Source: Burkholderiales bacterium
GTDB lineage: Bacteria; Pseudomonadota; Gammaproteobacteria; Burkholderiales; SG8-39
NCBI GenBank assembly: GCA_014860355.1
Contig: JACZJV010000050.1
Coordinates: 14,733-78,732, forward strand
Direction: 5' to 3'
Length of the DNA: 64,000 bases
Positions 1 through 64,000 of this stretch are shown here, piece after piece. Positions within the stretch are counted from its first letter, which is position 1, and every line of letters starts with the position of its first letter. The notes beneath the pieces were generated by a model, which was not told the DNA's origin, did no database searches, and was given only the letters and a program-made list of their open reading frames with translations. The position numbers and the translations under genes are program-made.

Positions 1-89
1 AGCTGGCGTCGCACGTATATCGAGCGGGTCCGCCCGACATTTACGCCACGGCCTGCTTGGGGTAGATTTTGTCGTCGAAAGAACGACAT

Positions 90-701
90 ATGCTTGACAG
101 CGCAGGAGCATTCATGGACAGGACGCAGGAACGCAAACTGGAGATAGATTCCGCGGTTGCCGACATTCGCGCCCTCGAGCAAAGCGCGGGCGTTACGCGC
201 TCCAGCCTCGCGAAAATCAGGCAGCGGCTGATCCGGCTAGCCGCGCGCACCGATCTGTTCACCATGCAGGATTTCCCGCCGCCCGAGCCCGGTGGCAAGC
301 GTCAGTCCTGCCTGTATCGCCTGGCCGAGGACGCGGACCACCGCTACGCGCTGTATGCGAATTCGTCCTTGGGCGGATACGCCACGCCGGCGCATAACCA
401 CACCACCTGGGCGGTCATCGTCGGCGTGAGCGGCGAAGAGCTGAACCGTTTCTACGAGCGCACCGCCGATAACGGCGTGCGCGAAAAAGGGCAGCACGTG
501 GTGCGCCAGGGCTCGGGTGTGTCCTTCATGCCGGAGGACCTGCATTCGATACACATCGATGCGCCTTTGCTGAATTTTCATATGTACGGCCTTGCCCTGG
601 AGCAGTTGCACCGGCGCGAGTTCTACCAGCCGGAACTGCGGACCTGGGATATTTTTCCGCCGCATACCGACATCCGCGAAGCCCGGCCGGAGCGCGCATG
701 A
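90..701 (+). CDS. cysteine dioxygenase type I-like cupin protein
   Basis: ORF 69..701 opens with TTG; the first in-frame ATG is at 90. Cupin motif 1 is PAHNHTTWAV (H-x-H) and motif 2 has the His in EDLHSIH, giving a 3-His metal site as in CDO-like cupins. The stop overlaps the next start (ATGA at 698-701). Confidence 0.7.
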   Translation: MLDSAGAFMDRTQERKLEIDSAVADIRALEQSAGVTRSSLAKIRQRLIRLAARTDLFTMQDFPPPEPGGKRQSCLYRLAEDADHRYALYANSSLGGYATPAHNHTTWAVIVGVSGEELNRFYERTADNGVREKGQHVVRQGSGVSFMPEDLHSIHIDAPLLNFHMYGLALEQLHRREFYQPELRTWDIFPPHTDIREARPERA

Positions 702-2299
702 ATCGCAGCATTTCAGCTGCGGCGCTGCGCGAACTGCTGCTCGCGGACACCGAATTCGCCCTGCTCGACGTGCGCGAACAGGGCGTGCACTGTCAGGGAC
801 ATCCGTTCTTCGCCTGCGCGCTGCCGCTCTCCAGGCTGGAAATGCTGGTCGACGACCTGCTGCCGCGGCGCAGCGCTCCCCTGGTGCTGCTCGACGGCGG
901 CAGCGAGGGCCTGGCCGAGCGCGCAGCGGCAAAGCTCTCAGTTCTGGGCTACAGCGACGTCGCGATACTGGAGGGCGGCAGCGCCGGCTGGAAGGCGGCC
1001 GGGGGCGAGCTGTTTTCCGGCATCAACGTTCCGTCCAAGGCCTTCGGCGAATTCGTCGAGCACCACTACGACACCCCGCGGGTGCCGCCGCAGGAAATCA
1101 AGCGGCTGCAGGACAGCGGCAGAAAACTTGTCATCCTCGATTCGCGGCCTTACGAGGAATACCAGCGCATGAACATTCCGGGCGCGCTGGACGCGCCGGG
1201 AGCGGAACTGCTGTATCGGGTGCACGAGCTCGCGCCCGACCCCGACACGCTGGTGGTGGTCAATTGCGCCGGCCGCACGCGCAGCATCATCGGCTGCCAG
1301 TCGCTCAGGAACGCCGGCATACCGAACCAGGTGGTGGCGCTGAAGGATGGCACCATGGGTTGGGAACTGGCCGGCTTTCAGTGCGAGCGCGGCTCGACCG
1401 CGCAGGCGCCCGTGCCCGGCCCGGAGGGCGAAAAGCGGGCACGTGCCGCCGCGGAACACGTAGCGCGGCGCTTCGAAGTGAAATTCGCCTCGCGCGCGCA
1501 GGTCGAATCCTGGCAGCGCGATTCCAGCCGCAGCCTGTACCTGCTCGACGTGCGCACCGCGCAGGAATTCGAGCGCATGCGCATCGCCGGTTCGCGTCAT
1601 GCGCCCGGAGGACAGCTGATTCAGGCGACCGACGAATACGTCGGCGTGCGCGGCGCGCGCATCGTTTGCATAGACCCGGCGCGGGTGCGCTCGGTGATGA
1701 CCGCTTCCTGGCTGAATCAGATGGGCTGGAGCGAGGTCCATGTGCTCGAACCCGAAGGCGGGAACGGTTTCGCCGGCTGGAAGCTGGAGGCCGGCCCGCG
1801 CGTGCGGACTGCGGCCGGGTTCAAGCCCTGGCGCACGACGAGCGCGCGGGAACTGGCGCTGCGCCGGCAGCAGGGCGGGATAGCCGTGATCGATCTTGCC
1901 ACCAGCCTCAGGTTTCGCGAGCGCCATATTCCGGGCGCCTGGTGGGCGGTGCGCGCGCGACTCGACGAGGCGCGCGCGAAACTGCCCGATGCGCGCGCGC
2001 TGGTGCTGACTTCGGACGAGGGCACGCTCGCGCATCTGGCGGCGCCGGAGGCCGCGGCGCTATGGCCCGATGCCGAGTTGAGCGTGCTCGAAGGCGGCAA
2101 TGCGCAATGGTTCGCCGAGTCGCTGCCCGCCGAGACGGGAATGCAAAGGGCGACGAGCTCGCTCGACGACGTCTGGTACAAGCCCTACGACCAGGCCCGG
2201 GACTACGAGAAGCACGCGCGTGCCTATCTCGACTGGGAAGTCGCGCTGGTCGAGCAAATCAAGCGCGACCCGGCCATCCGTTTTCGCGCGTACGACTGA
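698..2299 (+). CDS. multi-domain rhodanese-like sulfurtransferase (four tandem modules)
   Basis: 533 aa with four ~110-aa rhodanese-like repeats. Catalytic-loop Cys is present in module 2 (VNCAGRTRS) and module 3 (VCIDPARVRS). Modules 1 and 4 carry D/S at that position (LLDGGSEG, LTSDEGT). GC3-rich coding frame. Confidence 0.85.
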   Translation: MNRSISAAALRELLLADTEFALLDVREQGVHCQGHPFFACALPLSRLEMLVDDLLPRRSAPLVLLDGGSEGLAERAAAKLSVLGYSDVAILEGGSAGWKAAGGELFSGINVPSKAFGEFVEHHYDTPRVPPQEIKRLQDSGRKLVILDSRPYEEYQRMNIPGALDAPGAELLYRVHELAPDPDTLVVVNCAGRTRSIIGCQSLRNAGIPNQVVALKDGTMGWELAGFQCERGSTAQAPVPGPEGEKRARAAAEHVARRFEVKFASRAQVESWQRDSSRSLYLLDVRTAQEFERMRIAGSRHAPGGQLIQATDEYVGVRGARIVCIDPARVRSVMTASWLNQMGWSEVHVLEPEGGNGFAGWKLEAGPRVRTAAGFKPWRTTSARELALRRQQGGIAVIDLATSLRFRERHIPGAWWAVRARLDEARAKLPDARALVLTSDEGTLAHLAAPEAAALWPDAELSVLEGGNAQWFAESLPAETGMQRATSSLDDVWYKPYDQARDYEKHARAYLDWEVALVEQIKRDPAIRFRAYD

Positions 2300-2340
2300 T
2301 TGCCCGGGGGGCGCTTGCCTTTCGGGATCGGCCCCTATCG

Positions 2341-2547
2341 TCAATCCTCCGCGTACATGCTGACCGCACGCGTGCGCTTCGGTCCGGCGGCATAGCGTTC
2401 CATTTTCACCAGGATGGGGAATAGCTCCTCCAGCTTGGCGTGGGCGGCGGCTTCGGTTTGGAAGGTCAGCAGCTTTCCATCCGGCCCCTTGACGTCGTGC
2501 CAGGCCTGCGAGTCCTGCTCGTCTTCCTGCACCTGCAGCTTGAACAT
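2341..2547 (-). CDS. small acidic hypothetical protein (68 aa)
   Basis: ATG preceded by GAGGGGG at SD distance. Consistent GC3-rich codon usage. No family recognised. Confidence 0.6.
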   Translation of the reverse strand: MFKLQVQEDEQDSQAWHDVKGPDGKLLTFQTEAAAHAKLEELFPILVKMERYAAGPKRTRAVSMYAED

Positions 2548-2651
2548 GATGATCCCCCTCAGAGTCTGGCGCTATTGAATCAAATTGTGCCGTCTGACCG
2601 CGTGGCGGTGTTGATATTGATCATACAGCCTGAAGGCCACTGGCAGTGGCT

Positions 2652-3047
2652 TCAGTTGTCGCCGATATGCGCGATTGCCTCGATTTCCACCAGGACCTCG
2701 GGGGTGCCGAGCGCGCTGACTTCGACCAGGGTGGAGGCAGGGAAATCGCCGACGAAAAATTCCTGCCGCGCGCGCCAGACTTCCTTGTTCTGCCTGATAT
2801 CGACTACGTATATCGTCACTCTCACCACGTCATCGGTCGTACCTCCGGCGGCTTCGACCAGGTTCTTGATCTTGGTGAATATGATTCTCGCCTGCTCGTA
2901 TTCGCCTTTGCCCTCGATGGTGCTGCCGTCGCTGGAACGCGAGACCTGCCCGGAAATGAAAAGAAATGCGCCCGCGCGAATTGCATTCGACCAGCGCCCG
3001 GGCGGGGCTTCGGCAACAGCGGGACTGTAGACGCGTGTCTTCGGCAT
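2652..3047 (-). CDS. RidA/YjgF/endoribonuclease L-PSP family protein
   Basis: Start taken at the internal ATG (MPKTRVYSP...) of ORF 2652..3131. Typical RidA length (131 aa) and motifs (ISGQ..., IYVVD, EIEAIA). Confidence 0.85.
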   Translation of the reverse strand: MPKTRVYSPAVAEAPPGRWSNAIRAGAFLFISGQVSRSSDGSTIEGKGEYEQARIIFTKIKNLVEAAGGTTDDVVRVTIYVVDIRQNKEVWRARQEFFVGDFPASTLVEVSALGTPEVLVEIEAIAHIGDN

Positions 3048-3185
3048 GAGGCGCTCCTTTTGTGGAGGATGGAAAAATGTTGTAGCCTGCCTGTGAGCAT
3101 TCTTGCCGCAATTTACCGGGACGGCAAGCAAAGCGAGGTTCTGCCGGCCGGGCTACACGGTTTCGCCGGGAACGAAAGGAGGCTT

Positions 3186-3938
3186 GTGCATTCCGACGCA
3201 TTAATCGATGCCGTGCGCGATTGGATAGCCGCCGCAGAGCGCGTGGTGGTCCTCACCGGGGCGGGCATTTCCACCGAATCGGGGATTCCTGATTTTCGCG
3301 GGCCGCAGGGAGTGTGGACGCGCGATCCGCAGGCGGAGAAGCTCTCCAACATCCGCTATTACATGGCCGACGCGGAAATACGCAAGAAGGCGTGGCAGCA
3401 GCGCCTGGTGCATCCGGCCTGGGAGGCACAGCCGAACGCGGGCCACCAGGCCCTGGTCGCACTCGAGCGCCGCGGCAAGCTGCACGCGCTGATCACGCAG
3501 AATATCGACGGGCTGCACCAGAAGGCGGGGAATTCGCCCGAGCGCGTGATCGAGGTGCACGGAACAGTGCTGAAAGTGGTGTGCATGAGCTGCGGCTGGA
3601 AGGGGCCGATGCAGGAGACGCTGCTGCGCCTGCTCACCGGCGAGGACGACCCGCCCTGCACCTTGTGCGGCGGCATCCTCAAGAGCGACACCGTCTCCTT
3701 CGGCCAGAATCTGGTGCCCGAGGTGATCGAGCGGGCGATGCGCTCCGCCGGCGAAGCCGACTGTTTCGTTGCGGTGGGCACCAGCCTGCAGGTCTATCCC
3801 ATCGCGGGCGCGGTAGCCGAAGCGAAGTCGGCCGGCGCTCGCGTGGTGATCGTCAATGCCGAACCGACGCCCTTCGACGATATCGCCGACGCGGTGCTTT
3901 CCGATTCAATCGGCAAGACCCTGCCGCGGATATTTTGA
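3186..3938 (+). CDS. cobB: NAD-dependent protein deacylase, Sir2 family
   Basis: C-terminal 250 aa of ORF 2646..3938. Motifs GAGISTESGIPDFRG, QNIDGLH, and zinc ribbon CMSCG...CTLCGG. Start is uncertain: GTG 3186 sits just after AGGAGG, and ATG 3070 is the alternative. The ORF part before 3070 overlaps ridA antisense and is not coding. Confidence 0.85.
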   Translation: MHSDALIDAVRDWIAAAERVVVLTGAGISTESGIPDFRGPQGVWTRDPQAEKLSNIRYYMADAEIRKKAWQQRLVHPAWEAQPNAGHQALVALERRGKLHALITQNIDGLHQKAGNSPERVIEVHGTVLKVVCMSCGWKGPMQETLLRLLTGEDDPPCTLCGGILKSDTVSFGQNLVPEVIERAMRSAGEADCFVAVGTSLQVYPIAGAVAEAKSAGARVVIVNAEPTPFDDIADAVLSDSIGKTLPRIF

Positions 3939-4018
3939 AGGGCCGTTTCAGAACGACCGAAATGGCCCCGGATCGAGGGGGGTACGGGGGGAGCGCCCCC
4001 GGAATTCCTGGTCTGCCC

Positions 4019-4231
4019 TCAATGCCTGGCGGGCGTTGCAAACATCGCTTTGACGCCGTGCGCCACACCGAGGGCGCCCGAGCGTATGCCCGCGAGCGCG
4101 CGCGTAGAAATGTCGGCAATGCGTTCGCCGTCGTGGATGTAGGCATTGATGTGCAGACGCTCGCGCCTGCTCAGGTGCAGATCGTCCAGCCGGCCAAACA
4201 TGCCGGAGCTGGATTGTGGGTCATATATCAT
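4019..4231 (-). CDS. hypothetical small protein (70 aa)
   Basis: ATG-initiated and mostly GC3-rich. Lies directly downstream of the 4283..4666 gene on the same strand. No family recognised and the SD is weak. Confidence 0.4.
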   Translation of the reverse strand: MIYDPQSSSGMFGRLDDLHLSRRERLHINAYIHDGERIADISTRALAGIRSGALGVAHGVKAMFATPARH

Positions 4232-4282
4232 GGCGTTCGTCTCGCTTTGCGATTGGAGATCCGGGATCGGCGCAGATCCCGC

Positions 4283-4666
4283 TCAGTAGTGGGTCATTCC
4301 GGTGCGTTCGTAATGACGCTGGCGTTGTTCCAGGTCAGACAGGTTCTCGGACGCGGCGAAGAAGCTGTCGCGCAGGAAGTTGTCGTCGTGGTCGAACCAG
4401 GCGCCCACCGCAGCGAACCATGCGCCCACGGCAGCGAACAGCGGTTTGAGCATGCGCGCGATTTCGGCATTGCGATGGCTGCGCGCGATCTGCTCGATCG
4501 CATGAATGTCGAGCGCGGTTTCGTTCGCGGCCTCGATCTGGATATTGCTGCGCACAAAATCCGGCGCGGGGGCAGGTGATCTGAAAACCCTGAGGGCAGA
4601 CTCGCCTAAGGCGGCGTCGGGGCGTAGAATGCTGTCACCTTCGTACAGCGGAGCATAAAGTCTCAT
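4283..4666 (-). CDS. hypothetical protein with DUF3563-like C-terminus
   Basis: ATG 4666 (MRLYAPLY) is preceded by GAAGGGA with a 6-nt spacer. The C-terminal W-F-D...FFAASENLSDLEQRQRHYERTG resembles the short Burkholderiales DUF3563 proteins as I remember them. Contains an in-frame AAVGAWF x2 duplication. Confidence 0.6.
   Translation of the reverse strand: MRLYAPLYEGDSILRPDAALGESALRVFRSPAPAPDFVRSNIQIEAANETALDIHAIEQIARSHRNAEIARMLKPLFAAVGAWFAAVGAWFDHDDNFLRDSFFAASENLSDLEQRQRHYERTGMTHY
4394..4435. repeat. in-frame 21-bp tandem duplication (2 copies, 19/21 identical)
   Basis: GAACCAGGCGCCCACCGCAGC / GAACCATGCGCCCACGGCAGC. On the minus strand both copies encode AAVGAWF, and both differences fall at third codon positions. 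Confidence 0.9.
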
Positions 4667-4747
4667 GGCAATTCCCTTCAAAATCCGGTTGATTCAGCAC
4701 AGATATCGTGCCGTATGTCCAGGATAATAAGGACTTAATTGCGCAAT

Positions 4748-4767
4748 ATCCAATCGCATGATCGGAT
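4748..4767. promoter_or_regulatory. candidate LysR-type operator (ATCC-N12-GGAT dyad)
   Basis: ATCCAATCGCATGATCGGAT lies in the AT-rich divergent region between the LysR gene and 4283..4666. Confidence 0.3.
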
Positions 4768-4868
4768 AGCCGCCATCGCTTTAGCTTATACTCGACATAA
4801 ATCCATGATGCATTGCAACAATTTTGCCGGGGTCCGGCCCTGGTTCAACCAAAAAGAACGGAACTGAC

Positions 4869-5783
4869 ATGGAGCTTTATCAGCTGCGCAGCTTTGTCGC
4901 GGTAGCCGAGGTCGGGCACCTGACCCGTGCCGCAGAGAAGCTGCACGTGAGCCAGCCGGCCGTCAGCGCGCAGATCAAGGCGCTAGAGGACGAACTCGAT
5001 CTCGCGCTGTTCGAGCGCACTTCCAGCGGCATGACCCTGACCCGGGCCGGGGAGCGGCTGCTGGCGGACGCGGAGAAGGTGCTTGCTGCAGCGCAAGGCA
5101 TGCGCAACGAGGCGAAAGCGCTCAAAGGCGAGGTCGCCGGCAAGTTGCGCGTGGGCACGACCTCGGATCCGGGCTTCATCCGCGTCGGCGAATTTCTCAA
5201 CACCACGGTCGAACGCCACCCCCTGCTGCAGGTGGAACTGCATCACGAGATCACCGGCGCGGCGTTCGCCATGGTGCGCGACGGCGAACTGGATGCCAGC
5301 TTTTACTATGGCGATCTGGAGCACCCTAGCGTGGAAGGCCTGCGGCTGCGCGCGAGCGCCTATCGCGTTGCCGCGCCGGCGGCCTGGTCCGGCCGTGTGG
5401 TGAATGCCGACTGGGGCGCCATAGCGAACCAGCCCTGGGTCACCACGCCGTCGATCAGCACCCACCACAAGCTGCTGCGGGCATTGTTCGACAAGCACGG
5501 CATGGAGCCGACCACGGTGGTCGAGGCCGACCAGGAGTCGGTCATCGCGAACCTGGTTGTATCCGGGGTCGGGCTGTCGCTGATCCGCGAGGATCTTGCG
5601 CTCGAAAAAGCGGCGGCGGGCGAAGTATGCCTCTGGGGCGATGTGCGCCTGGAAACCATACTCTGGTTCATCTACCTGCGCGCGCGCGCGGACGACCCGG
5701 CGATACGCGCGCTGCTCGGAGTATTGCGCGACACCTGGAAACTGGGCGATCAGCCGGCGCACAGGATCGGCCAGCCCGCCTGA
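4869..5783 (+). CDS. LysR family transcriptional regulator
   Basis: Internal ATG (MELYQLRSFVAVAEVGHLTRAAEKLHVSQPAVSAQIKALE) gives the canonical LysR N-terminal wHTH plus a substrate-binding domain. Divergent from 4283..4666. Confidence 0.9.
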   Translation: MELYQLRSFVAVAEVGHLTRAAEKLHVSQPAVSAQIKALEDELDLALFERTSSGMTLTRAGERLLADAEKVLAAAQGMRNEAKALKGEVAGKLRVGTTSDPGFIRVGEFLNTTVERHPLLQVELHHEITGAAFAMVRDGELDASFYYGDLEHPSVEGLRLRASAYRVAAPAAWSGRVVNADWGAIANQPWVTTPSISTHHKLLRALFDKHGMEPTTVVEADQESVIANLVVSGVGLSLIREDLALEKAAAGEVCLWGDVRLETILWFIYLRARADDPAIRALLGVLRDTWKLGDQPAHRIGQPA

Positions 5784-5802
5784 GCCGGGCGCCGGACTGG
5801 CT

Positions 5803-7038
5803 TCAGGCGGCGTAAGCCGGACGCGCGCGCGAGCGATAGAGCAGGGCTGCGACGATCGCGATATTGACCAGGTTCCAGGCTATGCCGTTGAGGAAAGCTG
5901 CGCGATACGAGCCGGTGAGGTCGAATATCGCGCCCGACATCCAGCCCCCCAGCGCCATGCCGAACAGGGTCGCCATCAACACCGTACCCACGCGCGCGCC
6001 GGCTTCGCGCGGCGTGAAATGCTCGCGCACGATGAGGGCGTAGGCGGGCACGATGCCGCCCTGGAACAATCCGAACATCGCGGATACCAGGTAGAGCGAT
6101 ACCAGCCCGTCGAACGGCAGGTACATGAACAGCGCAATGCATTGCAGCGTGGATCCTAGGAGCAGGGTGCGCAGGCCGCCGATATGATCCGAAATCCAGC
6201 CGAAGCCGAGCCGGCTGACGATGCCAAAACCGAGCATCAGCGAGAGCATTTGCGCGCCGCGCGCGGGGCCATAGCCCAGATCGCCGCAATAGGCGACGAT
6301 GTGCACCTGCGGCATGGACATGGCGACGCAGCAGGCGACGCCGGCCACGCATAGCAGGGTCAGCAGGGTTGCCGGCGAGAGCCCGAGCTTGCCTTCGGCG
6401 CCGGCCGCGGACCCTGGCGCAGTACCCGCAACGAGTTGCGCCAGGACCGGCGGGCGCCGCCGCAGGAACAGGGCGAGCGGCGGCATCGCCGCGAGGCAAA
6501 ACAGCCCGATGCCGACATAGGTCTGGCGCCAGCCGGCGCTGTCGATGAAATGCTGGATCAGCGGAGGCCAAAGCGAGCCTGCGAGATAGTTGCCGCTGAT
6601 GCAGATCGCGACGGCGATGCCGCGGCGGCGCGTGAACCAGAGCGAAATGTCCGCCACCAGCGGCGCAAACGTAGCCGAGGTGCCGAGCAGTCCGATCAGC
6701 AGCCCCTGCGCGAGGTTGAATTGCCACATGCTGCCGGCATTGCCAGCGGCGACGAATCCCGCCGCGAGTCCGATGGCACCGACGAGGACCGGGACCATCA
6801 CGCCGTAGCGGTCCGACAGGCGTCCCATGAGGACGCCGCCCAGCCCGAAGCCGATCATGGTAAAGGCATAGGGCAGGGACGCATCCGAGCGCCCCACGCC
6901 GAAATCGGCCTGCACGCGCGGGAGCACCACGGTGATCGCGTACATGCCGGAACCGCCGATGGTCATCAGCGCCAGCGCGGCGCACAGCCGCGCCCAGGCG
7001 TAGCGCGACTCGACCAGGGATTTGGGCTCTGTCGGCAT
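5803..7038 (-). CDS. MFS transporter (oxalate/formate antiporter-like)
   Basis: 411 aa, about 12 hydrophobic segments, MFS loop motif GRLSDRYG. Confidence 0.85.
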   Translation of the reverse strand: MPTEPKSLVESRYAWARLCAALALMTIGGSGMYAITVVLPRVQADFGVGRSDASLPYAFTMIGFGLGGVLMGRLSDRYGVMVPVLVGAIGLAAGFVAAGNAGSMWQFNLAQGLLIGLLGTSATFAPLVADISLWFTRRRGIAVAICISGNYLAGSLWPPLIQHFIDSAGWRQTYVGIGLFCLAAMPPLALFLRRRPPVLAQLVAGTAPGSAAGAEGKLGLSPATLLTLLCVAGVACCVAMSMPQVHIVAYCGDLGYGPARGAQMLSLMLGFGIVSRLGFGWISDHIGGLRTLLLGSTLQCIALFMYLPFDGLVSLYLVSAMFGLFQGGIVPAYALIVREHFTPREAGARVGTVLMATLFGMALGGWMSGAIFDLTGSYRAAFLNGIAWNLVNIAIVAALLYRSRARPAYAA

Positions 7039-7079
7039 TCAGCACACGAGCGGTGAATGCCTACAGACCCTAGCCGCTG

Positions 7080-8096
7080 TCAAAACCCCTCGAGCGCGAT
7101 CTTGCCCAGCGTGTGACCGCCCTCGATCAGTTTGTGCGCGCGCTTCAGGTTGGCGGCGTTGATCTTGCCCAGATTGCTCGTGAGCGTCGTCTTCAGCGTG
7201 CCAGCTTCGATCAGCGCCGCAGTTTCGTTGAGCAGATTGTGCTGCTCGATCATGTCCGGCGTGTTGAACGTGGAACGGGTGAACATGAATTCCCAGGCGA
7301 GCGTCACGCTCTTGCCCATGAGCGGCGTCAGATCGACCGGCTTTTGCGCCGACACGATGGCGCACATCTTGCCCAGCGGCTTGATGATGGGCGCGAATGC
7401 GGGCAGCCAGCGGTCGGTGTTGTTGAGGCAGAAAATGTAATCGACTTCCTTCATCCCCAGCGCTTCGAGCTGCGGTGCCAGATCCTTGTTGTGGTCGATG
7501 ACCTGGTCCGCGCCCAGGGCGCGCACCCAGGCCAGCGATTCGGGCCGCGAGGCGGTGGCGACGACCTTGAGGCCGGCAAGCTTTTTCGCCAGCTGTATCG
7601 CGATCGAGCCTACGCCGCCGCCGCCCGCGATGATGAGCAACGACTTGCCGGCGTGCGCGCCCGATCGGGATATGCCCATGCGGTCGAACATGCCTTCCCA
7701 GGCAGTGATGGTGGTGAGCGGCAAGGCGGCCGCTTCGGCGAAATCCAGATTCGCGGGTTTCCTGCCGACGATGCGCTCATCGACCAGGTGGAATTCGCTG
7801 TTTCCCCCGGGCCGCACGATGCTGCCGGCGTAATACACCGCATCACCGGGCCTGAACAGCGAGACCTCCGCCCCCACCGATTTGACCACGCCGGCGACAT
7901 CCCAGCCGAGCACCCTGGGGGTCTTTTCGACCAGGTCCTTGGGTGCGCGCCGCTTGGTGTCGACCGGATTCACCGAGATGGCCTTCACTTCGACCAGCAG
8001 ATCGCGCCCGCTTGCGCTGGGCGTGTCCAACTCCAGGTCGAGGAAGGATTCCGGATCGTCGATGGGAAGATAGCGGTAGAGTCCGACTGCTTTCAT
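7080..8096 (-). CDS. zinc-binding alcohol dehydrogenase family / quinone oxidoreductase-like protein
   Basis: 338 aa MDR-superfamily fold with nucleotide-binding AGGGGVGSIAIQLAK. Confidence 0.9.
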   Translation of the reverse strand: MKAVGLYRYLPIDDPESFLDLELDTPSASGRDLLVEVKAISVNPVDTKRRAPKDLVEKTPRVLGWDVAGVVKSVGAEVSLFRPGDAVYYAGSIVRPGGNSEFHLVDERIVGRKPANLDFAEAAALPLTTITAWEGMFDRMGISRSGAHAGKSLLIIAGGGGVGSIAIQLAKKLAGLKVVATASRPESLAWVRALGADQVIDHNKDLAPQLEALGMKEVDYIFCLNNTDRWLPAFAPIIKPLGKMCAIVSAQKPVDLTPLMGKSVTLAWEFMFTRSTFNTPDMIEQHNLLNETAALIEAGTLKTTLTSNLGKINAANLKRAHKLIEGGHTLGKIALEGF

Positions 8097-8122
8097 ATAT
8101 TCCTCCTGAACCGGCCAGATGA

Positions 8123-9892
8123 TTACTTTTGCCAGGCGTCCTTCAGCGTCACCGCGCGGTTGAACACCGGCGCGCCGGGTTTCGAGTCGATGCGGTCGGC
8201 AACGAAGTAGCCGTGGCGCTCAAACTGGAAGCGCTCCTCCGCTTGGGCCTGCTTCAACGCGGGTTCGAGCCGCCCGCTAACGACTCTCTTCGCGTCCGGA
8301 TTGATATCCAGCAGAAAATCGCGCTCGCCCGCGCCCGGATGTGCGACGCGGAACAATCGGTCGTAGAGCCGCACCTCGCACGGGTAGGCGTGAGCTGCCG
8401 AGACCCAGTGGATATTGCCTTTGACCTTGTAGGTATCCGCGCCGGGTGTGCCCGATTTGCTGTCGGCGAAATAATTGCAATGCACCGCGACGATGTTGCC
8501 CGCGGCGTCCTTGTCGCAGCCTGTGCATTCGATGACGTAGCCGTAGCGCAGGCGCACATTGTTGCCAGGGTAGAGGCGGAAGTAACCCTTGGCAGGGACT
8601 TCCATGAAATCCTCGCGCTCGATCCACAGCTCGCGCGAGAACGGCAGCGCGCGCTTGCCGAGTTCGGGGTGCTGCGGATGGTTGGGCGCGAGGCATTCCT
8701 CTTGCGCGCCCTCGGCATAGTTGTCGACGATCAGTTTCAGCGGTTCGAGCACGGCGATGCGCCGCGGCGCGACCTGGTTCAGGTGCTCGCGCATGCATTC
8801 CTCGAGCACGCTGTAGTCGATCCACGAGTCGGACTTGGATACGCCGATGCGCTCGGCGAACAGGCGAAAGCCCTCGGGCGTGTAGCCGCGCCGGCGCGCG
8901 CCGACCAGCGTAGGCAGCCGCGGATCGTCCCAGCCGGCTACGTGCTTTTCCTCGACCAGCTGGATCAGCTTGCGTTTCGAGAGCACTGCGTAGCTGAGGT
9001 TGAGCCGGGCAAACTCGATTTGCTGCGGCAGGGGATGTGCGAGCAGCCCGCCTTCTGCCAGGCGCGCGAGCAGCCAGTCGTAGAACGGGCGCTGGTCCTC
9101 GAACTCCAGGGTGCAGATCGAGTGGGTGATCTGCTCCAGCGCGTCCTCGATCGGGTGCGCGTAGGTGTACATCGGATAAATGCACCATTTGTCGCCGGTG
9201 CGGTGATGCGTGGCTTTCTTGATGCGGTAGATCGCCGGGTCGCGCAGGTTGATGTTGGGCGAACTCATGTCGATTTTCGCGCGCAGCACCATGCTGCCGT
9301 CCGCGTGCCGGCCGTCGCGCATTTCGCGCAGGCGCGCCAGCGACTCCGCGGCAGGGCGCTCGCGCCAGGGGCTGTTGCTGCCGTGCTCGGTCAGCGTGCC
9401 GCGCGCCGCGCGCACTTCCTCGGCGCTTTGCTCGTCCGCGTAGGCGTGGCCCGCAGTGACCAGGTATTCGGCCGCCTGGTACATGGCGTCGAAATAGTCG
9501 CTCGCGTGGTACAGGTGCTCGGTGCCGTAGGCAGCCCAGCCGAAGCCCAGCCAGCGCACCGCGTCGAGTATCGAATCGACGTACTCCTGCTCTTCCTTTT
9601 CCGGGTTGGTGTCGTCGAAGCGCATGTGGCAGACGCCGCCGTAGTCGAGCGCAAGGCCGAAATTGAGGCAGATCGACTTGGCATGGCCGAAGTGCAGGTA
9701 GCCGTTGGGCTCGGGCGGAAAGCGGGTGCGGATTTTCGCCGGATCGCCGGGCGCGCCCGCGTGCGTCGCCGCCGGTCCGGGCGCGCCGCCCCAGGTGCGC
9801 GAGGCATACCTGCCGCTGGCGAGGTCGGCATCGATCGCGTTGCGGATGAAGTTGGTGACGTGGGCGGCAGCCGCGTCGGCGGGCTTATTCAT
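8123..9892 (-). CDS. glnS: glutamine--tRNA ligase
   Basis: Class I signature PEPNGYLHFGHAKS (HIGH) and VLSKRKL (KMSKS), with GlnRS-type C-terminal anticodon-binding domains; 589 aa. Confidence 0.95.
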   Translation of the reverse strand: MNKPADAAAAHVTNFIRNAIDADLASGRYASRTWGGAPGPAATHAGAPGDPAKIRTRFPPEPNGYLHFGHAKSICLNFGLALDYGGVCHMRFDDTNPEKEEQEYVDSILDAVRWLGFGWAAYGTEHLYHASDYFDAMYQAAEYLVTAGHAYADEQSAEEVRAARGTLTEHGSNSPWRERPAAESLARLREMRDGRHADGSMVLRAKIDMSSPNINLRDPAIYRIKKATHHRTGDKWCIYPMYTYAHPIEDALEQITHSICTLEFEDQRPFYDWLLARLAEGGLLAHPLPQQIEFARLNLSYAVLSKRKLIQLVEEKHVAGWDDPRLPTLVGARRRGYTPEGFRLFAERIGVSKSDSWIDYSVLEECMREHLNQVAPRRIAVLEPLKLIVDNYAEGAQEECLAPNHPQHPELGKRALPFSRELWIEREDFMEVPAKGYFRLYPGNNVRLRYGYVIECTGCDKDAAGNIVAVHCNYFADSKSGTPGADTYKVKGNIHWVSAAHAYPCEVRLYDRLFRVAHPGAGERDFLLDINPDAKRVVSGRLEPALKQAQAEERFQFERHGYFVADRIDSKPGAPVFNRAVTLKDAWQK

Positions 9893-10043
9893 GGTTGTGT
9901 AGGCGCGTGGCGGTGGGCATGCGCGATTTTACCCCACTGGGAAACGGCGACGCAGTCATCGGCGACTGCCCGGTCCTGCGCCGGGGTCCGCAAACTTATT
10001 GTATGATCGAGTCCGTTCGCTCCCGCCTATACACGGAATCCCA

Positions 10044-10592
10044 ATGAAGAAAAATGCCGACCCCGCCTGGCCCGACGAGGTGCATGCCCTGCTGCAGGAC
10101 GCCGATGTGCGCCAGGTCGCGATCGTGCCCGATGCCGGGCATGCGCGCCTGATCCAGCTGTGCGAAAAAGACAAATCCATGCGCGTGGTCAGGCTGACCA
10201 CGGAGGAAGAGGGCGTGGCGCTGCTCGCCGGGGCCTGGCTCGGGGGCGAGAAGGGCGTGCTGCTGATGCAAAGCAGCGGCGTGGGCAATTGCATCAATAT
10301 GCTCACCCTGCCGATCGCCTGCCAGTTTCCGCTGCCGATGCTCGTCACCATGCGCGGCGACCATGGCGAATTCAACCCGGCGCAGATTCCCATGGGCAAT
10401 GCGACGCAGGCCGTGCTCGAGGCGATGGGGGTGATGGTCAAGCGCGCAGACAGCGCCGCGGACGTGCCGGAAATGGTGTCGAGCACGCTGCGCCTCGCAT
10501 TCAACACCTATCGCCCGGTCGCGCTGCTGATCGGCCAGCGCGTATCCGGCGCCAAGGATTTCAGAAAACTCACCCGGAGCGGGCCACTATGA
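10044..10592 (+). CDS. ThDP-dependent decarboxylase, alpha subunit (sulfopyruvate/phosphonopyruvate decarboxylase-like, pyrimidine-binding half)
   Basis: Internal ATG (MKKNADPAW). About 180 aa with TTEEEGVALLAGAWLGG...LMQSSGVGN, typical of the N-terminal ThDP PYR domain of ComD-type proteins. Confidence 0.8.
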   Translation: MKKNADPAWPDEVHALLQDADVRQVAIVPDAGHARLIQLCEKDKSMRVVRLTTEEEGVALLAGAWLGGEKGVLLMQSSGVGNCINMLTLPIACQFPLPMLVTMRGDHGEFNPAQIPMGNATQAVLEAMGVMVKRADSAADVPEMVSSTLRLAFNTYRPVALLIGQRVSGAKDFRKLTRSGPL

Positions 10593-11179
10593 GCGGACTG
10601 TTGCGCCGTCGCGAAGTCGTATCGGAACTGCTCGCCCCGCGTGGCGACGCCCTCGTGATCGCCGGCCTGGGCGCACCCGCCTGGGACATCACCAATGCGG
10701 GCGACCACGAACTGAACTTCCCCCTGTGGGGGGCGATGGGCGGGGCGGCGATGATCGGTCTCGGGCTCGCGCTGGCGCAACCGAAGAAGAAGGTGCTGGT
10801 GTTCACCGGCGACGGCGAGATGCTGATGGGCCTGGGCGCGCTGGCCACCATCGCCGTGCAGGCACCGCGCAATCTGTACATCGTGGTGCTCGACAACGAG
10901 CGCTACGGCGAGACCGGCATGCAGGAGACGCACACCGCACATGGCGTCGACCTCGCCGGGATGGCCAGGGCTGCAGGCTTCGCGCAGACCCTGGTGGTGC
11001 GCACCGAGTCCGGGGTGTCGCGCTTGAAGAAGGCCATCTACGCAGGCGAAGGCACGCTGTTCGCGCAGATCAAGGTGGATCCGCAGAAGTTGCCGCTGGT
11101 GCTGCCGCCGCGGGACGGTTGTTTGCTGAAGAACCGTTTTCGCGCCGCAGTGCTGGGTCCACAAGCGGCGCAGCAGTAG
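10589..11179 (+). CDS. ThDP-dependent decarboxylase, beta subunit (ComE-like, pyrophosphate-binding half)
   Basis: ATG 10589 overlaps the alpha stop (ATGA). ThDP motif GDGEMLMGLGALATIAVQAPRNLYIVVLDNERY. Confidence 0.8.
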   Translation: MSGLLRRREVVSELLAPRGDALVIAGLGAPAWDITNAGDHELNFPLWGAMGGAAMIGLGLALAQPKKKVLVFTGDGEMLMGLGALATIAVQAPRNLYIVVLDNERYGETGMQETHTAHGVDLAGMARAAGFAQTLVVRTESGVSRLKKAIYAGEGTLFAQIKVDPQKLPLVLPPRDGCLLKNRFRAAVLGPQAAQQ

Positions 11180-11235
11180 CAGCGCCGATTTCGAAATCGT
11201 TTTTGTTTGCCGATCGATCATCAAAGGAGAGAACC

Positions 11236-11619
11236 ATGGACCAGAAACGCTACGACGAAGGCCTGGCAGTCAGAAGGGCGGTGCTCGGAGCCGAATACGT
11301 CGACAAGTCGGTGAAAGCGCCCGACGAGTTCAGCAAGCCGATGCAGGACCTGGTGACCGAATACTGCTGGGGCGCGGTCTGGACCCGGCCGGAACTCGAT
11401 CGCAAGACGCGCAGTTTCCTCAACCTCGCCTGGCTGACCGCGCTCAACCGCCCGCACGAAATCAAGCTGCACGTGCTCGGCGCGCTGAACAACGGCATCA
11501 CCCGCACCGAAATCCGCGAAGTGTTCCTGCAGGCCGCGGTCTACTGCGGCGTCCCCGCCGCGCTCGACGCGATGCGCGTAGCCAAGGAGGTGTTCGCCGA
11601 GGTCGATAGCAAAAAATGA
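11236..11619 (+). CDS. carboxymuconolactone decarboxylase family protein
   Basis: 127 aa. The VTEYCWGAVWTRPELDRKTRSFLNLA...GVP pattern is typical of PcaC/CMD-family proteins. Confidence 0.85.
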   Translation: MDQKRYDEGLAVRRAVLGAEYVDKSVKAPDEFSKPMQDLVTEYCWGAVWTRPELDRKTRSFLNLAWLTALNRPHEIKLHVLGALNNGITRTEIREVFLQAAVYCGVPAALDAMRVAKEVFAEVDSKK

Positions 11620-12527
11620 GCACCGGCGAGGGCAAGTACGCGGTCGGCTTCGTCGGCATCGGCAAGATGGGCGTGCCGATGGCGACGCGCATCGCCGCCG
11701 CAGGCTATCGGCTGCACGCCTACGACGCAGCGCAGTCCGCGCTGAACGCGATTTCTGCAGTCGGCGGGGTGAACGTGGCGAAGAGCCTGGCCGACGTCGG
11801 GCGCGAGTGCGCAGTCGTGATCCTGATGCTTCCGGACAGCAAGGTAGTAAGGAAAGTGCTCTACGGGGACGCAGACGGTCTGGCCGCGCACCTCAAAAAG
11901 GGCGCGGTGGTGATCGACATGAGTTCGTCCGAACCGGCGGTCACGCGCGAGCTCGGGGCGCGGCTCAAGGCCGCGGGCGTGGACCTGATCGACGCGCCGG
12001 TTTCGGGCGGGGTCAAGCGCGCCGTCGACGGATCGCTCGCGATCATCGCCGGCGGCGAGGCGCAGCTCATTGCACGGGTAAAGCCGCTGTTGCTGACCAT
12101 GGGCAAGTCGGTCATCGAAACCGGGGTGCTGGGATCCGGGCACGCGATGAAGGCGCTCAACAACTATGTCTCGGCGGCGGGGCTGCTCGCGGCCTGCGAG
12201 GCGCTGAAGGTGGGCGCCGATTTCGGCATCGCCCCGGACAAGATCGTCGCGGTGCTCAATGCCTCCAGCGGCAAGAACAACAGCACCGAGAACAAGCTGA
12301 TGCAGTTCATCGTTTCGGGACAGTTCAATTCCGGCTTCAGCCTGGGGCTGATGAAGAAGGACATCAACATCGCCACCGACCTGGCACAGAGCCTGGGCGC
12401 GCAAACGCTGCTGGGCGAAGTGCTGCTCAAATCCTGGGCGGAGGCGGAGGCGAAGCTCAGCGGCGCGGCGGACCACACCGAGATCTATCGCGCGCTCGAA
12501 CGCGGCGAAGGCGGCGGGCGCAAATAG
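11616..12527 (+). CDS. NAD(P)-dependent oxidoreductase, 3-hydroxyisobutyrate dehydrogenase family
   Basis: ATGA overlap with the CMD gene. Rossmann motif VGFVGIGKMGVPMA; the catalytic Lys context GSGHAMKALNN is typical of beta-hydroxyacid dehydrogenases. Confidence 0.85.
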   Translation: MSTGEGKYAVGFVGIGKMGVPMATRIAAAGYRLHAYDAAQSALNAISAVGGVNVAKSLADVGRECAVVILMLPDSKVVRKVLYGDADGLAAHLKKGAVVIDMSSSEPAVTRELGARLKAAGVDLIDAPVSGGVKRAVDGSLAIIAGGEAQLIARVKPLLLTMGKSVIETGVLGSGHAMKALNNYVSAAGLLAACEALKVGADFGIAPDKIVAVLNASSGKNNSTENKLMQFIVSGQFNSGFSLGLMKKDINIATDLAQSLGAQTLLGEVLLKSWAEAEAKLSGAADHTEIYRALERGEGGGRK

Positions 12528-12567
12528 TCGCGGAAACCGCGCGCCTGGCGGGCTTGGCGGCGCGGAT

Positions 12568-13608
12568 TCAGGGTGCGACCGGGGTCGCTTGCGGCAGCGG
12601 CAGTTTCTTCTCGGCCATCACCTCGCGCAGGTAGTCGGGACGGTCGGTGATCAGGCCGTCGACGCCCCAGTCGATGAAGCGGGCCATGTCCTCGCGCTTG
12701 TTCACCGTCCACGGGATCACCTGCAGGCCGAGCGCATGCGCCTCTTTGACCAGGTCCGCGCTCAACTCGGGGTGGTAGGGCGACCAGATCGCGCCGCCGG
12801 CAGCTTGCACCATTTTCGGAATCGAACCGTGATCGCTGAACTGGGTCCCCGCGGTCCAGGCCGAACTTTCCGCCTTGCCCGCGGCGATATTGTCCAGAAA
12901 GCGCTGTTGCGCGCTCAGATAGCCGGTCGCAATTTTCGGCGCCAGGGCCTGCACCGCTTTGAGTCCGCGCCAGTCGAAGGACTGAATAATGACCCGGGAA
13001 CTCATGCCTTCGCGCTCTATCAGCGCCAGCAGCGTTTGCGCGAATTCCTCGGGCGCGAGCGTATCTTCGGGCGCCTGCGGCGAGGTCTTGATCTCGATGT
13101 TGAAGCGCACCTCGGTGTTGCCCGCGCGGCGCGCGAGCTGGAACACCTGCGCCAGCGTCGGCATGTACACTCGGTCCATGCGCTGCTGATCAGGGAAGCG
13201 GCGGCTGTATTCGCTGCCGGGCCTGATGCGGCCGACATCGAAATGGCTGACATCATCCAGCGTCAGCCCGCGCAGGGCGCGCGTGGGCGCGTTGAGCCAG
13301 CGCCCGTCGGTCCCGCGGGTGATGTCCGGATTGAGGCGCGCGTCGTGGCTCACCACCACCACGCCGTCCCTGGTGATCGCCGTGTCCAGTTCCAGCGTGC
13401 TCACGCCCAGCGACAATGCGGCGGCGAAGGCGGGCAGGGTGTTTTCAGGAGCAAGCCCCCGCGCGCCACGGTGGCCTTGCAAGTCGAATGCCGTGGCGAG
13501 TAAAGGTGTAAGCGCCAGGACGAGGGCGGCAAGCAGGCGAGCGGCGCGCGCGCAGGACAAACCAGTCAGCGGAACGGGGGTCACGATGGAGGAAGCGAGT
13601 TTACTCAT
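12568..13608 (-). CDS. glycerophosphodiester phosphodiesterase, secreted
   Basis: Internal ATG (MSKLASS...) avoids overlap with the upstream gene. Signal peptide, then the GDPD signature LQGHRGARGLAPENTLPAF. Confidence 0.85.
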   Translation of the reverse strand: MSKLASSIVTPVPLTGLSCARAARLLAALVLALTPLLATAFDLQGHRGARGLAPENTLPAFAAALSLGVSTLELDTAITRDGVVVVSHDARLNPDITRGTDGRWLNAPTRALRGLTLDDVSHFDVGRIRPGSEYSRRFPDQQRMDRVYMPTLAQVFQLARRAGNTEVRFNIEIKTSPQAPEDTLAPEEFAQTLLALIEREGMSSRVIIQSFDWRGLKAVQALAPKIATGYLSAQQRFLDNIAAGKAESSAWTAGTQFSDHGSIPKMVQAAGGAIWSPYHPELSADLVKEAHALGLQVIPWTVNKREDMARFIDWGVDGLITDRPDYLREVMAEKKLPLPQATPVAP

Positions 13609-13615
13609 GCTTCGC

Positions 13616-14677
13616 CTATTCCGAGTCGAGGACTTGCACCTGCGCACCCAGCACAGCGGCAAAGCGCGCGGCATAGGCGGGCCACACTTCGGGATTGATC
13701 AGGCGCGGTGGCCGCCCGCCCTTGAGCACGCCGACGATCTGCTCGGCGGCGATGGCTGCCATGTTGCGCCGCGCCTCGTGGGTTACGCCGGCGGTGTGAT
13801 AACTAGCGACCACGTTCTCGAACTGGAGCAGGGGATGGTCTGGCGGCGGGGGCTCCTGCTCCCATACGTCGAGTCCGGCGCCGGCGACATGCCCCGACTG
13901 CAGCGCAGCCAGCAATGCGGCCTCGTCGTGGATGCCGCCGCGCGCCGTGGTGATGAACAGGGCGCCGCGCTTCATCCGCTGCAAGGCGCGCGCGTCTATC
14001 ATGCCCAGGGTGTCTTTCGCGCGCGGGCAATGCAGCGAGACGATGTCGGAGCGATCCAGCAAATCGTCGAGCGCGGCAGGTTCGGCGCCGCGCCGGCTGA
14101 TCTCCTCCTCGGTCAGGTAGGGATCGGTGGCCACGACGCTCATGCCGAAAGCGCGGGCCAGGGCAGCCGTACGGGTGCCTACGTGGCCGATGCCGACGAT
14201 GCCCAGGACTTTGCCGCCGAGTTCGTGTCCCATGACATCCTCGCGCGAGAAGCCCGTCTCCTGCCTGAGGCGCCGGTTGCACTCGATGATGCGCCGCGAC
14301 AGCGCGAGCATCAGGCCGAACGCGTGTTCGGCGACCGAGTTGGCGTTGCCGCCCGCCTGGTTCACCAGCGCGACGCCGGCCCGGGTGCAGGCGGCGACAT
14401 CCACGGTGTCGTAGCCGGCGCCGGCAGAAGAGACGCACAGCAGCTCGGGGCAGCGCGCAAGCAAGTCCGCGCTGACGAACCAGCGGCGCGGAAGCTCGTC
14501 CTTGGTCGCGGACACATGGTAGACATGCGCGCGCGAGAGCGCCGCCCAGGCGGTCTCCTCCGGGGCTGCGCGCAGGCACAGCGTGAAATCGATATCGGAC
14601 TCGCGTGCCAGCCTTTGTTCAAAAGCCGGATTCACCGGCAGGTCGAAGCGGACGACGCTCTTGCGTTTTGCAGACAT
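13616..14677 (-). CDS. D-isomer-specific 2-hydroxyacid dehydrogenase family protein
   Basis: 353 aa. NAD motif GIVGIGHVGTRTA, and a catalytic R...E...H arrangement (TARGGI, ...ASYHTAG). Confidence 0.85.
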   Translation of the reverse strand: MSAKRKSVVRFDLPVNPAFEQRLARESDIDFTLCLRAAPEETAWAALSRAHVYHVSATKDELPRRWFVSADLLARCPELLCVSSAGAGYDTVDVAACTRAGVALVNQAGGNANSVAEHAFGLMLALSRRIIECNRRLRQETGFSREDVMGHELGGKVLGIVGIGHVGTRTAALARAFGMSVVATDPYLTEEEISRRGAEPAALDDLLDRSDIVSLHCPRAKDTLGMIDARALQRMKRGALFITTARGGIHDEAALLAALQSGHVAGAGLDVWEQEPPPPDHPLLQFENVVASYHTAGVTHEARRNMAAIAAEQIVGVLKGGRPPRLINPEVWPAYAARFAAVLGAQVQVLDSE

Positions 14678-14701
14678 TGATACCTTCCCTTGATTGCGCG
14701 G

Positions 14702-15223
14702 CTAGGGCTTGGACAATCGCTTCAGGTCTTCGATCACCTCGACCGAATGGCGCGAGGTCTCGACGCTGGTGTAGACCTTCGCCACCCTGCCGGCGGGATC
14801 GACAAGGAAGGTGTAGCGCCTGGCGTAGCGGCTGCCCTCGGGCAGCGCGCCGTAGCGGCGCGTAACCGCGCCAGTAGTGTCGGCCAGCAGCGGGAAGGGC
14901 AGGCTGTATTTTTTCGCGAACTGCGCATGGCTCGCGCCGTCGTCCAGGCTCACGCCGATCACCTGCGCGCCCATCTGCTCCAGCGCGAAAATGTCGTCGC
15001 GGAACTTGCACGCTTCTTCGGTGCATCCCGGGGTGTCGTCTTTGGGATAGAAATACAACACCACCCACTTGCCGCGGAACTCGGCGAGCGTGCGCGTCTT
15101 GCCCGCCTGGTCTGCCAGACTGAAGTCCGGGGCCGCTGTGCCGGTGGCCGGCAGGGCGGCGCAGGCGCCGGACAAGGCCAGCAGCAGGGCGGCAGCGCAA
15201 ATTGCGGAAACGAAGCTGTTCAC
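14702..15223 (-). CDS. bcp: peroxiredoxin, Bcp type, with N-terminal signal peptide
   Basis: YFYPKDDTPGCTEEAC active site. The N-terminus MNSFVSAICAAALLLALSGACAA looks like a Sec signal. Confidence 0.9.
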   Translation of the reverse strand: MNSFVSAICAAALLLALSGACAALPATGTAAPDFSLADQAGKTRTLAEFRGKWVVLYFYPKDDTPGCTEEACKFRDDIFALEQMGAQVIGVSLDDGASHAQFAKKYSLPFPLLADTTGAVTRRYGALPEGSRYARRYTFLVDPAGRVAKVYTSVETSRHSVEVIEDLKRLSKP

Positions 15224-15313
15224 GCGGGCATTCTAGGCTCAATTCCCGGTGACTGTCGCGGCCAGTGTCGCGGCTGCAAGGCGAAGCGGGCGCGCTTCGC
15301 TTAGAATCGGGCG

Positions 15314-16579
15314 GTGCCTTTTCGAACCCCAACACGCGCCGACCGCTCGCTTGCGCCGCGGCTGCTCGCCCTGGTATTCGCGCCGTTTGCGGCGGGCTTT
15401 TTCCTGTCCTACGTGTTTCGCAACGTCAACGCGGTCATCGCGCGCGAGCTCGCGCTCGAGTTCTCGCTCTCCAGCGCCGATGTGGGCCTGCTCACCAGCA
15501 TGTACCTGCTCAGTTTCGCCGCGATGCAAGTGCCGGTGGGTGTGTTTCTCGACCGTTACGGGCCGCGCCGTGTGGTGGCCGCGCTATTGTGCATTGCCGG
15601 ACTGGGTGCGCTGGGATTCGCGCTGGCCGGCAGCTTCGGCGAGCTGGCGCTGGGACGCGCGGCTATCGGCCTGGGCGTTTCGGCCTGCCTGATGGGCAGC
15701 ATGAAGGCGTTCTCGCTGTGGTTTCCGCTGGAGCGCCTGGCGACCCTGAACGGATGGATGATCGCCATCGGCGGTCTCGGCGGCCTCGCCGCGACCTCGC
15801 CGCTGGAGGCCTTGCTCGCACCGCTGGGCTGGCGCGCGATCTTCCTCGGGATGGCCCTGGGCTGCGCGCTCGCGGCCGCGGCGATTTTCTTCATCGTTCC
15901 GGAAAAGCCCCTGCCCGGGGCGGGCGAACGCTGGGGGCTGGCATTCGCGCGCATGGGCCGCATATTCGGCACGCTGTCGTTCTGGCCCATCGGCCTGCCC
16001 CTGATGGTCTGCCACGGCGCCTACCAGGCGATGCAGGGGCTGTGGCTGGCGCAGTGGCTTACCGACGTCGGCGGCCTCGCGCGCCCGGCAATGGCCGCGC
16101 ACCTGTTCGCCACCGCGCTCGCGTATGCGGTCGGCGCGCTGTTTTTCGGCTGGTTCGCCGATTTTCTGGCCGACCGCGGCGTGTCGCGGCTGGGCCTGTA
16201 CAAGCTGGGCACTGCGTTGGGGGTGGCCGCGTATATCGCGATCGCGTTCGACCTCGTGCCGGCGAAGCTGCCCCTGCTCATGGTGTACGGTTTCTCCACC
16301 ATTTCAGGCGCGCTCGCCTACGCGCTGCTCACGCGGAATTTTCCGCCGGAGATGACCGGCCGCGTGAATACCGCGGCCAACGTGGCGTTTTTCTTCGTCT
16401 CCTTCCTGTGCCAGTTCGGTGTCGGTGTGGTGCTGCGCATGTTCGCGGTGGTAGACGGCCGCTACTCGCCCGACGGCTACATGCTCGCCTTCGGGCTGAT
16501 CGCCGCGGCGCAGTGCGCGGTGCTCGCCTGGCTGCTGCCGATGAAGGAACATGCGGTCCAGGCGGCGCGGCGCAGCTGA
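15314..16579 (+). CDS. MFS transporter
   Basis: GTG start, 421 aa, multiple TM segments, motif FLDRYGPRR. Confidence 0.8.
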   Translation: MPFRTPTRADRSLAPRLLALVFAPFAAGFFLSYVFRNVNAVIARELALEFSLSSADVGLLTSMYLLSFAAMQVPVGVFLDRYGPRRVVAALLCIAGLGALGFALAGSFGELALGRAAIGLGVSACLMGSMKAFSLWFPLERLATLNGWMIAIGGLGGLAATSPLEALLAPLGWRAIFLGMALGCALAAAAIFFIVPEKPLPGAGERWGLAFARMGRIFGTLSFWPIGLPLMVCHGAYQAMQGLWLAQWLTDVGGLARPAMAAHLFATALAYAVGALFFGWFADFLADRGVSRLGLYKLGTALGVAAYIAIAFDLVPAKLPLLMVYGFSTISGALAYALLTRNFPPEMTGRVNTAANVAFFFVSFLCQFGVGVVLRMFAVVDGRYSPDGYMLAFGLIAAAQCAVLAWLLPMKEHAVQAARRS

Positions 16580-16676
16580 AGGCAGCGGCGCGCATCATCG
16601 CCTTTCCCCGCGGCCGTGCCGGGCCAATCCAATGTAACATTGACCGGCGCATAACGGAACGAAAAGGGAGAGAGGC

Positions 16677-18431
16677 ATGGCCGAAATCAGCGGTGGCGAA
16701 GTCATCGTACGGATGCTGCAGGCCGAGGGGGTGCAGAAGGTATTCGGCATTATCGACGGCACTTATTTCGGTTTCTATGCCAGTCTGCGCAGCCACGGCA
16801 TCGACCTCGTCACGCCGCGCCACGAAACCAGCGCGGTGCACATGGCCGGCGCGTATGCGCGCTTGAGCGGCAGGCTCGGCGTATGCATGGCATCGAACGG
16901 TCCCGGCGTGGCCAACGCGCTGCCCGGCATCGCAGTGGAGCAGGCCGAAGGCAACCGCGTGCTGGTGGTCACCTCCTGCCGCCGCCCCGGCATCGCCTAT
17001 CCCGACCGCGGCGGCAGCTACCAGTGTTTCGACCAGTCCGGGGTGATCGGGAAAATGGCGAAATGGAGCTGCGTGATTGCCTCGTTCGAGCGCATTGCCG
17101 AACTCGTGCGCATGGCGCTGCGCAAGTCCTGGGAAGGCCGCCCGGGTGTGGTGCACATCGACGTGCCCGAGAACATCATGAACACCAGGGTGAAGGCCGA
17201 GCCGGCGTACTGGGCGCCGCACCAGTACCGGCGCACTAGCCCGACGGCGCCTGCGCCCGAACTGGTCGAGCGCGCCACCGACATGCTGATCGCGGCCGAG
17301 CAGCCGCTGATCCACGCGGGCAGCGGCATCATCCATGCAGCCGCGTACGCGGAGCTGGCCCAGGTGGCCGAACTCCTGTGCGCGCCGGTGAGCACCAGCT
17401 GGTCGGCGCGCGGCGTGCTCTCCGAGACCTCGGAACTCGCGCTGCCGATGATCCACGTCAAGCTGAACCAACTGGCGCGCAACGACGCCGATCTGGTGCT
17501 GGCGCTGGGCACGCGCCTGGGCGAGACCGACTGGTGGGGCAAAGCGCCTTACTGGCGCCATCCGTCGAAGCAGAAAACGATCCAGGTCGACGCGGACGGC
17601 GAGATGCTCGGCATGAACAAGCCCGCCGACCTCGCAATCCTTGCGGATGCCAAGCTGTTTCTTGCGGCGCTGGCGCTGCGCCTCGCGGCGAGGAAGGGTG
17701 AGATCCGCAGTGATGCGCGGCAGAGGAACATCGCGCGCTACAACGAGACCAAACAGCGCGACCGCAAAGGCTGGGACCGCGCGCTTGCAGATCGCTCGGC
17801 GCCGATGAACCCGGCGCATGTCGCCAGCGTGTGCCGCGACTTCTTTCCCGACGACGCGATCCTCGTGGCCGACGGCGGCAACACCACCATCTGGGCGAGC
17901 TTCTATCACCAGATGCGCGTGCCGAACACGCTGCTCTCGACGTTCAAGTTCGGCATGCTCGGCGCAGGCGTGGCGCAGGCGCTGGGCGCCGCGGTGGCGT
18001 TCCCCGGGCGGCAGGTGGTGTGCATCATCGGCGACGGCGCGATGGGCTTTCATCCGCAGGAAATCGAGACTGCGGTGAGGAACAAGCTCCAAGTGGTCTA
18101 TCTGGTGCTGTGCGACCGCGCCTGGGGCATGGTGAAAATCAACCAGTCCTTCGCCCTGAGGCCGATCAAGACGCTGCTGAAGAAACACCTGGATCCGGAC
18201 GAGAACATCGGCACGGATCTGGGCGAAATCGAATTCGACAAACTGGCGCTGTCGATGGGCGCGCACGGCGAGCGCGTGTCAGATCCGAAGGAACTCAAGC
18301 CCGCGCTCGAGCGCTGCCGCGCAAGCGGCCGCTGCGCCGTCATACATGTGGACGTGAATCCGGTAAAGCACATGTGGGCGCCGGGACTGGTCCACTTCAA
18401 GGACATGCACCAGGAACCCAAAGGGAAGTAG
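16677..18431 (+). CDS. thiamine diphosphate-binding protein, acetolactate synthase large subunit-like
   Basis: 584 aa with three-domain ThDP architecture. Motif GDGAMGFHPQEIETAVRNKLQVVYLVLCDRAWG (GDG...N-type variant). Confidence 0.85.
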   Translation: MAEISGGEVIVRMLQAEGVQKVFGIIDGTYFGFYASLRSHGIDLVTPRHETSAVHMAGAYARLSGRLGVCMASNGPGVANALPGIAVEQAEGNRVLVVTSCRRPGIAYPDRGGSYQCFDQSGVIGKMAKWSCVIASFERIAELVRMALRKSWEGRPGVVHIDVPENIMNTRVKAEPAYWAPHQYRRTSPTAPAPELVERATDMLIAAEQPLIHAGSGIIHAAAYAELAQVAELLCAPVSTSWSARGVLSETSELALPMIHVKLNQLARNDADLVLALGTRLGETDWWGKAPYWRHPSKQKTIQVDADGEMLGMNKPADLAILADAKLFLAALALRLAARKGEIRSDARQRNIARYNETKQRDRKGWDRALADRSAPMNPAHVASVCRDFFPDDAILVADGGNTTIWASFYHQMRVPNTLLSTFKFGMLGAGVAQALGAAVAFPGRQVVCIIGDGAMGFHPQEIETAVRNKLQVVYLVLCDRAWGMVKINQSFALRPIKTLLKKHLDPDENIGTDLGEIEFDKLALSMGAHGERVSDPKELKPALERCRASGRCAVIHVDVNPVKHMWAPGLVHFKDMHQEPKGK

Positions 18432-19405
18432 TGGATGCGCCGCGGGTACTGGTGACGGGGGCGGCCGGTTATCTCGGCAGCCAGCTGATCGCGGCCCTTG
18501 CGGCCGACCCGATGCGCAAGCCCGCGGTGCTGGTGGCCATGGACCTGCGCGAGCTTGCGCCCGAGGAACGCCTGGCGGACGTGATCTATGAAACCGCCGA
18601 CATACGCATACCCGATCTGGGTGCGCTGCTCAAGCGCCATGCGATCGACACGGTGGTGCACCTCGCCTCCATCGTCACGCCGGGCAGGCAAAGCCGGCGC
18701 GAATTCGAGTACTCGGTCGACGTGCTGGGAACCGGGAATCTGCTGCGCGCCTGCGTCGCCGCGGCGGTGCGAAAAATCATCGTGTCCTCCAGCGGCGCGG
18801 CCTACGGCTATCACGCCGACAATCCGGCCTGGATCAGCGAGGATGCGCCGGTGCGCGGCAACCGCGAGTTCGCCTATTCCTGGCACAAGCGCCTGGTCGA
18901 AGAAATGCTCGCCGACTACCGCGTGCAGGCGCCGCAGCTTGCGCAGGTGGTGTTCCGCATAGGCACCGTCCTCGGCGAGACGGTGCGCAATCAGATCACC
19001 GACCTGTTCGACAAACCGCGGCTGATTGCAATCCGCGGTTCGGACAGCCCTTTCGTGTTCATCTGGGACCAGGACGTGGTCGGCTGCATGCTGCATGCGG
19101 TGCATTCGGAGCAGGCCGGCGTCTACAATGTCGCCGGCGACGGCGCCATGCGCATACATGAGATCGCCGCGCGCCTGGACAAGCGCTGTGTGGTCCTGCC
19201 CGCATGGCTGCTGCGCTCGGCGCTGGCGCTGCTCAAGCCCCTGGGGCTGACGCAGTACGGACCGGAGCAGGTGAATTTCCTGCGCTATCGACCGGTGCTG
19301 TCCAACCGCCGGCTGAAGGAACATTTCGGCTACGTGCCGAAGAAGACCACAACCGAGGTGTTCGAGTTCTACCTTGCCGCGCGCGAGCGCCGGGGCGGTT
19401 TGTGA
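18431..19405 (+). CDS. NAD-dependent epimerase/dehydratase family protein
   Basis: GTG 18431 shares one base with the upstream TAG. N-terminal VLVTGAAGYLGSQL Rossmann motif; YxxxK present (YSWHK). Confidence 0.8.
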   Translation: MDAPRVLVTGAAGYLGSQLIAALAADPMRKPAVLVAMDLRELAPEERLADVIYETADIRIPDLGALLKRHAIDTVVHLASIVTPGRQSRREFEYSVDVLGTGNLLRACVAAAVRKIIVSSSGAAYGYHADNPAWISEDAPVRGNREFAYSWHKRLVEEMLADYRVQAPQLAQVVFRIGTVLGETVRNQITDLFDKPRLIAIRGSDSPFVFIWDQDVVGCMLHAVHSEQAGVYNVAGDGAMRIHEIAARLDKRCVVLPAWLLRSALALLKPLGLTQYGPEQVNFLRYRPVLSNRRLKEHFGYVPKKTTTEVFEFYLAARERRGGL

Positions 19406-19551
19406 CGCAGCGCTTGCGTGCCGGGATGGATGCGCGGACCTGAGGCAAAGCCGCGGCATTTGCGATCCGGCGACTGCCCCGGCCTGGCCGATGGTGGTAT
19501 ATTGAGAACCGTTCCTGTTGCACAGGCAGTTGCCGCGCCTCCCCGATTGCA

Positions 19552-22500
19552 TTGAATCAGAGTCGCGGCCGCGAACCCGGCTGGAGGGGGTTCGCAAGCA
19601 GAGTGAAGATAGGCCCGGGTCATTTGATTCTTCTGAACCACCGTCTTTCGATACGCAGCCAATTGCTGGTGCTGGTGCTGTTCGTGGTGCTGGCGTCGGT
19701 GGCGTTTACCGCATGGCACATCGCCGACGACGCGCGGCAGGCGCGCGAGGCCGCCTACGCCAGGGTGAGCCTGGTTGCCGACGAGATCGCGAAACAACTT
19801 GAACTGACGCTACGCGATCATGAAGTCATGCTCGGTCTGGTTGCCGCGGAATTCCGCGGCAACCCGCCGGTGCGCGCGCCGCGCTTCGATCCCGAACAGT
19901 TCGTGCGCAACCGCCCGCAGCTCGCCAATCTCGGCGTGCGCGATCTGCAGGCCAACAACATTTACTCGCATCGGCCCAACCCGACCCCGCCTGAAGCTGC
20001 GCTGAAGTTTCCGTGGGTGGCGCAGGGGCTGCGCAGCGAATCGTTTGCGGCAGGCAATGCCTTCCTCGGCACTTTGAGCGGCCGCTGGGTTACTGTGCTG
20101 ACCTACCCGGTGCGCGACGCGGAGGGCAGGCGCTCCGGCTTCGTCAATCTTTCGCTTGAATTGCTCACGCTCAATCGCAGAGCGTTTGCCTCCGTCCCGA
20201 AGAATGCCCTCGTATCCGTGTTTGACGGCGAAGGCCGGTTTCTGCTGCGCTCCGCCGATCCCGAGTCCTGGATAGGCAAAGCGCTGGGCAGCGCACAGGC
20301 GCAGGCAATGCAGGCTGTGCGCGCGGGCACATTTACCGCGCGCGGCGAGGACGGCGTATCCCGCGTCTACGCCGGTGTCATGGTGCCGGGCGCGGGCTGG
20401 CGCGTGGTGGCCGGGCTGCCCGAGAGCGAGGTGTTCGCCGACTACCGCGACACACTGATGCACAGCATCGCCATCGGCCTTGCCGCGCTGCTGCTGGTGC
20501 TGGCGTTCGCACGGCGCATCAGCCAGGCTATCGCCCGGCCGATACACGAACTTGCCGGGGCAGTTGACAAAATCTCCAGGGGCGAGCACGAAGTACGCGC
20601 GCGGGTCGAAGGATCTACCGAAATCGATCAGGTGGCACGCGAGTTCAATCGCATGCTCGATGCGCTGGAACGCCAGCGCGAGGAGCGCGCCGCGCTGGTA
20701 CGCCATATCGAAAAGCAGTTCCAGCTGGCGCGCGATGTCATCCTGCTGATCGATCCCGAGGGCAATATCGTCCAGGCGAACAACGCCGCCGTCGCCGCCT
20801 ACGGTTACAGCGCCGACGAACTCCAGGGAATGAACATACGCAGCTTGCGCTCGGAGGAGACGCTGTCCGAGATCGAACGCGACTGGCAGTCCACGGCCGG
20901 CAAGGAGGGCGTATTGTTCGAGACCCTGCACCGGCGCCGCGACGGCAGCGTATTTCCGGTGGAAGTCAGCGGGCGCACGATAGACATCGAAGGCAGGTCC
21001 TACCGGCAAAGCTTAATCCGCGATATCAGCCAGCGCCATGCAGCCGAGGCGAAAATCAGGCGGCTGAATACTGCATACGCGACGCTGAGCGCAACCAACG
21101 AGGCGATCGTGCGGCTGCACGATGCGAGCGAACTGTTCCCGCGCATCTGCCGCATAGCCGTCGAATACGGACAATTTGCGGGCGCCTGGGTCGGCATCGT
21201 CGATGAAAAGACCCGGCAGCTGGTGCCGGCGGCATTCGACGGCAACATCGGGGACTACCTGCAGCGGATCAGGATAAGCACCGATTCCGCGCAGCCGGAG
21301 GGCCGGGGGCCGATGGCACTCGCACTGCGCGCAGGTCAGGCGTACTACTGCCAGGACTTCCAGGCCGATCCGGCTACCGAACCCTGGCAGGCGCAGGCGG
21401 CGCAGTTCGGCATACGCTCGGTGGCCGCGCTGCCCTTGCGCCGCGCCGGTGCCGTGATCGGCACGCTCAACCTGTATTGCGCCGAACCCCGCATATTCGA
21501 TGCCGAGACGCGCGCGCTGCTCGAAGAAATGAGCGCGGACATCAGTTTCGCGCTCGACAATTTCGAACGCGAAGCCGCGCGCCGGCAGGCCGAAGCGCAA
21601 TTGTCGCAGAGCGAGGCGCGTTTTCGCAGCATCATCGAAACCGCGCACGACGCGTTCATCCTTGTCGGCAGCCGCGGTGAACTGCTGGATACGAACCAGG
21701 CCAGCTGCGAGCTCACGGGATACGGCCGAGAAGAATTGCTGAAAATGTCGCTGCGCGATCTCGAGGCGATAGAAACCGAAGAGGAGATCGCCAAGACCAC
21801 CGCGCAAGTCATCGCGGCGGGCCACGCCCGCTTCGAGCGCGCCTGGAGGCGCAAGGACGGGCGGGTGCTGAACGTCGAAATCAGCACGACCCACGCGGGA
21901 GCGGAGCGCGGCGGATACTTCTTCTCTTTCGTTCACAACATCACCGAGCGCAAGCAGGCGGAACAGGCGCTGCGCGACGGCGAGGAGCGCTTTCGCGGCA
22001 TGCTCGAGCAAAACGTCTCGGCCATGTTCCTGCTCGAGGACGGCGTGCTTACCTACGTCAACCAGCGCGCAGCCGAGATCCTGGGCCATAGGGCAGCGGA
22101 ACTGATCGGAAAGACCATGCTCGATGTGGTCGCCGAAGCCGATCAGGCGGACGTGGCCGAGGCGATGCGGCAACTGTTGTCCGGGGAACGCAAGAGTGCG
22201 GAGCGCAGCTTCGGTGTGCGGCGCAAGGACGGAAGCCTGGCCGAACTGGGGGCGCACGCAAGCGTCGCCACGCTGCAGGGGAAAAAAGTGATCCTGGGCA
22301 TTGCGCAGGACATAGGCGAGCGCAAGAAGGCGCAGCTGGAGATCAACCGCTATATCGAACGCCTGGAGCATTCCATGGAGTCGACGCTCCAGGCCGTGTC
22401 GGGCATGGTGGAACTGCGCGATCCCTATACCGCAGGGCATGAGCTTCGCGTGGGCGAGCTCGCCGCGGCCATAGGTAAGGAAATGGGCCTGCCTGAAGCC

Positions 22501-22944
22501 AAAATCAAGGGACTGCGCCTCACCGGCTACGTGCATGACATCGGCAAGATCAGCGTGCCGGCGGAGTTATTGAGCAAGCCCGGGCGGCTGACACCGATGG
22601 AGTTCGAATTGATCAAGGGCCACAGCCAGAGCGGCTACGAGGTGCTCAAGGATGCGGATTTTCCCTGGCCGGTGGCCAAGGTCATCTTGCAGCACCACGA
22701 GCGCATCGACGGCAGCGGCTATCCCGGCGGGCTGAAGGACGGCGAGATCATACTCGAGGCACGCATCATGGCGGTGGCCGACGTGCTCGAAGCGATGTCT
22801 TCCCACCGGCCGTACCGGCCGGGCCTGGGCCTGGAAGCCGCGCTGGACGAAATCGCCAGGAACAGCGGCAAGTCCTACGACCCGCAGGTCGCCGCGGCCT
22901 GTTTGCGGCTGTTTCGGGAAAAGGGTTACGCGCTGCCCGAATAG
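19552..22944 (+). CDS. membrane sensor: Cache-like periplasmic domain, HAMP, PAS, GAF, PAS, PAS, HD-GYP phosphodiesterase
   Basis: Two TM segments flank a ~240-aa periplasmic region. A HAMP follows (IARPIHELAGAVDKISRGE). PAS blocks carry PAC-like ends and a GAF is present (IGTLNLYCAEP). The C-terminus has HD-GYP motifs GYVHDIGK, HHERIDGSGYPGG. Start is uncertain (TTG 19552 or GTG 19603). Confidence 0.85.
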   Translation: MNQSRGREPGWRGFASRVKIGPGHLILLNHRLSIRSQLLVLVLFVVLASVAFTAWHIADDARQAREAAYARVSLVADEIAKQLELTLRDHEVMLGLVAAEFRGNPPVRAPRFDPEQFVRNRPQLANLGVRDLQANNIYSHRPNPTPPEAALKFPWVAQGLRSESFAAGNAFLGTLSGRWVTVLTYPVRDAEGRRSGFVNLSLELLTLNRRAFASVPKNALVSVFDGEGRFLLRSADPESWIGKALGSAQAQAMQAVRAGTFTARGEDGVSRVYAGVMVPGAGWRVVAGLPESEVFADYRDTLMHSIAIGLAALLLVLAFARRISQAIARPIHELAGAVDKISRGEHEVRARVEGSTEIDQVAREFNRMLDALERQREERAALVRHIEKQFQLARDVILLIDPEGNIVQANNAAVAAYGYSADELQGMNIRSLRSEETLSEIERDWQSTAGKEGVLFETLHRRRDGSVFPVEVSGRTIDIEGRSYRQSLIRDISQRHAAEAKIRRLNTAYATLSATNEAIVRLHDASELFPRICRIAVEYGQFAGAWVGIVDEKTRQLVPAAFDGNIGDYLQRIRISTDSAQPEGRGPMALALRAGQAYYCQDFQADPATEPWQAQAAQFGIRSVAALPLRRAGAVIGTLNLYCAEPRIFDAETRALLEEMSADISFALDNFEREAARRQAEAQLSQSEARFRSIIETAHDAFILVGSRGELLDTNQASCELTGYGREELLKMSLRDLEAIETEEEIAKTTAQVIAAGHARFERAWRRKDGRVLNVEISTTHAGAERGGYFFSFVHNITERKQAEQALRDGEERFRGMLEQNVSAMFLLEDGVLTYVNQRAAEILGHRAAELIGKTMLDVVAEADQADVAEAMRQLLSGERKSAERSFGVRRKDGSLAELGAHASVATLQGKKVILGIAQDIGERKKAQLEINRYIERLEHSMESTLQAVSGMVELRDPYTAGHELRVGELAAAIGKEMGLPEAKIKGLRLTGYVHDIGKISVPAELLSKPGRLTPMEFELIKGHSQSGYEVLKDADFPWPVAKVILQHHERIDGSGYPGGLKDGEIILEARIMAVADVLEAMSSHRPYRPGLGLEAALDEIARNSGKSYDPQVAAACLRLFREKGYALPE

Positions 22945-23093
22945 CCTGCAGGTCCAGGGCCATTGCAGAACTGCCGCAACGGCCACGGGTTCAGCGGGGC
23001 ACGGGGGCGATGCCCTCAAGGCAAGCACCGGCCGGGGATAGGCCCTACTCAAAACGGGCCCCTGGGTCGGTGCAGCGGCGCTCGCGTTAGTCG

Positions 23094-23534
23094 TCAGCGC
23101 TGGCCGAGTTCGGTCACTTCGCCTCTGACCTGGGTCGATTTGCCGCGGAACAGCGCCACGAGCTCGCCTTTCTGGTTCTCGACGCGGATGTCGTACACGC
23201 CGTTGCGGCCCTCCAGCCCCTGTTCCCGCCCGCTCGCCGTGAGCAGGTCGCCTACATGGGCCGGGCGCAGGTATTCGATCACGCAGGTGACCGCGACTGC
23301 GTTCCGGTTGTGGCTGTTGCAGGCGTAGGCGAAGGTCGAGTCCGCCAGCGTATAGATCAGCCCGCCATGGCAGGTGTCGTGCACGTTGGCCATGTCCTCG
23401 CGCACCGCCATCTGCATGCTCGCCGAGCCCGGGCCCACTTCGAGCAGCTTCATGCCCAGGGCGAGCGATGCGCGGTCGCGCGCCTGCATTGCCGCGGCGG
23501 CGGCTTCGGCCAGTTGTTGCGCTGTTCTATGCAT
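23094..23534 (-). CDS. paaI: hotdog-fold thioesterase, PaaI family
   Basis: Internal ATG (MHRTAQQ). Motif NVHDTCHGGLIYTLADSTF is typical of PaaI/4HBT class II thioesterases. Confidence 0.8.
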   Translation of the reverse strand: MHRTAQQLAEAAAAAMQARDRASLALGMKLLEVGPGSASMQMAVREDMANVHDTCHGGLIYTLADSTFAYACNSHNRNAVAVTCVIEYLRPAHVGDLLTASGREQGLEGRNGVYDIRVENQKGELVALFRGKSTQVRGEVTELGQR

Positions 23535-23611
23535 GGCGAAAGTCGAAAATTGAGGTTTCAGAGCATACACCAAGCGCAGTAAAATGAGCGCTTTGCGGCA
23601 GGCTCCCCCCC

Positions 23612-24229
23612 ATGGTCAAAGTCTATTCCATCGACGGCCTCACGCCGGTGGTACACCGCGAGGCCTATGTGCATCCGAGCGCGGTGCTGATCGGCGATGT
23701 GCACGTGGGCGCGGGCGTATACATCGGGCCTTCGGCCAGCCTGCGCGGTGATTTCGGACGCCTGCTGGTCGAGGCCGGCGCCAACATCCAGGACTGCTGC
23801 ATCGTGCACGGTTTTCCCGAGTCGGACACGGTGATCGAGGAGGACGGCCACATCGGCCACGGCGCCGTCATCCACGGCGCGCGCATCTGCCGCAGGGCCC
23901 TGGTCGGCATGAACGCGGTGGTCAATGACAACGCCGTGGTGGGCGAGTCGGCCTTTGTCGCCGCGATGGCCTTCGTCAAGGCGGGGATGCGGGTGCCGCC
24001 GCGCACGCTGGTGGCGGGCATACCGGCAAAAGTGCTGCGTGATCTGAGCGCCGATGAAATGGCGTGGAAGGCGGACGCGACGCGCCTGTACCAGAACCTC
24101 GCCGTGCGCAGCCTCGCGAGCATGCGCGAAACAGTGGCGCTGACCGAGGCCGAGCCCGGGCGCAAGCGGCTTGCGCTGGAGGAAGTGCTGCCGCTGTCGG
24201 TGTGGAAGAATCGCAAGGCCGGCGCCTGA
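23612..24229 (+). CDS. hexapeptide-repeat gamma-carbonic-anhydrase-like protein (PaaY-like)
   Basis: Left-handed beta-helix repeats ([23 protein letters not shown]...). Divergent from the paaI-like gene. Confidence 0.8.
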
Positions 24230-24263
24230 GGGCGCCGCCAGGAGCCGGCGATACACATTCCGT

Positions 24264-25031
24264 ATGAGCCATCCATCCATAGCTGAAATCAACGCCGGAT
24301 TCGCCGCGCGCCTGCGCGCCCGGGAAATCCTGCTGGGCAGCATCATCGCGCTCCCCTGCGCCGAGGTGGCGGAGCTTTTCTCGCGCGCCGGTTTCGACTG
24401 GCTGCTCATCGACACCGAGCATGCGCCGCTCGATCCCCTGGCCGCGCAGGGCCTGCTGCAGGCGGCGCGCTGCCCCTGCCTGGTGCGCGTGCCCGCGGGC
24501 GAAGAGGCGCAGATCAAGAAGGCGCTGGACATAGGCGCGGCCGGCGTGGTGGTGCCGCAGGTGAATACCGCCGCGGACGCGCAGCGCATCGTGCGCTACT
24601 GCCGCTACCCGCCGCGCGGCAGCCGCGGCGTGGGCATCGTACGCGCTCAGGGCTACGGGCTGGATTTCCAGGAATACGTGGCGCTCGCCAACGACCATGT
24701 CATCGTCATGCTGCAGATAGAGCACATCGACGCGGTGAACAACATCGAATCCATCGTGCGCGTGCCCGGCGTGGATGCGCTGATGATCGGGCCCTACGAT
24801 CTGTCCGGAACCATGGGCAAGCTGGGCCAGGTGAACGACCCCGAGGTCGAGCAGGCGATCGAAACGGTGCGCGTGGCCTGTGCGGCCGCGGGCATGCCGC
24901 TGGCGATCTTTGCCGCCACTGCCGAAGGGATGAAGCCCTATATCGGCAAGGGCTACACGCTGCCCATCGCCGGGATGGACCTGATGCTGCTTGCGGCGGC
25001 CGCGCGCGGCATGGTGCAGGCGTTGAAATGA
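24264..25031 (+). CDS. HpcH/HpaI aldolase family protein
   Basis: Internal ATG (MSHPSIAE). FDWLLIDTEHAP, RVP...IKKALDIGA and GPYDLS motifs of class II pyruvate aldolases. Confidence 0.85.
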   Translation: MSHPSIAEINAGFAARLRAREILLGSIIALPCAEVAELFSRAGFDWLLIDTEHAPLDPLAAQGLLQAARCPCLVRVPAGEEAQIKKALDIGAAGVVVPQVNTAADAQRIVRYCRYPPRGSRGVGIVRAQGYGLDFQEYVALANDHVIVMLQIEHIDAVNNIESIVRVPGVDALMIGPYDLSGTMGKLGQVNDPEVEQAIETVRVACAAAGMPLAIFAATAEGMKPYIGKGYTLPIAGMDLMLLAAAARGMVQALK

Positions 25032-25123
25032 TGTTTTCCGTACCGTTTTCTGACGACAGTCGTATGCGGCCGGAAGGCTTGCGCGCTGCGCCGCGAAGCA
25101 AGTCCTCCCGGGGGACGCGCGCC

Positions 25124-25174
25124 AACCGTGGTTTCTGTACGGATGAAAAGCGCATCCGTACAGAAACCACGGTT
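25124..25174. repeat. perfect 22-bp-stem inverted repeat (hairpin) in the hpcH-ech intergenic region
   Basis: AACCGTGGTTTCTGTACGGATG - aaaagcg - CATCCGTACAGAAACCACGGTT. No U-tract follows. A second, smaller hairpin (GCGCGGACG-gcttct-CGTCCGCGC) lies at about 25263-25286. Confidence 0.8.
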
Positions 25175-25372
25175 ACGGTTAACCCCGAATACAGCGCGGG
25201 GGTTTTGTACAAGATCGCCAATTGCGTGCGGACAGGGTCATCGTCCGTGCGCAATCGGCGATCCGCGCGGACGGCTTCTCGTCCGCGCATCATCGCTACT
25301 CGGCGATAGAGGCGGCGCAGTTGCGGTCGCCATGGATCTCACGATTTTCAATCTTCTTCACGAGGCACCGCA

Positions 25373-26149
25373 ATGTCATACGAAAGCATCCTGGTTGAAA
25401 CCCGCGGCCGCGTAGGCCTGATCACGCTGAACCGCCCCAAGGCGATGAATGCGCTCAACGATGCGCTCATGGACGAGCTCGGCGATGCGCTGGCGAAATT
25501 CGACGCCGACGAGAACATCGGCTGTGTGGTGATCACCGGCAGCGACAAGGCTTTCGCCGCCGGCGCCGACATCGGCGCGATGAAGGACTGGAGCTACATG
25601 GATGTGTACAAGAGCGAGTACATCACGCGCAACTGGGAGCGCTTGCGCTCGGTGAGAAAGCCGGTCATCGCCGCGGTCGCGGGCTACGCCCTCGGCGGCG
25701 GCTGTGAACTGTCGATGATGTGCGATTTCACCATCGCCGCGGAGACGGCGAAGTTCGGCCAGCCCGAGATCAAGCTCGGCGTGATACCCGGCGCGGGAGG
25801 CACGCAGCGCCTGCCGCGCGCGGTATCGAAGTCCAAGGCGATGGACATGGTTCTGACCGCGCGCATGATGGACGCAGCCGAAGCCGAGCGCGCCGGACTG
25901 GTGTCGCGCGTGGTGCCGGCGGACAAGCTGCTCGAAGAGGCCTTCGCCGCCGCCAACCAGATCTGCGAATACTCGCTGCCCGTCGTGATGGCGGCCAAGG
26001 AATCGGTCAACCGCGCTTATGAAAGTACGCTCAACGAAGGCATACTGTTCGAGCGGCGCGTGTTCCATTCGCTGTTCGCCACCGAGGACCAGAAGGAGGG
26101 CATGGCGGCTTTCGTCGAGAAGCGCAAGCCGAAGTTCAAGCACAGGTAA
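25373..26149 (+). CDS. enoyl-CoA hydratase (crotonase family)
   Basis: 258 aa with the classic short-chain ECH pattern: [49 protein letters not shown]. Confidence 0.9.
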
Positions 26150-26230
26150 GCAGTCTTCGACCAAAGTCGCAGCACGCGCATTCGAGCGACGCTGCGGCGA
26201 TCGCCTCCGGCTTTATTGCCGCCGCCGCGC

Positions 26231-26857
26231 CTATCTGGACACACCCAGGCCCTGCATGAATCGGCCCCGGATCTTGGCCGCGTCACGCTCGGTCACACCG
26301 GCAGGCGGCTGCGCATCGGTGCGCGCCGCGATGAACCAGGGACCCTCTGCCTTCAGCGCGGCATCGACCAGCCGGTCATAGTGCGCCTCGTCCGCCGCCC
26401 AGGCGCTCTGCGCCAGGCCCGCGCCCTTCGCCATCGCGACCAGGTCGGTGCGGTAGGACGTGAGCGTAGGCTGCGAGCCCGTGATCTGATAGACGCCGTT
26501 GTCGAACACGACGATCGCCAGATTTTTCGGGGCATGCATCGCGACGGTGCCTAGCGCCCCCAGCTGCATCAACAGCGAACCGTCGCCCTCGAGCGCAAAC
26601 ACCCGGCGCTGCGGCTGGGCCAGCGCGACGCCGAATGCGATCGGCACGGCCAGGCCCATGCTGCCGAGCATGTAGAAGTTCTGCGGCCGCTGGCCGCTCG
26701 CCCAAAGGTCGAAGTGGGTGTGGCCTATCCCGCCGACGACAGCCTCTTCGTGAACCAGCTTTTCCACCAGGCGCCGGCACAGATCCGAGCGGTTCATCAG
26801 TTTTGCGCTGTCGCGGCTGGCCGATTTCATTTCATTTGCAGGCATGGTGGTCCTCAT
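26231..26857 (-). CDS. ThDP-dependent decarboxylase, beta subunit (second, divergent copy)
   Basis: ATG 26857 overlaps the alpha stop (ATGA). ThDP motif GDGSLLMQLGALGTVAMHAPKNLAIVVFDNGVY. Confidence 0.8.
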   Translation of the reverse strand: MRTTMPANEMKSASRDSAKLMNRSDLCRRLVEKLVHEEAVVGGIGHTHFDLWASGQRPQNFYMLGSMGLAVPIAFGVALAQPQRRVFALEGDGSLLMQLGALGTVAMHAPKNLAIVVFDNGVYQITGSQPTLTSYRTDLVAMAKGAGLAQSAWAADEAHYDRLVDAALKAEGPWFIAARTDAQPPAGVTERDAAKIRGRFMQGLGVSR

Positions 26858-27396
26858 TTCCTTGCTGTTTTTTTCGTCAGGAGCGGGGACAGGATCATCG
26901 CCGCCGGCGCCTGGGTCGCGAACGCCTGCCTGATCATGCTGTCGACGATGAACTCCACATCCTCGAGGCGGGTGATCGCATGGTGTTCGATGCCCAGCGA
27001 CTCGAGCACCGGCCGCATGGTGCGGCAGACCATGGCCTGCCCGAGCTGGAAGTCGCCCAGCGTGCCGCGCTCCGAAATCATCATCAGCACGGGTATCTGG
27101 AAGGGCACGGCCAGCGAAGCGAGCACATTCGGCAGGGTGGCAAAGCCGCTGGTCTGCATCAGCACGATGCCGCGCCGTCCGCCCATGTAGGCGCCGGCGA
27201 CGATACCCACCGCCTCTTCTTCGCGCGCCGGACTCAGCACGGCAAAGTAATCGTCGGCGTGCAATCGCTTGATCAGGGGCGCCAGCACCTTGTCCGGCAC
27301 ATAGGCAATCAGCTCGACCTTGTTTGCCTTGAGCACGCGCACGACGATCTCGTCCCACGCTTCGGATGGCGCACGCGCGGCATTTTCTACCGACAT
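26854..27396 (-). CDS. ThDP-dependent decarboxylase, alpha subunit (second copy)
   Basis: ATG 27396 (MSVENAA) is preceded by GAGGAGA. REEEAVGIVAGAYMGG...LMQTSGFAT PYR-domain pattern. Confidence 0.8.
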   Translation of the reverse strand: MSVENAARAPSEAWDEIVVRVLKANKVELIAYVPDKVLAPLIKRLHADDYFAVLSPAREEEAVGIVAGAYMGGRRGIVLMQTSGFATLPNVLASLAVPFQIPVLMMISERGTLGDFQLGQAMVCRTMRPVLESLGIEHHAITRLEDVEFIVDSMIRQAFATQAPAAMILSPLLTKKTARK

Positions 27397-27485
27397 CTCA
27401 CTTCTCCTCGCAGTCACTTGAACGGCAACGGTCAGGGTGCCGGCGCACGCGCCCGACTATCCCGGCAACGATACTCCTGCCCCCT

Positions 27486-27746
27486 CTAGCCCCCTTCGAT
27501 CTTGGGAATGAAGTAGATTTCGCTGCCCGGGTGCACCGGGTGGAAATAGGCGACCTCGTGAATCTCGCCGTCGATGGCGACGCTGGTCTCCTCCTCCAGG
27601 TGCTCGCCCAGGCCGGGGTAGCGCCGGTCCAGCACACGGATGACGTCGAGCAGCGTCCGCGCCTCGATCTCGAATTCCTTCACGCCGCCGGTGTAATGCC
27701 CGCTGTGGCTGCTGATGAGTACCACGCGCACCGGCGCCCCGCCCAA
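27486..27746 (-). CDS. MoaD/ThiS-family ubiquitin-like protein ending in Gly-Gly
   Basis: 86 aa (or about 80 from internal GTG codons) with a beta-grasp-like pattern. The C-terminus ...YFIPKIEGG lies directly before the stop. Located 4 nt after the Mo-subunit gene. Confidence 0.65.
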   Translation of the reverse strand: MGGAPVRVVLISSHSGHYTGGVKEFEIEARTLLDVIRVLDRRYPGLGEHLEEETSVAIDGEIHEVAYFHPVHPGSEIYFIPKIEGG

Positions 27747-27750
27747 GTCC

Positions 27751-30048
27751 CTACTTCCCCGGCGCCGTATGAATCGCGGCCAGAACCTTGGGCGGCGACA
27801 TGGGCAATTCAGTCATGCGCCTGCCGATCGCATTGTTGATCGCGTTGGCGACCGCCGCCATGACCGGGACGATGTTCACCTCGCCCGCCCCTTTCGCGCC
27901 AAAGGGGTGGTTCGGGTTCGGCACCTCGACCAGCACCGTCTCTATCATCGGCAGGTCGGATGCGACCGGAATCCGATAGTCGAGGAAGCCCGCGTTCAAC
28001 AGGTGCCCGGCATCGTCGTAGACATACGCTTCGTTCAGGGCCCAACCGATACCCTGCACGGCGCCACCCTCCATCTGCCCCTCGACATAGCTGCGATGTA
28101 TCGCCCGTCCCACGTCCTGCGCGACGACGAAGCGCAGGATCTTCACGCTGCCCGTCTCCGTGTCGACCTCGACATCGCACAATTCGCTGGCGAAGCCCGG
28201 CGCCGCGCCGCCTGCGTTGACCGAGGCCTCGGCGCCGATCGGCCCGCCGGTCAGCGCCCTCTTGGCGGCAATGGCCTTGAGCGACAAGGGCTCGTGCTTG
28301 CCCGCGCCTGCGCGTCTGGCACTGCCGTCCTCCCAGCTCACCTGGTCCTTTTCCACGCTCCAGATCATCGCGGCGCGCGCGCACAATTCGGTGATCACTT
28401 TCCTGCACGCCTCGACCACGGCGATGCCGGTGGCGTAGGTGACGCGCGAGCCGCCCGTCACATGGGTGTAGCCGATCGACGCGGTATCGGCCACGATGGC
28501 GCGCACATCCTCGTATTCGATGCCCAGGGTCTCGGCCGCCATGATCGCCATCGACGCGCGCGAACCGCCGATGTCCATGCTGCCGGTTGCGACGACCACC
28601 GTCCCGTCCTCGTTCACGTGCACCGTCGCGCTCGATTCGCCGCCGTTGTTGAACCAGAACCCCGAAGCCACCCCGCGCCCCTGGTTCCTGCCCAGCGGCG
28701 CCGCGTAGGCTGGATGGGCGAGCAGTGCCTTGAGGGTCTCGGCGCAACCGTCGTGCGCATGCTTGGGCCCCCAGACCGTGGGCGTTCCCGTCCTGCACGC
28801 ATTCACCAGCCTGAACTGCAGCGGATCCATGCCGATTTTGGCCGCGACCGCGTCCATGACGCTTTCCACCGCGTATGCCGAGATGGGCGAGCCGGGCGCG
28901 CGATACGCGGCCGACTTGGGCCGGTTGCAGACCACGTCGTAGCCTACCGAGCGCACATTCGGGATGTTGTAGGGCGCGAATCCGCACATGGTCGCGTTCA
29001 TCACCGGCGAGCCCGGGAATGCGCCCGCCTGGAACTTGAACACGCCGTCGGCGGCGACGAGCTTGCCGTCCCTCTTGACCCCGATCCTGACCGTCATGGA
29101 CGCCCCGGAGGTCGGGCCGGTGGCCTTGAATACGTCCTCGCGGCTCATCATGATTTTCACCGGGTGGCCGCTCTTGCGCGAGAGCGCGGCTGCCAGCGGC
29201 TCGACATAGATGACTGTCTTGCCGCCGAAGCCGCCGCCGATCTCGGCCGGATGCACCAGCACGTCGCCGATGTTCATGTCGAGCAGGCGCGCGGTGAACG
29301 CGCGCACCACGAAGTGCCCCTGGCTCGCCGCCCAGATTTCCCCCTGGCCCTTGTTGTCGAAGCGCGCGAGGCAGGCGTGCGGCTCGATGTAGCCCTGATG
29401 CACCGGCGCCGTCTTGAAGTTCATTTCCACGATCTCGTCGGCCGCGGCGAATCCGGCGTCCAGGTCGCCGATGCTGAACTCGATACGCTTGGCAATATTC
29501 GAAGCTTCGTTCGGCGGCGGATCGATGCCGCGGGTGATCATGTCCTCGAACAGCAGCGGTGCACCCGGCTGCATCGCCTCATCTACGTCGATGACATGCG
29601 GCAGCACTTCGTAGTCGACCTCGATCAGGCGCAGCGCCGCCTCGGCGATGATCTTGCTGGTCGCAGCGACGGCGGCGAGGGCATGACCTTCGTAAAGGAC
29701 TTTCTCGCGCGCCATGACATTGCGCGTCATGTGCCAGAAGTTGATGGCAACGCGCTCGGGGCCGACGAACTCGTACTTCTGTTCGGGAAAATCCGCCGAA
29801 GTGATCACCGCCTTGACGCCGGGCAGCGCGCTCGCCTTCGAGCTATCGATCGAGCGGATGCGGGCATGGGCATGCGGCGAGCGCAGGATGGCGCCCCAGA
29901 GCATGCCCGGCAGGGCGTAGTCCGCTCCGTAGCGGGCGAGGCCCGTTACCTTGGGCACCCCGTCCGGGCGCACCGGGCTGGTGCCGACTATCTTCAGGGT
30001 TCTGTCGCCGCGTCCCTCGGCCTCGGGCTTGATCACTTTGGTGTCCAT
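27751..30048 (-). CDS. xanthine dehydrogenase family protein, molybdopterin-binding large subunit
   Basis: ATG 30048 (MDTKVIKPE) is preceded by GGAGG. 765 aa with aldehyde oxidase/XDH a/b-hammerhead and Mo-binding domains (GGGFGGK, AAYRAPGSP, FGAKGAGE). Confidence 0.9.
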   Translation of the reverse strand: MDTKVIKPEAEGRGDRTLKIVGTSPVRPDGVPKVTGLARYGADYALPGMLWGAILRSPHAHARIRSIDSSKASALPGVKAVITSADFPEQKYEFVGPERVAINFWHMTRNVMAREKVLYEGHALAAVAATSKIIAEAALRLIEVDYEVLPHVIDVDEAMQPGAPLLFEDMITRGIDPPPNEASNIAKRIEFSIGDLDAGFAAADEIVEMNFKTAPVHQGYIEPHACLARFDNKGQGEIWAASQGHFVVRAFTARLLDMNIGDVLVHPAEIGGGFGGKTVIYVEPLAAALSRKSGHPVKIMMSREDVFKATGPTSGASMTVRIGVKRDGKLVAADGVFKFQAGAFPGSPVMNATMCGFAPYNIPNVRSVGYDVVCNRPKSAAYRAPGSPISAYAVESVMDAVAAKIGMDPLQFRLVNACRTGTPTVWGPKHAHDGCAETLKALLAHPAYAAPLGRNQGRGVASGFWFNNGGESSATVHVNEDGTVVVATGSMDIGGSRASMAIMAAETLGIEYEDVRAIVADTASIGYTHVTGGSRVTYATGIAVVEACRKVITELCARAAMIWSVEKDQVSWEDGSARRAGAGKHEPLSLKAIAAKRALTGGPIGAEASVNAGGAAPGFASELCDVEVDTETGSVKILRFVVAQDVGRAIHRSYVEGQMEGGAVQGIGWALNEAYVYDDAGHLLNAGFLDYRIPVASDLPMIETVLVEVPNPNHPFGAKGAGEVNIVPVMAAVANAINNAIGRRMTELPMSPPKVLAAIHTAPGK

Positions 30049-30050
30049 GT

Positions 30051-30527
30051 TCAGCCTCCCCGCATTTCGCGTGCCGCATCCAGCACCGCTTCGATGATCT
30101 TGTTGTACCCCGTGCAGCGGCACAGGTTGCCCGCGAGCCAGAAACGCACTTCTTCCTCGCTCGGATCGGGGTTGCGCTCGAGGAGCGAGCGCGCCGCAAT
30201 CAGGATGCCCGGCGTGCACACGCCGCACTGCAGCGCGGCGTGCTCGAGGAACTTGCGCTGCAGGGGATGCAGGCTGGTGCCTTCGGCCATGCCTTCTATG
30301 GTCTGGATGGACTTGCCCCGTGCTTCGACGCCGAGCACGAGGCAGGAACACACCAGGCGTCCGTCCAGCGTTACGCTGCAGGCGCCGCAATCGCCCGTGC
30401 CGCAGCCTTCCTTGGTGCCGGTGTGGTGCAGTTCGTCGCGCAGCACCTCGAGCAGCGTCTGCTGCGTTTCGCATAGAAATTCGACATCGTTTCCGTTGAG
30501 CGTCGCGCTTACGTGATGCTTGGCCAT
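30051..30527 (-). CDS. (2Fe-2S)-binding small subunit of molybdenum hydroxylase
   Basis: 158 aa. Plant-type cluster CGTGDCGAC and second cluster QCGVCTPG...CRCTGY. Confidence 0.9.
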   Translation of the reverse strand: MAKHHVSATLNGNDVEFLCETQQTLLEVLRDELHHTGTKEGCGTGDCGACSVTLDGRLVCSCLVLGVEARGKSIQTIEGMAEGTSLHPLQRKFLEHAALQCGVCTPGILIAARSLLERNPDPSEEEVRFWLAGNLCRCTGYNKIIEAVLDAAREMRGG

Positions 30528-31399
30528 CAGCCCTTCCTCCTTGCTCTATCGAGCGCAATGCCGGCGGCGCGCCGCGCAAGTACACCCGCGACTTCGACGC
30601 GGAATTCCCGGGTGCCGCGCTTGTCGGCTATGGGCCGGCAGGCCGCGCTCGCGGCCGCGGCCAGGCGCCCGAGCGCCCCTTCGTCGACTTTGCTGCCGAT
30701 CAGCGCGGCCGCCGCCTCGGGCACCAGCAAGGCGCGCTCGGCCACGGCGCCCAGGCTGACCCGCGCATGCGTGCAGACCCCTGTTTCATCCAGCGTGAGA
30801 TTGACCCCGGCGCCGACGACAGCGATGTCCATCTCGGTGCGCGGGGTGAAGCGCAGATAGGCGTCACCCGATCGCGCCGGGCGCGGCGGCAGGAAAAGCG
30901 AGACGACGATCTCCCCGTCGGCGAGCGTGGTCCTGCCCGGCCCTGCGGGGATGTCCTCGACGCGCGCCTCGCGCGTGCCGCCTGGCCCCACGATGCGCGC
31001 CACCGCGCCGGCGGCGATGAGGGCGGGTACGCTGTCTGCCGCAGGCGAGGCGTTGCACAGATTGCCGCCCACGGTCGCGCGTCCCTTCACCTGGACCGAG
31101 CCGATCAGCTTGACCGCGTCGGTCACGCCGGGCCATTCCCGCGCAAACGCCTGGTGTTCTACCAGCTCCATGCAGCTGGCGGCCGCGCCGAAGCGAAATC
31201 CGCCGTTCTCCGCGACGATCGTAGTCATTTCCACGATGCCCTTGATATCGACCAGCAAGCCCGGCACAACGCGCCCGGCACGCATCTGTATCAGCAGATC
31301 GGTGCCCCCGGCCAGCACCCGCGCCTGCCCGCCTGCGCCCGCGAGCAGCGCAACTGCGGCCTCCAGCGTCTTCGGGGCCTCATAAAGAATTTCGCTCAT
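30527..31399 (-). CDS. FAD-binding medium subunit of molybdenum hydroxylase (CoxM/XdhB-like)
   Basis: Internal ATG (MSEILYEAP). LAGGTDL and TVGGNL motifs. The stop shares one base with the next start. Confidence 0.85.
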   Translation of the reverse strand: MSEILYEAPKTLEAAVALLAGAGGQARVLAGGTDLLIQMRAGRVVPGLLVDIKGIVEMTTIVAENGGFRFGAAASCMELVEHQAFAREWPGVTDAVKLIGSVQVKGRATVGGNLCNASPAADSVPALIAAGAVARIVGPGGTREARVEDIPAGPGRTTLADGEIVVSLFLPPRPARSGDAYLRFTPRTEMDIAVVGAGVNLTLDETGVCTHARVSLGAVAERALLVPEAAAALIGSKVDEGALGRLAAAASAACRPIADKRGTREFRVEVAGVLARRAAGIALDRARRKG

Positions 31400-31856
31400 G
31401 TCTTTCCCTGAAAGTTGTTCCACCCATTATCCAGTGTTGCGTGACTCCATGACAAATTTTCGAATGACCGTCCCCCGCCCGGCGGTTCGCGCCTGTGCGC
31501 CGTGGGCATGGTCACGCGCGGTTCCACTGTATTTTACCCAAACTATCCTGCCGGGTTCCCTGGAGGCGGCCATTTCCCGCAAGGCGCCTGCTTGCAGCCG
31601 CGCGCTGCCGGCCACACGAATGGCGTGTCGCCGCGTGCATCGCTGCATCTGATTGCGATGGCAACCGTGTCATTCGTCGGCATTTGTCGTTGCTCGGCCA
31701 GAAGCGGTCCGCGAAGATTATCTTCTATATAATGGCCCGGTCATCGCGCCGGGAAGCCCGGATAAACGAGCCGACAGTCCATTGATTTTCCTGTTACCGC
31801 GCAACAGCGAATATTCGACTTTGTTTTGCCGACTGATCCACCAAGAGGAGAACATC

Positions 31857-32834
31857 ATGAAATTCCAATCCCTGGTCGCAGCTGCCGTTTCCGCAATGGC
31901 GCTGGTCGCCGCGATGATGCCCGCCGCGGCAACTGCCGCAGCCGATATTCCGTGCAACACTGCAAGGCTGATCGTGCCGTGGAAGGCGGGCGGCGCCACC
32001 GACGTGATTTACCGCATCATGGCCAACGCGGTGAACGAAAGCGGCGGCAAGCCCGGACTGCAGGTCGTGAATGTCAGCGGCCAGGGCGGCAACAAAGGCG
32101 CCAAAGAAGCGCGCGAATCCAAGAACGACGGCTGCACGCTGTTCGCCATCCACCAGAGCGCGATGTCCAGCTACTTTACCGGCCGCGTGGACTTCAGTTT
32201 CGAAGCCTTCGAGCCGGTGGCAAACATGACCCGGACCCCGGGCTTCATGGGTGCGGCAGTAAAAACACCCTGGAAAGATCTGAAGGAACTGATTGCCGAC
32301 GCGAGGAAGCGTCCGGGCCAGATACTCGCCGGCGGCACCCTGGGCTCGACCAGCCAGTTCTTTTTCCTGCTGATCGAAGACGCGACGGGCGTGCAGTTCA
32401 AGCACGTGCCCTATGAGGGCGACGCCGATCGCATGACCGCCCTGCTGGCCGGCAACATCGATCTGGCCGAGACCAACCTGACTGCCGCCGGCAGCCATAT
32501 GAAGGCCGGCACGATGAAGGTGCTGGGCTTTTCGGGACCGGAGCGCACCTTCCTGAAGGATGTTCCCACGTTCAAGGAACAGGGCATCGACATGAATTAC
32601 GGCGTGGAGCGCGGCATCGTACTGCCCAAGGGCACTTCGCCCGAGGTCATCAAACACTGGGAGACCGCGCTGCTAAAAGCATGCAAGGACCCGAAGGTCG
32701 CGGAGGCGCTGATCAACAAGGGAACCATCGCGATTTGCGAGGGCTCGGCGCAATACGGTCCCTACATCAAGGCAACCTTCGACAAATGGAAGGCCATCGC
32801 CAAGAAGGTCGGCGTCTACAAGCGCACGGACTAG
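31857..32834 (+). CDS. tctC: tripartite tricarboxylate transporter substrate-binding protein (Bug/TctC family)
   Basis: Internal ATG after GAGGAGAA. Signal peptide, then RLIVPWKAGGATD, typical of Bug proteins. Confidence 0.9.
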   Translation: MKFQSLVAAAVSAMALVAAMMPAAATAAADIPCNTARLIVPWKAGGATDVIYRIMANAVNESGGKPGLQVVNVSGQGGNKGAKEARESKNDGCTLFAIHQSAMSSYFTGRVDFSFEAFEPVANMTRTPGFMGAAVKTPWKDLKELIADARKRPGQILAGGTLGSTSQFFFLLIEDATGVQFKHVPYEGDADRMTALLAGNIDLAETNLTAAGSHMKAGTMKVLGFSGPERTFLKDVPTFKEQGIDMNYGVERGIVLPKGTSPEVIKHWETALLKACKDPKVAEALINKGTIAICEGSAQYGPYIKATFDKWKAIAKKVGVYKRTD

Positions 32835-32919
32835 CAAGAAGCAATAAGCGGCCTCCTCTCGTATCGTTCGAGGGGGGCTGGCTCTGTTCCATCAGTTTGC
32901 CAATCGGGGAATTACTGCC

Positions 32920-33405
32920 ATGGCCCGCTTGAACACGGACACGGTGTGCGCGATCGTCATTTTGGCGGCGGGCGGCGTCTTCTTCTGGGCGACCTTCCAT
33001 ATTCCGAAAATGGGCTACGCATCGCTGGGCGCCGAGGTCTGGCCGCGGGTGGTTCTGGTGCTGCTGTTTGCGCTTACCTTCGCCTATTTGTTTCAGTCCT
33101 TGAAGCGGGGGCCTGACGAAAAGGGCGAAGGCGGCGGGGTGATGGGCTGGATCGGCCGCTATCAGAACGCGCTATGGTGCTATGCGCTGTTCGGGGGCTT
33201 TCTGTACACGCTGAACTACCTCGGCATGCTGATCGGCGGAACGCTGTTCGTATTCCTCACGCTGACGGCCCTGGGCGAGCGTACGCTGCGCGCGCACGCG
33301 GTGCACGCAGCGGTTGCCTTCATCTCCATCGCTTTCATGTGGTCGATCTTCACCTACGGGCTCAAGGTCATCCTGCCCCAGGGCGAAATTTTCTCCGCCT
33401 GGTAA
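32920..33405 (+). CDS. tctB: tripartite tricarboxylate transporter TctB family small membrane protein
   Basis: 161 aa with four hydrophobic segments, positioned between tctC and tctA. Confidence 0.75.
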   Translation: MARLNTDTVCAIVILAAGGVFFWATFHIPKMGYASLGAEVWPRVVLVLLFALTFAYLFQSLKRGPDEKGEGGGVMGWIGRYQNALWCYALFGGFLYTLNYLGMLIGGTLFVFLTLTALGERTLRAHAVHAAVAFISIAFMWSIFTYGLKVILPQGEIFSAW

Positions 33406-33427
33406 GCAAGGCAAAGGACTGCGCGCC

Positions 33428-35122
33428 ATGATGTGGGAGAATTTCACCGAAGCCCTGTACGCGGTCTTCCAGTTGAAGACCATGCTGTTGATGTTCCTGG
33501 GCACCGGCGCAGGCCTGATCGCAGGGGCGATCCCGGGTTTCACCATAGCCATGGCGGTGATCCTTACGCTGCCCTTTACCTTCGCCATGCCGCCCTTGCA
33601 GGGCCTGGCGACGATGATCGGGGTGTTCGTCGGCGGACTCTCGGGCGGTCTGATGTCGGGCATACTGACCGGAATTCCCGGAACTCCGTCCTCCATCGCC
33701 ACCACGTTCGACGGATTCCCCATGGCGCGCGCGGGCAGGCCCGGGCTGGCGCTGGGTCTGGGCGTCTGGTCCTCGTTCTTCGGCGGCTTGATCAGCGCAG
33801 TGGCCCTGGTGCTGCTGGCGCCGCTGTTGGCCGATTTGGGGCTGGAATTCGGGCCCTGGGATTACTTCTCGCTGGTGCTGTTTGCGCTGACGATCACGGC
33901 CAGTCTGGCCGGAACGAATATGCTGAAGGGACTGATCGCCGGCGTCGTCGGCCTGCTGATCAGAACCATAGGCGAGGACGACATCAACGGTATTGCGCGT
34001 CTGGACTTCGGCATGGAAAGCCTGAAGTCGGGCTTTCAGTTCCTGCCGGTGCTGATCGGGCTGTTCGCCTTCGGCCAGCTGCTGAGCGACGTCAAGGACC
34101 GCGTACAGGCCAGGCAGCCCTTGATGAAGGACACCGGGGTGGCGGTCAAGGTCGAGCACCTGGAGGCGATCAAGACCATATTCCGCAGTTGGATCAACCT
34201 GCTGCGCTCGTCTTTCATCGGCATTTTCGTCGGCGTGCTGCCGGCGGCGGGCGGATCGATTTCCAACATCCTTGCCTATGACCAGGCGAAAAAAGCGTCG
34301 AGGACGCCGGAGAAATTCGGCACCGGCATCGCCGACGGCATCATTGCGCCGGAGAGCGCGAACAACGCCACCGCCGGCGGCGCGCTGATGATCCTGATGG
34401 CCCTGGGCATACCCGGCGACCTCGTCGCCGCCGTGATGCTGGGCGCGCTCCTGATCCACGACGTGGCGCCCAGCCCCACTTTCATTACCGAAAACGCGGT
34501 GCTCGCCTACGGCATTTTCATTGCGTTTTTCATCGCGCACCCGATCATGATCATGTTGCAGGCGGTCTGCCTGCGCGGCTTCCTGCTGGTCACCCGGGTG
34601 CCGATGTATACGCTCGCCGCGGTGATCCTGGCCTACTGCGCGATCGGCGTGTTCGCGCTGGAGAACTCGACCCACGACCTGTGGACGGTGCTGATATTCG
34701 GCGTGCTCGGTTACGCGATGCGGGTGTTGCGCTTTCCGATCGCGCCGATGATTCTGGGCGTCGTGCTCGGCAACATGGCCGAGCTCAACCTGTCGCGCGC
34801 CTACGCCACCGCGAGCGACATGACCATGTTCGTGACTTCGTTCGCGCTGCGGCCGTGGTCCGCGTTCTTCCTCCTGCTCGGCGTTTTCTCCGTCGGCTTC
34901 CCCTGGTATCAGAAGGAGTACGGCAGGAAGAAATGGACGCTGGTCTATATCCCCGCGATGGCGGCTGCCCTCGCCTTGCCGATGTTCTTCATGCAGGGGT
35001 CGGTACGCACCTTCGTGGCCGCGGCGTTGCTGGCATGGGCCGCCTATGCGCTGTGGAAACGGCACGCCGGGGGCTGGAAGCTCGAGGCCCAGGAAGACCA
35101 TATAGCGGCGATGAAGGAGTAG
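33428..35122 (+). CDS. tctA: tripartite tricarboxylate transporter permease TctA family
   Basis: Internal ATG (MMWENFTEAL). 564 aa polytopic protein with GAIPGFT and GIPG motifs. Confidence 0.9.
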   Translation: MMWENFTEALYAVFQLKTMLLMFLGTGAGLIAGAIPGFTIAMAVILTLPFTFAMPPLQGLATMIGVFVGGLSGGLMSGILTGIPGTPSSIATTFDGFPMARAGRPGLALGLGVWSSFFGGLISAVALVLLAPLLADLGLEFGPWDYFSLVLFALTITASLAGTNMLKGLIAGVVGLLIRTIGEDDINGIARLDFGMESLKSGFQFLPVLIGLFAFGQLLSDVKDRVQARQPLMKDTGVAVKVEHLEAIKTIFRSWINLLRSSFIGIFVGVLPAAGGSISNILAYDQAKKASRTPEKFGTGIADGIIAPESANNATAGGALMILMALGIPGDLVAAVMLGALLIHDVAPSPTFITENAVLAYGIFIAFFIAHPIMIMLQAVCLRGFLLVTRVPMYTLAAVILAYCAIGVFALENSTHDLWTVLIFGVLGYAMRVLRFPIAPMILGVVLGNMAELNLSRAYATASDMTMFVTSFALRPWSAFFLLLGVFSVGFPWYQKEYGRKKWTLVYIPAMAAALALPMFFMQGSVRTFVAAALLAWAAYALWKRHAGGWKLEAQEDHIAAMKE

Positions 35123-35310
35123 GCCCGGCGACACTTGCCGGAGAGCCTGGATCGATTTCCAGGCGCGGCTTCCCCAATAACAGCCCTGCCAGAGTAGCCC
35201 TCCCGCCGCTTGTCGGCACGCCCCCCAGGCTAGGAGCCTATTTCAAAATTAGGGGACCCCCCTCATACTCGCCCAAATCAGGGGCCATATCGTTGATTCC
35301 GAAATGGCCT

Positions 35311-35493
35311 CTAAGTCTTCTTTAAATCCACGACCGCCTGCTTGACGTCGCCGAGGCCTTTTTGCGCCTGTCCGGTAATCTGTTTGGAAAGCCCCTTGAT
35401 TTGTTGTTCCTTGCTTCCGACCAGCTTGCCCGCTTGTTCCTGGACTTTGCCGACAACGTCCTTCGCCGTGCCCTTCACTTGGTCTTTGTTCAT
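35311..35493 (-). CDS. CsbD family stress protein
   Basis: Internal ATG. MNKDQVKGTAKDVVGKVQEQAGKLVGSKEQQIKG is the canonical CsbD repeat pattern. Confidence 0.8.
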   Translation of the reverse strand: MNKDQVKGTAKDVVGKVQEQAGKLVGSKEQQIKGLSKQITGQAQKGLGDVKQAVVDLKKT

Positions 35494-35548
35494 GTACGCT
35501 TGCTCCTGTTGCATGAGCCACACTCGGCTCGATAGAAGAAATTGGGGG

Positions 35549-35707
35549 CTATATCCTGCCTAGCACCAGCAAAATCAACACGATCAGCAATATCAGGCCA
35601 ACTCCGCCGCTGGGACCATAGCCCCATTGCCTGCTGTGGGGCCAGGTCGGAATCACGCCGAGCAGCGCTAGTACCAGGATGACCAGAAGTATCGTTCCGA
35701 TGCCCAT
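35549..35707 (-). CDS. DUF3309-like small membrane protein
   Basis: 52 aa, MGIGTILLVILVLALLGVIPTWPHSRQWGYGPSGGVGLILLIVLILLVLGRI. Two TM segments flank a WGYGPSGG core. Confidence 0.6.
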   Translation of the reverse strand: MGIGTILLVILVLALLGVIPTWPHSRQWGYGPSGGVGLILLIVLILLVLGRI

Positions 35708-35860
35708 TGGGTTCTCCGCTATTGGACTTGCTGCCGCGCTCCCTGAACACGGCTCCAGATAGCAGATGCTAAGTCTTTGCGCACGGTACCGATGTGCGCT
35801 GGCGTACATAAACGCGCAATTCTTTAAAGACCGGGCGCTGCGCCTGGTTGCTGGCGATCG

Positions 35861-36079
35861 TCATCGGCGGGCAGGTAGCGCCTGTCTGGTTTCGTTTGGC
35901 CGGACGGAAAGCTCATAGGGCGGCAAGCGGCCGTAATCCTTCTTTAGCAGCGCGTAGCACTCGCATACGCGCTTTTCCAGCTGTGCGCGATTGGGTCCCT
36001 TGATATGGCCGCGGCTGTAGTCCTCGGCCGGCAATGCCGCGAGAAGATGGTGTTGCTGCGGTGAATGCGGTGAGGTCAT
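35861..36079 (-). pseudogene. Crp/Fnr-family regulator remnant (internal deletion of cNMP-binding domain and most of the HTH)
   Basis: The 72-aa reading frame joins a typical family N-terminus (MTSPHSPQQHHLLAALPAEDY) directly to a typical C-terminus (GHIKGPNRAQLEKRVCECYALLKKDYGRL). Full-length relatives are about 230-250 aa. Confidence 0.55.
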
Positions 36080-36187
36080 CGCGGTCGTGTGGTCGTGTCC
36101 GCCATACAGCTCAGGCACTATGCGAAAGCAGCGAATTTCGGGAATGCGCCAGATTGAGGAAACGCACCTCCTGGAATTTACATCATA

Positions 36188-36203
36188 TGTGCGATATCGC
36201 ACA
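36188..36203. promoter_or_regulatory. perfect 16-bp Crp/Fnr-type palindrome
   Basis: TGTGCGATATCGCACA (TGTG-N8-CACA) lies about 116 bp upstream of the decayed Crp-family gene start. Confidence 0.5.
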
Positions 36204-36236
36204 GAGTCGGCTGTGGCGGCGGCGGACAATTCAAGT

Positions 36237-36320
36237 CCCTCCCCGCCAATCGTTCCTCCTCCTTGATCGTTTGGCGGATTCCAGCCCCCGGGTAGGCTTG
36301 CTTCCGGGGGCTGTTTTCTT
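36237..36320 (+). ncRNA. candidate small RNA (hypothetical)
   Basis: Elements seen, in order: palindrome, GACAAT (36225-36230), hairpin 36243-36277 with loop UUCCUCCUCCUUGAU, then the terminator. The alternative reading is a minus-strand SD plus a 23-codon ORF (see findings). Confidence 0.2.
36282..36320 (+). terminator. rho-independent terminator with no upstream plus-strand gene
   Basis: Perfect 10-bp GC-rich stem CAGCCCCCGG / CCGGGGGCTG, a 12-nt loop, then TTTTCTT. No T-tract on the opposite strand. Confidence 0.6.
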
Positions 36321-36582
36321 CGCGTGGGCCAGGTTGCACGAGCGCACCCCCCTACTTGGGTCCGCTTTCCGGCGAGCGCCCCGGCTTTCGCTCCAGTGGC
36401 CGAGCCGGGATGACAGGCTTTGCCTCAAGCACCAATTCCATAAAAAATACGCAGGTGTCCGCGACGCCGACTGGCGTCCGATTCGGGGCTCACCAGGACC
36501 CCTGCGTCAAAAATGGTTTCAGGGATCATCCACCAACGAGCCTAAACCTGGGCCCCGCCGGGTTGCGCGTCAGCACCCGCAC

Positions 36583-36933
36583 TCACTTCGAGCGTCCGTC
36601 GAACATATTGACCGGAACAGACTCAAGATCGATTCCCTCCAGGCAGCGTATGTTGATTGCCGCCATGGCATTGCCCTTGGGGTCGACACCTTCCCCATAC
36701 GGATGCATGCCGCAGGTCGGGCAGAATCGGTGTTTGATGACGTGCTTGTTGAAGGTGTAGCTCCTTGCCGCATCTTCAGCTGAGAGCAAACGCATCTTTT
36801 CGCGCGGCACAAACCACAGCAGCGAACCCTTGCGCTGACAGATCGAGCAATTGCACGCCATTGCGCCAGTGATGTCACCCTCAACTTCAAACGAGATTCG
36901 CCCGCAATGGCAACTACCTTTATGCATCACCAT
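36583..36933 (-). CDS. GFA family protein (CENP-V/glutathione-dependent formaldehyde-activating enzyme fold)
   Basis: ATG 36933 follows GGAGAAG. Zinc Cys pattern CHCG...CNCSIC...CPTCG. Confidence 0.8.
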   Translation of the reverse strand: MVMHKGSCHCGRISFEVEGDITGAMACNCSICQRKGSLLWFVPREKMRLLSAEDAARSYTFNKHVIKHRFCPTCGMHPYGEGVDPKGNAMAAINIRCLEGIDLESVPVNMFDGRSK

Positions 36934-37365
36934 GCTTCTCCTCCGGTCTAAGCTCGCAAGTATTGCTAATGGCGAGTCGCGGATCCGGACGTCCAGACGG
37001 TCCAAGGTCCGCTCTCCAACGCGCGCTCAGGCGCCATCATGCGTAGTCCTCGCCTGGATCTGCGTGAACTCATCCAAACAGGGGCATTATAAAACCGAAG
37101 AAGCGGAGCCTGGCACACTCAAATTACGTTCAAGCCTTTGCTACTTCAAGCATGGCAAACACCATGGAAAACGAGAAAGGCAGCTGCACACTCACACGAT
37201 AGAGGCACCAATTGGTGAGTCGTGCCGTCATCGCACATCGAGCGACTGCCATCGAAGAAAATCGCGATGGTCCGGTCGCATTGGCCTGTTCCCGGGCTGC
37301 CTGCGGCATTCTTCGGTACAGTTACGCCTCCGGCCGGGACGCTGCCTGGCCGACAGGGAGATTTC

Positions 37366-38568
37366 TTGACAATAAAGAAAATTACCGGCAACCCCGTCGG
37401 CCTCATCGCCTGGGTCTGCCTCGCGCATGTCGCGAGCATGCTGTGCTATGCGATCTACCCGACCCTGCTGCCGCAACTGCAGCTGGAATGGGGTGCAAGC
37501 AATTCCGCCGCGGGCCTGATCTCCGGCATGTTCTTCGCCGGCTACATGGCCTCGGTGCCGGTGCTGAGCGGCCTCACCGATCGCATCGACGCGCGCCGCG
37601 TGTATTTGTTCTCCAGCCTGCTCGCCGCCATCGGCTGCCTCGGCTTCGCACTGTTTGCCCAGGGTGTGTGGTCGGCAGCGCTGTTCCAGGGGCTGACCGG
37701 CGCGGGCATCGCCGGCACCTATATGCCCGGCCTGAGGGCGCTAACCGACAACCTCGCTGACAAGGCGCAGGGCCGCGCCGTGTCCTTTTACACGGCGGTG
37801 TTCGGCATAGGCGCGAGCTTCTCCATCCTGCTTGCGGGCGGGATCTCGTCGTCCCTGGGCTGGCGCTGGGCGTTTGGCTTGTGCGCGCTCGGCCCGCTCG
37901 CCGCCGGCCTGATGATTCTCGCCGCGTTGCCGCCCCGCCGCCCGCCTGCCGCCGGAACCAGGGCCTTGCTCGACTTGCGCCCGGTGCTCGCCAATCGCGC
38001 GGCGCGCGGCTATATATTCGGCTATACGGTGCACTGCTGGGAGTTGTTCGGCTCGCGCTCCTGGATGGTGGCGTTCTTCGTGTTCAGCCAGAGCCTGTCG
38101 GGGGGCGGCCTGTGGCCGTGGAGCCCGGTGCTGATCGCGGCCATCGCCAATCTGTTCGGGCCGGGCGCGAGCGTGCTCGGCAACGAGCTGGCGATGCGCT
38201 ACGGGCGCAATCGCGTCGTGCCCGTGATCATGGTCTGCTCCGGACTGTGCTCCTGCCTGTTCGGCATGGCTTCGGGCATGCCCTGGTACGCGATCGTCGC
38301 CCTGTCGTTTGTCATGCTCAGCCTGCACATGGGCGATTCCTCGGCCCTGACCACGGGCATGGTGGCAAACTCCGATCCGACCATGCGCGGCGCCAGCATG
38401 GCGCTGCATTCCATGCTCGGCTTCGGCGCCGGCTTCATCGCGCCGCTCGCTTTTGGCGCGGTGCTGGACGCGGGCGGGGGCAACGCCAGCCCCGGTGCGT
38501 GGATGCTCGCCTACGCCAGCCTGGGCGTGCTCGGCGTGTTCGCGCCGCTCTTCCTGAAGCTGCGGTGA
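37366..38568 (+). CDS. MFS transporter
   Basis: TTG 37366 follows AGGGAGA and keeps TM1 intact (the track ORF begins at 37222). Motif GLTDRIDARRV. Confidence 0.75.
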   Translation: MTIKKITGNPVGLIAWVCLAHVASMLCYAIYPTLLPQLQLEWGASNSAAGLISGMFFAGYMASVPVLSGLTDRIDARRVYLFSSLLAAIGCLGFALFAQGVWSAALFQGLTGAGIAGTYMPGLRALTDNLADKAQGRAVSFYTAVFGIGASFSILLAGGISSSLGWRWAFGLCALGPLAAGLMILAALPPRRPPAAGTRALLDLRPVLANRAARGYIFGYTVHCWELFGSRSWMVAFFVFSQSLSGGGLWPWSPVLIAAIANLFGPGASVLGNELAMRYGRNRVVPVIMVCSGLCSCLFGMASGMPWYAIVALSFVMLSLHMGDSSALTTGMVANSDPTMRGASMALHSMLGFGAGFIAPLAFGAVLDAGGGNASPGAWMLAYASLGVLGVFAPLFLKLR

Positions 38569-39773
38569 ATCCGGCCGACAAACCCCTGGTGCGCGAGTGG
38601 GCGGTCCTGCTGGTGCTCGCGGGCGTGCAGATCAGCCACATACTGGACTTCATGATCCTGATGCCGCTGGGGCCGCAGTTCATGCGCATGTTCGCGATCG
38701 GCCCGACGAAATTCGGCTTGCTCGTGTCGGTTTACACCTTCTCCGCGGCCGCGGTCGGATTCGCCGCGGCGTTTTTCATCGACCGCTTCGACCGCAAGCA
38801 ATCGTTGCTGATCCTGTATGCCTGCTTCGGCGCGACCACGCTGCTCGCCGCCTCCTCAGAAAGCTATGCCATGCTGCTCGCGGCGCGGGCGATGGCGGGC
38901 GCTTTCGGGGGCGTGCTCTCGGCAATCGTATTCGCCATCGTCGGCGATCTGATTCCGGAGGGCCGCCGGGGCGCGGCCCTGGGCGTCGTCATGTCCTCCT
39001 TCTCCATCGCGGCGACGGTCGGCGTGCCGGTCAGCCTGTCGCTCGCCACGCAGTTCACCTGGCGCGCGCCCTATTTCTTTCTGGCCGGCTTGTGCATCAT
39101 CGTCTGGAGCGGCGTGCTGTGGCTGCTGCCGTGCATGCGCGGCCACCTGAACGCCGCGCGCTCGCGCCGCCCGCTCTCGCGGGCGCTGGAGGTGTTTCGC
39201 GAGCCGAATCTGCGCCGGGCGTTCCTGTTTTCGGCCACGCTGTTTTTTTCCGGTTTCGCCGTCATCCCGTTCATCAGCCCCTATATGGTGGCCAATGTCG
39301 GGGTGAGGGAAGCGCAGCTGCCGCTGCTGTATCTGGTCGGCGGAATGCTTACGCTCGCCATGGTGCGGCTGGTGGGGCGCTTGACCGACCTGCACGGCAA
39401 GCAGCGCGTGTTCACACTGGTAGCCTGCGCCTCGGCGCTGGCGATGCTCAACCTCACCCACCTGCCGCGCGTGCCCATCTATCTTGCGATCGCCTCCTCG
39501 GCATTCATGATGTGCATGATGTCCGGGCGCTTCGTTCCGGCGATGGCGCTGATGACCTCGAGCGTGGCGCCGCGCCTGCGCGGCAGCTTCATGAGCTTCA
39601 ATTCGTCCGTGCAGCAGTTCGCCTCGGGTACGGCGACATTTGGCGCGAGCCTGGTCATCGGCAGAAGCGCGGCGGGCGAACTGACGCACTACGGCACGGT
39701 GGGCATACTCGCCGCAGCAGCGACGCTCGCCAGTATTTATCTGGCACGGCGCATACGCGCCGCGGCCGACTGA
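38565..39773 (+). CDS. MFS transporter
   Basis: GTG 38565 overlaps the upstream stop (GTGA). 402 aa, motif FFIDRFDRKQ, 12 hydrophobic segments. Confidence 0.8.
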   Translation: MNPADKPLVREWAVLLVLAGVQISHILDFMILMPLGPQFMRMFAIGPTKFGLLVSVYTFSAAAVGFAAAFFIDRFDRKQSLLILYACFGATTLLAASSESYAMLLAARAMAGAFGGVLSAIVFAIVGDLIPEGRRGAALGVVMSSFSIAATVGVPVSLSLATQFTWRAPYFFLAGLCIIVWSGVLWLLPCMRGHLNAARSRRPLSRALEVFREPNLRRAFLFSATLFFSGFAVIPFISPYMVANVGVREAQLPLLYLVGGMLTLAMVRLVGRLTDLHGKQRVFTLVACASALAMLNLTHLPRVPIYLAIASSAFMMCMMSGRFVPAMALMTSSVAPRLRGSFMSFNSSVQQFASGTATFGASLVIGRSAAGELTHYGTVGILAAAATLASIYLARRIRAAAD

Positions 39774-39915
39774 GCGCCAGGAACAACGGGGTCGGAGCAA
39801 CTTTTCGCTGCCGCTGCGATTAATGGAATAATGGCGTCGGACCAAGTCACTCAGACCCCATAACTTCACCAGAATCCGGCAATTTCCGCACTATCCATCG
39901 AGGAGGACGCACTAT

Positions 39916-41592
39916 ATGGAAAAGATCTGGCTCAAGCACTATCCCGCCGGCGTGCCCGCCGAAATCGACCCCGACAAATACCAGTCGATCCGCGACCTGT
40001 TCGATGAAAGCGTGGCCAACTACGCCGAGCGCCCGGCCTACCATTGCATGGGCAGGGAAATCAGCTTCGCCGACGTCGATCGCATGTCGGCGGCCTTCGG
40101 CGCCTGGCTGCAGTCGCGGGGCCTGCACAAGGGCGATCGTGTGGCGCTGATGATGCCCAACGTGCTGCAGTATCCGGTGGCGCTGTTCGGCGTGCTGCGC
40201 GCGGGCCTGGTGGTGGTGAACGTTAATCCGCTGTACACGCCGCGCGAGCTCGAGTACCAGCTGGTCGATTCTGGCGCCAAGGCGATCGTGATCCTTGAGA
40301 ACTTCGCGCATACGCTGGAGCAGGTCATCGCGAAGACCGAGGTGAAGCAGGTCGTGGTCGCGGCGATGGGAGACCTGCTGGGCGGGGTGAAGGGCGCGCT
40401 GGTGAATTTCGCCGTGCGCAACGTAAAGAAGATGGTGCCGGCGTTCGAGTTCGACAACGCCGTGCGCTTCAACGACGTGCTGCGCGCGGCCGCTCAGATG
40501 ACGCTCGAACGCGTCGAGATCAAGCCCGACGACATCGCCTTCCTGCAGTACACCGGCGGCACCACCGGCGTGTCCAAGGGCGCGATGCTGCTCAACCGCA
40601 ACATCACCGCCAACCTCACCCAGGTCGACGCCTGGCTGGACCCGTTTTTGACCGAATACGACCGCAAGCACTACATCATCATCACCGCGCTGCCGCTGTA
40701 TCACATTTTTTCGCTGACGGTGAACTGCCTGATGATGCTCAAGATCGGCGGCAAGAACGTGCTGAGCGTGAATCCGCGCGACACCGCCGGCTTCGTCAAG
40801 GAGCTGGCCAAGCACAAGTACACCACCATCACCGGGGTCAACACCCTGTTCAACGCACTGATGCACCATCCGGACTTCGAAAAGCTCGATTTCAGCGCGC
40901 TGCGCATTTCCAACGGCGGCGGCATGGCGGTGCAAAGGGCGGTGGCGGAGAGATGGAAGAAAATTACCGGTGTCACGCTGACCGAGGGCTACGGCCTCAC
41001 CGAGACCTCGCCCGTCGCCACCACCAATCCGCCCGACCTGAAGGAGTTCAACGGCTCGATCGGGCTGCCCGTGTCCTCCACCGAGATTTCAATCCGCGAC
41101 GACGCCGGCAAGGAACTGCCGCTGGGCGAGCCGGGCGAGATCTGCATCCGCGGGCCGCAGGTCATGGCCGGATACTGGCAACAACCGGAAGAGACCGCGA
41201 AGGTGATGACTGCGGACGGCTATTTCCGCAGCGGCGACGTCGGCATCATGGACGAGATGGGTCACACGCGCATCGTCGACCGCAAGAAGGACATGATCCT
41301 GGTGTCCGGCTTCAACGTGTATCCGAATGAAATCGAAGGCGTGGTGATGATGCTGCCGGGGGTGGTGGAGTGCGCCGCGGTCGGCGTGCCCGACGAGCAT
41401 TCGACCGAAGCGGTCAAACTGTTCGTGGTGCGCAAAGACCCGGATTTGTCGGAGAAGGAAGTGCGCGAGCACTGCCATCAGAACCTGACCGGCTACAAGT
41501 GCCCCAAGTACGTCGAGTTCAGGACGGAACTGCCCAAGACCAATGTGGGAAAAATCCTGCGGCGGGCGCTGCGCGACGCAAAAGCCGCCTGA
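39916..41592 (+). CDS. fadD: long-chain-fatty-acid--CoA ligase
   Basis: 558 aa. AMP-binding motif [16 protein letters not shown], plus [11 protein letters not shown] and the FadD-type C-terminus [10 protein letters not shown]. Confidence 0.95.
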
Positions 41593-41704
41593 CAACGTCG
41601 GTTGCGGATCAATGCAATATAGAGCCGGGCTAGCTCTATTGCCGGACCGCGGAGCAGGGCGATTACGCCCGGCGCAATTGGGTTAGCGACGAGGCATCGA
41701 CCGC

Positions 41705-42133
41705 CTAGACTATCGGGGTCGAGCCGTAATCCGGGGGATTGGTCCGGCCTTTGGTCCTGCTCAGGCAGGCTTCGATCGACTCGAGCAGCTGGTCGCGCGT
41801 CACCGGTTTGGTAAGGTAATCCGCTGCGCCCAGTTCCACCGCCTTGGCCATGGTGTCGCCGTCGCTGCGGCCGGAGAGCAGTATTACCGGAATCGAAGCA
41901 GTTTCCTCGTCCCCGTGCAACAAGCGCAACAACTCGAAACCGTCGAGGAAGGGCATGTTGAGATCGGAAACGACCAGGTCCGGTGTTTGTTCGAGCAGCG
42001 CCCTTCCCCCCGTGACACCGTCTTCGGCGACCCGCACCTGGTAGCCTGCCGCCGCCAGATGAATTCGCAACAAATCGCGAAAGCCGACGTCGTCGTCGAT
42101 GATGAGAATCCGCGTTTTCCTGTCGCTCTGCAT
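41705..42133 (-). CDS. single-domain response regulator (CheY-like receiver)
   Basis: ILIIDDD, phospho-acceptor context DLVVSDLNMP, and K in DYLTKP. No output domain and no adjacent kinase. Confidence 0.85.
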   Translation of the reverse strand: MQSDRKTRILIIDDDVGFRDLLRIHLAAAGYQVRVAEDGVTGGRALLEQTPDLVVSDLNMPFLDGFELLRLLHGDEETASIPVILLSGRSDGDTMAKAVELGAADYLTKPVTRDQLLESIEACLSRTKGRTNPPDYGSTPIV

Positions 42134-42438
42134 CGCTTGCCTTGGTTCGGGCGGGACGCCCGACGGAAAATCATTTTATATGAAATCCCTGTGCCCCAGA
42201 TTGACTATTCTCAATTGCGCGCTTGCGCCTGGCAGGTCCCAGACTTGCGCCATCGCGCCGGGGTGTGATTGAACCGCACTGCCGCCGTGAGCGCGCTCGT
42301 CGTGTAATATCGCGGGGCGCAGCGCCCCGGGCAACGCGTTTCGCCGACTCAGGGGAGCATGAGTGCGGGGCAGGGCGAGGGGCACTACTTTCCATGCCCC
42401 GGCCCCTGTGATTTGCAACCGATCCTTCAGGACATTGC

Positions 42439-43359
42439 GTGCAGACCAATCAGTTCAAGGGCGTGCTGGTCATGCTGATCACCGTGCTCATTTGGGGCGG
42501 TACCTTCCCGGTGGCGAAAGCCGCGCTGCTGAGCCTGGACGCGTTCTGGATGTCGAGCATCCGCTACAGCGTCGCGGCGCTGGTGCTGCTCGCCCTGCTG
42601 TACTGGCGCGAGGGCGCCGGCGCGCTGCGCTACCACGGGAAGTTGCTGCCTGCATCGTTTTTCGGCGTCCTGGGTATCACCGGCTTTTCCGTGCTGGTAT
42701 TCGTCGGCCTCGCGCGCTCGAGTCCGGAGCATGCCGCCATCATCATGGCGCTGCAAGCGCCGATCGTGGCGTTTGTGCACTGGGCGCTGAAGGGGACGCG
42801 GCCGGCGAACTTCACTTTGGCCTGCGTCAGCATCGCCATTTTCGGCGTGTTCCTGGTCATAAGCAAAGGCGACCCGGCCAGCATTGCCTCCAGCGGCAGC
42901 TTTCTTGGCGACATTCTGGTTTTTCTCGGCGCCATGTGCTGGATCAGCTACACCATAGGCGCGGTCAGCTTCCCCGGCTGGTCGGCGCTGCGCTTTACCA
43001 CGCTCACCTGCCTGCCGGGGACGGTGGGAATATTCCTTGCGACCGGGATCGCGACCCTGAGCGGCCATGCGAGCGTCCCGGCCGCAGCGACGGTGATCGC
43101 CGTCGGCTGGGAACTGGCCTACCTGGCGCTGTTTACCGTGGTGCTGGCGGTGCTCTTCTGGAACATGGCCATCGGCTACCTCGGCGCGCTCAACGCCATG
43201 CTGCTCGGCAACCTGGTGCCGGTGGTGACCTTCGCCATCCGCATCCTGCAGGGACACCGCTTTGCGACGATAGAGCTCGCGGGCGCCGCTCTGGTGGTGG
43301 CGGCGCTGATCGCCAACAATCTTTATCTCAGGGGCAGGATCACCGCGGCTGCAGCTTGA
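42439..43359 (+). CDS. DMT superfamily (EamA-like) transporter
   Basis: GTG start, 306 aa, 10 hydrophobic segments in two EamA repeats. Confidence 0.85.
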   Translation: MQTNQFKGVLVMLITVLIWGGTFPVAKAALLSLDAFWMSSIRYSVAALVLLALLYWREGAGALRYHGKLLPASFFGVLGITGFSVLVFVGLARSSPEHAAIIMALQAPIVAFVHWALKGTRPANFTLACVSIAIFGVFLVISKGDPASIASSGSFLGDILVFLGAMCWISYTIGAVSFPGWSALRFTTLTCLPGTVGIFLATGIATLSGHASVPAAATVIAVGWELAYLALFTVVLAVLFWNMAIGYLGALNAMLLGNLVPVVTFAIRILQGHRFATIELAGAALVVAALIANNLYLRGRITAAAA

Positions 43360-45724
43360 GCGTGCCGAGCGATCCGTCGGCGGCATCGCCGCGCTTCATC
43401 GACATCGGGATGTATTCCACCCGCGACCAGCGCTCGGCGAAATTCCGATACAGCGGCGAGAGCAGATTGCCCGACTGACCGGTCGAGTGGATGTACACCG
43501 ACTTGTCCAGGTCGGCCAGATCGTAGATCGCGCGCAGCGACGCGGCGTGGCGGCTGGCGAAAGGCGCGTACTCATTGGTGAGCGTATTGCGGCCGACGTC
43601 GATGGTGTAGGTATCCCCGGGTGTGGGCACGCGGATATCGAACAGCCTGGCGAGCTGCGCCTGGCGGCCGAACGGGCGGTGTTCGGACAGGGCGTAGTGC
43701 GCGTCGCCCCAGCGCCATTGCCTGCGATCTTCGCCGTAGCGCTGCCTCAGATCGGCCAGTGCCAGAGCCAGCGCCTTGGGCAGCAGGTCGGCGCAGGTCT
43801 CCTTTGCCGGCGTGTTCACATCGTCGCACCAACGGCCCTGGCCGCCGCTGTCGGCGAGCACGTGGACCATGAAGCCGGCGCGATGCGCCCAGGCGCCCTC
43901 GAACAGCTCGCCCAGTTCGTCGGCGTAGATCAGCCGCCCGAGTTCGCGCAGCCAGGCGCTGACGATCAGCGGTTCTGCACCGTCGACCGACATATTCGCA
44001 TTCCAGCGGCGCAGCTGCTGCAGCACCTGCAGCGCCTCGGCATCCGCAGTCCGGGTCTTGAGCAGCAGCGGCAGGATTTCGCGCACCTGCAGCGATACCG
44101 TGTCGGCCTGGATTTTCGCAAAGCTTTGCAGGGTGTGCTTGGGCGTGGCGTCCAGCAGTTGCTGGATGCGCTCGGCGCGGTAGGGCAGGGACCACTCGCT
44201 GGTGATGTAGTGCGGGTAGTCCTTGGGCACGATTTTGTGATTGGCGGTGATGATTTCGCCCGAGGCCGGGTTGTAGCTCTGCGGCAGATCCTCGAAGGCG
44301 ATGTAGCCGTCCCAGTCGTATTTCGCCTCCCAGCCCGGCGCGGGCGCCAGCCCTTTGAGATCGTTCCCGGGCTTGCGCACCGGCACGCGCCCGGGCGCGA
44401 TGTAGCCGATGTTGCCCTCGGTGTCGGCATACAGCATGTTCTGCTGCGGCGAATGAAAATCGCGCGCCGCCGCGAGAAATTCGTTCCAGTTGTCGGCACT
44501 TGCCAACTTGCCCGCGGCCTGCATCGACAAATCGTCCTCGCGCAGCGTGGTCCAGGCGAATGCCAGCGCATAGTTTTGTGGCAGCGCAGCGGCGGCCGGT
44601 CTGAACACGTCGGAGATCAAGGGCCCGTGGCGCGAGGCGCGCACCGTCAGCGTCACGTCCGCCTCGCCCTTGACCTTGATCGCTTCCTCGCGCACGGTGA
44701 GTTTTTCCCAACCTTGCGGCGACAGCACCTGGCCGGCGCCATCCACGCGCTCTATATAGAGGTCCTGCACGTCCGGACCGGTGTTGGTGAAACCCCAGGC
44801 GATATGCCGGTTGCGTCCCAGCACCACGGCGGGCACCCCCGGAAGGGTCGCTCCCATCACTTCAAGGCCCGGTGCCGACAGATGCGCAAAATACCAGATT
44901 GCGGGCGCGGCCAGGCCCAGATGCGGATCGTTGGCGAGCAGCGGCTTGCCGCTTGCGCTGCGGCGGCCGGCGAGCACCCAGTTGTTGGACGCGCCGTCCT
45001 CGGTCACGCCGGGAAGCGCAAGTGCGGCGAGCTTGCCTGCATCGAGCCGGCGATACAAGCTGGTGAAATCGGCGATGGCGAGCGGCGCATCGCCCGGATA
45101 GGGCGGCAGGAATTCGCCGATCTGCGCGGCGGAAAGCTTTTTCGCTAGGCGCAGGCGCAGCAGTTCCGAGCGCCAGTTCGCGCCCAGGTCCCAGGCCATC
45201 ATCTTGACCCAGGCGACCGAGTCCGCGCTCTGCCAGGGTTCGGGCGTGATTCCGGTGAGCAAAAACTCAGGTGGCAGCGGTCCCGAGCGTTGTGCGAGAA
45301 AAGCGTTGACCCCGGCGGCATAAGCGTCCAGCTGGCTGCGTGTGCTGGCGTCCAAAGCGCTCAGCGTTGCTGCGGCAACGCGGCGCACACCCAGGGTACG
45401 CAGGAACTTGTCCGCATCCAGGGTCGCCGCGCCCAGCGCTTCGGACAGGCGTCCGCCGGCGATGCGGCGGTTCATTTCCATCTGCCACAGGCGGTCCTGC
45501 GCGTGGACGAAGCCGAGCGAGAAATAGGCATCTTCGATGCTGGCGGCATAGATGTGGGGCACGCCGTGGCGATCGCGCAGGATTTCCACCGGTGCCTTGA
45601 GCCCGGAGAGCGCGAGCTTGCCGTCGAGCTGCGGCAGGGACTGGCGCAGCCAGGCGTAGCCCGCGGCGCCGGCCAGCAGCAACACGAGTATCAGCGCCGA
45701 GATAGTGCGCAATGCAACTTTCAT
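43340..45724 (-). CDS. penicillin acylase family Ntn hydrolase (acyl-homoserine-lactone acylase-like)
   Basis: Internal ATG (MKVALRTISAL, signal peptide). The autoprocessing site GASNNWV carries the nucleophile Ser. 794 aa. Confidence 0.9.
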   Translation of the reverse strand: MKVALRTISALILVLLLAGAAGYAWLRQSLPQLDGKLALSGLKAPVEILRDRHGVPHIYAASIEDAYFSLGFVHAQDRLWQMEMNRRIAGGRLSEALGAATLDADKFLRTLGVRRVAAATLSALDASTRSQLDAYAAGVNAFLAQRSGPLPPEFLLTGITPEPWQSADSVAWVKMMAWDLGANWRSELLRLRLAKKLSAAQIGEFLPPYPGDAPLAIADFTSLYRRLDAGKLAALALPGVTEDGASNNWVLAGRRSASGKPLLANDPHLGLAAPAIWYFAHLSAPGLEVMGATLPGVPAVVLGRNRHIAWGFTNTGPDVQDLYIERVDGAGQVLSPQGWEKLTVREEAIKVKGEADVTLTVRASRHGPLISDVFRPAAAALPQNYALAFAWTTLREDDLSMQAAGKLASADNWNEFLAAARDFHSPQQNMLYADTEGNIGYIAPGRVPVRKPGNDLKGLAPAPGWEAKYDWDGYIAFEDLPQSYNPASGEIITANHKIVPKDYPHYITSEWSLPYRAERIQQLLDATPKHTLQSFAKIQADTVSLQVREILPLLLKTRTADAEALQVLQQLRRWNANMSVDGAEPLIVSAWLRELGRLIYADELGELFEGAWAHRAGFMVHVLADSGGQGRWCDDVNTPAKETCADLLPKALALALADLRQRYGEDRRQWRWGDAHYALSEHRPFGRQAQLARLFDIRVPTPGDTYTIDVGRNTLTNEYAPFASRHAASLRAIYDLADLDKSVYIHSTGQSGNLLSPLYRNFAERWSRVEYIPMSMKRGDAADGSLGTLKLQPR

Positions 45725-45875
45725 GAGTTCGGTATTCCGTCGGAAGTACGGCAATGGGCGACAGGCTAGCATAAGCGCAGCTTATTCCTGCTGGCGAAAC
45801 CGGCACGATTGGGCATTAGTAGGGATGCGCTGCTCCGGGAAGTTTGGTATAAACCTGTAACGCATCAGCAACGGA

Positions 45876-47123
45876 GTGCTTAATTTGCTCTATACCCTGC
45901 ACGAAATGAGCCACGCCGCATTGGCGCCCTGGCAGATGTGGGCCAGCATGAACGCCAATATGTTCAGCCACCCGTTCAGCCCGCTGTTCTACTCGCCGCT
46001 CAGCCGCAAGATTGCCGCCGGCAGCGAACTCTTCGTCCGCGTCACCCAGCGTTACCAGAAACCCGAATTCGACATCAGCGAGGTCCGCGTCGAGGACAAG
46101 GCGGTCGCGGTCAGCGAAACCGTCGCGCTCGACAAGCCGTTCTGCCGCTTGCTGCATTTCGAGCGCGAGTTCGGCGCGCGCCGGGGTTCGAATCGGCGCG
46201 CCGACCCGAAAGTCCTGCTGGTCGCGCCGCTCTCAGGGCACCACGCGACGCTGCTGCGCGATACGGTGCGCACGCTGCTGCGCGATCACGACGTCTATAT
46301 CACCGACTGGGTGGACGCGCGCATGGTCTCGCTGTGCCACGGGCCGTTCCATCTGCACGACTACATCGACTACATACGCGAGTTCATCGGCTTACTCGGA
46401 CCCGAGGTGCACGTCATCTCGGTATGCCAGCCGACGGTGCCCGTGCTGGCGGCGATCGCGCTCATGGCCGAAGCGGAAGCACCGGTCCAGCCGCGTACCA
46501 TGATCATGATGGGCGGGCCGATAGACGCCCGGCGCAGTCCGACCGCGGTCAACAACCTCGCCACGAATAAGCCGCTGTCCTGGTTCAAGGCCAACGTCAT
46601 TCAGCGCGTACCGGCGAAATATCCGGGCGCCATGCGCCAGGTCTATCCCGGTTTCCTGCAGCACGCAGGCTTCGTCGCCATGAACCCCTCGCGCCATGCC
46701 GACGCGCACCGTGATTTCTACAATCATCTGGTCGAGGGCGACGGCGACTCGGCCGAGGCGCACCGGCGCTTCTACGACGAGTACAACGCGGTGCTCGACA
46801 TGCCGGCCGAGTACTACCTGGACACGATCAAGACGGTATTCCAGGAATTCTCGCTGCCGAAGGGGCGCATGTTCGTGCGCGAGCAGCTGGTGCGGCCGCA
46901 GGCGATCAGCAAGACGGCCTTGCTGACGATCGAAGGCGAGCTCGACGATATTTCCGGAAACGGCCAGACCCAGGCCGCGCACGCGCTGTGCACCTCGATC
47001 CCGGCGAGAAAGCGCCAGCATCATCTTGCACCCGGCGTGGGGCATTACGGCATATTCAGCGGCCGGCGCTTTCGCGAGCAGCTCTATCCGCGCATACGCG
47101 ACTTCATCCGGCGTCACGCCTGA
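45876..47123 (+). CDS. phaZ: intracellular polyhydroxyalkanoate depolymerase
   Basis: GTG start. LLYTLHEMSHAALAPW...PEFDI...LLVAPLSGHHATLLRDTV pattern of PhaZ (PHB_depoly_PhaZ type). Confidence 0.9.
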   Translation: MLNLLYTLHEMSHAALAPWQMWASMNANMFSHPFSPLFYSPLSRKIAAGSELFVRVTQRYQKPEFDISEVRVEDKAVAVSETVALDKPFCRLLHFEREFGARRGSNRRADPKVLLVAPLSGHHATLLRDTVRTLLRDHDVYITDWVDARMVSLCHGPFHLHDYIDYIREFIGLLGPEVHVISVCQPTVPVLAAIALMAEAEAPVQPRTMIMMGGPIDARRSPTAVNNLATNKPLSWFKANVIQRVPAKYPGAMRQVYPGFLQHAGFVAMNPSRHADAHRDFYNHLVEGDGDSAEAHRRFYDEYNAVLDMPAEYYLDTIKTVFQEFSLPKGRMFVREQLVRPQAISKTALLTIEGELDDISGNGQTQAAHALCTSIPARKRQHHLAPGVGHYGIFSGRRFREQLYPRIRDFIRRHA

Positions 47124-47201
47124 GGCTGGGTCTTGCCGCAGCCGCGCACCATTCCCCAGTAGACCAGGAACACACCCCAGCCCGCGGCAGCGAGGGCTGC
47201 G

Positions 47202-48194
47202 CTACCTCGGCGGCGTGTACCTGGCGACCAGCTGCTCGATCGCGCCGAACAGGGAATGACCTTCGGCGTCGAGCATTTCGATGCGCACGCGGTCGCCGAA
47301 TTTGAGGAAAGGCGTGAGGGGCTCGCTCGAAGCGATGGTCTCGAGTGCGCGTTTTTCGGCGATGCAGGCCGTGCCTGCGCTCTGATCCGCGTTGGACACT
47401 GTGCCCGAACCGACGATGGTGCCGGCCGCAAGCGGCCTCGTGCCCGCGGCATGCGCGATCAGCCGCGGGAAATCCACGCCCATGTCCACGCCGGCGTTGG
47501 GGCGCCCCAGTTCTTCGCCGTTGACCTGCACCAGCAGCGGCAGGCTCAGCTTGCTTCCATCCCAGGCAGGACCGAGCTCGTCTGGCGTCAGCGCCACCGG
47601 GGAAAAAGCGGAACTGGGCTTGCTCTGAAAGAAACCGAAGCCTTTGGCCAGTTCAGCCGGCGCCAGATTGCGCAGGGACAGGTCGTTGACCAGCATCAGC
47701 AGGCGCACGGATTCGCCCGCCTCTTTTTTCGGCAGGCCCATGGGCACGTCGCCGGTGATTACGGCTATCTCGGCTTCCAGGTCCAGACCCCAGTCTTCGT
47801 TCTCCAGCGGAATATCGTCGCAGGGACCGAGGAAGGCATCGGATCCGCCCTGGTACATCAGCGGATCGCTGCGAAACGACTTCGGCATCTCGGCGCCGCG
47901 CGCCTTGCGCAGTCTCTCGACGTGGCTGATGTAGGCGGAGCCGTCGGCCCACTGATACGCGCGCGGCAGCGGCGAGGCGCACTGCTTCGGATCGAAATCG
48001 AAGGCGCGGCTGCCGGGAGCGCGGTTGAGCGCGTCATAGCGGTCGGTGAGCTGCGGCGAGGCGTAGTTCCAGTCGTCCAGCGCCGCCTGCAGCGTGGGCG
48101 CGATGTCGTCGGCCTTGATTGCGTGCTTGAGATCGCGCGACACCACGATCAGCGTGCCGTCGCGGGTTTCGTCCTTGAGGGTGGCGAGTTTCAT
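47202..48194 (-). CDS. fumarylacetoacetate hydrolase family protein
   Basis: 330 aa. The FAH C-terminal domain has the acidic metal site pattern (LDLEAEIAV...). Confidence 0.85.
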   Translation of the reverse strand: MKLATLKDETRDGTLIVVSRDLKHAIKADDIAPTLQAALDDWNYASPQLTDRYDALNRAPGSRAFDFDPKQCASPLPRAYQWADGSAYISHVERLRKARGAEMPKSFRSDPLMYQGGSDAFLGPCDDIPLENEDWGLDLEAEIAVITGDVPMGLPKKEAGESVRLLMLVNDLSLRNLAPAELAKGFGFFQSKPSSAFSPVALTPDELGPAWDGSKLSLPLLVQVNGEELGRPNAGVDMGVDFPRLIAHAAGTRPLAAGTIVGSGTVSNADQSAGTACIAEKRALETIASSEPLTPFLKFGDRVRIEMLDAEGHSLFGAIEQLVARYTPPR

Positions 48195-48253
48195 ATCGGT
48201 TCAGTTTTTCGTGTGCAGCGGCATTCTAACCGTTTGTGCCCTGCGGCGGCCCC

Positions 48254-48538
48254 TCATGAGACGATCTGGACGCCGCGCCAGAATGCCACGTAACCAGCGA
48301 TATTCGCCGCCGCCGGCTTGGGCACCGGGTAATACCAGGCGCCGTCCTTGTTGACCTGGCCGCCGACCACGATGTCGTAATAACTCGCCTCGCCCTTCCA
48401 GCCGCAGGTCGTATGATGATCGCTCGCGCGGAAATAGCGCATGTCCAGCGATTCCGGCGGGAAGTAGATATTGCCCTCCACGGTTTCAAAGCGCGCGGTT
48501 TGCGCAATCACGACATCGTTCCATACTGCTTTCGGCAT
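48254..48538 (-). CDS. DUF427 domain protein
   Basis: 94 aa. ...EGNIYFP...C.WKG.A.YY... core typical of DUF427. Confidence 0.8.
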   Translation of the reverse strand: MPKAVWNDVVIAQTARFETVEGNIYFPPESLDMRYFRASDHHTTCGWKGEASYYDIVVGGQVNKDGAWYYPVPKPAAANIAGYVAFWRGVQIVS

Positions 48539-48619
48539 GATCGTCTCCTCGTGTTAGGCCGAAGTTGCTTGAGTTCCAGATCGATCCGGTCCTCGGCAAA
48601 TGCTGCTTTGGTGATTCCC

Positions 48620-49435
48620 TCAACGCGCGTCGTTGAGCCTCCAGTCGTAATCGAGGAATTCGAGACCGTAGTCGCCGCGCCGGATCCGCGCCTGCGCCTG
48701 CGGCGTATCTGCCAGGCGCTCGGCGTATCTGGCGAATGTCGCCGTGAGCGAGGCGAAGCCGGCGTGGCCCTGCTCGAAGTCCTTGCCGTACCAGTCGAAC
48801 AGCTCGGATACGAGCAGGGTGTTGCGCTCGGCATCGTAGCGGTTGCGCGTACGGTCGGAGAGGAAGCGGCGCATGCCCTCTTCCAGTTGCGCATCCAGCC
48901 GCTCGGCGCTATAGGCCTCGTCGCGCAGCATCGGGCAGCCGATCGAGGCGCACACCAGCGCAGCGTGGATGCGCGGTTCGTCGAAGGCGCCGGGGGCGCG
49001 GATCATGCCCTGTTCGATGTCGTCGAGATGGCGTTCGCCGCCGAGCAGGACGAAGAACCTGCGTTTCCACGGCGACTGGAACACGCTGCCCAGATCATTG
49101 ATCGACGCGAGCTCCGGGTACCTGGAGAGGATCAGTTCGACGGTGTAGGCGTTATAGGCGTTGATCAGAAACGCGAGCCGCTGCTGCCTGGTCCAGCCGC
49201 GGTACTCCGCCATGCTTACGGCGGACAGGCCCTCCAGATAGGCCTTGAGCCGCTGGTGCTCGGCCTGTACGCCGGCATAGCGCAGCTGCGATGCATTGCC
49301 GCCCTGAATCAGCACCACATTGTCTTTCAGCAGCGCGGTCCACGCCGCGTGACTGTGATCGAAAGCGTGTGCCGTGGCGGCCGTGAGCATGAGGACGAGG
49401 GCGGCGAGCCAGCGCTTCGAGGCTGGCGCCTTCAT
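48620..49435 (-). CDS. secreted DUF547 domain protein
   Basis: ATG 49435 overlaps the upstream stop (ATGA). Signal peptide MKAPASKRWLAALVLMLTAATAHA. INAYNA and HAALVCASIGCP motifs of DUF547. Confidence 0.75.
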   Translation of the reverse strand: MKAPASKRWLAALVLMLTAATAHAFDHSHAAWTALLKDNVVLIQGGNASQLRYAGVQAEHQRLKAYLEGLSAVSMAEYRGWTRQQRLAFLINAYNAYTVELILSRYPELASINDLGSVFQSPWKRRFFVLLGGERHLDDIEQGMIRAPGAFDEPRIHAALVCASIGCPMLRDEAYSAERLDAQLEEGMRRFLSDRTRNRYDAERNTLLVSELFDWYGKDFEQGHAGFASLTATFARYAERLADTPQAQARIRRGDYGLEFLDYDWRLNDAR

Positions 49436-51576
49436 CCGCGCCGCCAGGCGTGGAAGCGCTCCACCCATTCGAGCAGCTTTTGCGGCGCGTGCGCCTTCTT
49501 CCACACGCCCGCCGCATACTTGTTCGCTTCCGCCATGGTCGGGTAGATATGGATGGTGCCGAGGATCTTGTTGAGCCCGATGCCGTGGCGCATCGCCAGC
49601 ACGTATTCGGCGATCAGCTCGCCGGCATGCTCGCCGACGATGGTGACGCCGAGTATGCGGTCCTTTCCGGGTACGGTGAGCACCTTGACGAAGCCGTGGG
49701 CCTCGCCATCGGCGATTGCGCGGTCCAGGTCGTCGATGCCGTAGATGGTCACTTCGTAGGGAATCGCGCGCTCCTTCGCCTCGGTCTCGTTCAGCCCCAC
49801 CCGCGCCGCTTCCGGGTCGACGAAAGTGGCCCAGGGTATGACTGAATAATCGGCGCGGAATTTCTTGAACGGATCGAACAGCGCATTGACCGCCGCGTAC
49901 CAGGCCTGATGCGCCGCCGTATGGGTGAACTGATACGGCCCGGCGACGTCGCCGGCGGCATAGATGTTGGGAAATCTGGTCTGCAGGAATTCGTTCGTCT
50001 CGACCGTGCGCTGCGCCGCGATGCCCAGCTCCTCCAGACCGTAGCCTTGCAGATTCGCGACCCGGCCGACGGCAACCAGCAGCGCGTCGAACGGGATGCG
50101 CACGTCCGCGCCCGCATGTTCGGCGACGAGGATCTTTTCGCCGCCTTCGACGACGAACTGCTTCGCCTTGTGATTGACCAGGACGGCTATGCCTTCGGCG
50201 CGAAAGTGCTGCGCCACCAGTTCGGACACCTCCGGATCCTCGCGGATGAGGATGCGCGGCGCCATTTCCACCTGCGTGACTTCGGCGCCGAGCCGGGCAA
50301 AGGTCTGGGTCAGCTCCGAGCCGATCGGGCCGCCGCCCAGCACCACCAGGCGCCGCGGCAACTGGCGCAGGTCCCACACGGTATCGGAGGTGAGATAGCC
50401 GACTTCCTCGATGCCCGGAATCGGCGGAACGAATGGGCGCGCGCCGGCGGCGATGACGATGGAACGCGTGCTCAGGCGCTCGCGCCCGCCGTCATTGCGC
50501 GTGATTTCCACCTCCCAGGGCGAGACGATTTTTGCCGTGCCTTCGATCACCTCCACGCCGAGTCCGGTATAGCGCTCGGCAGAGTCGTGGGGCGCTACGG
50601 TTTTGATGACGCGTTGCACGCGCTCCATCACCTCGGCAAAGTCAAACTCCGCCCGCGCGTCGCGGATGCCGAATTCAGGCGAACGGCGCATGTGGGCAAG
50701 CAGCCTGGCCGAGCGAATCAGGGCTTTTGAAGGCACGCAACCGGTATTCAGGCAGTCCCCGCCCAGTTTGTGCTTCTCCACCAGCGTGACCTTGGCCTTT
50801 ACCGCGGCAGCGATATACGAGGTGACCAGCCCTGCCGACCCGGCGCCGATCACGATCAGGTTGCGCTCGTAGCGCCGCGGTCTGTTCCAGCCGGCATAGA
50901 CCTTGTTCGTGCGCAGGCGCTCGGTGATTTTCTTGGCCAGCAGCGGAAAAATCCCCAGCAGCGCAAACGACGCCACAATCGCGGGCGAGAGGATGCCGGA
51001 CAAGGACTCGATTTTCGCCAGCTGCGTGCCGGCGTTCACATACACGATCGTGCCCAGCAGCATGCCGGCCTGGCTGACCCAGTAAAAGGTGCGCGTGCGG
51101 ATCGCCGTGAGCCCCATCACCAGGTTGATGACGAAGAAGGGGAACAGCGGCACCAGGCGCAGCGCGAGCAGATAGAAGCCGCCTTCGCGCTCGATGCCGG
51201 CATTGACGGCCTGCAAGCGCTCGCCGAATCGCTGTTGCACCCAGTCGCGCAGCAGGAAGCGCGAGGCGAGGAAGGCGAGCGTCGCGCCTGCCGTGGAAGC
51301 GAATGACACCAGGACCGTTCCCCAGAGCAGGCCGAAAACCGCACCGCCTGCAAGCGTCATTACCGCCGCGCCGGGCAGGGAAAGACCGGTGATCGCGACG
51401 TAGGCGAGGAAGTAGAACAGCGCCGCTTTTGCCGGCTGCGCCGCGCGCCAGGTTTCGATGGCAGCCTGCTGGCTCTTGAAAAAATCCAGACTCAGGTAGC
51501 GACCCAGATCGAAGAAGTAATAGCCGAGCGCGACGCCCAGCAGCACGGCAATCAGTACGAGGCGTTGACGGTTCAT
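49432..51576 (-). CDS. bifunctional TVP38/TMEM64 (DedA-related) membrane protein / class I pyridine nucleotide-disulfide oxidoreductase
   Basis: 714 aa. The N-terminal ~230 aa hold 5-6 TM segments of TVP38 type. The remainder has IGAGSAGL, the redox-active disulfide GGDCLNTGCVPSK, and the C-terminal HIYPTMAE His-Glu motif (mercuric/lipoamide reductase-like). Confidence 0.85.
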   Translation of the reverse strand: MNRQRLVLIAVLLGVALGYYFFDLGRYLSLDFFKSQQAAIETWRAAQPAKAALFYFLAYVAITGLSLPGAAVMTLAGGAVFGLLWGTVLVSFASTAGATLAFLASRFLLRDWVQQRFGERLQAVNAGIEREGGFYLLALRLVPLFPFFVINLVMGLTAIRTRTFYWVSQAGMLLGTIVYVNAGTQLAKIESLSGILSPAIVASFALLGIFPLLAKKITERLRTNKVYAGWNRPRRYERNLIVIGAGSAGLVTSYIAAAVKAKVTLVEKHKLGGDCLNTGCVPSKALIRSARLLAHMRRSPEFGIRDARAEFDFAEVMERVQRVIKTVAPHDSAERYTGLGVEVIEGTAKIVSPWEVEITRNDGGRERLSTRSIVIAAGARPFVPPIPGIEEVGYLTSDTVWDLRQLPRRLVVLGGGPIGSELTQTFARLGAEVTQVEMAPRILIREDPEVSELVAQHFRAEGIAVLVNHKAKQFVVEGGEKILVAEHAGADVRIPFDALLVAVGRVANLQGYGLEELGIAAQRTVETNEFLQTRFPNIYAAGDVAGPYQFTHTAAHQAWYAAVNALFDPFKKFRADYSVIPWATFVDPEAARVGLNETEAKERAIPYEVTIYGIDDLDRAIADGEAHGFVKVLTVPGKDRILGVTIVGEHAGELIAEYVLAMRHGIGLNKILGTIHIYPTMAEANKYAAGVWKKAHAPQKLLEWVERFHAWRRG

Positions 51577-51691
51577 CCGGATTCCAGGTCAGGGTTTTAT
51601 AGGGGGGTAGGTAGCTTGCATTGGTCGCGCGAAACCCCCGAATTCTTACGCGCTAGTCCGCCCCCGTTTCGAGGGCCCCCGAAAGAAATGC

Positions 51692-52660
51692 TCACTTTGC
51701 GCGCAAATCGCTGTATTGGGACATTTCGGCGATCAATCGGGCGATGGCCGCGCGCTCGGCCGCCGGGTCGACTTCGTGGCGCCGCGCTATTACCGCGGCT
51801 TGCAGTTCGGCTAGCCAGTCCGGGTCGCGCTGGGCGCGCGCGAGTTGCGCCGCCAGCGCGGCCTCGTCCGCGTATGGGTAGTAGCCCGGATAGTCTGCGC
51901 CTAGCAGGCCGATATTGCCGGGGATGGCCGAGGCGATGACGGGCACGCCCGCGGCTATCGCTTCGGATACGACGTGCGCCCCGCCTTCCATGCGGCTCGA
52001 GATGACCATCGCGTGACTGCGCGCCAGCCAGCGCATCGCGCCTGCATGATCGAGTTCACCCAGCCAGCGATAGCGTGGCTCGGCGCGCATCAGCGCGCGT
52101 GCCTGCTGCCCCATTTCAGCCGTCATCGCCTGGCCCAGCTGCACCACGCGGATCGCGCTCTGCGGCAGCTGCGCCAGCGCGAGGGCGGCGCGAAACGGGT
52201 CTTTCTCCTCGCGCAAATGGCCGATCACGGTGACCAGAAAAAAGCTGCGCGGCGGAGTTTGCCGCCGCAGGGCGCGCTGCGACTGGAAAATTACGCTGGT
52301 TTTCGCGCGCTGCGCCGCGCCCAGTTCGTCCAGGCCCAGAGGCTGCAGCACCACCATGCGGTCAGCGAGGCCTAGCGACGCGCGCGCGTCGGCGTCGCTG
52401 CGTATGTCGCGGTACAAATCGGTGCCGGTGAGCACCAGGACCAAAGGACGCTGCGGGTGCGTCGACTTCCACGCCTTCATCGCCGCGTGGCTGCGGCGCG
52501 CATGCAGGGCAATGAGCAGCTCGCAATCGCGCCCGTCCCAATCGAGCGCAAGCTGCGTCACGTGCCCGAGCGCGCGCAAATGCCGCGCCCAGCGCAGCGC
52601 GGTATTGCGGTTGCCCTGGCGCGAACCCGGCGCGGCGGGCGTTACAATGAGTATGCGCAT
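51692..52660 (-). CDS. senB: GT-B glycosyltransferase of the selenosugar synthase (SenB) type
   Basis: 322 aa. The N-terminus MRILIVTPAAPGSRQGNRNTALRWARHL matches my memory of the selenium-neighbourhood glycosyltransferase family later named SenB. A GT1 C-terminal E-x7-E-like region is present (SRMEGGAHVVSEAIAAGVPV). Divergent from an EgtB-like gene. Confidence 0.75.
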   Translation of the reverse strand: MRILIVTPAAPGSRQGNRNTALRWARHLRALGHVTQLALDWDGRDCELLIALHARRSHAAMKAWKSTHPQRPLVLVLTGTDLYRDIRSDADARASLGLADRMVVLQPLGLDELGAAQRAKTSVIFQSQRALRRQTPPRSFFLVTVIGHLREEKDPFRAALALAQLPQSAIRVVQLGQAMTAEMGQQARALMRAEPRYRWLGELDHAGAMRWLARSHAMVISSRMEGGAHVVSEAIAAGVPVIASAIPGNIGLLGADYPGYYPYADEAALAAQLARAQRDPDWLAELQAAVIARRHEVDPAAERAAIARLIAEMSQYSDLRAK

Positions 52661-52736
52661 GGAGTGCCGCGCAGGCAGGGCTTGCCGGGCGGGAAGAAGA
52701 GGATCGGCTTATGCATGGCAGGTGTGGCAACAGGGC

Positions 52737-53939
52737 ATGAGAGACAATATAGCAGAGCCGTCGCCGCGCGCCGGCTGGCCCGATTTTTCGCTCTACCGGC
52801 CGCATCCGCCGGCAGCCCGACTGCGCGCCTGGCTGGTCGAGGCGCACGACCTGAGCTCGTTGCTGACGCAGTTCCTCGGCGACGAAACCATTGTCGTTCC
52901 GCTGCTGCCGATCGTCAATCCGCCGCTGTGGGAACTCGGTCACATCGCCTGGTTCCAGGAGTTCTGGCTGCATCGCGGCGGGGATTTTTCCCGGCCCTCG
53001 ATGCTGCGCGACGCGGATCGCTGGTATGACTCGGCGCGCGTCGCGCACGACACGCGTTGGTCCCTGGACCTGCCCGACGCACAGGCGACGCGGGGCTATG
53101 TCGAAGGAGTGTATAAGCGTACGCTGGCTTTGTTCGAGCGCGAATCACCGGGCGACGCGCGCGCGTACTTTACCCAGCTGGCGATCTTTCACCAGGACAT
53201 GCACAACGAGGCCTTCTGCCACATGTGGCAGACGCTCAGTTACCGGATGCCGCTAGCCTGGGCGCAAGCGGATGCAGCGGACGCAGCCGATCTGGAGCTT
53301 CCCGCAGGCAGGTTTGCGCTCGGGGCTAGCCGCGGCTCGGGCTTCGTATTCGACAACGAAAAATGGGCGCACGAGGTGGACTTGCGCGACTATGCGATTG
53401 CGCGCCGTGCGGTGAACAACGCCGAGTACCGCGCATTCGTCGAAGCGGGCGGCTACGCCCGGCGCGAATTATGGAGCGAGGCCGGTTGGGCCATGCGCGA
53501 GCGTTTGGCACTGGCGCATCCGCGCTACTGGAGGCGCGCTGCGCAGGGCTGGTCGGTGCGCCGCTTCGATCGCTGGGTGCCGCTGGCGGAGCACGAACCG
53601 GTGATGCACGTGAGTTGGTATGAGGCCGAGGCCTATTGCGCCTGGGCCGGCCGGCGCCTGCCGAGCGAGGCGGAATGGGAACGCGCCGCGGCAACCTGCC
53701 CCGATCGCTTTGACAGCGGCCGGGTCTGGGAATGGACTTCCAGCCGTTTCGCTCCCTATCCGGGCTTCACTGCCGACCCCTACAAGGAATACTCGGAGCC
53801 CTGGTTTGCCGACGAGCATCGCGTGTTGCGCGGCGGCAGCTTCGCCACGCCGCCGCGGCTGCTGCGCAGGACCTGGCGCAATTTCTACGCGCCCGCGCGA
53901 GCGGACATGTTCTGCGGATTTCGCAGCTGCGCGCTCTGA
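52737..53939 (+). CDS. senA: EgtB-like DinB_2 + FGE-sulfatase-domain C-S/C-Se bond-forming enzyme (selenoneine synthase SenA type)
   Basis: In-frame ATG 52737; the ORF part upstream overlaps senB. The iron triad is WELGHIAWF plus FHQDMHNE (H, HxxxHxE). The FGE-like C-terminal domain has RLPSEAEWE and RGGSF. Confidence 0.75.
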   Translation: MRDNIAEPSPRAGWPDFSLYRPHPPAARLRAWLVEAHDLSSLLTQFLGDETIVVPLLPIVNPPLWELGHIAWFQEFWLHRGGDFSRPSMLRDADRWYDSARVAHDTRWSLDLPDAQATRGYVEGVYKRTLALFERESPGDARAYFTQLAIFHQDMHNEAFCHMWQTLSYRMPLAWAQADAADAADLELPAGRFALGASRGSGFVFDNEKWAHEVDLRDYAIARRAVNNAEYRAFVEAGGYARRELWSEAGWAMRERLALAHPRYWRRAAQGWSVRRFDRWVPLAEHEPVMHVSWYEAEAYCAWAGRRLPSEAEWERAAATCPDRFDSGRVWEWTSSRFAPYPGFTADPYKEYSEPWFADEHRVLRGGSFATPPRLLRRTWRNFYAPARADMFCGFRSCAL

Positions 53940-53942
53940 AAT

Positions 53943-54029
53943 CCGGGCAGTGTAGCCGGCGCGCGTGCGCCGCATGCAAGGTATACTGCTTTCCCGCGGT
54001 GCAATTCGACCGCGTAGCTACACGGTCCG
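53943..54029 (+). other. structured senA-phnD intergenic leader (possible three-way junction)
   Basis: Outer helix 53943-53956 / 54017-54029 (12 pairs, one mismatch, one G-U) encloses hairpins 53957-53972 (6 bp, GCGU loop) and 53995-54014 (6 bp). Confidence 0.25.
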
Positions 54030-54078
54030 CCGCGGCGGCCCTTGGTACACCATCCAACATTCTCCGGAGTACGTCTAC

Positions 54079-54936
54079 ATGAGCGCTATCTTCCGCATTT
54101 TGGCCCTTGTGCTGTTCGGCTTGTCCTTTGCGCATGGCACTGCAGCCCAGGGCGTGCTCAGGGTATCCGCCATACCCGACGAAGCGCCGACCGAGCTGCA
54201 GCGCAAGTTCAAGCCGCTGGGCGAATATCTCGCGCAGGAAACCGGCATGAAGGTCGAGTTCACCCCGGTGAGCGACTACGCCGCAGTGGTCGAATCGCTG
54301 GCCACGAAGAAACTCGACCTCGCCTGGCTGGGGGGATTCACCTTCGTACAGACCAAGCTGCGCACCAAGGGCAGCGCCATACCCATCGTGCAGCGCGCCG
54401 AGGACGAAGTATTCACCAGCCGCTTCATCGTGCCCTCCGGCAGCAAGGCCAAGACCCTGGCCGATCTCAAGGGCAAGACCTTTGCCTTCGGTTCGCCCTC
54501 ATCGACCTCCGGACACCTGATGCCGCGCTATTTCCTGCTGCAGGCGGGCATCGATCCGGACAAGGATTTCAAGAACGTTGCGTTCTCGGGCGCGCACGAT
54601 GCGACGGTGGCATTCGTGGCCGGCGGCAAGGCCGAAGCCGGCGTGCTCAACGCCTCGGTCTGGGACAAGCTGGTGCAGGCAAAGAATCCCAACGCGCTGA
54701 AGGTCAGGGTGCTCGCGACCACGCCGCCCTATTTCGACTACAACTGGACCGTGCGCGGCGACCTGGACCCGGCCCTGGTGAAAAAGCTCACCGCCGCCTT
54801 TCTCAAGCTCGACCCGGCCAATCCGGCGGATAAGGCGATACTGGACCTGCAGCGCGCATCCAAGTTCATTCCGACCAAGGCGTCGAACTACGACGGCATC
54901 GAGAATGCCGCCAAATCGGCCGGCCTGATCAAATGA
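54079..54936 (+). CDS. PhnD-family ABC transporter periplasmic substrate-binding protein
   Basis: Internal ATG; signal peptide MSAIFRILALVLFGLSFAHGTAAQ. PhnD-type fold markers (LRVSAIPDE, FGSPSSTSGHLMPR). Confidence 0.8.
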   Translation: MSAIFRILALVLFGLSFAHGTAAQGVLRVSAIPDEAPTELQRKFKPLGEYLAQETGMKVEFTPVSDYAAVVESLATKKLDLAWLGGFTFVQTKLRTKGSAIPIVQRAEDEVFTSRFIVPSGSKAKTLADLKGKTFAFGSPSSTSGHLMPRYFLLQAGIDPDKDFKNVAFSGAHDATVAFVAGGKAEAGVLNASVWDKLVQAKNPNALKVRVLATTPPYFDYNWTVRGDLDPALVKKLTAAFLKLDPANPADKAILDLQRASKFIPTKASNYDGIENAAKSAGLIK

Positions 54937-54977
54937 CCCGACGCAGGTCTGCGCGCTGAATCGATGGAGCGCCTTGC

Positions 54978-55847
54978 GTGAGCTTTGAGCTCGACCGCAT
55001 AGGCTTGATACATTCCAACGGCCAGGCGCAGGGTCAACGGGCTTTGCGTGCGGTGTCGATCAGCGCCGCGCGCGGCGAGCGCCTGGCGATCATCGGCCCT
55101 TCCGGTGCGGGCAAGACTACGCTGCTGCGCATACTCGCCACTTCGATCCGTCCTACCGAGGGACGCGTCAGCGTGCTCGGTACGAATCCCTGGCAGCTTA
55201 GCAGCAGAGAGCTCAGGCGCCTGCGCAGCGGCGTCGGATTCATCCACCAGGCGCCGCCGATACCGCCGCGCCAGCGCGTGATTACCGCAGTGATCGCCGG
55301 GCGCCTGGGCCAGTGGCCCTGGTGGAAATCGGCGCTGTCGCTGATCTACCCGGCCGACATCGCCGGTCCGCGCGAGCAACTGGCGCGCCTGGATCTCGCC
55401 GACCGCCTGTTCGATCGCTGCGACCGGCTCTCCGGCGGGCAGCTGCAGCGCGTCGGAGTGGCGCGCGTGTTGTACCAGCGCCCGGATTTGCTGCTGGCGG
55501 ACGAACCGGTTTCGGCCATGGATCCTGCGCTCGCCGATCTCACCGTGGGCCAGCTGCACGCCGAAGCGCAAAGCCGCGGGGTCACGCTGGTCGCCAGTCT
55601 GCACGCGGTGGACATAGCGCTGCGCTGGTTCCCGCGCGTGATCGGACTCAAAGCGGGTGAGCTCGTATTCGACCTGCCGCCTGCGAAGGTGAGCGAGAGC
55701 GTGCTGCGCGACCTCTATGCCTCCGAAACCGGCGTGTTGCCCTCGCAGGACAATCAGCCGTTCCATGCGTCGTTCGAGGGATATGCCACGGACGACACCC
55801 CGGGCGGCAGCGGGCAGGTCCCGCTCGCGCCGCCGCGCGTGATTTGA
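54978..55847 (+). CDS. phnC: phosphonate-type ABC transporter ATP-binding protein
   Basis: GTG start. Walker A GPSGAGKTT, signature LSGGQLQRV, Walker B LLLADEP. Confidence 0.9.
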   Translation: MSFELDRIGLIHSNGQAQGQRALRAVSISAARGERLAIIGPSGAGKTTLLRILATSIRPTEGRVSVLGTNPWQLSSRELRRLRSGVGFIHQAPPIPPRQRVITAVIAGRLGQWPWWKSALSLIYPADIAGPREQLARLDLADRLFDRCDRLSGGQLQRVGVARVLYQRPDLLLADEPVSAMDPALADLTVGQLHAEAQSRGVTLVASLHAVDIALRWFPRVIGLKAGELVFDLPPAKVSESVLRDLYASETGVLPSQDNQPFHASFEGYATDDTPGGSGQVPLAPPRVI

Positions 55848-55859
55848 TTCCCTTGCGCC

Positions 55860-56696
55860 ATGTCATCTGGTTTGCAACCCCCGCAGCTGCGTGATCCGGA
55901 TGCACCCAGGCGGGCTGGCTGGGTGCTGCTTGCGCTGCTGGTGTTGTGGCCGCTCATGCAGATCGCCGAATTCCGTCCGTCCGACTTGTTCGACGCGCGC
56001 AACCTCGAGGTGATGGGCGGCTTCCTCGGGCAGTTCTTTCCGCCGAATATGAGCGGCGATTTTCTCGCCTACGCGCTCAAGGCGACCATAGAGACGCTGG
56101 CGATGGCGACCGCCGGCATCGCGCTCGCGATGTTGCTCGCGCTGCCGCTGGGCCTGGTGCTCACGCACAGCCTCTCGGTTTCGCGCATCGGCCCCGGGTC
56201 GGGTCGCGGCGCGGGCGAGGCGGTGCGTGCGGCCGCGCGCGCGACGCTGCTGATACTGCGCGGCATACCCGAACTGGTCTGGGCCCTGCTGCTGGTGCGC
56301 GCTTTCGGGCTGGGGCCGGCCGCTGGTGTGCTGGCCATCGCGCTCACCTACGGCGGTATGCTGGGGAAGGTCTATTCCGAGATACTGGAATCCGGCGATA
56401 CGCGCCCCGCGCGCGTGCTGCTCGAATCCGGCAGCGGCCGCCTGATGGCGTTCTTTTACGGACTGTTGCCGGGGGCCGGACAGGAGCTGGCTTCCTACAC
56501 CATCTATCGCTGGGAGTGCGCGGTGCGTGCTTCGGTGATCATGGGCTTTGTCGGCGCCGGCGGCCTCGGGCAGTTGATGGACCAGTCGATGAAAATGCTC
56601 AACGGCGGCGAGGTCTCGACCATCCTGATCATATTCCTGCTGCTGGTGCTGCTCGCCGACGCGCTCAGCGTTTTTCTGAGGAAGCTGCTCGCATGA
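55860..56696 (+). CDS. phnE: PhnE-type ABC transporter permease
   Basis: 278 aa, 6 TM segments, PhnE-like IPELVWALLLV segment. Confidence 0.85.
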   Translation: MSSGLQPPQLRDPDAPRRAGWVLLALLVLWPLMQIAEFRPSDLFDARNLEVMGGFLGQFFPPNMSGDFLAYALKATIETLAMATAGIALAMLLALPLGLVLTHSLSVSRIGPGSGRGAGEAVRAAARATLLILRGIPELVWALLLVRAFGLGPAAGVLAIALTYGGMLGKVYSEILESGDTRPARVLLESGSGRLMAFFYGLLPGAGQELASYTIYRWECAVRASVIMGFVGAGGLGQLMDQSMKMLNGGEVSTILIIFLLLVLLADALSVFLRKLLA

Positions 56697-56724
56697 GCAC
56701 GGCAGCTCGCCTCGAGCTGAGCCC

Positions 56725-57537
56725 GTGAGCACCGCGACTTTTGCCGAGCGGCGCGCGGCCATGGGCTTTTGCCTGCAGTGCTGGCTGACGCTGTTGCTGC
56801 TGGCCTTGCTCGTCTGGGCCAGCTTCGCCTATCTGGCGCTGGATTTGTCGCGCTTGTTCAGCCTGGAATCGGGCCGCGGCATGCTGCAGTTCATCCTGCG
56901 CTTTTTTCCGCCCGATACCAGCGCGCAGTTCCTGCGCAAGATCGCCGGGGCCACGCTCGAAACCCTGGCCATATCCGCGATCGGCACGCTGCTCGCCGCG
57001 GGCGCCGGACTGCTGCTGGCGCTGCCGGCGGCGGGTCGTCTGGGTCCGGTGTTCAAAGCGCTGACCCGCTTTCTCCTCAACGCCCTGCGCTCGGTGCCCG
57101 AACTCGTGTGGGCGGCATTGATGGTGCTGGCTGCAGGGCTGGGGCCTTTCGCCGGCACGCTCGCCCTGGCATTGCACACCTCGGGGGTGCTGGGGCGACT
57201 CTACGCGGAGAGCCTGGAAAATGCGCCGCCCGAGCCGGCACAGTCTCTGGTGGAAAGCGGTGCGCCGCCGGCGCTGGCCTTCGGCTACGCCACGCTGCCC
57301 TTGATCGCGCCGCAGCTGCTCTCCTACAGCCTGTACCGCTGGGAGATGAACATCCGCATGGCCACGGTGCTGGGCTTCGTCGGCGCCGGCGGCCTGGGGC
57401 AGATGCTCTACTACGAGCTGTCGCTGCTGCACGAAGCGCAGGCCTCGAGCGTCATCTTCGCCATGCTCGCATTGGTGGTGTTCGTCGACGCGGCGAGCGC
57501 CTGGGTGCGCCGCCGCCAGATGCGCGCGGGCGGATGA
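56725..57537 (+). CDS. phnE: PhnE-type ABC transporter permease (second)
   Basis: GTG 56725 (ATG 56761 is the alternative). Paralogous to the preceding permease (VPELVWAALMVL). Confidence 0.8.
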   Translation: MSTATFAERRAAMGFCLQCWLTLLLLALLVWASFAYLALDLSRLFSLESGRGMLQFILRFFPPDTSAQFLRKIAGATLETLAISAIGTLLAAGAGLLLALPAAGRLGPVFKALTRFLLNALRSVPELVWAALMVLAAGLGPFAGTLALALHTSGVLGRLYAESLENAPPEPAQSLVESGAPPALAFGYATLPLIAPQLLSYSLYRWEMNIRMATVLGFVGAGGLGQMLYYELSLLHEAQASSVIFAMLALVVFVDAASAWVRRRQMRAGG

Positions 57538-57555
57538 GGCCGCGGCGGTCCAGCG

Positions 57556-58776
57556 CTAATCCGCGAGGCGGGTCGGGATGCTGATTTCGGCGTGCAGCGT
57601 TCGATGTACCGGACACTTATTGGAGATCTCCAGCAGCTTGGCGCGCTGCTCCTCGCTCAAGGGGCCTTCCAGCCGTATCAGCCGCTCGATGCGGTCGACC
57701 TTGCCCTCCCTGGTTTCGCATTCCGCGCAATCTGCCGCGTGAATTTTGTCGTGTCTTAGCTCGACAGTGGCGCGCTCCAGCGGATAGCCCTTGAGATCGG
57801 CATACATGCGCATGGTCATCGAGGTGCACGCGCCGAGACCGGCGAGGAGCAGGTCGTAGGGCGAAAGTCCGCTGTCCAGGCCGCCGGCCGCGACCGGCTC
57901 GTCCGCGCGGATCACATGCTGCCCGACGAGCACGCGCTGACTGAATTTGCCCTCGCGGGTTTCCTGCACCACCACCTTGCCGGGCACCGCAGACGCAGCG
58001 GTGGCCGCCGTGGCGCCGAGGTAGCGCATCGCCCAGGATGCCAGGATGCTGCCGGTGTACAGCGCGTCCTCGCGCCGCGACAGCATGTGGTCGGCCGGAT
58101 CGAGGGAAACAAAACTCTTCGGGTGTTTCGCCGTGGTAAAGATCCGCGTTGCATTGTCGATGCCGACTACGCTGTCGCGCGGCGTATGCATGACCAGCAG
58201 CGCCTTGCCCATGTGCGCGAGTTTGTCGCCGAGCTTGCTGCCCGAGATGTCGTCCAGGAACTGCCTGCGTATGCGAAAGGGACGCTCGCCGATGTCGACT
58301 TCGGCCTCGCCTTCGCGCTCGATCGCGGACTTGTCCTTGATCAGCTGCAGCACATGCGCCGGATCGATAGGCGAGCCTATGGTCGCCACCGCGACCGCTT
58401 CGGGCACGCGCGCCGCTGCGGCGAGGACCGCGGTGCCGCCGAGGCTGTGGCCGACCAGGAGTGCGGGCGCGCTATAGTGCTGGCGCAGGTAGTCTGCTGC
58501 AGACACCAGGTCCTCCAGGTTCGAAGAAAAATTCGTGCTGGCAAAATCCCCGCCGCTGCCGCCCAGACCGGTGAAGTCGAAGCGCAGCACCGCGATGCCG
58601 CGCTCGGCCAGCGCCGCACTGACGTAAGTCGCGGCCTTGCTTTCCTTGGAGCAGGTAAAGCAATGCGCGAACAGGGCGTAGGCGATCGGCGCCGCTGACG
58701 GCGGCAGGTCGAGGCGCGCGGCGAGCAGGGCGCCTATGGCGCCGGGAAAGGAAAGCGTAAGCGACTGTATGGTCAT
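57556..58776 (-). CDS. bifunctional alpha/beta hydrolase / OsmC family protein
   Basis: 406 aa. The N-terminal half has the nucleophile elbow GHSLGG. The C-terminal ~140 aa has OsmC-type Cys pairs (GLGACTSMT ... NKCPVH). Confidence 0.85.
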   Translation of the reverse strand: MTIQSLTLSFPGAIGALLAARLDLPPSAAPIAYALFAHCFTCSKESKAATYVSAALAERGIAVLRFDFTGLGGSGGDFASTNFSSNLEDLVSAADYLRQHYSAPALLVGHSLGGTAVLAAAARVPEAVAVATIGSPIDPAHVLQLIKDKSAIEREGEAEVDIGERPFRIRRQFLDDISGSKLGDKLAHMGKALLVMHTPRDSVVGIDNATRIFTTAKHPKSFVSLDPADHMLSRREDALYTGSILASWAMRYLGATAATAASAVPGKVVVQETREGKFSQRVLVGQHVIRADEPVAAGGLDSGLSPYDLLLAGLGACTSMTMRMYADLKGYPLERATVELRHDKIHAADCAECETREGKVDRIERLIRLEGPLSEEQRAKLLEISNKCPVHRTLHAEISIPTRLAD

Positions 58777-58819
58777 GCAGCCTCCTGGTTTTTGGTGCGT
58801 GCGCTAGAGCTATCGCCAG

Positions 58820-59794
58820 CTAGATCGCCGCGTGGCACAGCGCGAACCAGTCGTTCGCGTCGGTCCACGCCTGGATGCGGTCAAAGCCGGCGCGCGCCAG
58901 CAGCGTCTTGAAATCAGTCAGCGCGTACTTGTAGCTGTTCTCCGTATGGATGCGCTGGCCCTGGCGAAATGCGCGTGTGCCGCCGGGCCAGCGCACGCTG
59001 AGGTCGTGCCTGGCCTCCAGGTGCATTTCGATGCGCGAGGCTGCGGTGTTGAACTGCGCCCGGTGGCGCCAGTCGCGCACGGCGAAATCGCTGCCGATCA
59101 GCGCATTCACGTTGTTGAGCAGGTTCAGGTTGAATGCCGCGGTGACCCCGAGCGCGTCGTCGTAGGCAGTCTGCAACAGGGTTTCGGACTTGAGCAGATC
59201 GACGCCGATCAGCAGGCCGCCGCCATGGGGGCCTGCGCACTGCGCCCGTATGCCGGCAAGGAAAGCGAGCGCCTGCTCCGGCGTGAAGTTGCCGATCGAT
59301 GAGCCGGGGTAGAAGAACAGGCGCTTGTCGCGGCTGACCGCATCGGGCAGGCGCAGGCCCGAGGAGAAATCGGCGCCGATGCCGAGCATTTCCATCTGCG
59401 GAAACTCACGCTGCAGCTGCGACATCGACTGCCGCAGATAATCCACGGAGATGTCCACTGCGACATACTGGCTCGGCCGCAGCGCAGCAAACAGGCTGCG
59501 CGCCTTTTCGCAATTGCCCGCGCCGAGGTCGATCAGCGCCGGCGCGGGGCCGGCGGCGCGCGCCACGCTGTCGCGGCAGGCTAGGAGCAGCGCTTTTTCC
59601 GTGCGCGTCGGATAGTATTCGGGCAGTTCGGTAATGGCATCGAACAGGCGCGAGCCCAGCGCGCCATAGAGGTGCTTGAACGACACCCATGGCGCGTCTG
59701 CCATCAGTCCCGCCACGATCGCGGCGGCCTCCGCGCCCGGCGCAAGCGCATCGGCGGGAAACGAAAAGAATGTCGGGCCGGATTGCAGCGTCAT
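58820..59794 (-). CDS. egtD: L-histidine N(alpha)-methyltransferase (hercynine synthase)
   Basis: 324 aa. FDAITELPEYYPTRTE, DLGAGN, YDDALGVTAAFNLNLL, RIEMHLEA and ENSYKY blocks match mycobacterial EgtD as I recall it. Confidence 0.9.
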   Translation of the reverse strand: MTLQSGPTFFSFPADALAPGAEAAAIVAGLMADAPWVSFKHLYGALGSRLFDAITELPEYYPTRTEKALLLACRDSVARAAGPAPALIDLGAGNCEKARSLFAALRPSQYVAVDISVDYLRQSMSQLQREFPQMEMLGIGADFSSGLRLPDAVSRDKRLFFYPGSSIGNFTPEQALAFLAGIRAQCAGPHGGGLLIGVDLLKSETLLQTAYDDALGVTAAFNLNLLNNVNALIGSDFAVRDWRHRAQFNTAASRIEMHLEARHDLSVRWPGGTRAFRQGQRIHTENSYKYALTDFKTLLARAGFDRIQAWTDANDWFALCHAAI

Positions 59795-59862
59795 GGTTTT
59801 GACCTCGTTTCGATACGCATCGTTTGCCTCAGCAGCGGCAATAGTATCAACTGCGGCGGACG

Positions 59863-60825
59863 TTAGCGGTCCCGCTTCAAAGAACTGCCGTCTCCGGCAT
59901 GGAACACCGCGGTGTGCGGGTTGAACGCGTACCAGGCGAACCAGTAGCCGACCACCGCCGGAAGCTGCCGCCCATCGGCGGCGTGGGCCGTGGCGCGCGC
60001 AGCCTGGCGGTCGAAGCGGATGGTCAGCGCAGTGTCACCTATCCGGTCGGACACCACGCCGGTCGTTTTCCCCAATTCGACGAAGGGATACGCCTTGGTC
60101 TGTTCGCCTATCCTGATACCGAGCACCCGTTCCTTGGGATGAAAGCCCGCAGAGCGGAACGCCACCGGGAACATGATGTCCTCGCTGCTCTCATATCCGG
60201 CGTAGGGGTCGCGCGCGTAAGGTCGCGTCTGCCCGGTATTGGTAGTCAGAACCCCGGTCGCCGGGTGTAAGCTGCGCCAGTCGGCCCAGCTGGTATGGGT
60301 CAGCGGCAGCAGCTTCAGGCGCCGACCTTTCTTCGGGCCGCTGACCGCCTGCGCCAGCAACTGCGACCACAGCGACTGTGTCTGCCGGTCGTACAGCAGC
60401 ACGTCGCTGTTGTAGAGCAGTCCGGAGACGCCGAAGCTGAGCACCTGACCATCGACGCTGGCATCGAAGGCCGCGCCGGTGCCGCACAGCGGACAGAAAG
60501 TGATCACCACCGCCTCCGCGCCGAAACGGTCGTTGACCACTTCGTGCCAGTTGAGTATGCGCACCGGATAGGCGCGCGCGATGCCCTTGCGCACCATGCC
60601 GAGTACGGCGTCATCGTCGCGCAGGAAAGTCGCAAGCCCTGCCTCGGTGAATTCGGGCTGGTCGATCGCGGGTATGCCGTCCCTGGGCGGTCCGCCTGCG
60701 TGGATCTCGTCGCTGGCGATCAATGATCCCTGCAGGTCGAAGCCGTTCATCTGCTGCGCGTAGGAGAGGACCGGCGCGAGGCCGGCGAGCAGGGCGAAGT
60801 ATGATACCAGGCGTCGAAATCTCAT
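59863..60825 (-). CDS. secreted DUF3179 domain protein
   Basis: Internal ATG (MRFRRLVSYFALLAGLAPVLSYAQQ signal peptide). PRDGIPAIDQP, FCPLCGTG and LLYNSDVLLYDRQT motifs of DUF3179. Confidence 0.8.
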   Translation of the reverse strand: MRFRRLVSYFALLAGLAPVLSYAQQMNGFDLQGSLIASDEIHAGGPPRDGIPAIDQPEFTEAGLATFLRDDDAVLGMVRKGIARAYPVRILNWHEVVNDRFGAEAVVITFCPLCGTGAAFDASVDGQVLSFGVSGLLYNSDVLLYDRQTQSLWSQLLAQAVSGPKKGRRLKLLPLTHTSWADWRSLHPATGVLTTNTGQTRPYARDPYAGYESSEDIMFPVAFRSAGFHPKERVLGIRIGEQTKAYPFVELGKTTGVVSDRIGDTALTIRFDRQAARATAHAADGRQLPAVVGYWFAWYAFNPHTAVFHAGDGSSLKRDR

Positions 60826-60937
60826 TCGTCCTCCAGACACATGTCGGGTGCGGATCTGTTTGTCGCAACCAGGCTAGCGTTTCTTACGCCGACTGAGGGT
60901 GCAGGTAATCCGGACCCAGCCGGTTGATGCAATGGCC

Positions 60938-61612
60938 CTAGGTAGGCGGCCGGCGCAACCGGTCGCGCACGAGTTTCACCGCGAACGGGATCAGGGTAAT
61001 GGCACCCAGTGCCAGCACCGATATCATGATCTGATCGGACTCACCGGTGGCCATCTCGCCGCCGAAATGGGCCAGCAGAAAGCTCGCCGGTACGATGCCG
61101 ATGAGCGTCGCGAGCGCGAAGCGCCAGAACGAGAGCACCGTCAGGCCCGCGGCATAGCTCACAATATCGAAGGATATGAACGGCAGGAGACGGCTGACCA
61201 GCACGATACCCATGAGCGTGTTTTGCGATCCGAGCAGGCCCAAGGACAATCGCTCGCCGAACCAGCGCCGCATGGTGTCCCCGCCGAGCCAGCGTGCCAG
61301 GCCGAAGGCGGTGATCGCGCCGATCTCCGCGCCCACGAGCACATAAAGCGTGCCCCAGACATGGCCATACGCGGCGCCGGCAGCCATGGCGATGGGTGCA
61401 CTCGGAATCGGGCTCACCATGATTGCCAGCACCATCAGGCCGATCACCAGCAGCGGGCCCCATGCCCCCAGGCGCGCAATGTGATCGTGCAGTTCGGCCC
61501 GGTTCAGGATGGTCGCCAAGGCGCCGGTTTCGTGCAACAGCCAGTAGGTCGCTGCCAGCAGCGCCAGCAGCGCGAGTACGGCGAGCAGTTTGAACCGCAG
61601 CGACTGCGTCAC
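60938..61612 (-). CDS. TVP38/TMEM64 family (DedA-related) membrane protein
   Basis: GTG 61612 overlaps the SelD-fusion stop (GTGA). 224 aa, 5-6 TM segments, MVSPIPSAPIAMAAGAAYG core. The rest of the 758-aa track ORF is antisense to the SelD fusion gene. Confidence 0.75.
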   Translation of the reverse strand: MTQSLRFKLLAVLALLALLAATYWLLHETGALATILNRAELHDHIARLGAWGPLLVIGLMVLAIMVSPIPSAPIAMAAGAAYGHVWGTLYVLVGAEIGAITAFGLARWLGGDTMRRWFGERLSLGLLGSQNTLMGIVLVSRLLPFISFDIVSYAAGLTVLSFWRFALATLIGIVPASFLLAHFGGEMATGESDQIMISVLALGAITLIPFAVKLVRDRLRRPPT

Positions 61613-63894
61613 GCGCCCAGCCTGAGGACGATAGGCGCCAGCGCTTCGCCCTGCGCGAGCACCCGGCCGATGGCCGCAGCATGCGTGTATCCGAGCGCGT
61701 GCAGGGCGCCGAGGCAGGCCTCGGCGCGCTCCCCGGGGACGCTGGCGAGCAGCCCACCTGCTGTCTGCGGGTCGAAGATCAGCGCATAGCGCGGATGGCT
61801 CAGCGCCTCCTGCTGGTTGCGCAGCGCGCGGCGCAGGCGCACGTTTGCCGGCTGCAGCGAACTCAGGATGCCGGCGGCGCTGGTTTGCTCCGCGCCTTCC
61901 AGTACGGGCAGCGACGCGAGGTCGAGTTCCGCGTCCACGCCCGAGGGGCGTGTCATTTCGACCAGGTGTCCGAGCAAACCGAAGCCGGTCAGATCGGTGC
62001 AGGCGGTCGCGCCGTGCTCGCGCAGACACTGCGCGCCCAGGCGGTTCGATTGGCACATCGAGGCGAGCGCCGCATCGATCCAGCGGCCACGGGCCGCGAG
62101 CAGGGCATGCGCCGCAAACAGCGTACCGGTGCCGATAGGCTTGGTCAGGATCAGGACGTCGCCGGCTCGCATGCCGCTCTTGCGCAGCACCGGCGCCAGG
62201 TTCTCGTCTATCAAGCCGTTCACGGCAAAGCCCAGCGCCAGTTCCTTGCCCTCGCCGGTGTGCCCGCCCACGAGCGCGCAGCCGGCGTCGTTGAGCACTT
62301 CGATCGCGCCCGACATCATCTGAAACAGCAGGTCCTCCTGCTTGGCCTCCAGGCCGGCGGGCACGGTGACGATCGCGGTGGCCGACTGCGCCTCGGCGCC
62401 CATCGCGTATATGTCGCCCAGGGCGTGATTGGCCGCGACCTTGCCGAAGATGTAGGGATCGTCGATGAAGGCGCGGAAGAAATCCACCGTGTGTACCATG
62501 GCCTTGCCCGGCGGCACGCGCACCACCGCCGCATCGTCGGGCGCATGCAGTCCGATGAGCACGTCGTCGCGCGCTACCGGGACTAGCGCGCCGAGCGCGC
62601 GCGAGAGCACGGTGGCGCCGACTTTCGCGCCGCAGCCGCCGCAGCGCATCGCCACTGCCGAGATCGCCTGCGCGGCCTCCTCCTGGTCGAGTTTGATCGG
62701 CGAGGGCGTCGCATGGGCGGGCCCGGCCTGCATTGCGGGAAACTGCTCGAATTTGTGCATGAAGCGGCGGTCGATCCAGTCCTTCCAGCGCCACACCCAG
62801 TCGCCGCGCAATGCCAGCGCAGCGCGCGAGGCCACGGCGTAGCGATCGCCGGTGCTGATCAGTGCCAGCCAGCGTGTTTGCGGGCGGTAGGGCCTCAATG
62901 GCCTGCCTTCCACAGCGCGGCGCAGATTCTCTGCGAGCGGCTTGCCCTGGCGCACGGCGAATACCCCGGCTTTCTCCAACGGCTGGTTCACCATGCCGGC
63001 GATATCGCCCGCGGCAAACACCTTTGGATCGCTCACGGTCTGCAGCGTGTCGCCGACCTGAATGAATCCATCCGCATCGAGTGCGAGGCCGGTTCCGGCG
63101 AGCCAGGGTGCGCCGCCGGCACGCGTGACCCAGACGATCTCGTCGGCATCCACCGACATGCCGGCCGTAGTCTGCAGGCGCGTCGCGGATACCTGGTTGA
63201 CCTCGGCCTTGCAATGCAGTTCGACACCGCGCTCGGCCAGCACGCGTTCGAATGTACGGCGCACCGAAGCATTGTGGGTTTTCAGGATCACCGGGCCGCG
63301 CGTCAGCAGGTGGAAGCTGAGTTCGTCCGGATTGCGCCCAGCCGCGCGCAATTCCTTGCGCAATCGGTATTGCATGGCCAGAGTCAACTCGACCCCGCCG
63401 GCGCCGCCGCCGACCACGGCGATGCGCGTGGCCCCGGCGTGCCGGCGCACGCGCTCGAGCAGCAGCAGCCAGCGCTGGTTGAATCCATTGATCGGTTTGA
63501 CCGGCACTGCGTGCTCGCTCGCACCCGCCACATCGGCCATTTGCGGCGTGGAGCCGATGTTGATCGACAGGTAGTCGTAGGGCACCGGCGGACGATTGCG
63601 GCAGAGGACTTTGCCCGCGTCGCGGTCCAGGCCCAGTGCTTCATCGTGAAAGTAGCGCGCGCCGGCAAAGCGAGCCAGCCTCGACAGATCGATGTGGACT
63701 TCGTCGTAGCTGTAGTGTCCGGCGATGTACCCCGGCAGCATGCCGGAGTAGGGTGTGTGGGTGTCGCGGCAGATGAGCGTCAGGCGGACCCCGGGCACGG
63801 GATGCATGCCGAAGCGCTTGAGCACGACTACATGGCTGTGGCCACCGCCGACCAGGACGATATCCCTGAGTACCGGCTGATCCGGCGATAGCAT
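61609..63894 (-). CDS. selD: bifunctional NDH-2-like FAD/NAD(P) oxidoreductase / selenide, water dikinase
   Basis: 761 aa. The N-terminal ~400 aa has VLVGGGHSHVV and VVGGGAGGVE dinucleotide folds. The C-terminal part has SelD motifs MRCGGCGAKVG (Cys form, no in-frame TGA), GDIYAMGA and LVGGHTGEG. Confidence 0.9.
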   Translation of the reverse strand: MLSPDQPVLRDIVLVGGGHSHVVVLKRFGMHPVPGVRLTLICRDTHTPYSGMLPGYIAGHYSYDEVHIDLSRLARFAGARYFHDEALGLDRDAGKVLCRNRPPVPYDYLSINIGSTPQMADVAGASEHAVPVKPINGFNQRWLLLLERVRRHAGATRIAVVGGGAGGVELTLAMQYRLRKELRAAGRNPDELSFHLLTRGPVILKTHNASVRRTFERVLAERGVELHCKAEVNQVSATRLQTTAGMSVDADEIVWVTRAGGAPWLAGTGLALDADGFIQVGDTLQTVSDPKVFAAGDIAGMVNQPLEKAGVFAVRQGKPLAENLRRAVEGRPLRPYRPQTRWLALISTGDRYAVASRAALALRGDWVWRWKDWIDRRFMHKFEQFPAMQAGPAHATPSPIKLDQEEAAQAISAVAMRCGGCGAKVGATVLSRALGALVPVARDDVLIGLHAPDDAAVVRVPPGKAMVHTVDFFRAFIDDPYIFGKVAANHALGDIYAMGAEAQSATAIVTVPAGLEAKQEDLLFQMMSGAIEVLNDAGCALVGGHTGEGKELALGFAVNGLIDENLAPVLRKSGMRAGDVLILTKPIGTGTLFAAHALLAARGRWIDAALASMCQSNRLGAQCLREHGATACTDLTGFGLLGHLVEMTRPSGVDAELDLASLPVLEGAEQTSAAGILSSLQPANVRLRRALRNQQEALSHPRYALIFDPQTAGGLLASVPGERAEACLGALHALGYTHAAAIGRVLAQGEALAPIVLRLGA

Positions 63895-64000
63895 CGCGAA
63901 CTTCCTTTCAAGGACGGCGCGCCGCGTGGAATTACGGGCGCATATGATGCGCGCGGGCGGGCCGACTCAGTCCGCGTCTTTTTCGAGCACCTCGGGGATT

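Follow-up and report, generated by a model that had tools for sequence, protein, structure and literature searches.

The locus is best read as a variant of the known selenoneine pathway and not as a new selenium supply chain, since the stress island to which its accessory genes belong also occurs without sen genes. We hold with modest confidence that it is a composite, in which a complete selenoneine pathway was assembled within a pre-existing oxidative-stress island of the sigmaE/RpoE2 type. The pathway part would comprise senB, senA, egtD, an ABC importer of the TIGR04553 type and, as the selenophosphate source, an NDH-like::SelD fusion. The island part would comprise an ECF sigma factor with a 67-aa ZAS anti-sigma factor of the Neisseria sigmaE/MseR or Haemophilus RpoE2/HrsE type, the NDH-like::SelD gene followed by TVP38, DUF3179, and a TVP38::disulfide reductase followed by DUF547, and in relatives would also include AhpC, Trx-CcdA, ArsS and MsrAB.

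Gene content of the island

The window is the whole stretch of 64,000 nucleotides that was analyzed; its source genome is that of an uncultured member of the Burkholderiales from soil/freshwater. All ORFs described in a sequence-only reading of this DNA are present (13/13) at the positions and on the strands given in Table 1 (ORF check), with the domain content it had assigned (Pfam and NCBIfam profiles). The two gene couplings it reported are translational overlaps that can be read directly in the sequence (ATGA, 49435-49432; GTGA, 61612-61609). GC content is equal in the island and its flanks, and no mobile-element signatures or boundary repeats were found at the island. The searches also agree with the reading that no selA-, selB-, selC- or selU-type gene accompanies the locus: ARAGORN found no tRNA-Sec in the window, tblastn with an annotated mnmH (selU) as query gave no match there, and SelA and SelB are absent among 16 scanned ORFs outside the island (3 flanking genes, 3 overlapping ORFs without a match and 10 further ORFs), a set that leaves out about 17 ORFs in 1-43 kb. 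Neither ArsS nor the transferases GT2 and DUF2064 were found in the window. Throughout, the analysis is based on metagenome assemblies of uncultured organisms, with relatives viewed as loci of ±10 kb.

Table 1. Genes and predicted promoters of the locus, in window coordinates
Feature	Position	Strand	Evidence
DUF547 protein	48620-49435	-	Pfam PF04784, 87 bits
TVP38/VTT::class-I pyridine-nucleotide disulfide reductase	49432-51576	-	Pfam + NCBIfam
Predicted ECF promoter 1	51621..51649	-	motif search
senB, selenosugar synthase	51692-52660	-	TIGR04348 equivalog, 403 bits vs cut-off 300
senA, selenoneine synthase	52737-53939	+	NF041186 equivalog, 504 bits vs 420
PhnD-type binding protein	54079-54936	+	TIGR04553, 373 bits vs 250
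ABC ATPase	54978-55847	+	part of PhnD/C/E/E-type importer 54079-57537
PhnE-type permeases, two	55860-56696 and 56725-57537	+	part of same PhnD/C/E/E-type importer
Alpha/beta-hydrolase::OsmC	57556-58776	-	Pfam + NCBIfam
egtD	58820-59794	-	TIGR03438 equivalog, 362 bits vs 291
DUF3179 protein	59863-60825	-	PF11376, 307 bits
Predicted ECF promoter 2	60859..60887	-	motif search
Stand-alone TVP38/VTT (DedA superfamily)	60938-61612	-	PF09335, 84 bits
NDH-2-like::SelD fusion	61609-63894	-	TIGR03169, 528 bits vs 310; TIGR00476 selD, 298 bits vs 125
zf-HC2/ZAS anti-sigma gene, 3' end (last 10 codons 63999-63970, plus stop)	63967..64000	-	tblastn

Selenoneine pathway genes

SenA, SenB, EgtD, SelD and the binding protein, whose family carries the name "putative selenate ABC transporter substrate-binding protein", all score above NCBI curated family cut-offs. 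Because SenA, SenB, EgtD and SelD pass these cut-offs, the full selenoneine route proposed earlier is encoded, with genes for selenophosphate, selenosugar and hercynine synthesis and for C-Se coupling. The best PDB matches of SenB are the V. paradoxus SenB structures (E 3e-67 to 1e-64), and those of SenA are V. paradoxus SenA (E 6e-98) followed by OvsA (3e-67) and EgtB (2e-57). All seven functionally assigned SenA residues listed in PMC11237966 are kept (7/7; the equivalents of His71, His167, His171, Tyr363, Asn63, Glu68 and Arg120). The locus shares with V. paradoxus senCBA (Kayrouz et al. 2022, 10.1101/2022.04.13.486033) orthologous SenA and SenB, their catalytic residues and the divergent transcription of senA and senB. 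It differs in that the SenC-type SelD is replaced by an NDH-like::SelD of another SelD lineage 9 kb away, that five extra genes are interleaved (TVP38::reductase, DUF547, TVP38, DUF3179 and hydrolase::OsmC), that two predicted ECF promoters lie within it and that some close relatives have no senA in ±10 kb.

Profile placement of the glycosyltransferase and EgtB-like proteins confirmed their membership in SenB and SenA; for SelD, an assignment as SenC ortholog was rejected. The protein is of the known NDH-2-like::SelD fusion type with a CxxC motif, and its SelD is 32-36% identical to the SenC-type SelD (motif GCGCK) of 19 other sen loci and 40-44% identical to fusion SelDs adjoining mnmH. It consists of an NDH-2-like flavoprotein (residues 11-382) and SelD (residues 416-749) with the active-site loop C418-GG-C421-GAK. 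Such fusions have been known since 2008 (Zhang et al. 2008, PMC2398784; Mariotti et al. 2015, PMC4561486), their CxxC motif has likewise been described, and the present one shares with them the N-terminal COG1252/TIGR03169 flavoprotein domain and the Cys-type SelD with a CxxC loop. The known fusions have an assumed role in selenocysteine or selenouridine synthesis and adjoin mnmH in other bacteria, among them Rhodobacterales, whereas the fusion here follows an ECF sigma/anti-sigma pair, has TVP38 coupled to it and belongs to a sen locus. Its start/stop overlap with TVP38 recurs in loci L100 and L005-L007, and the fusion is also found in sen-less islands of sister lineages. In view of these sen-less islands and of the mnmH neighborhoods, small-molecule selenium chemistry, earlier given as the best reason for SelD in this window, is a candidate explanation. 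Stand-alone homologs of the NDH-like domain (36-43% identical) occur in the same clusters as island genes. Canonical SenC is retained in L011, whose SenB is 76% identical.

Predicted ECF promoters and the sigma/anti-sigma pair

An ECF motif, whose pattern came from other loci and was then refined in knowledge of the window sites, has two matches in the 64 kb, both strands searched, where 0.00 are expected. These head TVP38::reductase-DUF547 and DUF3179-egtD-hydrolase::OsmC. Promoter 1 (GTAAGAAT-N14-CGACCAA) lies in the gap after senB and ends 45 nt 5' of the TVP38::reductase start codon; promoter 2 (GTAAGAAA-N14-CGACAAA) ends 34 nt 5' of the DUF3179 start codon. L001-L007 and L009 share the first site, and L010 has it with a single mismatch. 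The second has an orthologous site in L100 and another in L009, where DUF3179 is lost to a remnant and hydrolase::OsmC stands directly behind the promoter. Across all fetched loci (1.66 Mb) the motif has 18 matches, every one 5' of an island gene (TVP38::reductase, DUF3179, Trx-CcdA, AhpC, ArsS, msrB or bufA1), and there are none in 73 canonical sen loci. The -35 box agrees with an independent published consensus, that of meningococcal sigmaE (GTAAGGTT), and both sites are predicted to be ECF promoters of the sigmaE/RpoE2 type. No copy is detectable directly 5' of senB, senA, the ABC genes or NDH::SelD, so that egtD is the only pathway gene predicted in the regulon.

The window end cuts an anti-sigma gene whose product ends in IPEVLEKDAD. 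By tblastn this is a 100% match to the C-terminal end of the 67-aa L100 anti-sigma factor, and the island therefore continues past the window end. The ECF sigma gene is located beyond the window; it precedes the anti-sigma gene in the closest relative, and the order ECF sigma, anti-sigma, NDH::SelD is found in L100 (SelD 96% identical) and L007. The L100 anti-sigma factor carries Cys8 and H34-x3-C38-x2-C41, with the spacing of NMB2145 and the length of HrsE. Neisseria sigmaE/MseR and H. influenzae RpoE2/HrsE (PMC2893595, PMC3240639, PMC7907618) have in common with the island the short cytoplasmic ZAS anti-sigma factor (67 aa) with Cys...H-x3-C-x2-C spacing and the -35 box GTAAGG. Two members of their regulons, msrAB and an operon of the DoxX/bufferin type, lie under the same motif in L095, L096 and L101. 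The regulons described so far have few members (msrAB, the doxX operon, a transporter) and, unlike the island, are without SelD, egtD, TVP38::reductase, DUF547, DUF3179 and ArsS; the literature covered describes no link of this sigma family to selenium or ergothioneine-type antioxidants.

Accessory proteins

The TVP38::reductase has a TVP38/VTT membrane domain in about residues 1-225 and, in residues 239-692, a flavoprotein disulfide reductase with the redox-active motif C275-LNTG-C280. It belongs to the widespread family [quoted passage not shown]. Assignment as a mercuric reductase was rejected because the NmerA domain and the C-terminal Cys pair are absent. Fold and CxxxxC redox center are shared with RclA, hypothiocyanous-acid reductase and PRK06370-type enzymes, and these enzymes are stress-induced (by reactive chlorine) in known cases. 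The island reductase, however, is uniquely joined to a TVP38 membrane domain and scores far under the equivalog cut-offs (RclA 218 vs 740, Har 237 vs 650, MerA 379 vs 454) and under that of the PRK06370 type (502 bits vs 620). DUF547 and DUF3179 had been described as secreted proteins with Cys motifs, and inspection of their translations agrees: both have Sec-type signal peptides, as does the ABC binding protein, with CASIGC (C162-x4-C167) in DUF547 and CPLC (C111-PL-C114) in DUF3179. The DUF547 Cys pair is invariant in 5 homologs from Beta- and Gammaproteobacteria; in 8 DUF3179 homologs, Cys111 is invariant and Cys114 variable. The DUF547 start and the stop codon of the reductase gene 5' of it overlap, and this tight pairing recurs in Acinetobacter, Pseudoalteromonas and Catenovulum. 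DUF3179 homologs often adjoin thioredoxin-type genes in other loci. The hydrolase::OsmC protein combines an alpha/beta-hydrolase with a GHSLGG nucleophile elbow and an OsmC-type thiol peroxidase domain, with solved relatives 9wo1 (E 3e-119) and 5cml (E 9e-88).

Distribution and alternative readings

We surveyed senB ±10 kb in 80 genome SenB loci and in metagenome loci L001-L003. Of the linkage expected between accessory and sen genes, the importer's part stood: importer homologs adjoin sen genes in 14/80 genome loci (binding proteins 56-89% identical), an association already mentioned in the selenoneine discovery paper. The other accessory genes occur near senB only in a Burkholderiales clade with SenB at least 80% identical (7/80 genome loci plus L001-L003), and in 0/73 other species' betaproteobacterial sen loci, even at E<=1e-4. 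Near-identical or closely related island genes also cluster in loci that have no sen gene in the surrounding 10 kb (L101, L102 and L094-L096), together with ArsS, MsrAB, AhpC, bufferin genes and the ECF sigma/67-aa ZAS anti-sigma pair. L102 holds NDH::SelD, TVP38, DUF3179, TVP38::reductase, ArsS, AhpC and ECF sigma, and in L101 sigma/anti-sigma and NDH::SelD lie beside bufferin genes, ArsS, TVP38::reductase, GT2 and DUF2064. TVP38::reductases 80-82% identical are found in Rhodocyclales 3' of MsrB-MsrA or ArsS, and island genes cluster without SelD in still other loci.

The accessory genes had been read as a selenoneine-specific supply chain, with uptake by the ABC importer and TVP38, reduction to selenide by the flavoproteins and periplasmic Cys proteins, and redox balance by OsmC. 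We consider this unlikely, and in that form it is not supported, because linkage to sen genes is not conserved outside one narrow clade; the sen-less and SelD-less clusters and the two gene sets under predicted oxidative-stress promoters count against it as well. The reconstituted pathway of the discovery paper requires only SenA/B/C and EgtD, which suffice experimentally, the TVP38 domains have no Cys in their translations and belong to a subfamily without a demonstrated transport substrate, and conserved Cys residues are absent from the NDH-like domain. In its favor are the coupling of SelD to TVP38, the covalent joining of the NDH-like domain to SelD, a TVP38 gene overlapping the last ABC permease gene in L002 and the reported tie of a DedA-family protein to selenite uptake in Ralstonia metallidurans. 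TVP38::reductase also follows senB in every clade locus extending that far, including loci without senA. The two may therefore cooperate functionally, and this invariant adjacency, which weighs against the composite reading, would be equally expected from a dedicated partnership. In canonical locus L020 a stand-alone PRK06370-type reductase lies directly 3' of SenC, a hint that the pathway itself may require a reductase of this kind.

Less probable still is a stress-inducible organoselenium core (NDH::SelD, TVP38, SenB and TVP38::reductase, with ArsS nearby) to which senA and egtD are optional, and whose primary product could be the selenosugar, either as such or linked to membrane or lipid, or else a compound made by ArsS. 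L002/L003 and L007 keep SelD, SenB and TVP38::reductase and have no senA or egtD within the retrieved ±10 kb; the left flank conserved in L002, L005, L006, L007 and L010 marks an orthologous locus of variable content, but senA may be located elsewhere in those genomes. ArsS (TIGR04167, 457 bits) is near SelD in two loci, at a distance of two genes in L002 and of 7.6 kb in L100. TVP38::reductase, DUF547 and a TIGR03169-like flavoprotein recur in the "arsenosugar biosynthesis" or "rSAM-selenodomain-associated" clusters (TIGR04167, TIGR04282, TIGR04283), which also hold type II HAD, CcdA/Trx and ECF sigma. Elsewhere TVP38::reductase travels with TIGR04282/04283 transferases, CDP-alcohol phosphatidyltransferase and sterol-desaturase-family genes, and DedA-superfamily proteins are described as lipid flippases or scramblases. 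Against this reading, ArsS chemistry with selenium is not known, and the window lacks ArsS and both transferases, with SenB, SenA and EgtD filling the biosynthetic role; senA and egtD are intact, with every SenA catalytic residue kept. Least probable is a chance gathering of unrelated redox and sen genes at a variable chromosomal spot, which the mosaic gene content that close relatives show at this locus, the uniform GC content and the lack of boundary signatures would fit, but which is at odds with the position of egtD between DUF3179 and hydrolase::OsmC (gaps of 68 and 43 nt) in a unit predicted to be ECF-driven, with SelD being both an island gene and required by SenB, and with the senB/reductase adjacency.

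Proposed role of the composite locus

Family membership and experimentally established orthologs support a route in which SelD makes selenophosphate, from which SenB forms a selenosugar with a UDP-sugar, and SenA joins this selenosugar to the hercynine made by EgtD to give selenoneine. Under the composite reading, and in place of the canonical stand-alone SenC, the NDH-like domain may pass electrons or selenide to the SelD CxxC loop, and the ABC system may take in a selenium oxyanion. Oxidative or thiol stress would cause the anti-sigma factor to free sigma and both predicted promoters to fire, inducing the TVP38::reductase-DUF547 and DUF3179-egtD-hydrolase::OsmC units. Because egtD lies in a unit predicted to be sigma-induced, hercynine supply would be stress-induced, and so would a peroxidase and generic reductases of oxidants and of disulfides, perhaps diselenides among them. 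The unassigned genes would then be co-regulated stress-defense partners of an antioxidant product rather than dedicated steps of selenium uptake or reduction.

Gene content and borders of the locus

ORF calling returned the same 13 genes, on the same strands, that the sequence-only reading had listed for the island, and all of its domain assignments were confirmed by Pfam and NCBIfam. The encoded proteins comprise a TIGR04348 glycosyltransferase, an FGE-sulfatase/DinB_2 protein, a Methyltransf_33 protein, a Pyr_redox_2::AIRS/AIRS_C fusion, a DUF547 protein, a VTT/TVP38 domain fused to a class-I pyridine-nucleotide disulfide reductase (TVP38::reductase), a PhnD/C/E/E ABC importer, an alpha/beta-hydrolase::OsmC fusion, a DUF3179 protein and a second VTT/TVP38 protein. 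Both start/stop overlaps, ATGA and GTGA, can be read in the sequence, and the signal peptides and cysteine motifs of the DUF547 and DUF3179 proteins are visible, as judged by eye, in their translations. The left border is genuine, with adjoining genes for fumarylacetoacetate hydrolase, PHB depolymerase and penicillin amidase. The right border is artificial: the window ends within a zf-HC2 anti-sigma gene, of which only the last 10 codons are included, so the island extends past the window end. Its content past position 64000 is inferred from two loci of the same narrow clade (L007 and L002) and from the closest relative by SelD (L100). The GC content of the island equals that of its flanks, and a repeat search found neither meaningful direct or inverted repeats, flanking ones included, nor island boundaries. 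Across the entire window, Rfam returned zero families at gathering score. A scan for sigma-70 promoters and intrinsic terminators gave nothing exceeding shuffled expectation. The source is an uncultured Burkholderiales bacterium; the close homologues all come from metagenome-assembled Burkholderiales or Betaproteobacteria, and the comparative data are all metagenome assemblies.

Several features lie outside the island. The tRNA-Gly(GCC) reported by ARAGORN falls within a protein-coding ORF, has no Rfam tRNA counterpart at gathering score, and is probably a false call. Selenium-dependent molybdenum hydroxylases have been described as the "third" SelD-dependent trait (PMC2432076), and a molybdenum hydroxylase of the xanthine dehydrogenase family is encoded in the window. 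A protein with three rhodanese domains is also encoded; a rhodanese protein is encoded immediately in front of ArsS in L100.

Features of the window and of the loci compared with it; bit scores are given against the cut-off of each model
Feature	Locus	Position	Strand	Details
Rhodanese protein	window	698-2299	+	533 aa, three rhodanese domains
TPP_enzyme_N-domain ORF	window	26854-27417	-	
tRNA-Gly(GCC) call	window	26987-27055	-	within the TPP_enzyme_N-domain ORF
Molybdenum hydroxylase	window	27751-31423	-	large (MoCoBD_1/2, a/b hammerhead) and FAD-binding subunits; ~30 kb from SelD
Lower-GC stretch	window	32000-38000		GC 0.61 vs ~0.65 elsewhere; includes TctA transporter gene
Part of the lower-GC stretch	window	35.1-37.2 kb		no convincing ORF
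Island	window	48620-63894		13 ORFs
zf-HC2 anti-sigma gene	window	63999-63970	-	last 10 codons
Predicted ECF promoter 1	window			45 nt upstream of TVP38::reductase ATG, in the gap behind senB
Predicted ECF promoter 2	window			34 nt upstream of DUF3179 ATG
SenA	window			NF041186 equivalog, 504 vs 420 bits (NCBIfam)
SenB	window			TIGR04348 equivalog, 403 vs 300 bits (NCBIfam)
EgtD	window			TIGR03438 equivalog, 362 vs 291 bits (NCBIfam)
NDH-like::SelD	window			TIGR03169 "Nterm_to_SelD", 528 vs 310 bits; SelD domain TIGR00476, 298 vs 125 bits
ABC binding protein	window			TIGR04553 "putative selenate ABC transporter substrate-binding protein" ("hypothetical equivalog" model only), 373 vs 250 bits
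Promoter, DUF3179 remnant, hydrolase::OsmC	L009	3468-3830		
PRK06370-type reductase behind SenC	L020	2865-5379	-	NF004992, 764 vs 629 bits
TVP38::reductase and following genes	L094 (Accumulibacter)	12227-15562		
DUF3179 protein	L093 (Thiothrix plasmid)	6323-7601		54% identical to window's
Protein behind ArsS	L002	1562-2536		
Protein behind ArsS	L100	2397-3338		
Protein behind ArsS	L101	3672-4628		
Bufferin-type RiPP operon	L101	5689-8162	-	
Bufferin-type RiPP operon	L087	3476-5891		

SenA, SenB and EgtD accompanied by a SelD of another lineage

The glycosyltransferase and the EgtB-like protein had been proposed to be SenB and SenA, and this assignment is borne out, as both exceed curated equivalog cut-offs and have V. 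paradoxus structures as their nearest. Among solved structures, V. paradoxus SenA is the closest to the window's SenA (E 6e-98), with OvsA and EgtB ranking behind it, and the window protein's score against the EgtB model TIGR03440 (294 bits) is under the cut-off of 360; for SenB, the PDB returned nothing but V. paradoxus SenB entries (lowest E 3e-67). The functional positions of V. paradoxus SenA comprise an iron triad (H71, H167, H171), Y363 as the catalytic residue, and N63, E68 and R120, which bind the selenosugar (PMC11237966), and 7/7 are identical in the window protein in a phmmer alignment to 8ryz. Judged by these models and alignments, SenA, SenB and EgtD are members of the sen pathway. 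A conserved operator in the senA-senB intergenic region was considered and rejected, conservation being weak outside the coding ends.

By the same kind of evidence, membership does not extend to SenC, and the window SelD is assigned to another lineage. Identity between its SelD domain and the SenC-type SelDs flanking senA in 19 other betaproteobacterial sen loci is only 32-36%, its loop reads CGGCGAK rather than GCGCK, it carries a 400-aa N-terminal flavoprotein, and it lies 9 kb from senB. The domain is 40-44% identical to alphaproteobacterial fusion SelDs adjoining mnmH, the tRNA 2-selenouridine synthase gene. NDH-like::SelD fusions were described as a class in 2008 and 2015, the SelD loop always having CxxC (PMC2398784); the window protein has both the N-terminal TIGR03169 domain and the CxxC, within an AIRS/AIRS_C domain whose Cys/Lys loop is C418-G-G-C421-G-A-K424. 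Because L011, a sen locus with SenB 76% identical to the window's, retains canonical SenC, the replacement appears to be recent and clade-specific. The structures nearest to the NDH-like domain are NDH-2/YjlD and FSP1, and no cysteine is invariant across 11 homologues; a thiol mechanism like that of sulfide:quinone reductase (SQR) is therefore unlikely in this domain.

Accessory genes recur in islands without sen genes

The sequence-only reading treated the genes of unassigned role as a selenium-specific system for uptake, reduction and redox maintenance, a claim that comparative evidence leaves mostly unsupported. SenB homologue alignment yielded 80 betaproteobacterial loci, from as many species-level genomes, whose SenB shares 47-85% identity with the window's; these were searched with the window proteins by tblastn. 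The TVP38::reductase, DUF547, TVP38, DUF3179, hydrolase, OsmC and NDH-like domains are confined to loci in which SenB is at least 80% identical, and linkage to sen genes in the remaining loci is 0/73, even at E<=1e-4 and without a coverage filter. One notable exception in kind among the 73 is L020, a sen locus with canonical SenC, in which a stand-alone PRK06370-type reductase is encoded on the same strand directly behind SenC, an independent case of this enzyme type accompanying sen genes.

Loci of the narrow clade have mosaic content at one orthologous chromosomal site, with a left flank common to L002, L005, L006, L007 and L010. The layout of L006 is as in the window, L001 and L009 add CcdA and thioredoxin, L004 and L005 are without DUF3179 and hydrolase::OsmC, and L005 and L007 are without the ABC genes. 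SelD, SenB and TVP38::reductase are kept in L002/L003 and L007, which have no senA or egtD within the retrieved ±10 kb. Only two gene pairs are invariant in the clade: TVP38::reductase behind senB, and TVP38 behind SelD.

Further contexts of island genes were gathered through plasmid/chromid tblastn and nine contig neighborhoods. Across Alpha-, Beta- and Gammaproteobacteria, typical neighbors of the TVP38::reductase family are tightly coupled DUF547, ArsS, TIGR04282/TIGR04283 transferases, a stand-alone homologue of the NDH-like domain, type II HAD, CcdA/thioredoxin, CDP-alcohol phosphatidyltransferase, and an ECF sigma factor with a zf-HC2 anti-sigma. Rhodocyclales TVP38::reductases that are 80-82% identical lie either behind ArsS (Accumulibacter) or behind MsrB-MsrA, the latter type having GT2, DUF2064 and an NDH-like flavoprotein behind the reductase and an ECF sigma/anti-sigma pair in front. 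Two long contigs encode NDH::SelD proteins 82% identical to the window's and have no sen genes within 10 kb. One (L102) carries TVP38, DUF3179, NDH::SelD, MsrA, TVP38::reductase, PhnD-type ABC, ArsS, AhpC and ECF sigma genes; the other (L101) has sigma/anti-sigma genes followed by NDH::SelD, beside a bufferin operon, ArsS, TVP38::reductase, GT2 and DUF2064. In L100, whose SelD is 96% identical, the order is ArsS, a 313-aa protein, type II HAD, AhpC, ECF sigma, a 67-aa anti-sigma, NDH::SelD, TVP38, DUF3179 and EgtD. Since TVP38::reductase, DUF547 and others cluster without sen genes, the unassigned genes are best read as members of an independent island, which in the window's clade would have acquired senB, senA, egtD, the TIGR04553 importer and hydrolase::OsmC. 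ArsS is found near SelD in L002, L100, L101 and L102; by tblastn, ArsS (TIGR04167) and the TIGR04282 and TIGR04283 transferases are absent from the window.

Other genes recur around these islands. A protein of 313-324 aa, without a Pfam or NCBIfam match and absent from the window, is always found behind ArsS in L002, L100 and L101, with 50-73% identity between them. A bufferin-type RiPP operon (BufA1/DUF2282, MbnB/DUF692, HvfC/DUF2063, DoxX) immediately precedes ArsS and TVP38::reductase in L101 and in L087, another fetched locus, and carries the same ECF promoter motif as the island genes; CopA, CueR and HMA genes are close to it in L101. In the Thiothrix plasmid locus, the DUF3179 gene neighbors genes for a "GDCCVxC domain-containing (seleno)protein", DUF4395 and a large thioredoxin-domain protein.

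Properties of the importer and TVP38 proteins

The association of the importer with sen genes is not new, and the selenate substrate named by the model that its binding protein matches is putative. The TVP38::reductase has 714 aa and just two cysteines (275, 280), and belongs to a widespread [quoted passage not shown] family with members ~60% identical in Alpha-, Beta- and Gammaproteobacteria. Identity as MerA was rejected, as the reductase scores 379 bits against a cut-off of 454 and has neither the NmerA domain nor the C-terminal cysteine pair. In the Accumulibacter locus, the genes behind TVP38::reductase encode a set of enzymes that generates NADPH (6-phosphogluconate dehydrogenase, 6-phosphogluconolactonase and glucose-6-phosphate dehydrogenase), as would fit a reductase that depends on NADPH. 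For selenium uptake by the TVP38 proteins, as had been proposed, the sole support is one older report on DedA and selenite, cited second-hand; their translated TVP38 domains have no cysteines, and the DedA subfamily has no known substrate.

Predicted ECF sigma control of two gene units

Island genes share an upstream motif, GTAAG-R-R-N15-[C/A]GAC-N-AA with fixed spacing, drawn from msrB (L095/L096), ArsS (L094), AhpC (L100) and bufA1 (L101). Over both strands of the 64-kb window it has exactly 2 matches against 0.00 expected, for a pattern finalized with the window sites in view; allowing one mismatch added none. The upstream regions of NDH::SelD, senA, senB and the binding-protein gene hold no copy of the motif, also when one mismatch is allowed. 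All fetched loci together (1.66 Mb) hold 18 matches, all upstream of island genes, with 0 in the 73 canonical sen loci. Both window sites are conserved in orthologous loci; the TVP38::reductase site is kept in eight clade loci and, with one mismatch, in a ninth. In L009, the ECF promoter precedes a decayed C-terminal DUF3179 remnant, in which an in-frame TGA stands in place of the window's TGG, and hydrolase::OsmC comes next, an arrangement indicating that recent gene loss has re-wired the promoter to hydrolase::OsmC.

The meningococcal sigmaE -35 consensus, GTAAGGTT, is of the GTAAGG type (PMC2893595) and matches the predicted promoters independently. A full ECF sigma/anti-sigma pair is seen in L100 and L007. 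The L100 anti-sigma has 67 aa, Cys8 and H34-x3-C38-x2-C41, a spacing equal to that of meningococcal NMB2145/MseR (Cys4, H30-x3-C34-x2-C37). The ZAS anti-sigma that restrains H. influenzae RpoE2 is cytoplasmic and 67 aa long; this sigma factor responds to both HOCl and H2O2, and msrAB and a doxX operon belong to its regulon. We infer two units putatively under a sigmaE/RpoE2-type factor, TVP38::reductase-DUF547 and DUF3179-egtD-hydrolase::OsmC, the latter with internal gaps of 68 and 43 nt; NDH::SelD-TVP38 would lie directly behind the sigma/anti-sigma genes.

Discussion

Only since 2022 has the biosynthesis of selenoneine been known, in the form of a three-gene cassette. At the family level, SelD makes selenophosphate, SenB forms the selenosugar, EgtD makes hercynine, and SenA couples selenosugar and hercynine into selenoneine. 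In the window, the ABC importer would bring in a selenium oxyanion and the fused flavoprotein would serve the SelD CxxC loop. Under oxidative or thiol stress, the sigma factor would induce hercynine synthesis and a membrane-tethered disulfide reductase, together with an esterase::peroxidase and two periplasmic proteins, one with the Cx4C motif and one of the DUF3179 type. This arrangement suggests an antioxidant made on demand. Compared with canonical senCBA, the window has a replaced SelD, five island genes interleaved with the sen genes, and predicted ECF promoters inside the locus; compared with known sigmaE/RpoE2 regulons, it adds SelD, egtD and uncharacterized redox genes; unlike ArsS clusters, it has neither ArsS nor the two transferases. 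Among the papers in the library searched, none links selenoneine to TVP38, DUF547, DUF3179 or this sigmaE/RpoE2-type family, which does not prove that no such link exists.

The TVP38::reductase may be a generic oxidant/disulfide reductase of the regulon. Because its position behind senB is invariant, also in senA-less loci, a role specific to selenosugar or selenoneine diselenides is kept open. A broader alternative, which we consider unlikely, is that the sigmaE/RpoE2 island is a dedicated, stress-inducible organoselenium system. In such a system, NDH-like::SelD would supply the selenophosphate and generate the selenide for it, TVP38::reductase, together with periplasmic DUF547, would be tethered to the membrane and reduce diselenides or selenenyl-sulfides with specificity for the selenosugar or selenoneine, and the biosynthetic genes would form an exchangeable cassette of SenB alone, SenB with SenA and EgtD, or ArsS with TIGR04282/04283 transferases. 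If so, some clusters annotated "arsenosugar" would in fact handle selenium. If the accessory genes prove to be generic stress genes, the locus would represent a tidy recruitment of a pathway into a regulon and nothing further.

The locus ties the sen pathway to ArsS-type islands and their functionally unassigned accessory genes (TVP38::reductase, DUF547, TIGR03169 flavoprotein), and the apparent natural replacement of SenC gives the long-enigmatic NDH-like::SelD fusion a concrete pathway context. The predicted promoters would place hercynine synthesis and uncharacterized redox proteins under an oxidative-stress sigma of the sigmaE/RpoE2 type. An antioxidant selenium pathway apparently recruited into an oxidative-stress regulon is worth experiment, as is the senB/TVP38::reductase pair, which, found also in senA-less loci, is a candidate for the missing diselenide/selenosugar reductase.

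Follow-up and report, generated by a model that had tools for sequence, protein, structure and literature searches.

What are two sets of membrane, flavoprotein and secreted cysteine-motif genes doing on either side of the selenoneine genes of this Burkholderiales bacterium? The first-pass annotation of the window (the whole 64-kb stretch analysed here) had read them as the same three pieces, shuffled into different fusion states, and had proposed two parallel membrane-associated units for the import and reduction of selenium or another chalcogen. The genes, motifs and both 4-nt gene overlaps that it described are all present in the sequence, and the locus is a genuine selenium locus: SenA, SenB, EgtD, the Ndh-SelD fusion and the TIGR04553 protein all exceed the curated NCBIfam cut-offs. 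The selenosugar synthase gene senB (51692..52660, minus strand; TIGR04348, 403 bits against a cut-off of 300) and the divergent gene for the EgtB-like selenoneine synthase, senA (~52737..53939, plus strand; NF041186, 502 bits against 420), sit between the two modules, with SelD in the same block of genes, 9 kb off. A putative selenate ABC importer (53965..57537, plus strand; TIGR04553, ABC_tran, BPD_transp_1) comprises a binding protein (53965-54936; TIGR04553, 373 bits against 250), an ATPase (54978-55847) and two permeases (55860-56696 and 56725-57537). On the minus strand lie an alpha/beta-hydrolase fused to an OsmC-like domain (57556..58776; Pfam Hydrolase_4/Abhydrolase and OsmC) and egtD, encoding the histidine N-alpha-methyltransferase that makes hercynine (58820..59794; TIGR03438, 362 bits against 291). 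The co-located senA, senB and selD homologue that define a sen cluster are thus all found, in an arrangement that is syntenic in loci L001 and L099. The pairing that defines an ArsS-type 'arsenosugar' cluster, ArsS (TIGR04167) with TIGR04283/TIGR04282, is not: phmmer searches of the 64-kb window with three ArsS queries and with TIGR04283 and TIGR04282 queries found none of these genes.

The first module is built around a 714-residue protein (49432..51576, minus strand; Pfam, NCBIfam) in which a VTT/TVP38 (COG0398 DedA) domain (residues 1 to ~228, nt 50893-51576) is fused to a class I flavoprotein disulfide reductase (residues ~229-714). PF09335 (VTT) matches residues 71-184, PF07992 (Pyr_redox_2) 239-558 and PF02852 (Pyr_redox_dim) 580-688, and the C-terminal tail is also conserved. 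The redox-active CLNTGC lies within GGDCLNTGCVPSK and the His-Glu dyad in HIYPTMAE; C274, C279, H675 and E682 are invariant in an alignment of nine divergent sequences. The CxxxxC motif and the dyad place the domain among class I (group 1) enzymes and, both being kept, are compatible with a disulfide or dichalcogenide substrate. The nearest solved structures are MerA and LipDH, with 5x1y, a MerA structure, scoring best (251 bits); MerA is likewise a class I FAD/NAD(P)H disulfide oxidoreductase and carries CxxxxC. Identity as MerA itself was rejected: the TIGR02053 score of 379 bits falls below the cut-off of 454, the C-terminus (...WVERFHAWRRG) has no Cys pair, and the N-terminus is a VTT domain with no NmerA, whereas the His-Glu dyad is retained. 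At least 8000 homologues exist, under the NCBI name 'bifunctional TVP38/TMEM64 family protein/FAD-dependent oxidoreductase'; fusions of this kind share the domain order and the invariant catalytic residues at 57-89% identity, including like-named proteins of Accumulibacter (80-82% over the full length) and of plasmids (58-63%). The gene starts 115 nt downstream of senB on the same strand, and no terminator-like site was seen in the gap.

The start codon of the neighbouring DUF547 gene (48620..49435, minus strand; PF04784, 87 bits) overlaps the stop of the fusion gene (ATGA), pointing to translational coupling. Its 271-residue product carries an N-terminal signal peptide (MKAPASKRWLAALVLMLTAATAHA/FDH) and the motif CASIGCP. 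Among DUF547 homologues that neighbour fusions, CxxxxCP is present in 26 of 26 and CAS[IV]GCP in 24 of 26. PDB sequence and fold searches found no relative of this protein.

The second module opens with a fusion of an NDH-2-like flavoprotein to SelD (61609..63894, minus strand). Its N-terminal part matches TIGR03169 ('Nterm_to_SelD') at 528 bits against a cut-off of 310, with NDH-2, FSP1 and SQR as nearest solved structures, and its C-terminal part matches TIGR00476 at 298 bits against 125; the look-alike TIGR04369 ('not SelD') was rejected for the latter (467 bits, below its cut-off of 700). The active-site loop of this Cys-type SelD reads AMRCGGCGAKVG, in which CGGCGAK carries the CxxC given for all Ndh-SelD fusions (PMC2398784). 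Such proteins have been described before (Zhang et al. 2008, PMC2398784; Mariotti et al. 2015, PMC4561486), and this one is the SenC of the cluster. Unlike the plasmid-encoded examples, which lie beside mnmH with no VTT or DUF3179 gene nearby, it serves a selenoneine cluster and is coupled through a 4-nt overlap (GTGA) to a free-standing VTT/TVP38 (COG0398) membrane protein of 224 residues (60938..61612, minus strand; PF09335, 84 bits). The pair is kept in L099 and in L100/L101; a distinct free VTT in L096 is 30% identical to that of the window. Some 110 nt further on is a DUF3179 gene (59863..60825, minus strand; PF11376, 307 bits), whose likely start is the ATG at 60825, preceded by GGAGGA. 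The protein, with a signal peptide and FCPLCGTG (CxxC), is a Cys form of a family that includes Sec-containing (UxxC/T) members (PMC9312934), its motif probably corresponding to theirs position for position. NCBI names some proteins of this family '(seleno)protein'.

How do these genes travel elsewhere? We took a census of 80 diverse metagenomic loci with a VTT-reductase fusion, counting a partner if it lay within 10 kb. The neighbours counted were the glycosyltransferases TIGR04283 (33/80) and TIGR04282 (25/80), ArsS (26/80), TIGR03169 (18/80) and a CDP-alcohol phosphatidyltransferase (17/80); DUF547 adjoins the fusion in 18 loci, and on three plasmids. Of the 80 loci, 61 had one or more core partners; where both flanks extended 3 kb or more, the figure was 32 of 36. 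SelD was found at five loci and senB at one. DUF3179 and the free VTT, which the first-pass annotation took for general components, were at none of the 80. DUF3179 was also missing from ~45 other sen loci and from the close relatives L096 and L100, and is a lineage-specific addition; the hydrolase-OsmC fusion likewise was at 0/80 loci and is conserved only in L001/L099. NCBIfam families now called 'arsenosugar biosynthesis' were formerly labelled rSAM/selenodomain-associated.

Individual genomes fill in this picture. An Acinetobacter plasmid carries ArsS, the fusion, DUF547, TIGR04283, TIGR04282, an ArsM-like methyltransferase and MtnP; Catenovulum and Pseudoalteromonas plasmids carry a TonB receptor, the fusion, DUF547, an ABC transporter, a CDP-alcohol phosphatidyltransferase and a fatty-acid hydroxylase; plasmids of Sphingopyxis, Pseudooceanicola and B. 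glumae combine the fusion with free-standing TIGR03169 flavoproteins (330, 368 and 347 bits against 310). Among near relatives of the window, the order in Sulfuritalea is MsrB, MsrA, fusion, TIGR04283, TIGR04282, TIGR03169, and in Accumulibacter ArsS precedes the fusion. In L100/L101, also near relatives, a cluster without sen genes holds ArsS, two hypothetical genes and the Ndh-SelD and VTT pair, convergent with the fusion, DUF547 and a TIGR04283-TIGR04282 fusion, so that the two modules of the window are there adjacent halves of one cluster. L096 has ArsS, Ndh-SelD, VTT, an ABC operon and senB followed by the fusion. ArsS, TIGR04283 and TIGR04282 are all present in L100 and L097, while L096 shows ArsS only.

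These data bear directly on the notion of two parallel import-and-reduction units. Each module does consist of a VTT domain, a Pyr_redox_2 flavoprotein and a signal-peptide Cys-motif protein, with 4-nt gene overlaps inside it. Moreover, two COG0398 genes 9 kb apart are unusual for a betaproteobacterium: among 307 betaproteobacterial genomes 221 lack COG0398 genes altogether and just 13 carry more than one (Table 1, PMC10127716), so that their presence in one locus exceeds chance. In Cupriavidus the reductase and VTT are separate, overlapping genes in reversed order (reductase before VTT), which indicates that their pairing does not depend on fusion. The association of VTT with flavoproteins is not accidental, recurring as it does with TIGR03169, ArsS and sometimes SelD or sen genes, but the pieces are not the same. 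The two VTT domains belong to the same broad COG0398/TVP38 subfamily but to different clades and are only 25-27% identical (27% over 142 residues), which speaks against recent paralogy; the flavoproteins are of different classes, one MerA/lipoamide-dehydrogenase-like and the other NDH-2-like TIGR03169, with only the FAD GD motif in common (E 0.006); and DUF547 and DUF3179 showed no similarity when compared. The link from DedA proteins to selenite, on which import had been argued, probably does not extend to these domains: the selenite study of Ledgham et al. 2005 is placed among the COG0586 DedAs (PMC10127716), and relatives of both VTT domains are named TVP38/TMEM64 or YdjX, names that correspond to COG0398. 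Judged by these names, the two domains would fall in a different subfamily from the DedAs of that study. COG0398 proteins are currently regarded as lipid scramblases, not anion importers (PMC10127716), and selenium uptake is explained more simply by the putative ABC importer in the locus; a co-located putative selenate transporter is known for many sen clusters (bioRxiv 10.1101/2022.04.13.486033). With both modules joined in one sen-free cluster in L100, and with the free VTT and DUF3179 absent from the fusion loci, we consider parallel units very unlikely.

Might the first module simply happen to lie beside senB in this lineage, with no functional tie to selenium? The ~45 other sen clusters show neither module, apart from Ndh-SelD fusions in six: none has a VTT-reductase fusion within 10 kb, the sole VTT match being a fusion-type VTT ORF without reductase ~4.5 kb from senA in L046. 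This argues that the accessory genes are not needed for selenoneine synthesis as such. In addition, the 80%-identical Accumulibacter orthologue has no sen genes nearby, and unrelated flanking genes (FAA hydrolase, PHB depolymerase, penicillin amidase) are equally syntenic in L001 and L096. Synteny alone, in relatives whose proteins are still 85-89% identical, is no proof of a functional link between senB and the fusion. However, the order senB then fusion, conserved in L001/L099, outlasts in L096 the rearrangements that removed senA, egtD and DUF547 (DUF3179 is absent there as well), and sen genes also adjoin a cluster of this kind in an independent lineage, L102, where the fusion is 69% but SenB only 42% identical to those of the window. 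The presence of SelD at five of the 80 fusion loci, and of TIGR03169, the very domain fused to SelD, as a regular partner, also weighs against coincidence, which we regard as quite unlikely.

Two functional alternatives leave the gene associations as they are and read them differently. The VTT-reductase, DUF547 and TIGR03169 proteins might belong to a redox-stress regulon under an ECF sigma factor and zinc anti-sigma factor, repairing or maintaining thiol or selenol redox state (for instance by reducing oxidised selenoneine, selenosugar diselenides or envelope oxidants), in which case they would adjoin the antioxidant selenoneine genes by common regulation and not for selenium supply. ECF sigma and zf-HC2 anti-sigma genes do immediately precede Ndh-SelD in the syntenic L099, and they also stand upstream of the MsrB-MsrA-fusion operons of L097 and L098; genes for peroxiredoxin, thioredoxin, DsbD/CcdA, AhpD-like and OsmC proteins are found nearby; the His-Glu dyad is typical of low-molecular-weight disulfide reductases; and in the acidobacterial MAG L016 senA-senB are immediately preceded by a class I reductase gene. 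Given the MsrAB, peroxiredoxin and ECF-sigma/zf-HC2 neighbours of some relatives, general redox defence fits equally well. Against it, ECF sigma genes are found at only 9 of the 80 fusion loci, whereas among 31 unrelated controls the count was 7; the partners seen most often have biosynthetic rather than repair functions (ArsS, glycosyltransferases, CDP-alcohol phosphatidyltransferase); and the nine-sequence alignment shows no conserved Cys in the VTT domain that could relay electrons to a periplasmic DUF547. We hold this explanation to be possible, if doubtful.

Alternatively, the VTT domains might act as scramblases or flippases of a specialised lipid (an arsenosugar- or selenosugar-phospholipid, for example, or a polyprenyl-phosphate sugar) that would be modified or sensed by the fused reductase and by DUF547, with no part for selenium reduction. 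COG0398 proteins resemble eukaryotic phospholipid scramblases (PMC10127716), a weak UptA match was seen in the NCBIfam search, glycosyltransferases are the most frequent neighbours of the fusion, and besides the CDP-alcohol phosphatidyltransferase at 17 of the 80 loci, fatty-acid-hydroxylase family genes occur at five. The phosphatidyltransferase/ABC flavour (18/80 loci) has no ArsS or selenium gene, which counts against a role confined to metalloids. Yet no lipid-synthesis gene was found in the locus of the window, it is not evident which lipid a disulfide reductase could act on, and the association with SelD and TIGR03169 would be left unexplained; a purely lipid function thus seems unlikely.

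On balance, we think it somewhat probable that the two modules are halves of one recurrent accessory set that has merged with the sen genes and contributes reducing power. As predicted from sequence, this set consists of the COG0398 VTT/DedA domain fused to a cytoplasmic class I disulfide reductase, the coupled, putatively periplasmic DUF547 protein with its invariant CxxxxCP, and the NDH-2-like TIGR03169 flavoprotein. In many Proteobacteria it accompanies ArsS with TIGR04283/TIGR04282, or a CDP-alcohol phosphatidyltransferase with an ABC group. Together, the census, the sen-free cluster of L100 and the sen clusters free of either module indicate that this Burkholderiales lineage has merged one ArsS-type redox set with senA/senB, egtD and the putative ABC importer. 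In this lineage SelD is joined to the TIGR03169 flavoprotein, a second VTT protein is coupled to that fusion, and the hydrolase-OsmC fusion and DUF3179 have come in as well. Working at the membrane's inner face, both flavoproteins may draw on NAD(P)H to hold the metalloid reduced: candidate substrates are selenide for SelD, or selenol/diselenide or selenotrisulfide intermediates for SenB/SenA, and in ArsS clusters the counterpart would be trivalent methylarsenicals. The VTT domains would tether the reductase and perhaps move anionic or lipid-linked species, while selenium itself would enter through the ABC transporter. Such a role in reductive selenium supply is plausible, though we only infer it, and the shared partners hint at a common role in handling reduced selenium or arsenic.

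Neither fusion architecture is new in itself; the novelty lies in the genomic context. The COG0398 DedA-reductase fusion has been given only as a statistic, tied to aerobic metabolism (Todor et al. 2023, PMC10127716), an account without its gene neighbourhood of DUF547, TIGR03169, ArsS, TIGR04282/3 and sometimes SelD or sen genes. The sen cluster (senA, senB, senC) was described in Variovorax paradoxus and ~800 other genomes (Kayrouz et al.; bioRxiv 10.1101/2022.04.13.486033); the window shares SenA, SenB, SelD (SenC), co-located egtD and the putative selenate ABC transporter with it, but differs in that a VTT gene and DUF3179 come after its SenC, a TIGR03169-SelD fusion, and the VTT-reductase fusion and DUF547 after its senB. 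The fusion, DUF547 and TIGR03169 families are all regular members of the ArsS/TIGR04283/TIGR04282 neighbourhood, including in close relatives; in the window, unlike there, senB stands where ArsS usually does, immediately upstream of the fusion.

A broader and rather speculative reading is that the fusion, DUF547 and TIGR03169 form a widespread, so far undescribed system that delivers reduced metalloid to enzymes making carbon-metalloid bonds, with SelD and SenB receiving selenide or selenol species and ArsS receiving trivalent methylarsenicals. If true, this system would provide the physiological route, until now missing, by which selenophosphate synthetase is fed in aerobic bacteria.

Assigning genes by translation and by Pfam and NCBIfam searches with curated cut-offs revealed a single gene block spanning 48.6 to 63.9 kb of the window (65% G+C), which outside this block carries general metabolism genes. 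The block begins with a DUF547 protein (48620-49435, -; PF04784, 87 bits), a fusion of a VTT domain to a class I flavoprotein disulfide reductase (49432-51576, -; Pfam domains), SenB (51692-52660, -; score 403, cut-off 300), SenA (~52737-53939, +; 502, cut-off 420) and an ABC importer whose binding protein matches TIGR04553, "putative selenate" (53965-57537, +; 373, cut-off 250). It continues on the reverse strand with an alpha/beta-hydrolase-OsmC fusion (57556-58776, -; Pfam domains), EgtD (58820-59794, -; 362, cut-off 291), DUF3179 (59863-60825, -; PF11376, 307 bits), a free VTT protein (60938-61612, -; PF09335, 84 bits) and Ndh-SelD, a TIGR03169 flavoprotein fused to SelD (61609-63894, -; TIGR03169 528, cut-off 310; SelD 298, cut-off 125). 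Every motif quoted in the first-pass annotation was found in the sequence, as were the 4-nt overlaps ATGA (49432-49435) and GTGA (61609-61612), and both DUF547 and DUF3179 begin with a typical signal peptide. Between 47.8 and 64 kb, scans for promoters and terminators did no better than on shuffled sequence, Rfam at gathering thresholds matched nothing in the whole window, and the 64 kb contain no ArsS, TIGR04283 or TIGR04282, the genes of 'arsenosugar' neighbourhoods.

Some further features deserve mention. The hydrolase-OsmC fusion sits between egtD and the ABC operon, matches the NCBIfam 'OsmC-related (seleno)protein' model weakly (51 bits, cut-off 95) and is conserved only in a syntenic relative. 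Elsewhere, the window encodes a product with three rhodanese domains (473-2296, +), a molybdenum hydroxylase of the xanthine dehydrogenase family with its FAD subunit (27754-31426, -) and, according to ARAGORN, a 69-nt tRNA-Gly(GCC) (26987-27055, -) at which Rfam gives no match.

The block had been read as the same three pieces (flavoprotein, TVP38 protein and secreted Cys-motif protein) shuffled twice around the sen genes into two selenium import and reduction units: module A, comprising the VTT-reductase fusion and DUF547, and module B, comprising Ndh-SelD, the free VTT protein and DUF3179. Comparing the pieces did not bear this out. The two VTT domains are only distantly alike (27% identity over 142 residues); fusion-type VTT domains from eight organisms are 37-85% identical among themselves and 19-28% identical to free VTT proteins, and a free VTT protein from a JGI metagenome contig (L096) falls in a third clade, with 30% identity to the window's free VTT protein and 52% to one from Burkholderia glumae. 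The flavoproteins are of differing classes, with the FAD "GD" motif as their sole common part: the nearest solved structures to the module A reductase are MerA and dihydrolipoamide dehydrogenases, and those to the module B flavoprotein are type II NADH dehydrogenases, FSP1 and sulfide:quinone reductases. Compared with MerA, the module A reductase retains CxxxxC along with the His-Glu dyad but has no C-terminal Cys pair and scores under the MerA cut-off. DUF547 and DUF3179 are unrelated to each other. Thus, domain shuffling is unsupported. The presence of two VTT genes in one locus is nonetheless no coincidence, because COG0398 DedA genes are rare in betaproteobacterial genomes (none in 221 of 307, two or more in 13 of 307; Table 1, PMC10127716).

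Database relatives of the VTT-reductase fusion number at least 8000, and NCBI calls the type 'bifunctional TVP38/TMEM64 family protein/FAD-dependent oxidoreductase'. We know of no role for the flavoprotein half of Ndh-SelD fusions. Such fusions bearing CxxC in the SelD site, a motif that the window protein also carries (CGGCGAK), were described in 2008 (PMC2398784) and 2015 (PMC4561486), and Ndh-SelD fusions were reported to account for ~40% of the Cys-type SelDs from ocean metagenomes (PMC2398784); PF07992 with PF02852 are the commonest fusion partners among COG0398 DedAs (Todor et al., PMC10127716). DUF547 has no sequence match in the PDB, and a Foldseek search of the PDB with its AlphaFold2 model (mean pLDDT 76; low confidence in the Cys loop) returned nothing better than E=1, so that the predicted fold adds nothing on mechanism; its CxxxxCP motif is kept in all 26 of the 26 homologues adjoining fusions. 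DUF3179 likewise has no sequence match in the PDB. A phmmer match to it in Cupriavidus, a 96-aa ORF beside DUF547, was rejected, having no Pfam match and a translation that looks non-coding. The closest plasmid DUF3179 (54% identical to the window's; Thiothrix subterranea, L093, 6323-7601) lies in a periplasmic redox context without sen genes, among a GDCCVxC (seleno)protein, a DUF4395 protein, a large thioredoxin-domain protein and cytochrome c peroxidases.

To place the modules among other sen clusters, we scanned one genome per species with a SenA alignment of 40 representatives and annotated the 80 loci returned by phmmer, using the window's proteins as queries. Approximately 45 were true sen clusters, with SenA adjoining SenB. 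Six of these carry an Ndh-SelD fusion and none carries DUF547 or DUF3179; a single cluster (L046) has a distant VTT ORF with no reductase, and another (L016) has a class I reductase with no VTT beside senA. Thus, neither module belongs to sen clusters in general. In L016, a Pyrinomonadaceae MAG, the VTT-less flavoprotein reductase lies directly upstream of senA-senB (7015-10918) and reads as a pair of overlapping ORFs, perhaps because of a frameshift. Plasmid Ndh-SelD fusions adjoin mnmH and have no VTT. A free VTT protein as general partner of Ndh-SelD was considered and rejected, being absent beside the fusions of L005, L014, L018, L037, L043, L094, L095, L128 and L137.

Homologue listings were dominated by relatives at least 77-80% identical, and diversity was obtained by tblastn against plasmids and by a metagenome contig scan, in which a consensus sequence served as first query against lineage bias; the fusion protein of the window itself had no exact match in the contig index. 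The scan yielded 80 metagenomic fusion loci (58-80% identical to the window protein), in which we tallied the partner genes lying no more than 10 kb from the fusion. TIGR04283 was the most frequent (33 of 80), followed by ArsS (26), TIGR04282 (25), DUF547 and TIGR03169 (18 each), a CDP-alcohol phosphatidyltransferase (17), a second-type ABC binding protein (10), an ArsM-like methyltransferase (6) and SelD (5, two of them fused to TIGR03169); senB occurred once, and free VTT, DUF3179 and EgtD in none of the 80. One or more core partners were present in 61 of the 80 loci; of the 36 loci with 3 kb or more on both flanks, 32 had at least one. The neighbourhoods come in two flavours, ArsS/glycosyltransferase (37 loci) and CDP-alcohol phosphatidyltransferase/ABC (18 loci), which coincide in one locus only, and TIGR03169 is found in both alike. 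The one locus with sen genes, L102, represents a lineage independent of the window's, with a fusion, SenB and SenA that are 69%, 42% and 41% identical, respectively, to those of the window.

Further neighbourhoods came from annotated plasmids in unrelated Proteobacteria. An Acinetobacter plasmid carries ArsS, the fusion, an overlapping DUF547, TIGR04283, TIGR04282, an ArsM-like methyltransferase, a phosphate transporter and MtnP, and Catenovulum and Pseudoalteromonas plasmids carry a TonB receptor, the fusion, DUF547, an ABC transporter, a CDP-alcohol phosphatidyltransferase and a fatty-acid hydroxylase. In Sphingopyxis, Pseudooceanicola and B. glumae, the fusion is accompanied by a free-standing flavoprotein of ~370 aa that matches the N-terminal half of Ndh-SelD from the window at 36% identity and scores above the TIGR03169 cut-off (330, 368 and 347 bits, respectively, against 310). 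In a Cupriavidus sp. KK10 plasmid (NZ_CP073678.1; L090, 6959-9204), the reductase (506 aa) and VTT (242 aa) are separate genes with a 4-nt overlap, in the reverse order of the fusion and flanked by ArsS and TIGR04283.

Among close relatives, Accumulibacter (80% identity) has ArsS followed by the fusion and no sen genes, and Sulfuritalea and another MAG (82%) have an ECF sigma/anti-sigma pair, MsrB, MsrA, the fusion, TIGR04283, TIGR04282 and TIGR03169. L096 (JGI contig Ga0335085_10000057, 1-12145) holds an 87% identical fusion and, in 12 kb, senB, ArsS, Ndh-SelD and a selenate-type ABC operon, the order being ArsS, hypothetical gene, HAD hydrolase, Ndh-SelD, ABC operon ending in a VTT gene, senB and fusion; the whole 22-kb locus has no senA, egtD, DUF547 or DUF3179, and its senB may act towards some selenosugar product that is not selenoneine. 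In two further loci, L100 and L101, the free VTT and the SelD fusion are each 85% identical to the window's, sen genes are absent from the locus, and modules A and B are neighbours inside one cluster: ArsS, two hypothetical genes, then Ndh-SelD and an overlapping VTT gene, convergent with the fusion, DUF547 and a TIGR04283-TIGR04282 fusion.

Two unannotated conserved proteins are found repeatedly in the interval separating ArsS from the fusion or SelD genes (L100, 5143-7478; L096, 424-1398; also L110, L112, L125, L130, L140, L155, L160 and L177). The larger (~465 aa) weakly resembles the sodium:solute symporter family, and the smaller (~313-324 aa) matches nothing in Pfam or NCBIfam. Genes for an ECF sigma factor and a small zf-HC2 anti-sigma factor (L099, 6869-7637; L097, 7650-8412; L098, 8019-8781) lie directly upstream of the SelD fusion or an MsrB-MsrA-fusion operon, and the equivalent window position falls beyond its end at 64000. 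As a conserved regulator the sigma factor was set aside, since it is not convincingly enriched (9 of 80 fusion loci, 7 of 31 control loci).

Together, these comparisons show that the window joins a known selenoneine cluster to a recurrent accessory set (VTT-reductase fusion, DUF547 and TIGR03169) whose usual companions are ArsS-type genes. Modules A and B are halves of one set rather than duplicates; DUF3179, EgtD and the hydrolase-OsmC protein are lineage-specific additions; and the SelD-fusion-then-VTT pair is stable in the window lineage and only there. We hold this architectural claim with high confidence. Its components (the sen genes, Ndh-SelD fusion, DedA-reductase fusion and ArsS/TIGR04282/3 families) are each already known, and we found no description in the searchable literature of the shared fusion/DUF547/TIGR03169 neighbourhood or of its merger with sen genes.

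What the set does is a more tentative matter. The most economical reading would be that the set, driven by NAD(P)H, handles selenium or arsenic species reductively at the membrane, because it repeatedly adjoins enzymes that form metalloid-sugar bonds (ArsS elsewhere, SenB here), because TIGR03169 is repeatedly fused to SelD and because the reductase is catalytically equipped to reduce disulfides or dichalcogenides. Against this, the set is absent from other sen clusters, one neighbourhood flavour has no metalloid gene, and in some lineages redox-stress genes and ECF sigma factors often adjoin, the latter not clearly enriched overall; were the association one of general redox defence only, its interest would be modest and descriptive. 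We regard reductive metalloid handling as somewhat less likely than not. Import, the other half of the first-pass proposal, would be better explained by the TIGR04553 ABC system of the same block. The precedent invoked for it was a DedA protein linked to selenite uptake in E. coli; the host in that work, by Ledgham et al. (2005), was reportedly Ralstonia (Cupriavidus) metallidurans CH34 instead. Todor et al. (PMC10127716) place the Ledgham et al. protein among the COG0586 DedAs. Both window VTT domains belong, by the names of their relatives, to the TVP38/YdjX (COG0398) group, so the precedent probably concerns another subfamily; COG0398 proteins are at present viewed as lipid scramblases (PMC10127716).

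At issue is how selenide is supplied to SelD without the cell poisoning itself. Free-standing TIGR03169 regularly accompanies a membrane-anchored VTT-reductase fusion and DUF547, beside genes for arsenic-sugar or selenium-sugar bonds, which makes these three a concrete, genetically testable candidate set for reductive metalloid handling and suggests, in a form open to testing, what the Ndh half of Ndh-SelD might do. The accessory genes could affect selenoneine yield from selenite or selenate, and three families lacking an assigned function (the COG0398-reductase fusion, DUF547 and TIGR03169) now have a genomic context.

Follow-up and report, generated by a model that had tools for sequence, protein, structure and literature searches.

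The biosynthesis of the selenium antioxidant selenoneine is encoded by the sen cluster, senA-senB-senC, described in Variovorax paradoxus DSM 30034 and Amycolatopsis palatopharyngis (Kayrouz et al. 2022, bioRxiv 10.1101/2022.04.13.486033). In the same work, 827 clusters were defined as tigr04348 genes with homologues of egtB and selD no more than 5 kb away on either side (10.1101/2022.04.13.486033). The V. paradoxus SenB has Lys158 as the catalytic residue and binds phosphate/selenophosphate with Arg155, Asn20, His58 and Thr83, and SenA is distinguished from EgtB by the replacement of the thiol-binding Arg87/Asp416 pair with His and Phe/Tyr (PMC11237966; Kayrouz et al., preprint 10.1101/2022.04.13.486033). 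A search of the literature for sen-associated oxidoreductases or regulators gave nothing relevant.

The locus analysed here is part of a 64,000-nucleotide stretch from a Burkholderiales bacterium (hereafter the window; coordinates refer to it, and related loci are given by their L numbers). Judged by protein family models, aligned residues and gene context, the divergent gene pair at its centre very probably represents senB and senA, which encode the two enzymes that form C-Se bonds, in the middle of a self-contained selenium island.

Gene layout and start codons

The ORF list and the translations confirmed the divergent arrangement given in a preliminary description made from the letters only. 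The minus-strand ORF at 51692-52660 encodes 322 aa from an ATG, the first start past an upstream stop at 52708. The plus-strand frame is open from 52230, and its conserved protein runs from ATG 52737 to the stop at 53939, with a length of 400 aa. The two start codons are thus separated by an intergenic spacer of 76 bp (52661-52736). Both genes have a GC3 of 0.80 at a window GC of 65%, and family E-values of 1e-121 and 4e-151 exclude chance ORFs.

The preliminary description had doubted the start of the plus-strand gene, with the in-frame GTG 52722 as the alternative. Sequence comparison favours ATG 52737: the closest orthologous loci carry ATG or GTG at the equivalent position followed by (x)-N-I-A-E, the homologues are mostly 399-400 aa long, and the gene callers picked the same start on related contigs. 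Moreover, L081 and L082 have an in-frame TGA five codons ahead of the corresponding ATG, and the stretch between the two is free of start codons. In the window, no in-frame start occurs between ATG 52737 and the conserved AGWPDF segment. The doubt is therefore settled for ATG 52737, and GTG 52722 is disfavoured on the basis of orthologue starts and homologue lengths.

Identity of SenB and SenA

The minus-strand product (51692-52660) is a putative selenosugar synthase, a Se-glycosyltransferase of the GT-B fold. It matches the SenB equivalog model TIGR04348 with 403 bits (cut-off 300) over profile positions 1-309 of 310, and the PDB SenB chains 8k5u, 8jjq and 8fbx match it at E-values of 3e-67 to 1e-64. 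Identity to the V. paradoxus SenB is 45%, with K153, R150, N17, H53, T78 and Q126 aligned to K158, R155, N20, H58, T83 and Q131, respectively, and the EGGAHV loop identical in both proteins. Two UDP-contacting residues of the V. paradoxus enzyme differ in the window, R22 being replaced by N19 and T214 by A208; they are the sole exceptions among the catalytic and substrate-binding positions that have been described from the V. paradoxus SenA and SenB crystal structures. In the 8k5u SenB, position 22 is likewise not Arg; it is occupied by Gln.

The plus-strand product (52737-53939) is a predicted selenoneine synthase, a non-haem iron protein with DinB and FGE-like domains. The EgtB-like motifs noticed earlier, LWELGHIAWFQEFW and IFHQDMHNEAF, are present, as is an FGE-sulfatase domain (PF03781, E 2e-42); the protein also has a DinB_2 domain. 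The SenA equivalog model NF041186 is matched over its full length with 503.7 bits (cut-off 420), and the OvoA N-terminal model reaches 112 bits, far below its cut-off of 400. The PDB SenA structures 8ryz/8k5i match at E 6e-98, and the identity to the V. paradoxus SenA is 49%. Residues H69, H152, H156, Y349 and N382 align with V. paradoxus H71, H167, H171, Y363 and N395; by homology, the three histidines would form the iron triad, Y349 would be catalytic and N382 would bind hercynine. The preliminary description had proposed an alignment with inspection of the substrate pocket, and this bore out its reading: the SeGlcNAc pocket is kept (N61, E66 and R107 for Asn63, Glu68 and Arg120), and H104 and Y384 occupy the positions of EgtB Arg87 and Asp416. 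The senB-like/senA-like assignment is thereby supported by curated equivalog models, homologues of solved structure and residue mapping; at the level of function, it rests on 45-49% identity to characterised enzymes together with conserved residues. The highest identity to the window SenA in a collection of 5.8 billion protein sequences was 87%. In databases, homologues of SenA still carry the label "EgtB" or "iron(II)-dependent oxidoreductase".

The selenium island and its occurrence in relatives

The genes around the pair form an island of roughly 15.6 kb (about 48254-63894) with predicted functions in uptake, selenophosphate synthesis and hercynine supply, in addition to both C-Se enzymes. 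Downstream of senA, on the plus strand, lies a transporter block of four genes, likewise found 3' of senA in L008, L083 and L084. It starts with a putative selenate ABC transporter periplasmic substrate-binding protein (54079-54936, 285 aa from ATG 54079; TIGR04553, 372.8 bits, cut-off 250), whose signal-peptide start agrees with that of the L085 orthologue. It is followed by an ABC transporter ATPase (54978-55847), with PhnC as its best NCBIfam match at 206 bits, below cut-off, and by two PhnE-type permeases (55860-56696 and 56725-57537), which match PhnE with 194 bits (below cut-off) and 237 bits (above the cut-off of 216.7), respectively.

On the minus strand, 4.9 kb downstream of senA, an egtD gene for L-histidine N-alpha-methyltransferase (58820-59794; TIGR03438, 362.2 bits, cut-off 290.9) would supply hercynine, and it is syntenic in L081-L084. 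The senC equivalent (61609-63894, minus strand) is predicted to encode a 761-aa fusion of a pyridine-nucleotide-disulfide oxidoreductase with SelD. Its N-terminal part matches TIGR03169 with 528.5 bits (cut-off 310), and residues 416-723 match the selD model TIGR00476 with 298.5 bits (cut-off 125), including the CGGCGAK Cys/Lys loop. Its orthologues are 88% identical in L001 and 760-761 aa long in L081-L083. The GTG start of a gene for a 224-aa DedA/VTT-family membrane protein (60938-61612, minus strand) overlaps the senC stop (GTGA); orthologues with PF09335 and 86-89% identity occupy the same place in L081-L083. Downstream of senB, a minus-strand gene (49432-51576) encodes a 714-aa fusion of a VTT/DedA domain with a class-I pyridine-nucleotide-disulfide oxidoreductase (PF09335, PF07992 and PF02852; CLNTGC redox motif) and also adjoins senB in L018 and L081-L084. 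Its stop is overlapped by the ATG of a gene for a 271-aa DUF547 protein (48620-49435, minus strand; PF04784, E 1e-24).

Two further minus-strand genes are considered accessory and window-specific. An alpha/beta-hydrolase-OsmC fusion of 406 aa (57556-58776; PF02566 and PF12146), with a sub-threshold match to the OsmC-related (seleno)protein model NF041052 (51 bits, cut-off 95), adjoins sen genes in none of the other loci compared. A 325-aa DUF3179 protein encoded between the DedA gene and egtD (59863-60840; PF11376, E 3e-91) was not found in related loci. A wider association of DUF3179, hydrolase-OsmC, DUF547, DUF427 and DedA genes with sen loci was considered and dropped, such genes being seen only in the closest relatives or in the window.

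Among 80 related loci, 50 have senB and senA in divergent orientation, more than show any other layout. The close relatives L081-L085 and L018 have the gene order of the window, and in L001 the divergent neighbour is the VTT-oxidoreductase gene, not senB. The preliminary description had taken the pairing with a glycosyltransferase, rather than with egtD, egtC and egtA, as the distinguishing context. The pairing stands, and so does the lack of egtC and egtA: the EgtA, EgtC and EgtE models matched none of the ORFs scanned in the window. The supposed lack of egtD does not, given the TIGR03438 match described above. No second EgtB was found in the window by tblastn.

The presence of egtD is one of the points in favour of reading the EgtB-like protein as an ordinary ergothioneine sulfoxide synthase, served by the nearby EgtD and with the glycosyltransferase as an unrelated neighbour. 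The protein also has the EgtB fold and domains, and EgtB is the name given in some database entries to homologues with 74% identity (P0032). Even so, this explanation is extremely improbable: the EgtB model TIGR03440 yields 293.6 bits, short of its cut-off of 360, whereas the SenA cut-off is exceeded; His104/Tyr384 stand in place of Arg87/Asp416, a substitution common to all SenA proteins; the product of the adjoining gene scores above the SenB equivalog cut-off, and in 69 of 80 related loci the glycosyltransferase gene lies next to that of the EgtB-like protein; and the partners egtA, egtC and egtE are not found in the window. A different selenometabolite, whether an ovoselenol-type product of OvsA-like action on histidine or one made from another sugar or acceptor, is slightly easier to entertain but still very unlikely. 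The OvsA structures, whose enzymes use selenosugars as well, are the second-best PDB match (231 bits), and in vitro SenB takes several UDP-sugars. The SenA match is, however, about 100 bits higher, the hercynine-contacting N382 and the catalytic Tyr are kept, the SenA equivalog cut-off is passed, and egtD, whose product would make hercynine, is syntenic in all close relatives.

Proposed pathway

The pathway was reconstructed by homology to the V. paradoxus system, the chemistry of which comes from in vitro reconstitution. A selenium oxyanion would be imported by the TIGR04553-type ABC transporter and, after reduction to selenide, converted to selenophosphate by the SelD domain of SenC. SenB would then move selenium from selenophosphate to a UDP-sugar, preferably UDP-GlcNAc, giving a 1-selenosugar, and EgtD would provide hercynine by trimethylation of histidine. 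The three-His non-haem iron enzyme SenA is predicted to couple hercynine and the selenosugar with O2 to hercynyl-SeGlcNAc selenoxide, which would eliminate spontaneously and then be reduced to selenoneine, so that neither EgtC nor EgtE would be needed. In vitro, the final reduction was done by DTT; on a speculative reading taken up again below and judged unlikely as a whole, the clade-specific redox and membrane partners (the VTT-oxidoreductase, DedA and the oxidoreductase-SelD fusion) might supply selenide and carry out this last reduction.

Control region of the divergent pair

According to the preliminary description, both promoters must share the 76-bp spacer. That limit is probably too tight: the promoter-like elements with the highest conservation sit slightly within the 5' ends of both coding regions, in senA codons 4-6 and senB codons 5-7, and the control region thus probably extends beyond 76 bp. 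A two-hexamer sigma-70 scan gave no site inside the spacer, and a site within senA (52918-52890, minus strand) was discarded as not above shuffle expectation. An Rfam scan of 51000-54500 at E<=1 returned no riboswitch or leader family, just a chance sRNA match inside senA, and folding of both putative 5' leaders gave z-scores of -1.16 and +0.41, with no significant structure on either strand.

The candidate promoter of the leftward senB operon, picked out by conservation, is the extended -10-like element TGCTATATT (52746-52754, minus strand), which reads AATATAGCA on the plus strand and there makes up senA codons 4-6. These codons (AAT, ATA and GCA) are minority ones, with 30%, 13% and 9%, respectively. 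The motif A[CA]TATANCA[AG]A, defined after inspection of the data and on phylogenetically related sequences, has 15 occurrences in 13.3 kb of senB-senA control regions against 3 in the remaining 1.25 Mb of the loci, an enrichment of about 470-fold. It is also kept in L001, with the VTT-oxidoreductase gene as divergent neighbour in place of senB. Of the 24 TATAnT instances read on the senB strand, 19 have TGn directly before them, with a variable n; at the sequence level this is the information pattern of an extended -10, and in TGCTATATT (52754-52746) TGn stands directly 5' of a TAnnnT hexamer. The senB transcript would be expected to start near 52739.

The corresponding candidate on the senA strand is GTTACAAT (52641-52648, plus strand), a TACAAT -10-like element within senB codons 5-7. 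The codons ATT GTA ACG are identical in all nine sequences of the window's clade (36/36 pairs), and the segment at the 5' end ranks 1 of 301 for synonymous conservation. Among 121 invariant-residue columns, just 12 have an invariant codon, these three consecutive ones included, and two of the three, ATT and GTA, are rarely used (10% and 7%). More distant SenB genes have ATC GTC at the equivalent positions, TACAAT being invariant only within one clade. Neither TGCTATATT nor GTTACAAT has a -35.

A third block, TTATGCATGG (52709-52718, plus strand), lies in the spacer, and its ATG 52711 opens a 9-codon uORF with a TGA that overlaps the senA ATG (ATGA). The form (T/C)ATGCAT(G/A)G is kept in the window, L085, L081, L083, L018 and L002, at 29 nt (30 in L018) from AATATA, and 7-11 nt upstream there is an SD-like tract rich in purines. 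In five of the six closest sequences, the uORF and the senA start overlap. A conserved leader peptide was rejected: the peptide varies, in L018 it shares the reading frame of senA, and L003 and L005, more distant members of the clade, are without the ATG. ATGCAWGG as a repeated operator was likewise discarded, with the second copy at 53974, upstream of the transporter gene, missing from L083 and three unrelated copies in the window.

It is rather unlikely, though a serious contender, that AATATAGCA and GTTACAAT are no promoters at all but operator sites or a result of selection for AT-rich unstructured mRNA, with the promoters lying within the spacer. The lack of a -35 for both elements agrees with this, as does the fixed 29-nt spacing of the ATGCAT block, which suggests protein binding, and the closest relatives also show conservation of the spacer. 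AT-rich codons near starts can reflect selection against mRNA structure, and in GC-rich genomes AT-rich early codons are a general feature. AT-richness alone, however, would permit alternation of ATT with ATA or GTA with GTT, yet the codons are invariant; distant loci carry the motif in non-coding DNA upstream of senA, hence with no codon effect there; and the profile of TG, a variable base, TATA, a variable base and T fits an extended -10, not a palindromic operator.

With the elements read as promoters, the leftward operon (senB, VTT-oxidoreductase and DUF547) would be driven by the extended -10 inside senA codons 4-6, and transcription of senA may rely on the invariant TACAAT within codons 5-7 of senB. 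Should both assignments hold, the antisense 5' leaders would overlap by about 85 nt, with polymerases competing for the same DNA. The full proposal, that each gene of the pair carries the promoter of the other in its own first seven codons and that the island recruits clade-specific redox and membrane partners, is speculative and, taken as a whole, unlikely. If true, it would mean facing mRNA starts about 85 nt apart, antisense leaders and mutually exclusive binding of polymerase, and the overlapping promoters would then set a fixed SenA:SenB ratio or act as a toggle. The two candidate elements appear to be new here, and the one overlapping the senA start may offer a small lead on the regulation of the pathway, on which we found nothing published.

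Comparison with known systems

The candidate senB element resembles extended -10 (TGnTATAAT) sigma-70 promoters in its form T[TC]TGnTATA[GT]T, with n free and no recognisable -35. As opposed to known extended -10 and overlapping divergent promoters, the candidate element is embedded, in the window's clade, in the first codons of the opposing gene.

The predicted SenA shares with EgtB of Mycolicibacterium thermoresistibile (PDB 4x8b/4x8d) the DinB and FGE-like fold, the three-His iron site, the catalytic Tyr and hercynine as the acceptor, but has His/Tyr in place of Arg87/Asp416 and would use a selenosugar instead of gamma-Glu-Cys as the donor. With OvsA, the ovoselenol selenoxide synthase (PDB 8ux5, 8u41; PMC11030361), it has in common the non-haem iron homology and a SenB-type selenosugar; the match to OvsA is weaker (231 vs 332 bits for SenA), and the window has egtD and passes the SenA model.

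The closest counterpart is the sen cluster of Kayrouz et al., with the same SenA, SenB and SelD-type SenC families and the same diagnostic residues, and a selD homologue (61609-63894) is co-localised with senA and senB here as well. The window enzymes are only 45-49% identical to those of V. paradoxus. Moreover, it was the overlap of selD with tigr04348 that led to the characterised cluster, whereas the window senC is fused to a TIGR03169 oxidoreductase domain and lies beyond the transporter operon, 8.9 kb from senB (52660 to 61609). This places it outside +/-5 kb, a search criterion and not a biochemical requirement, and a count of sen clusters by that criterion would have missed the window locus. 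The conserved VTT-oxidoreductase fusion and DedA are extras of the window's clade compared with the characterised cluster.

Overall, a call made on gene context from the raw sequence proved correct, and the selenoneine loci gain another well-supported member, from an uncultured Burkholderiales-like lineage; its compact 15.6-kb island could be moved whole for selenoneine production. Compared with what is known, the locus is a well-preserved example of the pathway described in 2022, rather than something new.

Identity of SenB and SenA

Two divergent open reading frames were confirmed at the locus, senB at 51692-52660 on the minus strand (322 aa) and senA at 52737-53939 on the plus strand (400 aa from ATG 52737 to the stop at 53939), leaving the spacer of 76 bp (52661-52736) that the preliminary description had reported between the glycosyltransferase and EgtB-like genes. 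Both genes have a GC3 of 0.80 in a window of ~65% GC. The senB ATG at 52660 is the earliest start available after the upstream stop at 52708. The senA frame is open from 52230 and protein-like only from ATG 52737 on. As to the doubt whether senA might begin at GTG 52722, comparison of loci, homologue length and codon variation favor ATG 52737 as the probable start. The nearest orthologous loci have ATG or GTG followed by (x)-N-I-A-E at the same position, and in two related loci, L081 and L082, an in-frame TGA lies 5 codons before the equivalent ATG with no start in between. Moreover, the homologues are mostly 399-400 aa long, and gene callers picked the same start on related contigs, where the spacers are 67-79 bp. 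Finally, there is no in-frame start between 52737 and AGWPDFSLYRPHP, a segment considered coding because its variation among relatives falls mainly at third codon positions.

The glycosyltransferase scored 403 bits over its full length against the NCBI SenB equivalog TIGR04348 (cut-off 300), and the EgtB-like protein 503.7 bits against the SenA equivalog NF041186 (cut-off 420). The latter protein remained below the cut-offs of the EgtB (293.6 bits, cut-off 360) and OvoA (112 bits, cut-off 400) models. DinB_2 and FGE-sulfatase domains were found in it, and the GHIAWF and HQDMHNE motifs and the FGE-like domain noticed earlier are all present. The top solved structures were those of the Variovorax paradoxus (V. 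paradoxus) enzymes, 8ryz and 8k5i for SenA (E 6e-98) and 8k5u, 8jjq and 8fbx for SenB (E 3e-67 to 1e-64), with OvsA and EgtB structures being clearly weaker matches than those of SenA; SenA and SenB are 49% and 45% identical, respectively, to their V. paradoxus counterparts. Residues that the structural study PMC11237966 and the Kayrouz et al. preprint single out were mapped onto both proteins. SenA has the iron triad H69/H152/H156, the catalytic Y349, the hercynine-binding N382 and the SeGlcNAc pocket N61/E66/R107, while H104 and Y384 stand in for the thiol-binding Arg87 and Asp416 of EgtB, the replacement reported for all SenA proteins. In SenB, the catalytic K153 and R150, N17, H53, T78 and Q126 are kept, as is, without any change, the EGGAHV loop; the differences from V. 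paradoxus are confined to two residues that contact UDP (R22 to N19, T214 to A208). The comparison with EgtB, OvoA and SenA and the inspection of the pocket, both advised beforehand, thus came out on the side of SenA; with model scores, structures and residues in agreement, the original interpretation of the pair as the sen pathway enzymes SenB and SenA is supported.

The selenium island

The pair lies in an island of three parts, from ~48254 to 63894, outside which the window encodes ordinary chromosomal metabolism. Leftward, downstream of senB, is a minus-strand gene fusing a VTT/DedA domain to a class-I pyridine-nucleotide-disulfide oxidoreductase (49432-51576, 714 aa), the oxidoreductase part being a glutathione-reductase/MerA-like flavoprotein with a CLNTGC motif. 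A link between DedA and selenite uptake is known from Cupriavidus, and the fusion may be a selenium reductase or importer. The DUF547 gene (48620-49435, minus strand), whose ATG overlaps the stop of the fusion gene (ATGA), is translationally coupled to it, and a DUF427 gene follows (48254-48538, minus strand).

Rightward of senA, beyond a 139-bp spacer (53940-54078), a putative selenate ABC transporter is encoded on the plus strand by a binding protein (TIGR04553, 373 bits, cut-off 250), then an ATPase and two permeases. The listed reading frame of the binding protein begins at GTG 53965; the real start is ATG 54079, opening the signal peptide MSAIFRILALVLFGLSFAHG. The spacer contains AGGTATACT (AGGTATAGT in the related locus L083), with TATACT at 53982-53987 (plus strand), which may give the transporter operon a promoter of its own.

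The third part, a converging group on the right, holds egtD (58820-59794, minus strand; TIGR03438, 362 bits); the argument that the EgtB-like gene is paired with a glycosyltransferase rather than with egtD therefore does not fit the locus. There was no second EgtB in the window and no match to the EgtA, EgtC or EgtE models among the ORFs scanned. The minus-strand senC (61609-63894) has a TIGR03169 ('N-terminal to SelD') oxidoreductase domain as its N-terminal part (528 bits) fused to SelD (298 bits, CGGCGAK loop); this domain might be the source of selenide for SelD. The GTG of a DedA/VTT membrane protein gene (60938-61612, minus strand) overlaps the SelD stop (GTGA), and both genes are kept in L081-L083. 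A DUF3179 gene (59863-60840, minus strand) and an alpha/beta-hydrolase-OsmC fusion (57556-58776, minus strand; a weak 51 bits against the 'OsmC-related (seleno)protein' model, cut-off 95) are inserted in the egtD-senC operon of the window and of none of the relatives examined.

Far from the island are a multi-rhodanese/MoeB-like protein (473-2299, plus strand), a LysR regulator (4809-5783, plus strand) with a sub-threshold best match to the 'selenium metabolism-associated LysR' model, and a gene pair for a molybdenum hydroxylase of the xanthine-dehydrogenase family (27751-31426, minus strand); no link of these to the sen island was established.

The pathway proposed here is drawn from the in vitro reconstitution of the sen system. 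The SelD domain would convert selenide to selenophosphate, from which SenB, with a UDP-sugar, would form a 1-selenosugar; EgtD would supply hercynine, and SenA would combine hercynine, selenosugar and O2 into a selenoxide. Spontaneous elimination and subsequent reduction of the latter would yield selenoneine, so that EgtC and EgtE would not be needed. What the analysis of the window locus shows is family membership, residues and synteny; by homology, we infer these substrates and this product, as well as the role of the transporter; the oxidoreductase domains may act in selenide formation or in the last reduction.

Relatives and synteny

SenA is at most 87% identical to any protein in the large collection. 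Metagenomes and MAGs of Burkholderiales or Betaproteobacteria account for its nearest relatives, which their sources call anything from 'selenoneine synthase SenA' to 'EgtB' or 'iron(II)-dependent oxidoreductase'. Homologues 57-74% identical (P0032, P0098, P0110 and many JGI entries) bear such public names as 'ergothioneine biosynthesis protein EgtB', 'gamma-glutamyl hercynylcysteine S-oxide synthase' and 'iron(II)-dependent oxidoreductase', indicating that SenA proteins are often mis-annotated or under-annotated.

In 50 of the 80 genome loci compared, senB and senA are divergent neighbors; in 19 they are co-directional, and in 11 senB is missing from the fetched DNA. The order VTT-oxidoreductase, senB, senA, (transporter), egtD, DedA, oxidoreductase-SelD is common to L018 and L081-L085, the VTT-oxidoreductase fusion being syntenic with senB in L018 and L081-L084. 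DUF3179, hydrolase-OsmC, DUF547 and DUF427 are not general sen companions in the loci compared. In Myxococcales and Anaeromyxobacter loci (L054, L068, L069), senA/senB are flanked by oxidoreductases that belong to the family of the one in the VTT fusion but stand alone. The closest GTDB locus, L001 (SenA identity 78%), is without senB, either by natural loss or through a MAG assembly artefact; there, senA and the VTT-oxidoreductase gene are direct divergent neighbors separated by ~250 bp (3986-4232 of L001), with the AATATAGCAGA element retained.

The control region

A two-hexamer promoter scan gave no site in the 76-bp spacer, and neither an Rfam family nor a significant RNA fold was found in the control region. 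In 51400-54100, a sigma-70-like site of two hexamers occurs just once, as TTGACG-17-GACAAT (52918-52890, minus strand); it lies inside senA, points toward senB and is not above shuffle expectation. The comparison of loci revealed three conserved nucleotide elements.

Element (a), AATATAGCA (52746-52754), covers senA codons 4-6, all minority codons (usage 30%, 13% and 9%). In more distant Burkholderiales loci, the motif, there ACTATA(G/A/C/T)CA(A/G)A, precedes senA by 10-25 nt and is non-coding. Matches to A[CA]TATANCA[AG]A number 15 in 13.3 kb of sen control regions, all of them on the senA strand, vs. 3 in 1.25 Mb of remaining sequence, counts to be read in light of motifs (a)-(c) having been defined after data inspection and on related sequences. 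On the senB strand, it becomes T(T/C)TGnTATA(G/T)T, with TGn preceding TATAnT in 19 of 24 instances and n being any of the four bases, a pattern of conservation that is typical of extended -10 promoters. Given this profile, the enrichment and the retention of the motif in L001, where the VTT-oxidoreductase gene replaces senB as the divergent neighbor, we propose element (a) as a hypothetical promoter of the leftward operon, with transcription starting near 52739 and a leader of ~78 nt.

Element (b), GTTACAAT (52641-52648, senB codons 5-7), shows no variation across the nine sequences of the window's clade and is also present in L081-L085. ATT makes up only 10% of Ile and GTA only 7% of Val codons; more distant SenB genes have ATC GTC there. 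Of 121 invariant-residue columns, only 12 have an invariant codon; element (b) accounts for three consecutive ones, whose nine fellow columns use preferred, GC-rich codons. On the senA strand it contains TACAAT, the sole -10-like hexamer upstream of senA; in more distant loci, its place is taken by TA(G/A/C)ACT within the spacer. Like element (a), it is a hypothesized rather than a found promoter. If both act as such, the control region would measure ~115 bp (52641-52754) and the two leaders would be antisense to each other; the 76-bp spacer stands, but the earlier assumption that it is all the promoters share would not.

Element (c), (T/C)ATGCAT(G/A)G, is TTATGCATGG in the window (52709-52718, plus strand), 29 nt from AATATAGCA, a distance to AATATA that is fixed in the six closest sequences, where a purine-rich tract precedes the element. 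In the window, this tract is SD-like and 7 nt away, and the ATG of element (c) opens a 9-codon uORF (MHGRCGNRA) whose TGA overlaps the senA ATG (ATGA). Similar short uORFs over the senA start also occur in L085, L081, L083 and L002; peptide and frame are not consistently conserved among related loci.

Comparison with known sen systems

The sen pathway was described by Kayrouz et al. (2022), and curated HMMs and crystal structures exist for it. All sen-defining sequence features testable here are present; the one departure is the distance between tigr04348 and selD, 8.9 kb here vs. the operational ±5 kb of Kayrouz et al. (2022). The main value of the locus lies in the regulatory lead and in a compact, complete island. 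In comparison with the characterized cluster, senC of the window carries a fused TIGR03169 oxidoreductase domain and lies beyond the transporter operon, the VTT-oxidoreductase fusion and a DedA gene are kept in the window's clade, and a promoter-like element lies over the senA start. Overall, these are differences of detail.
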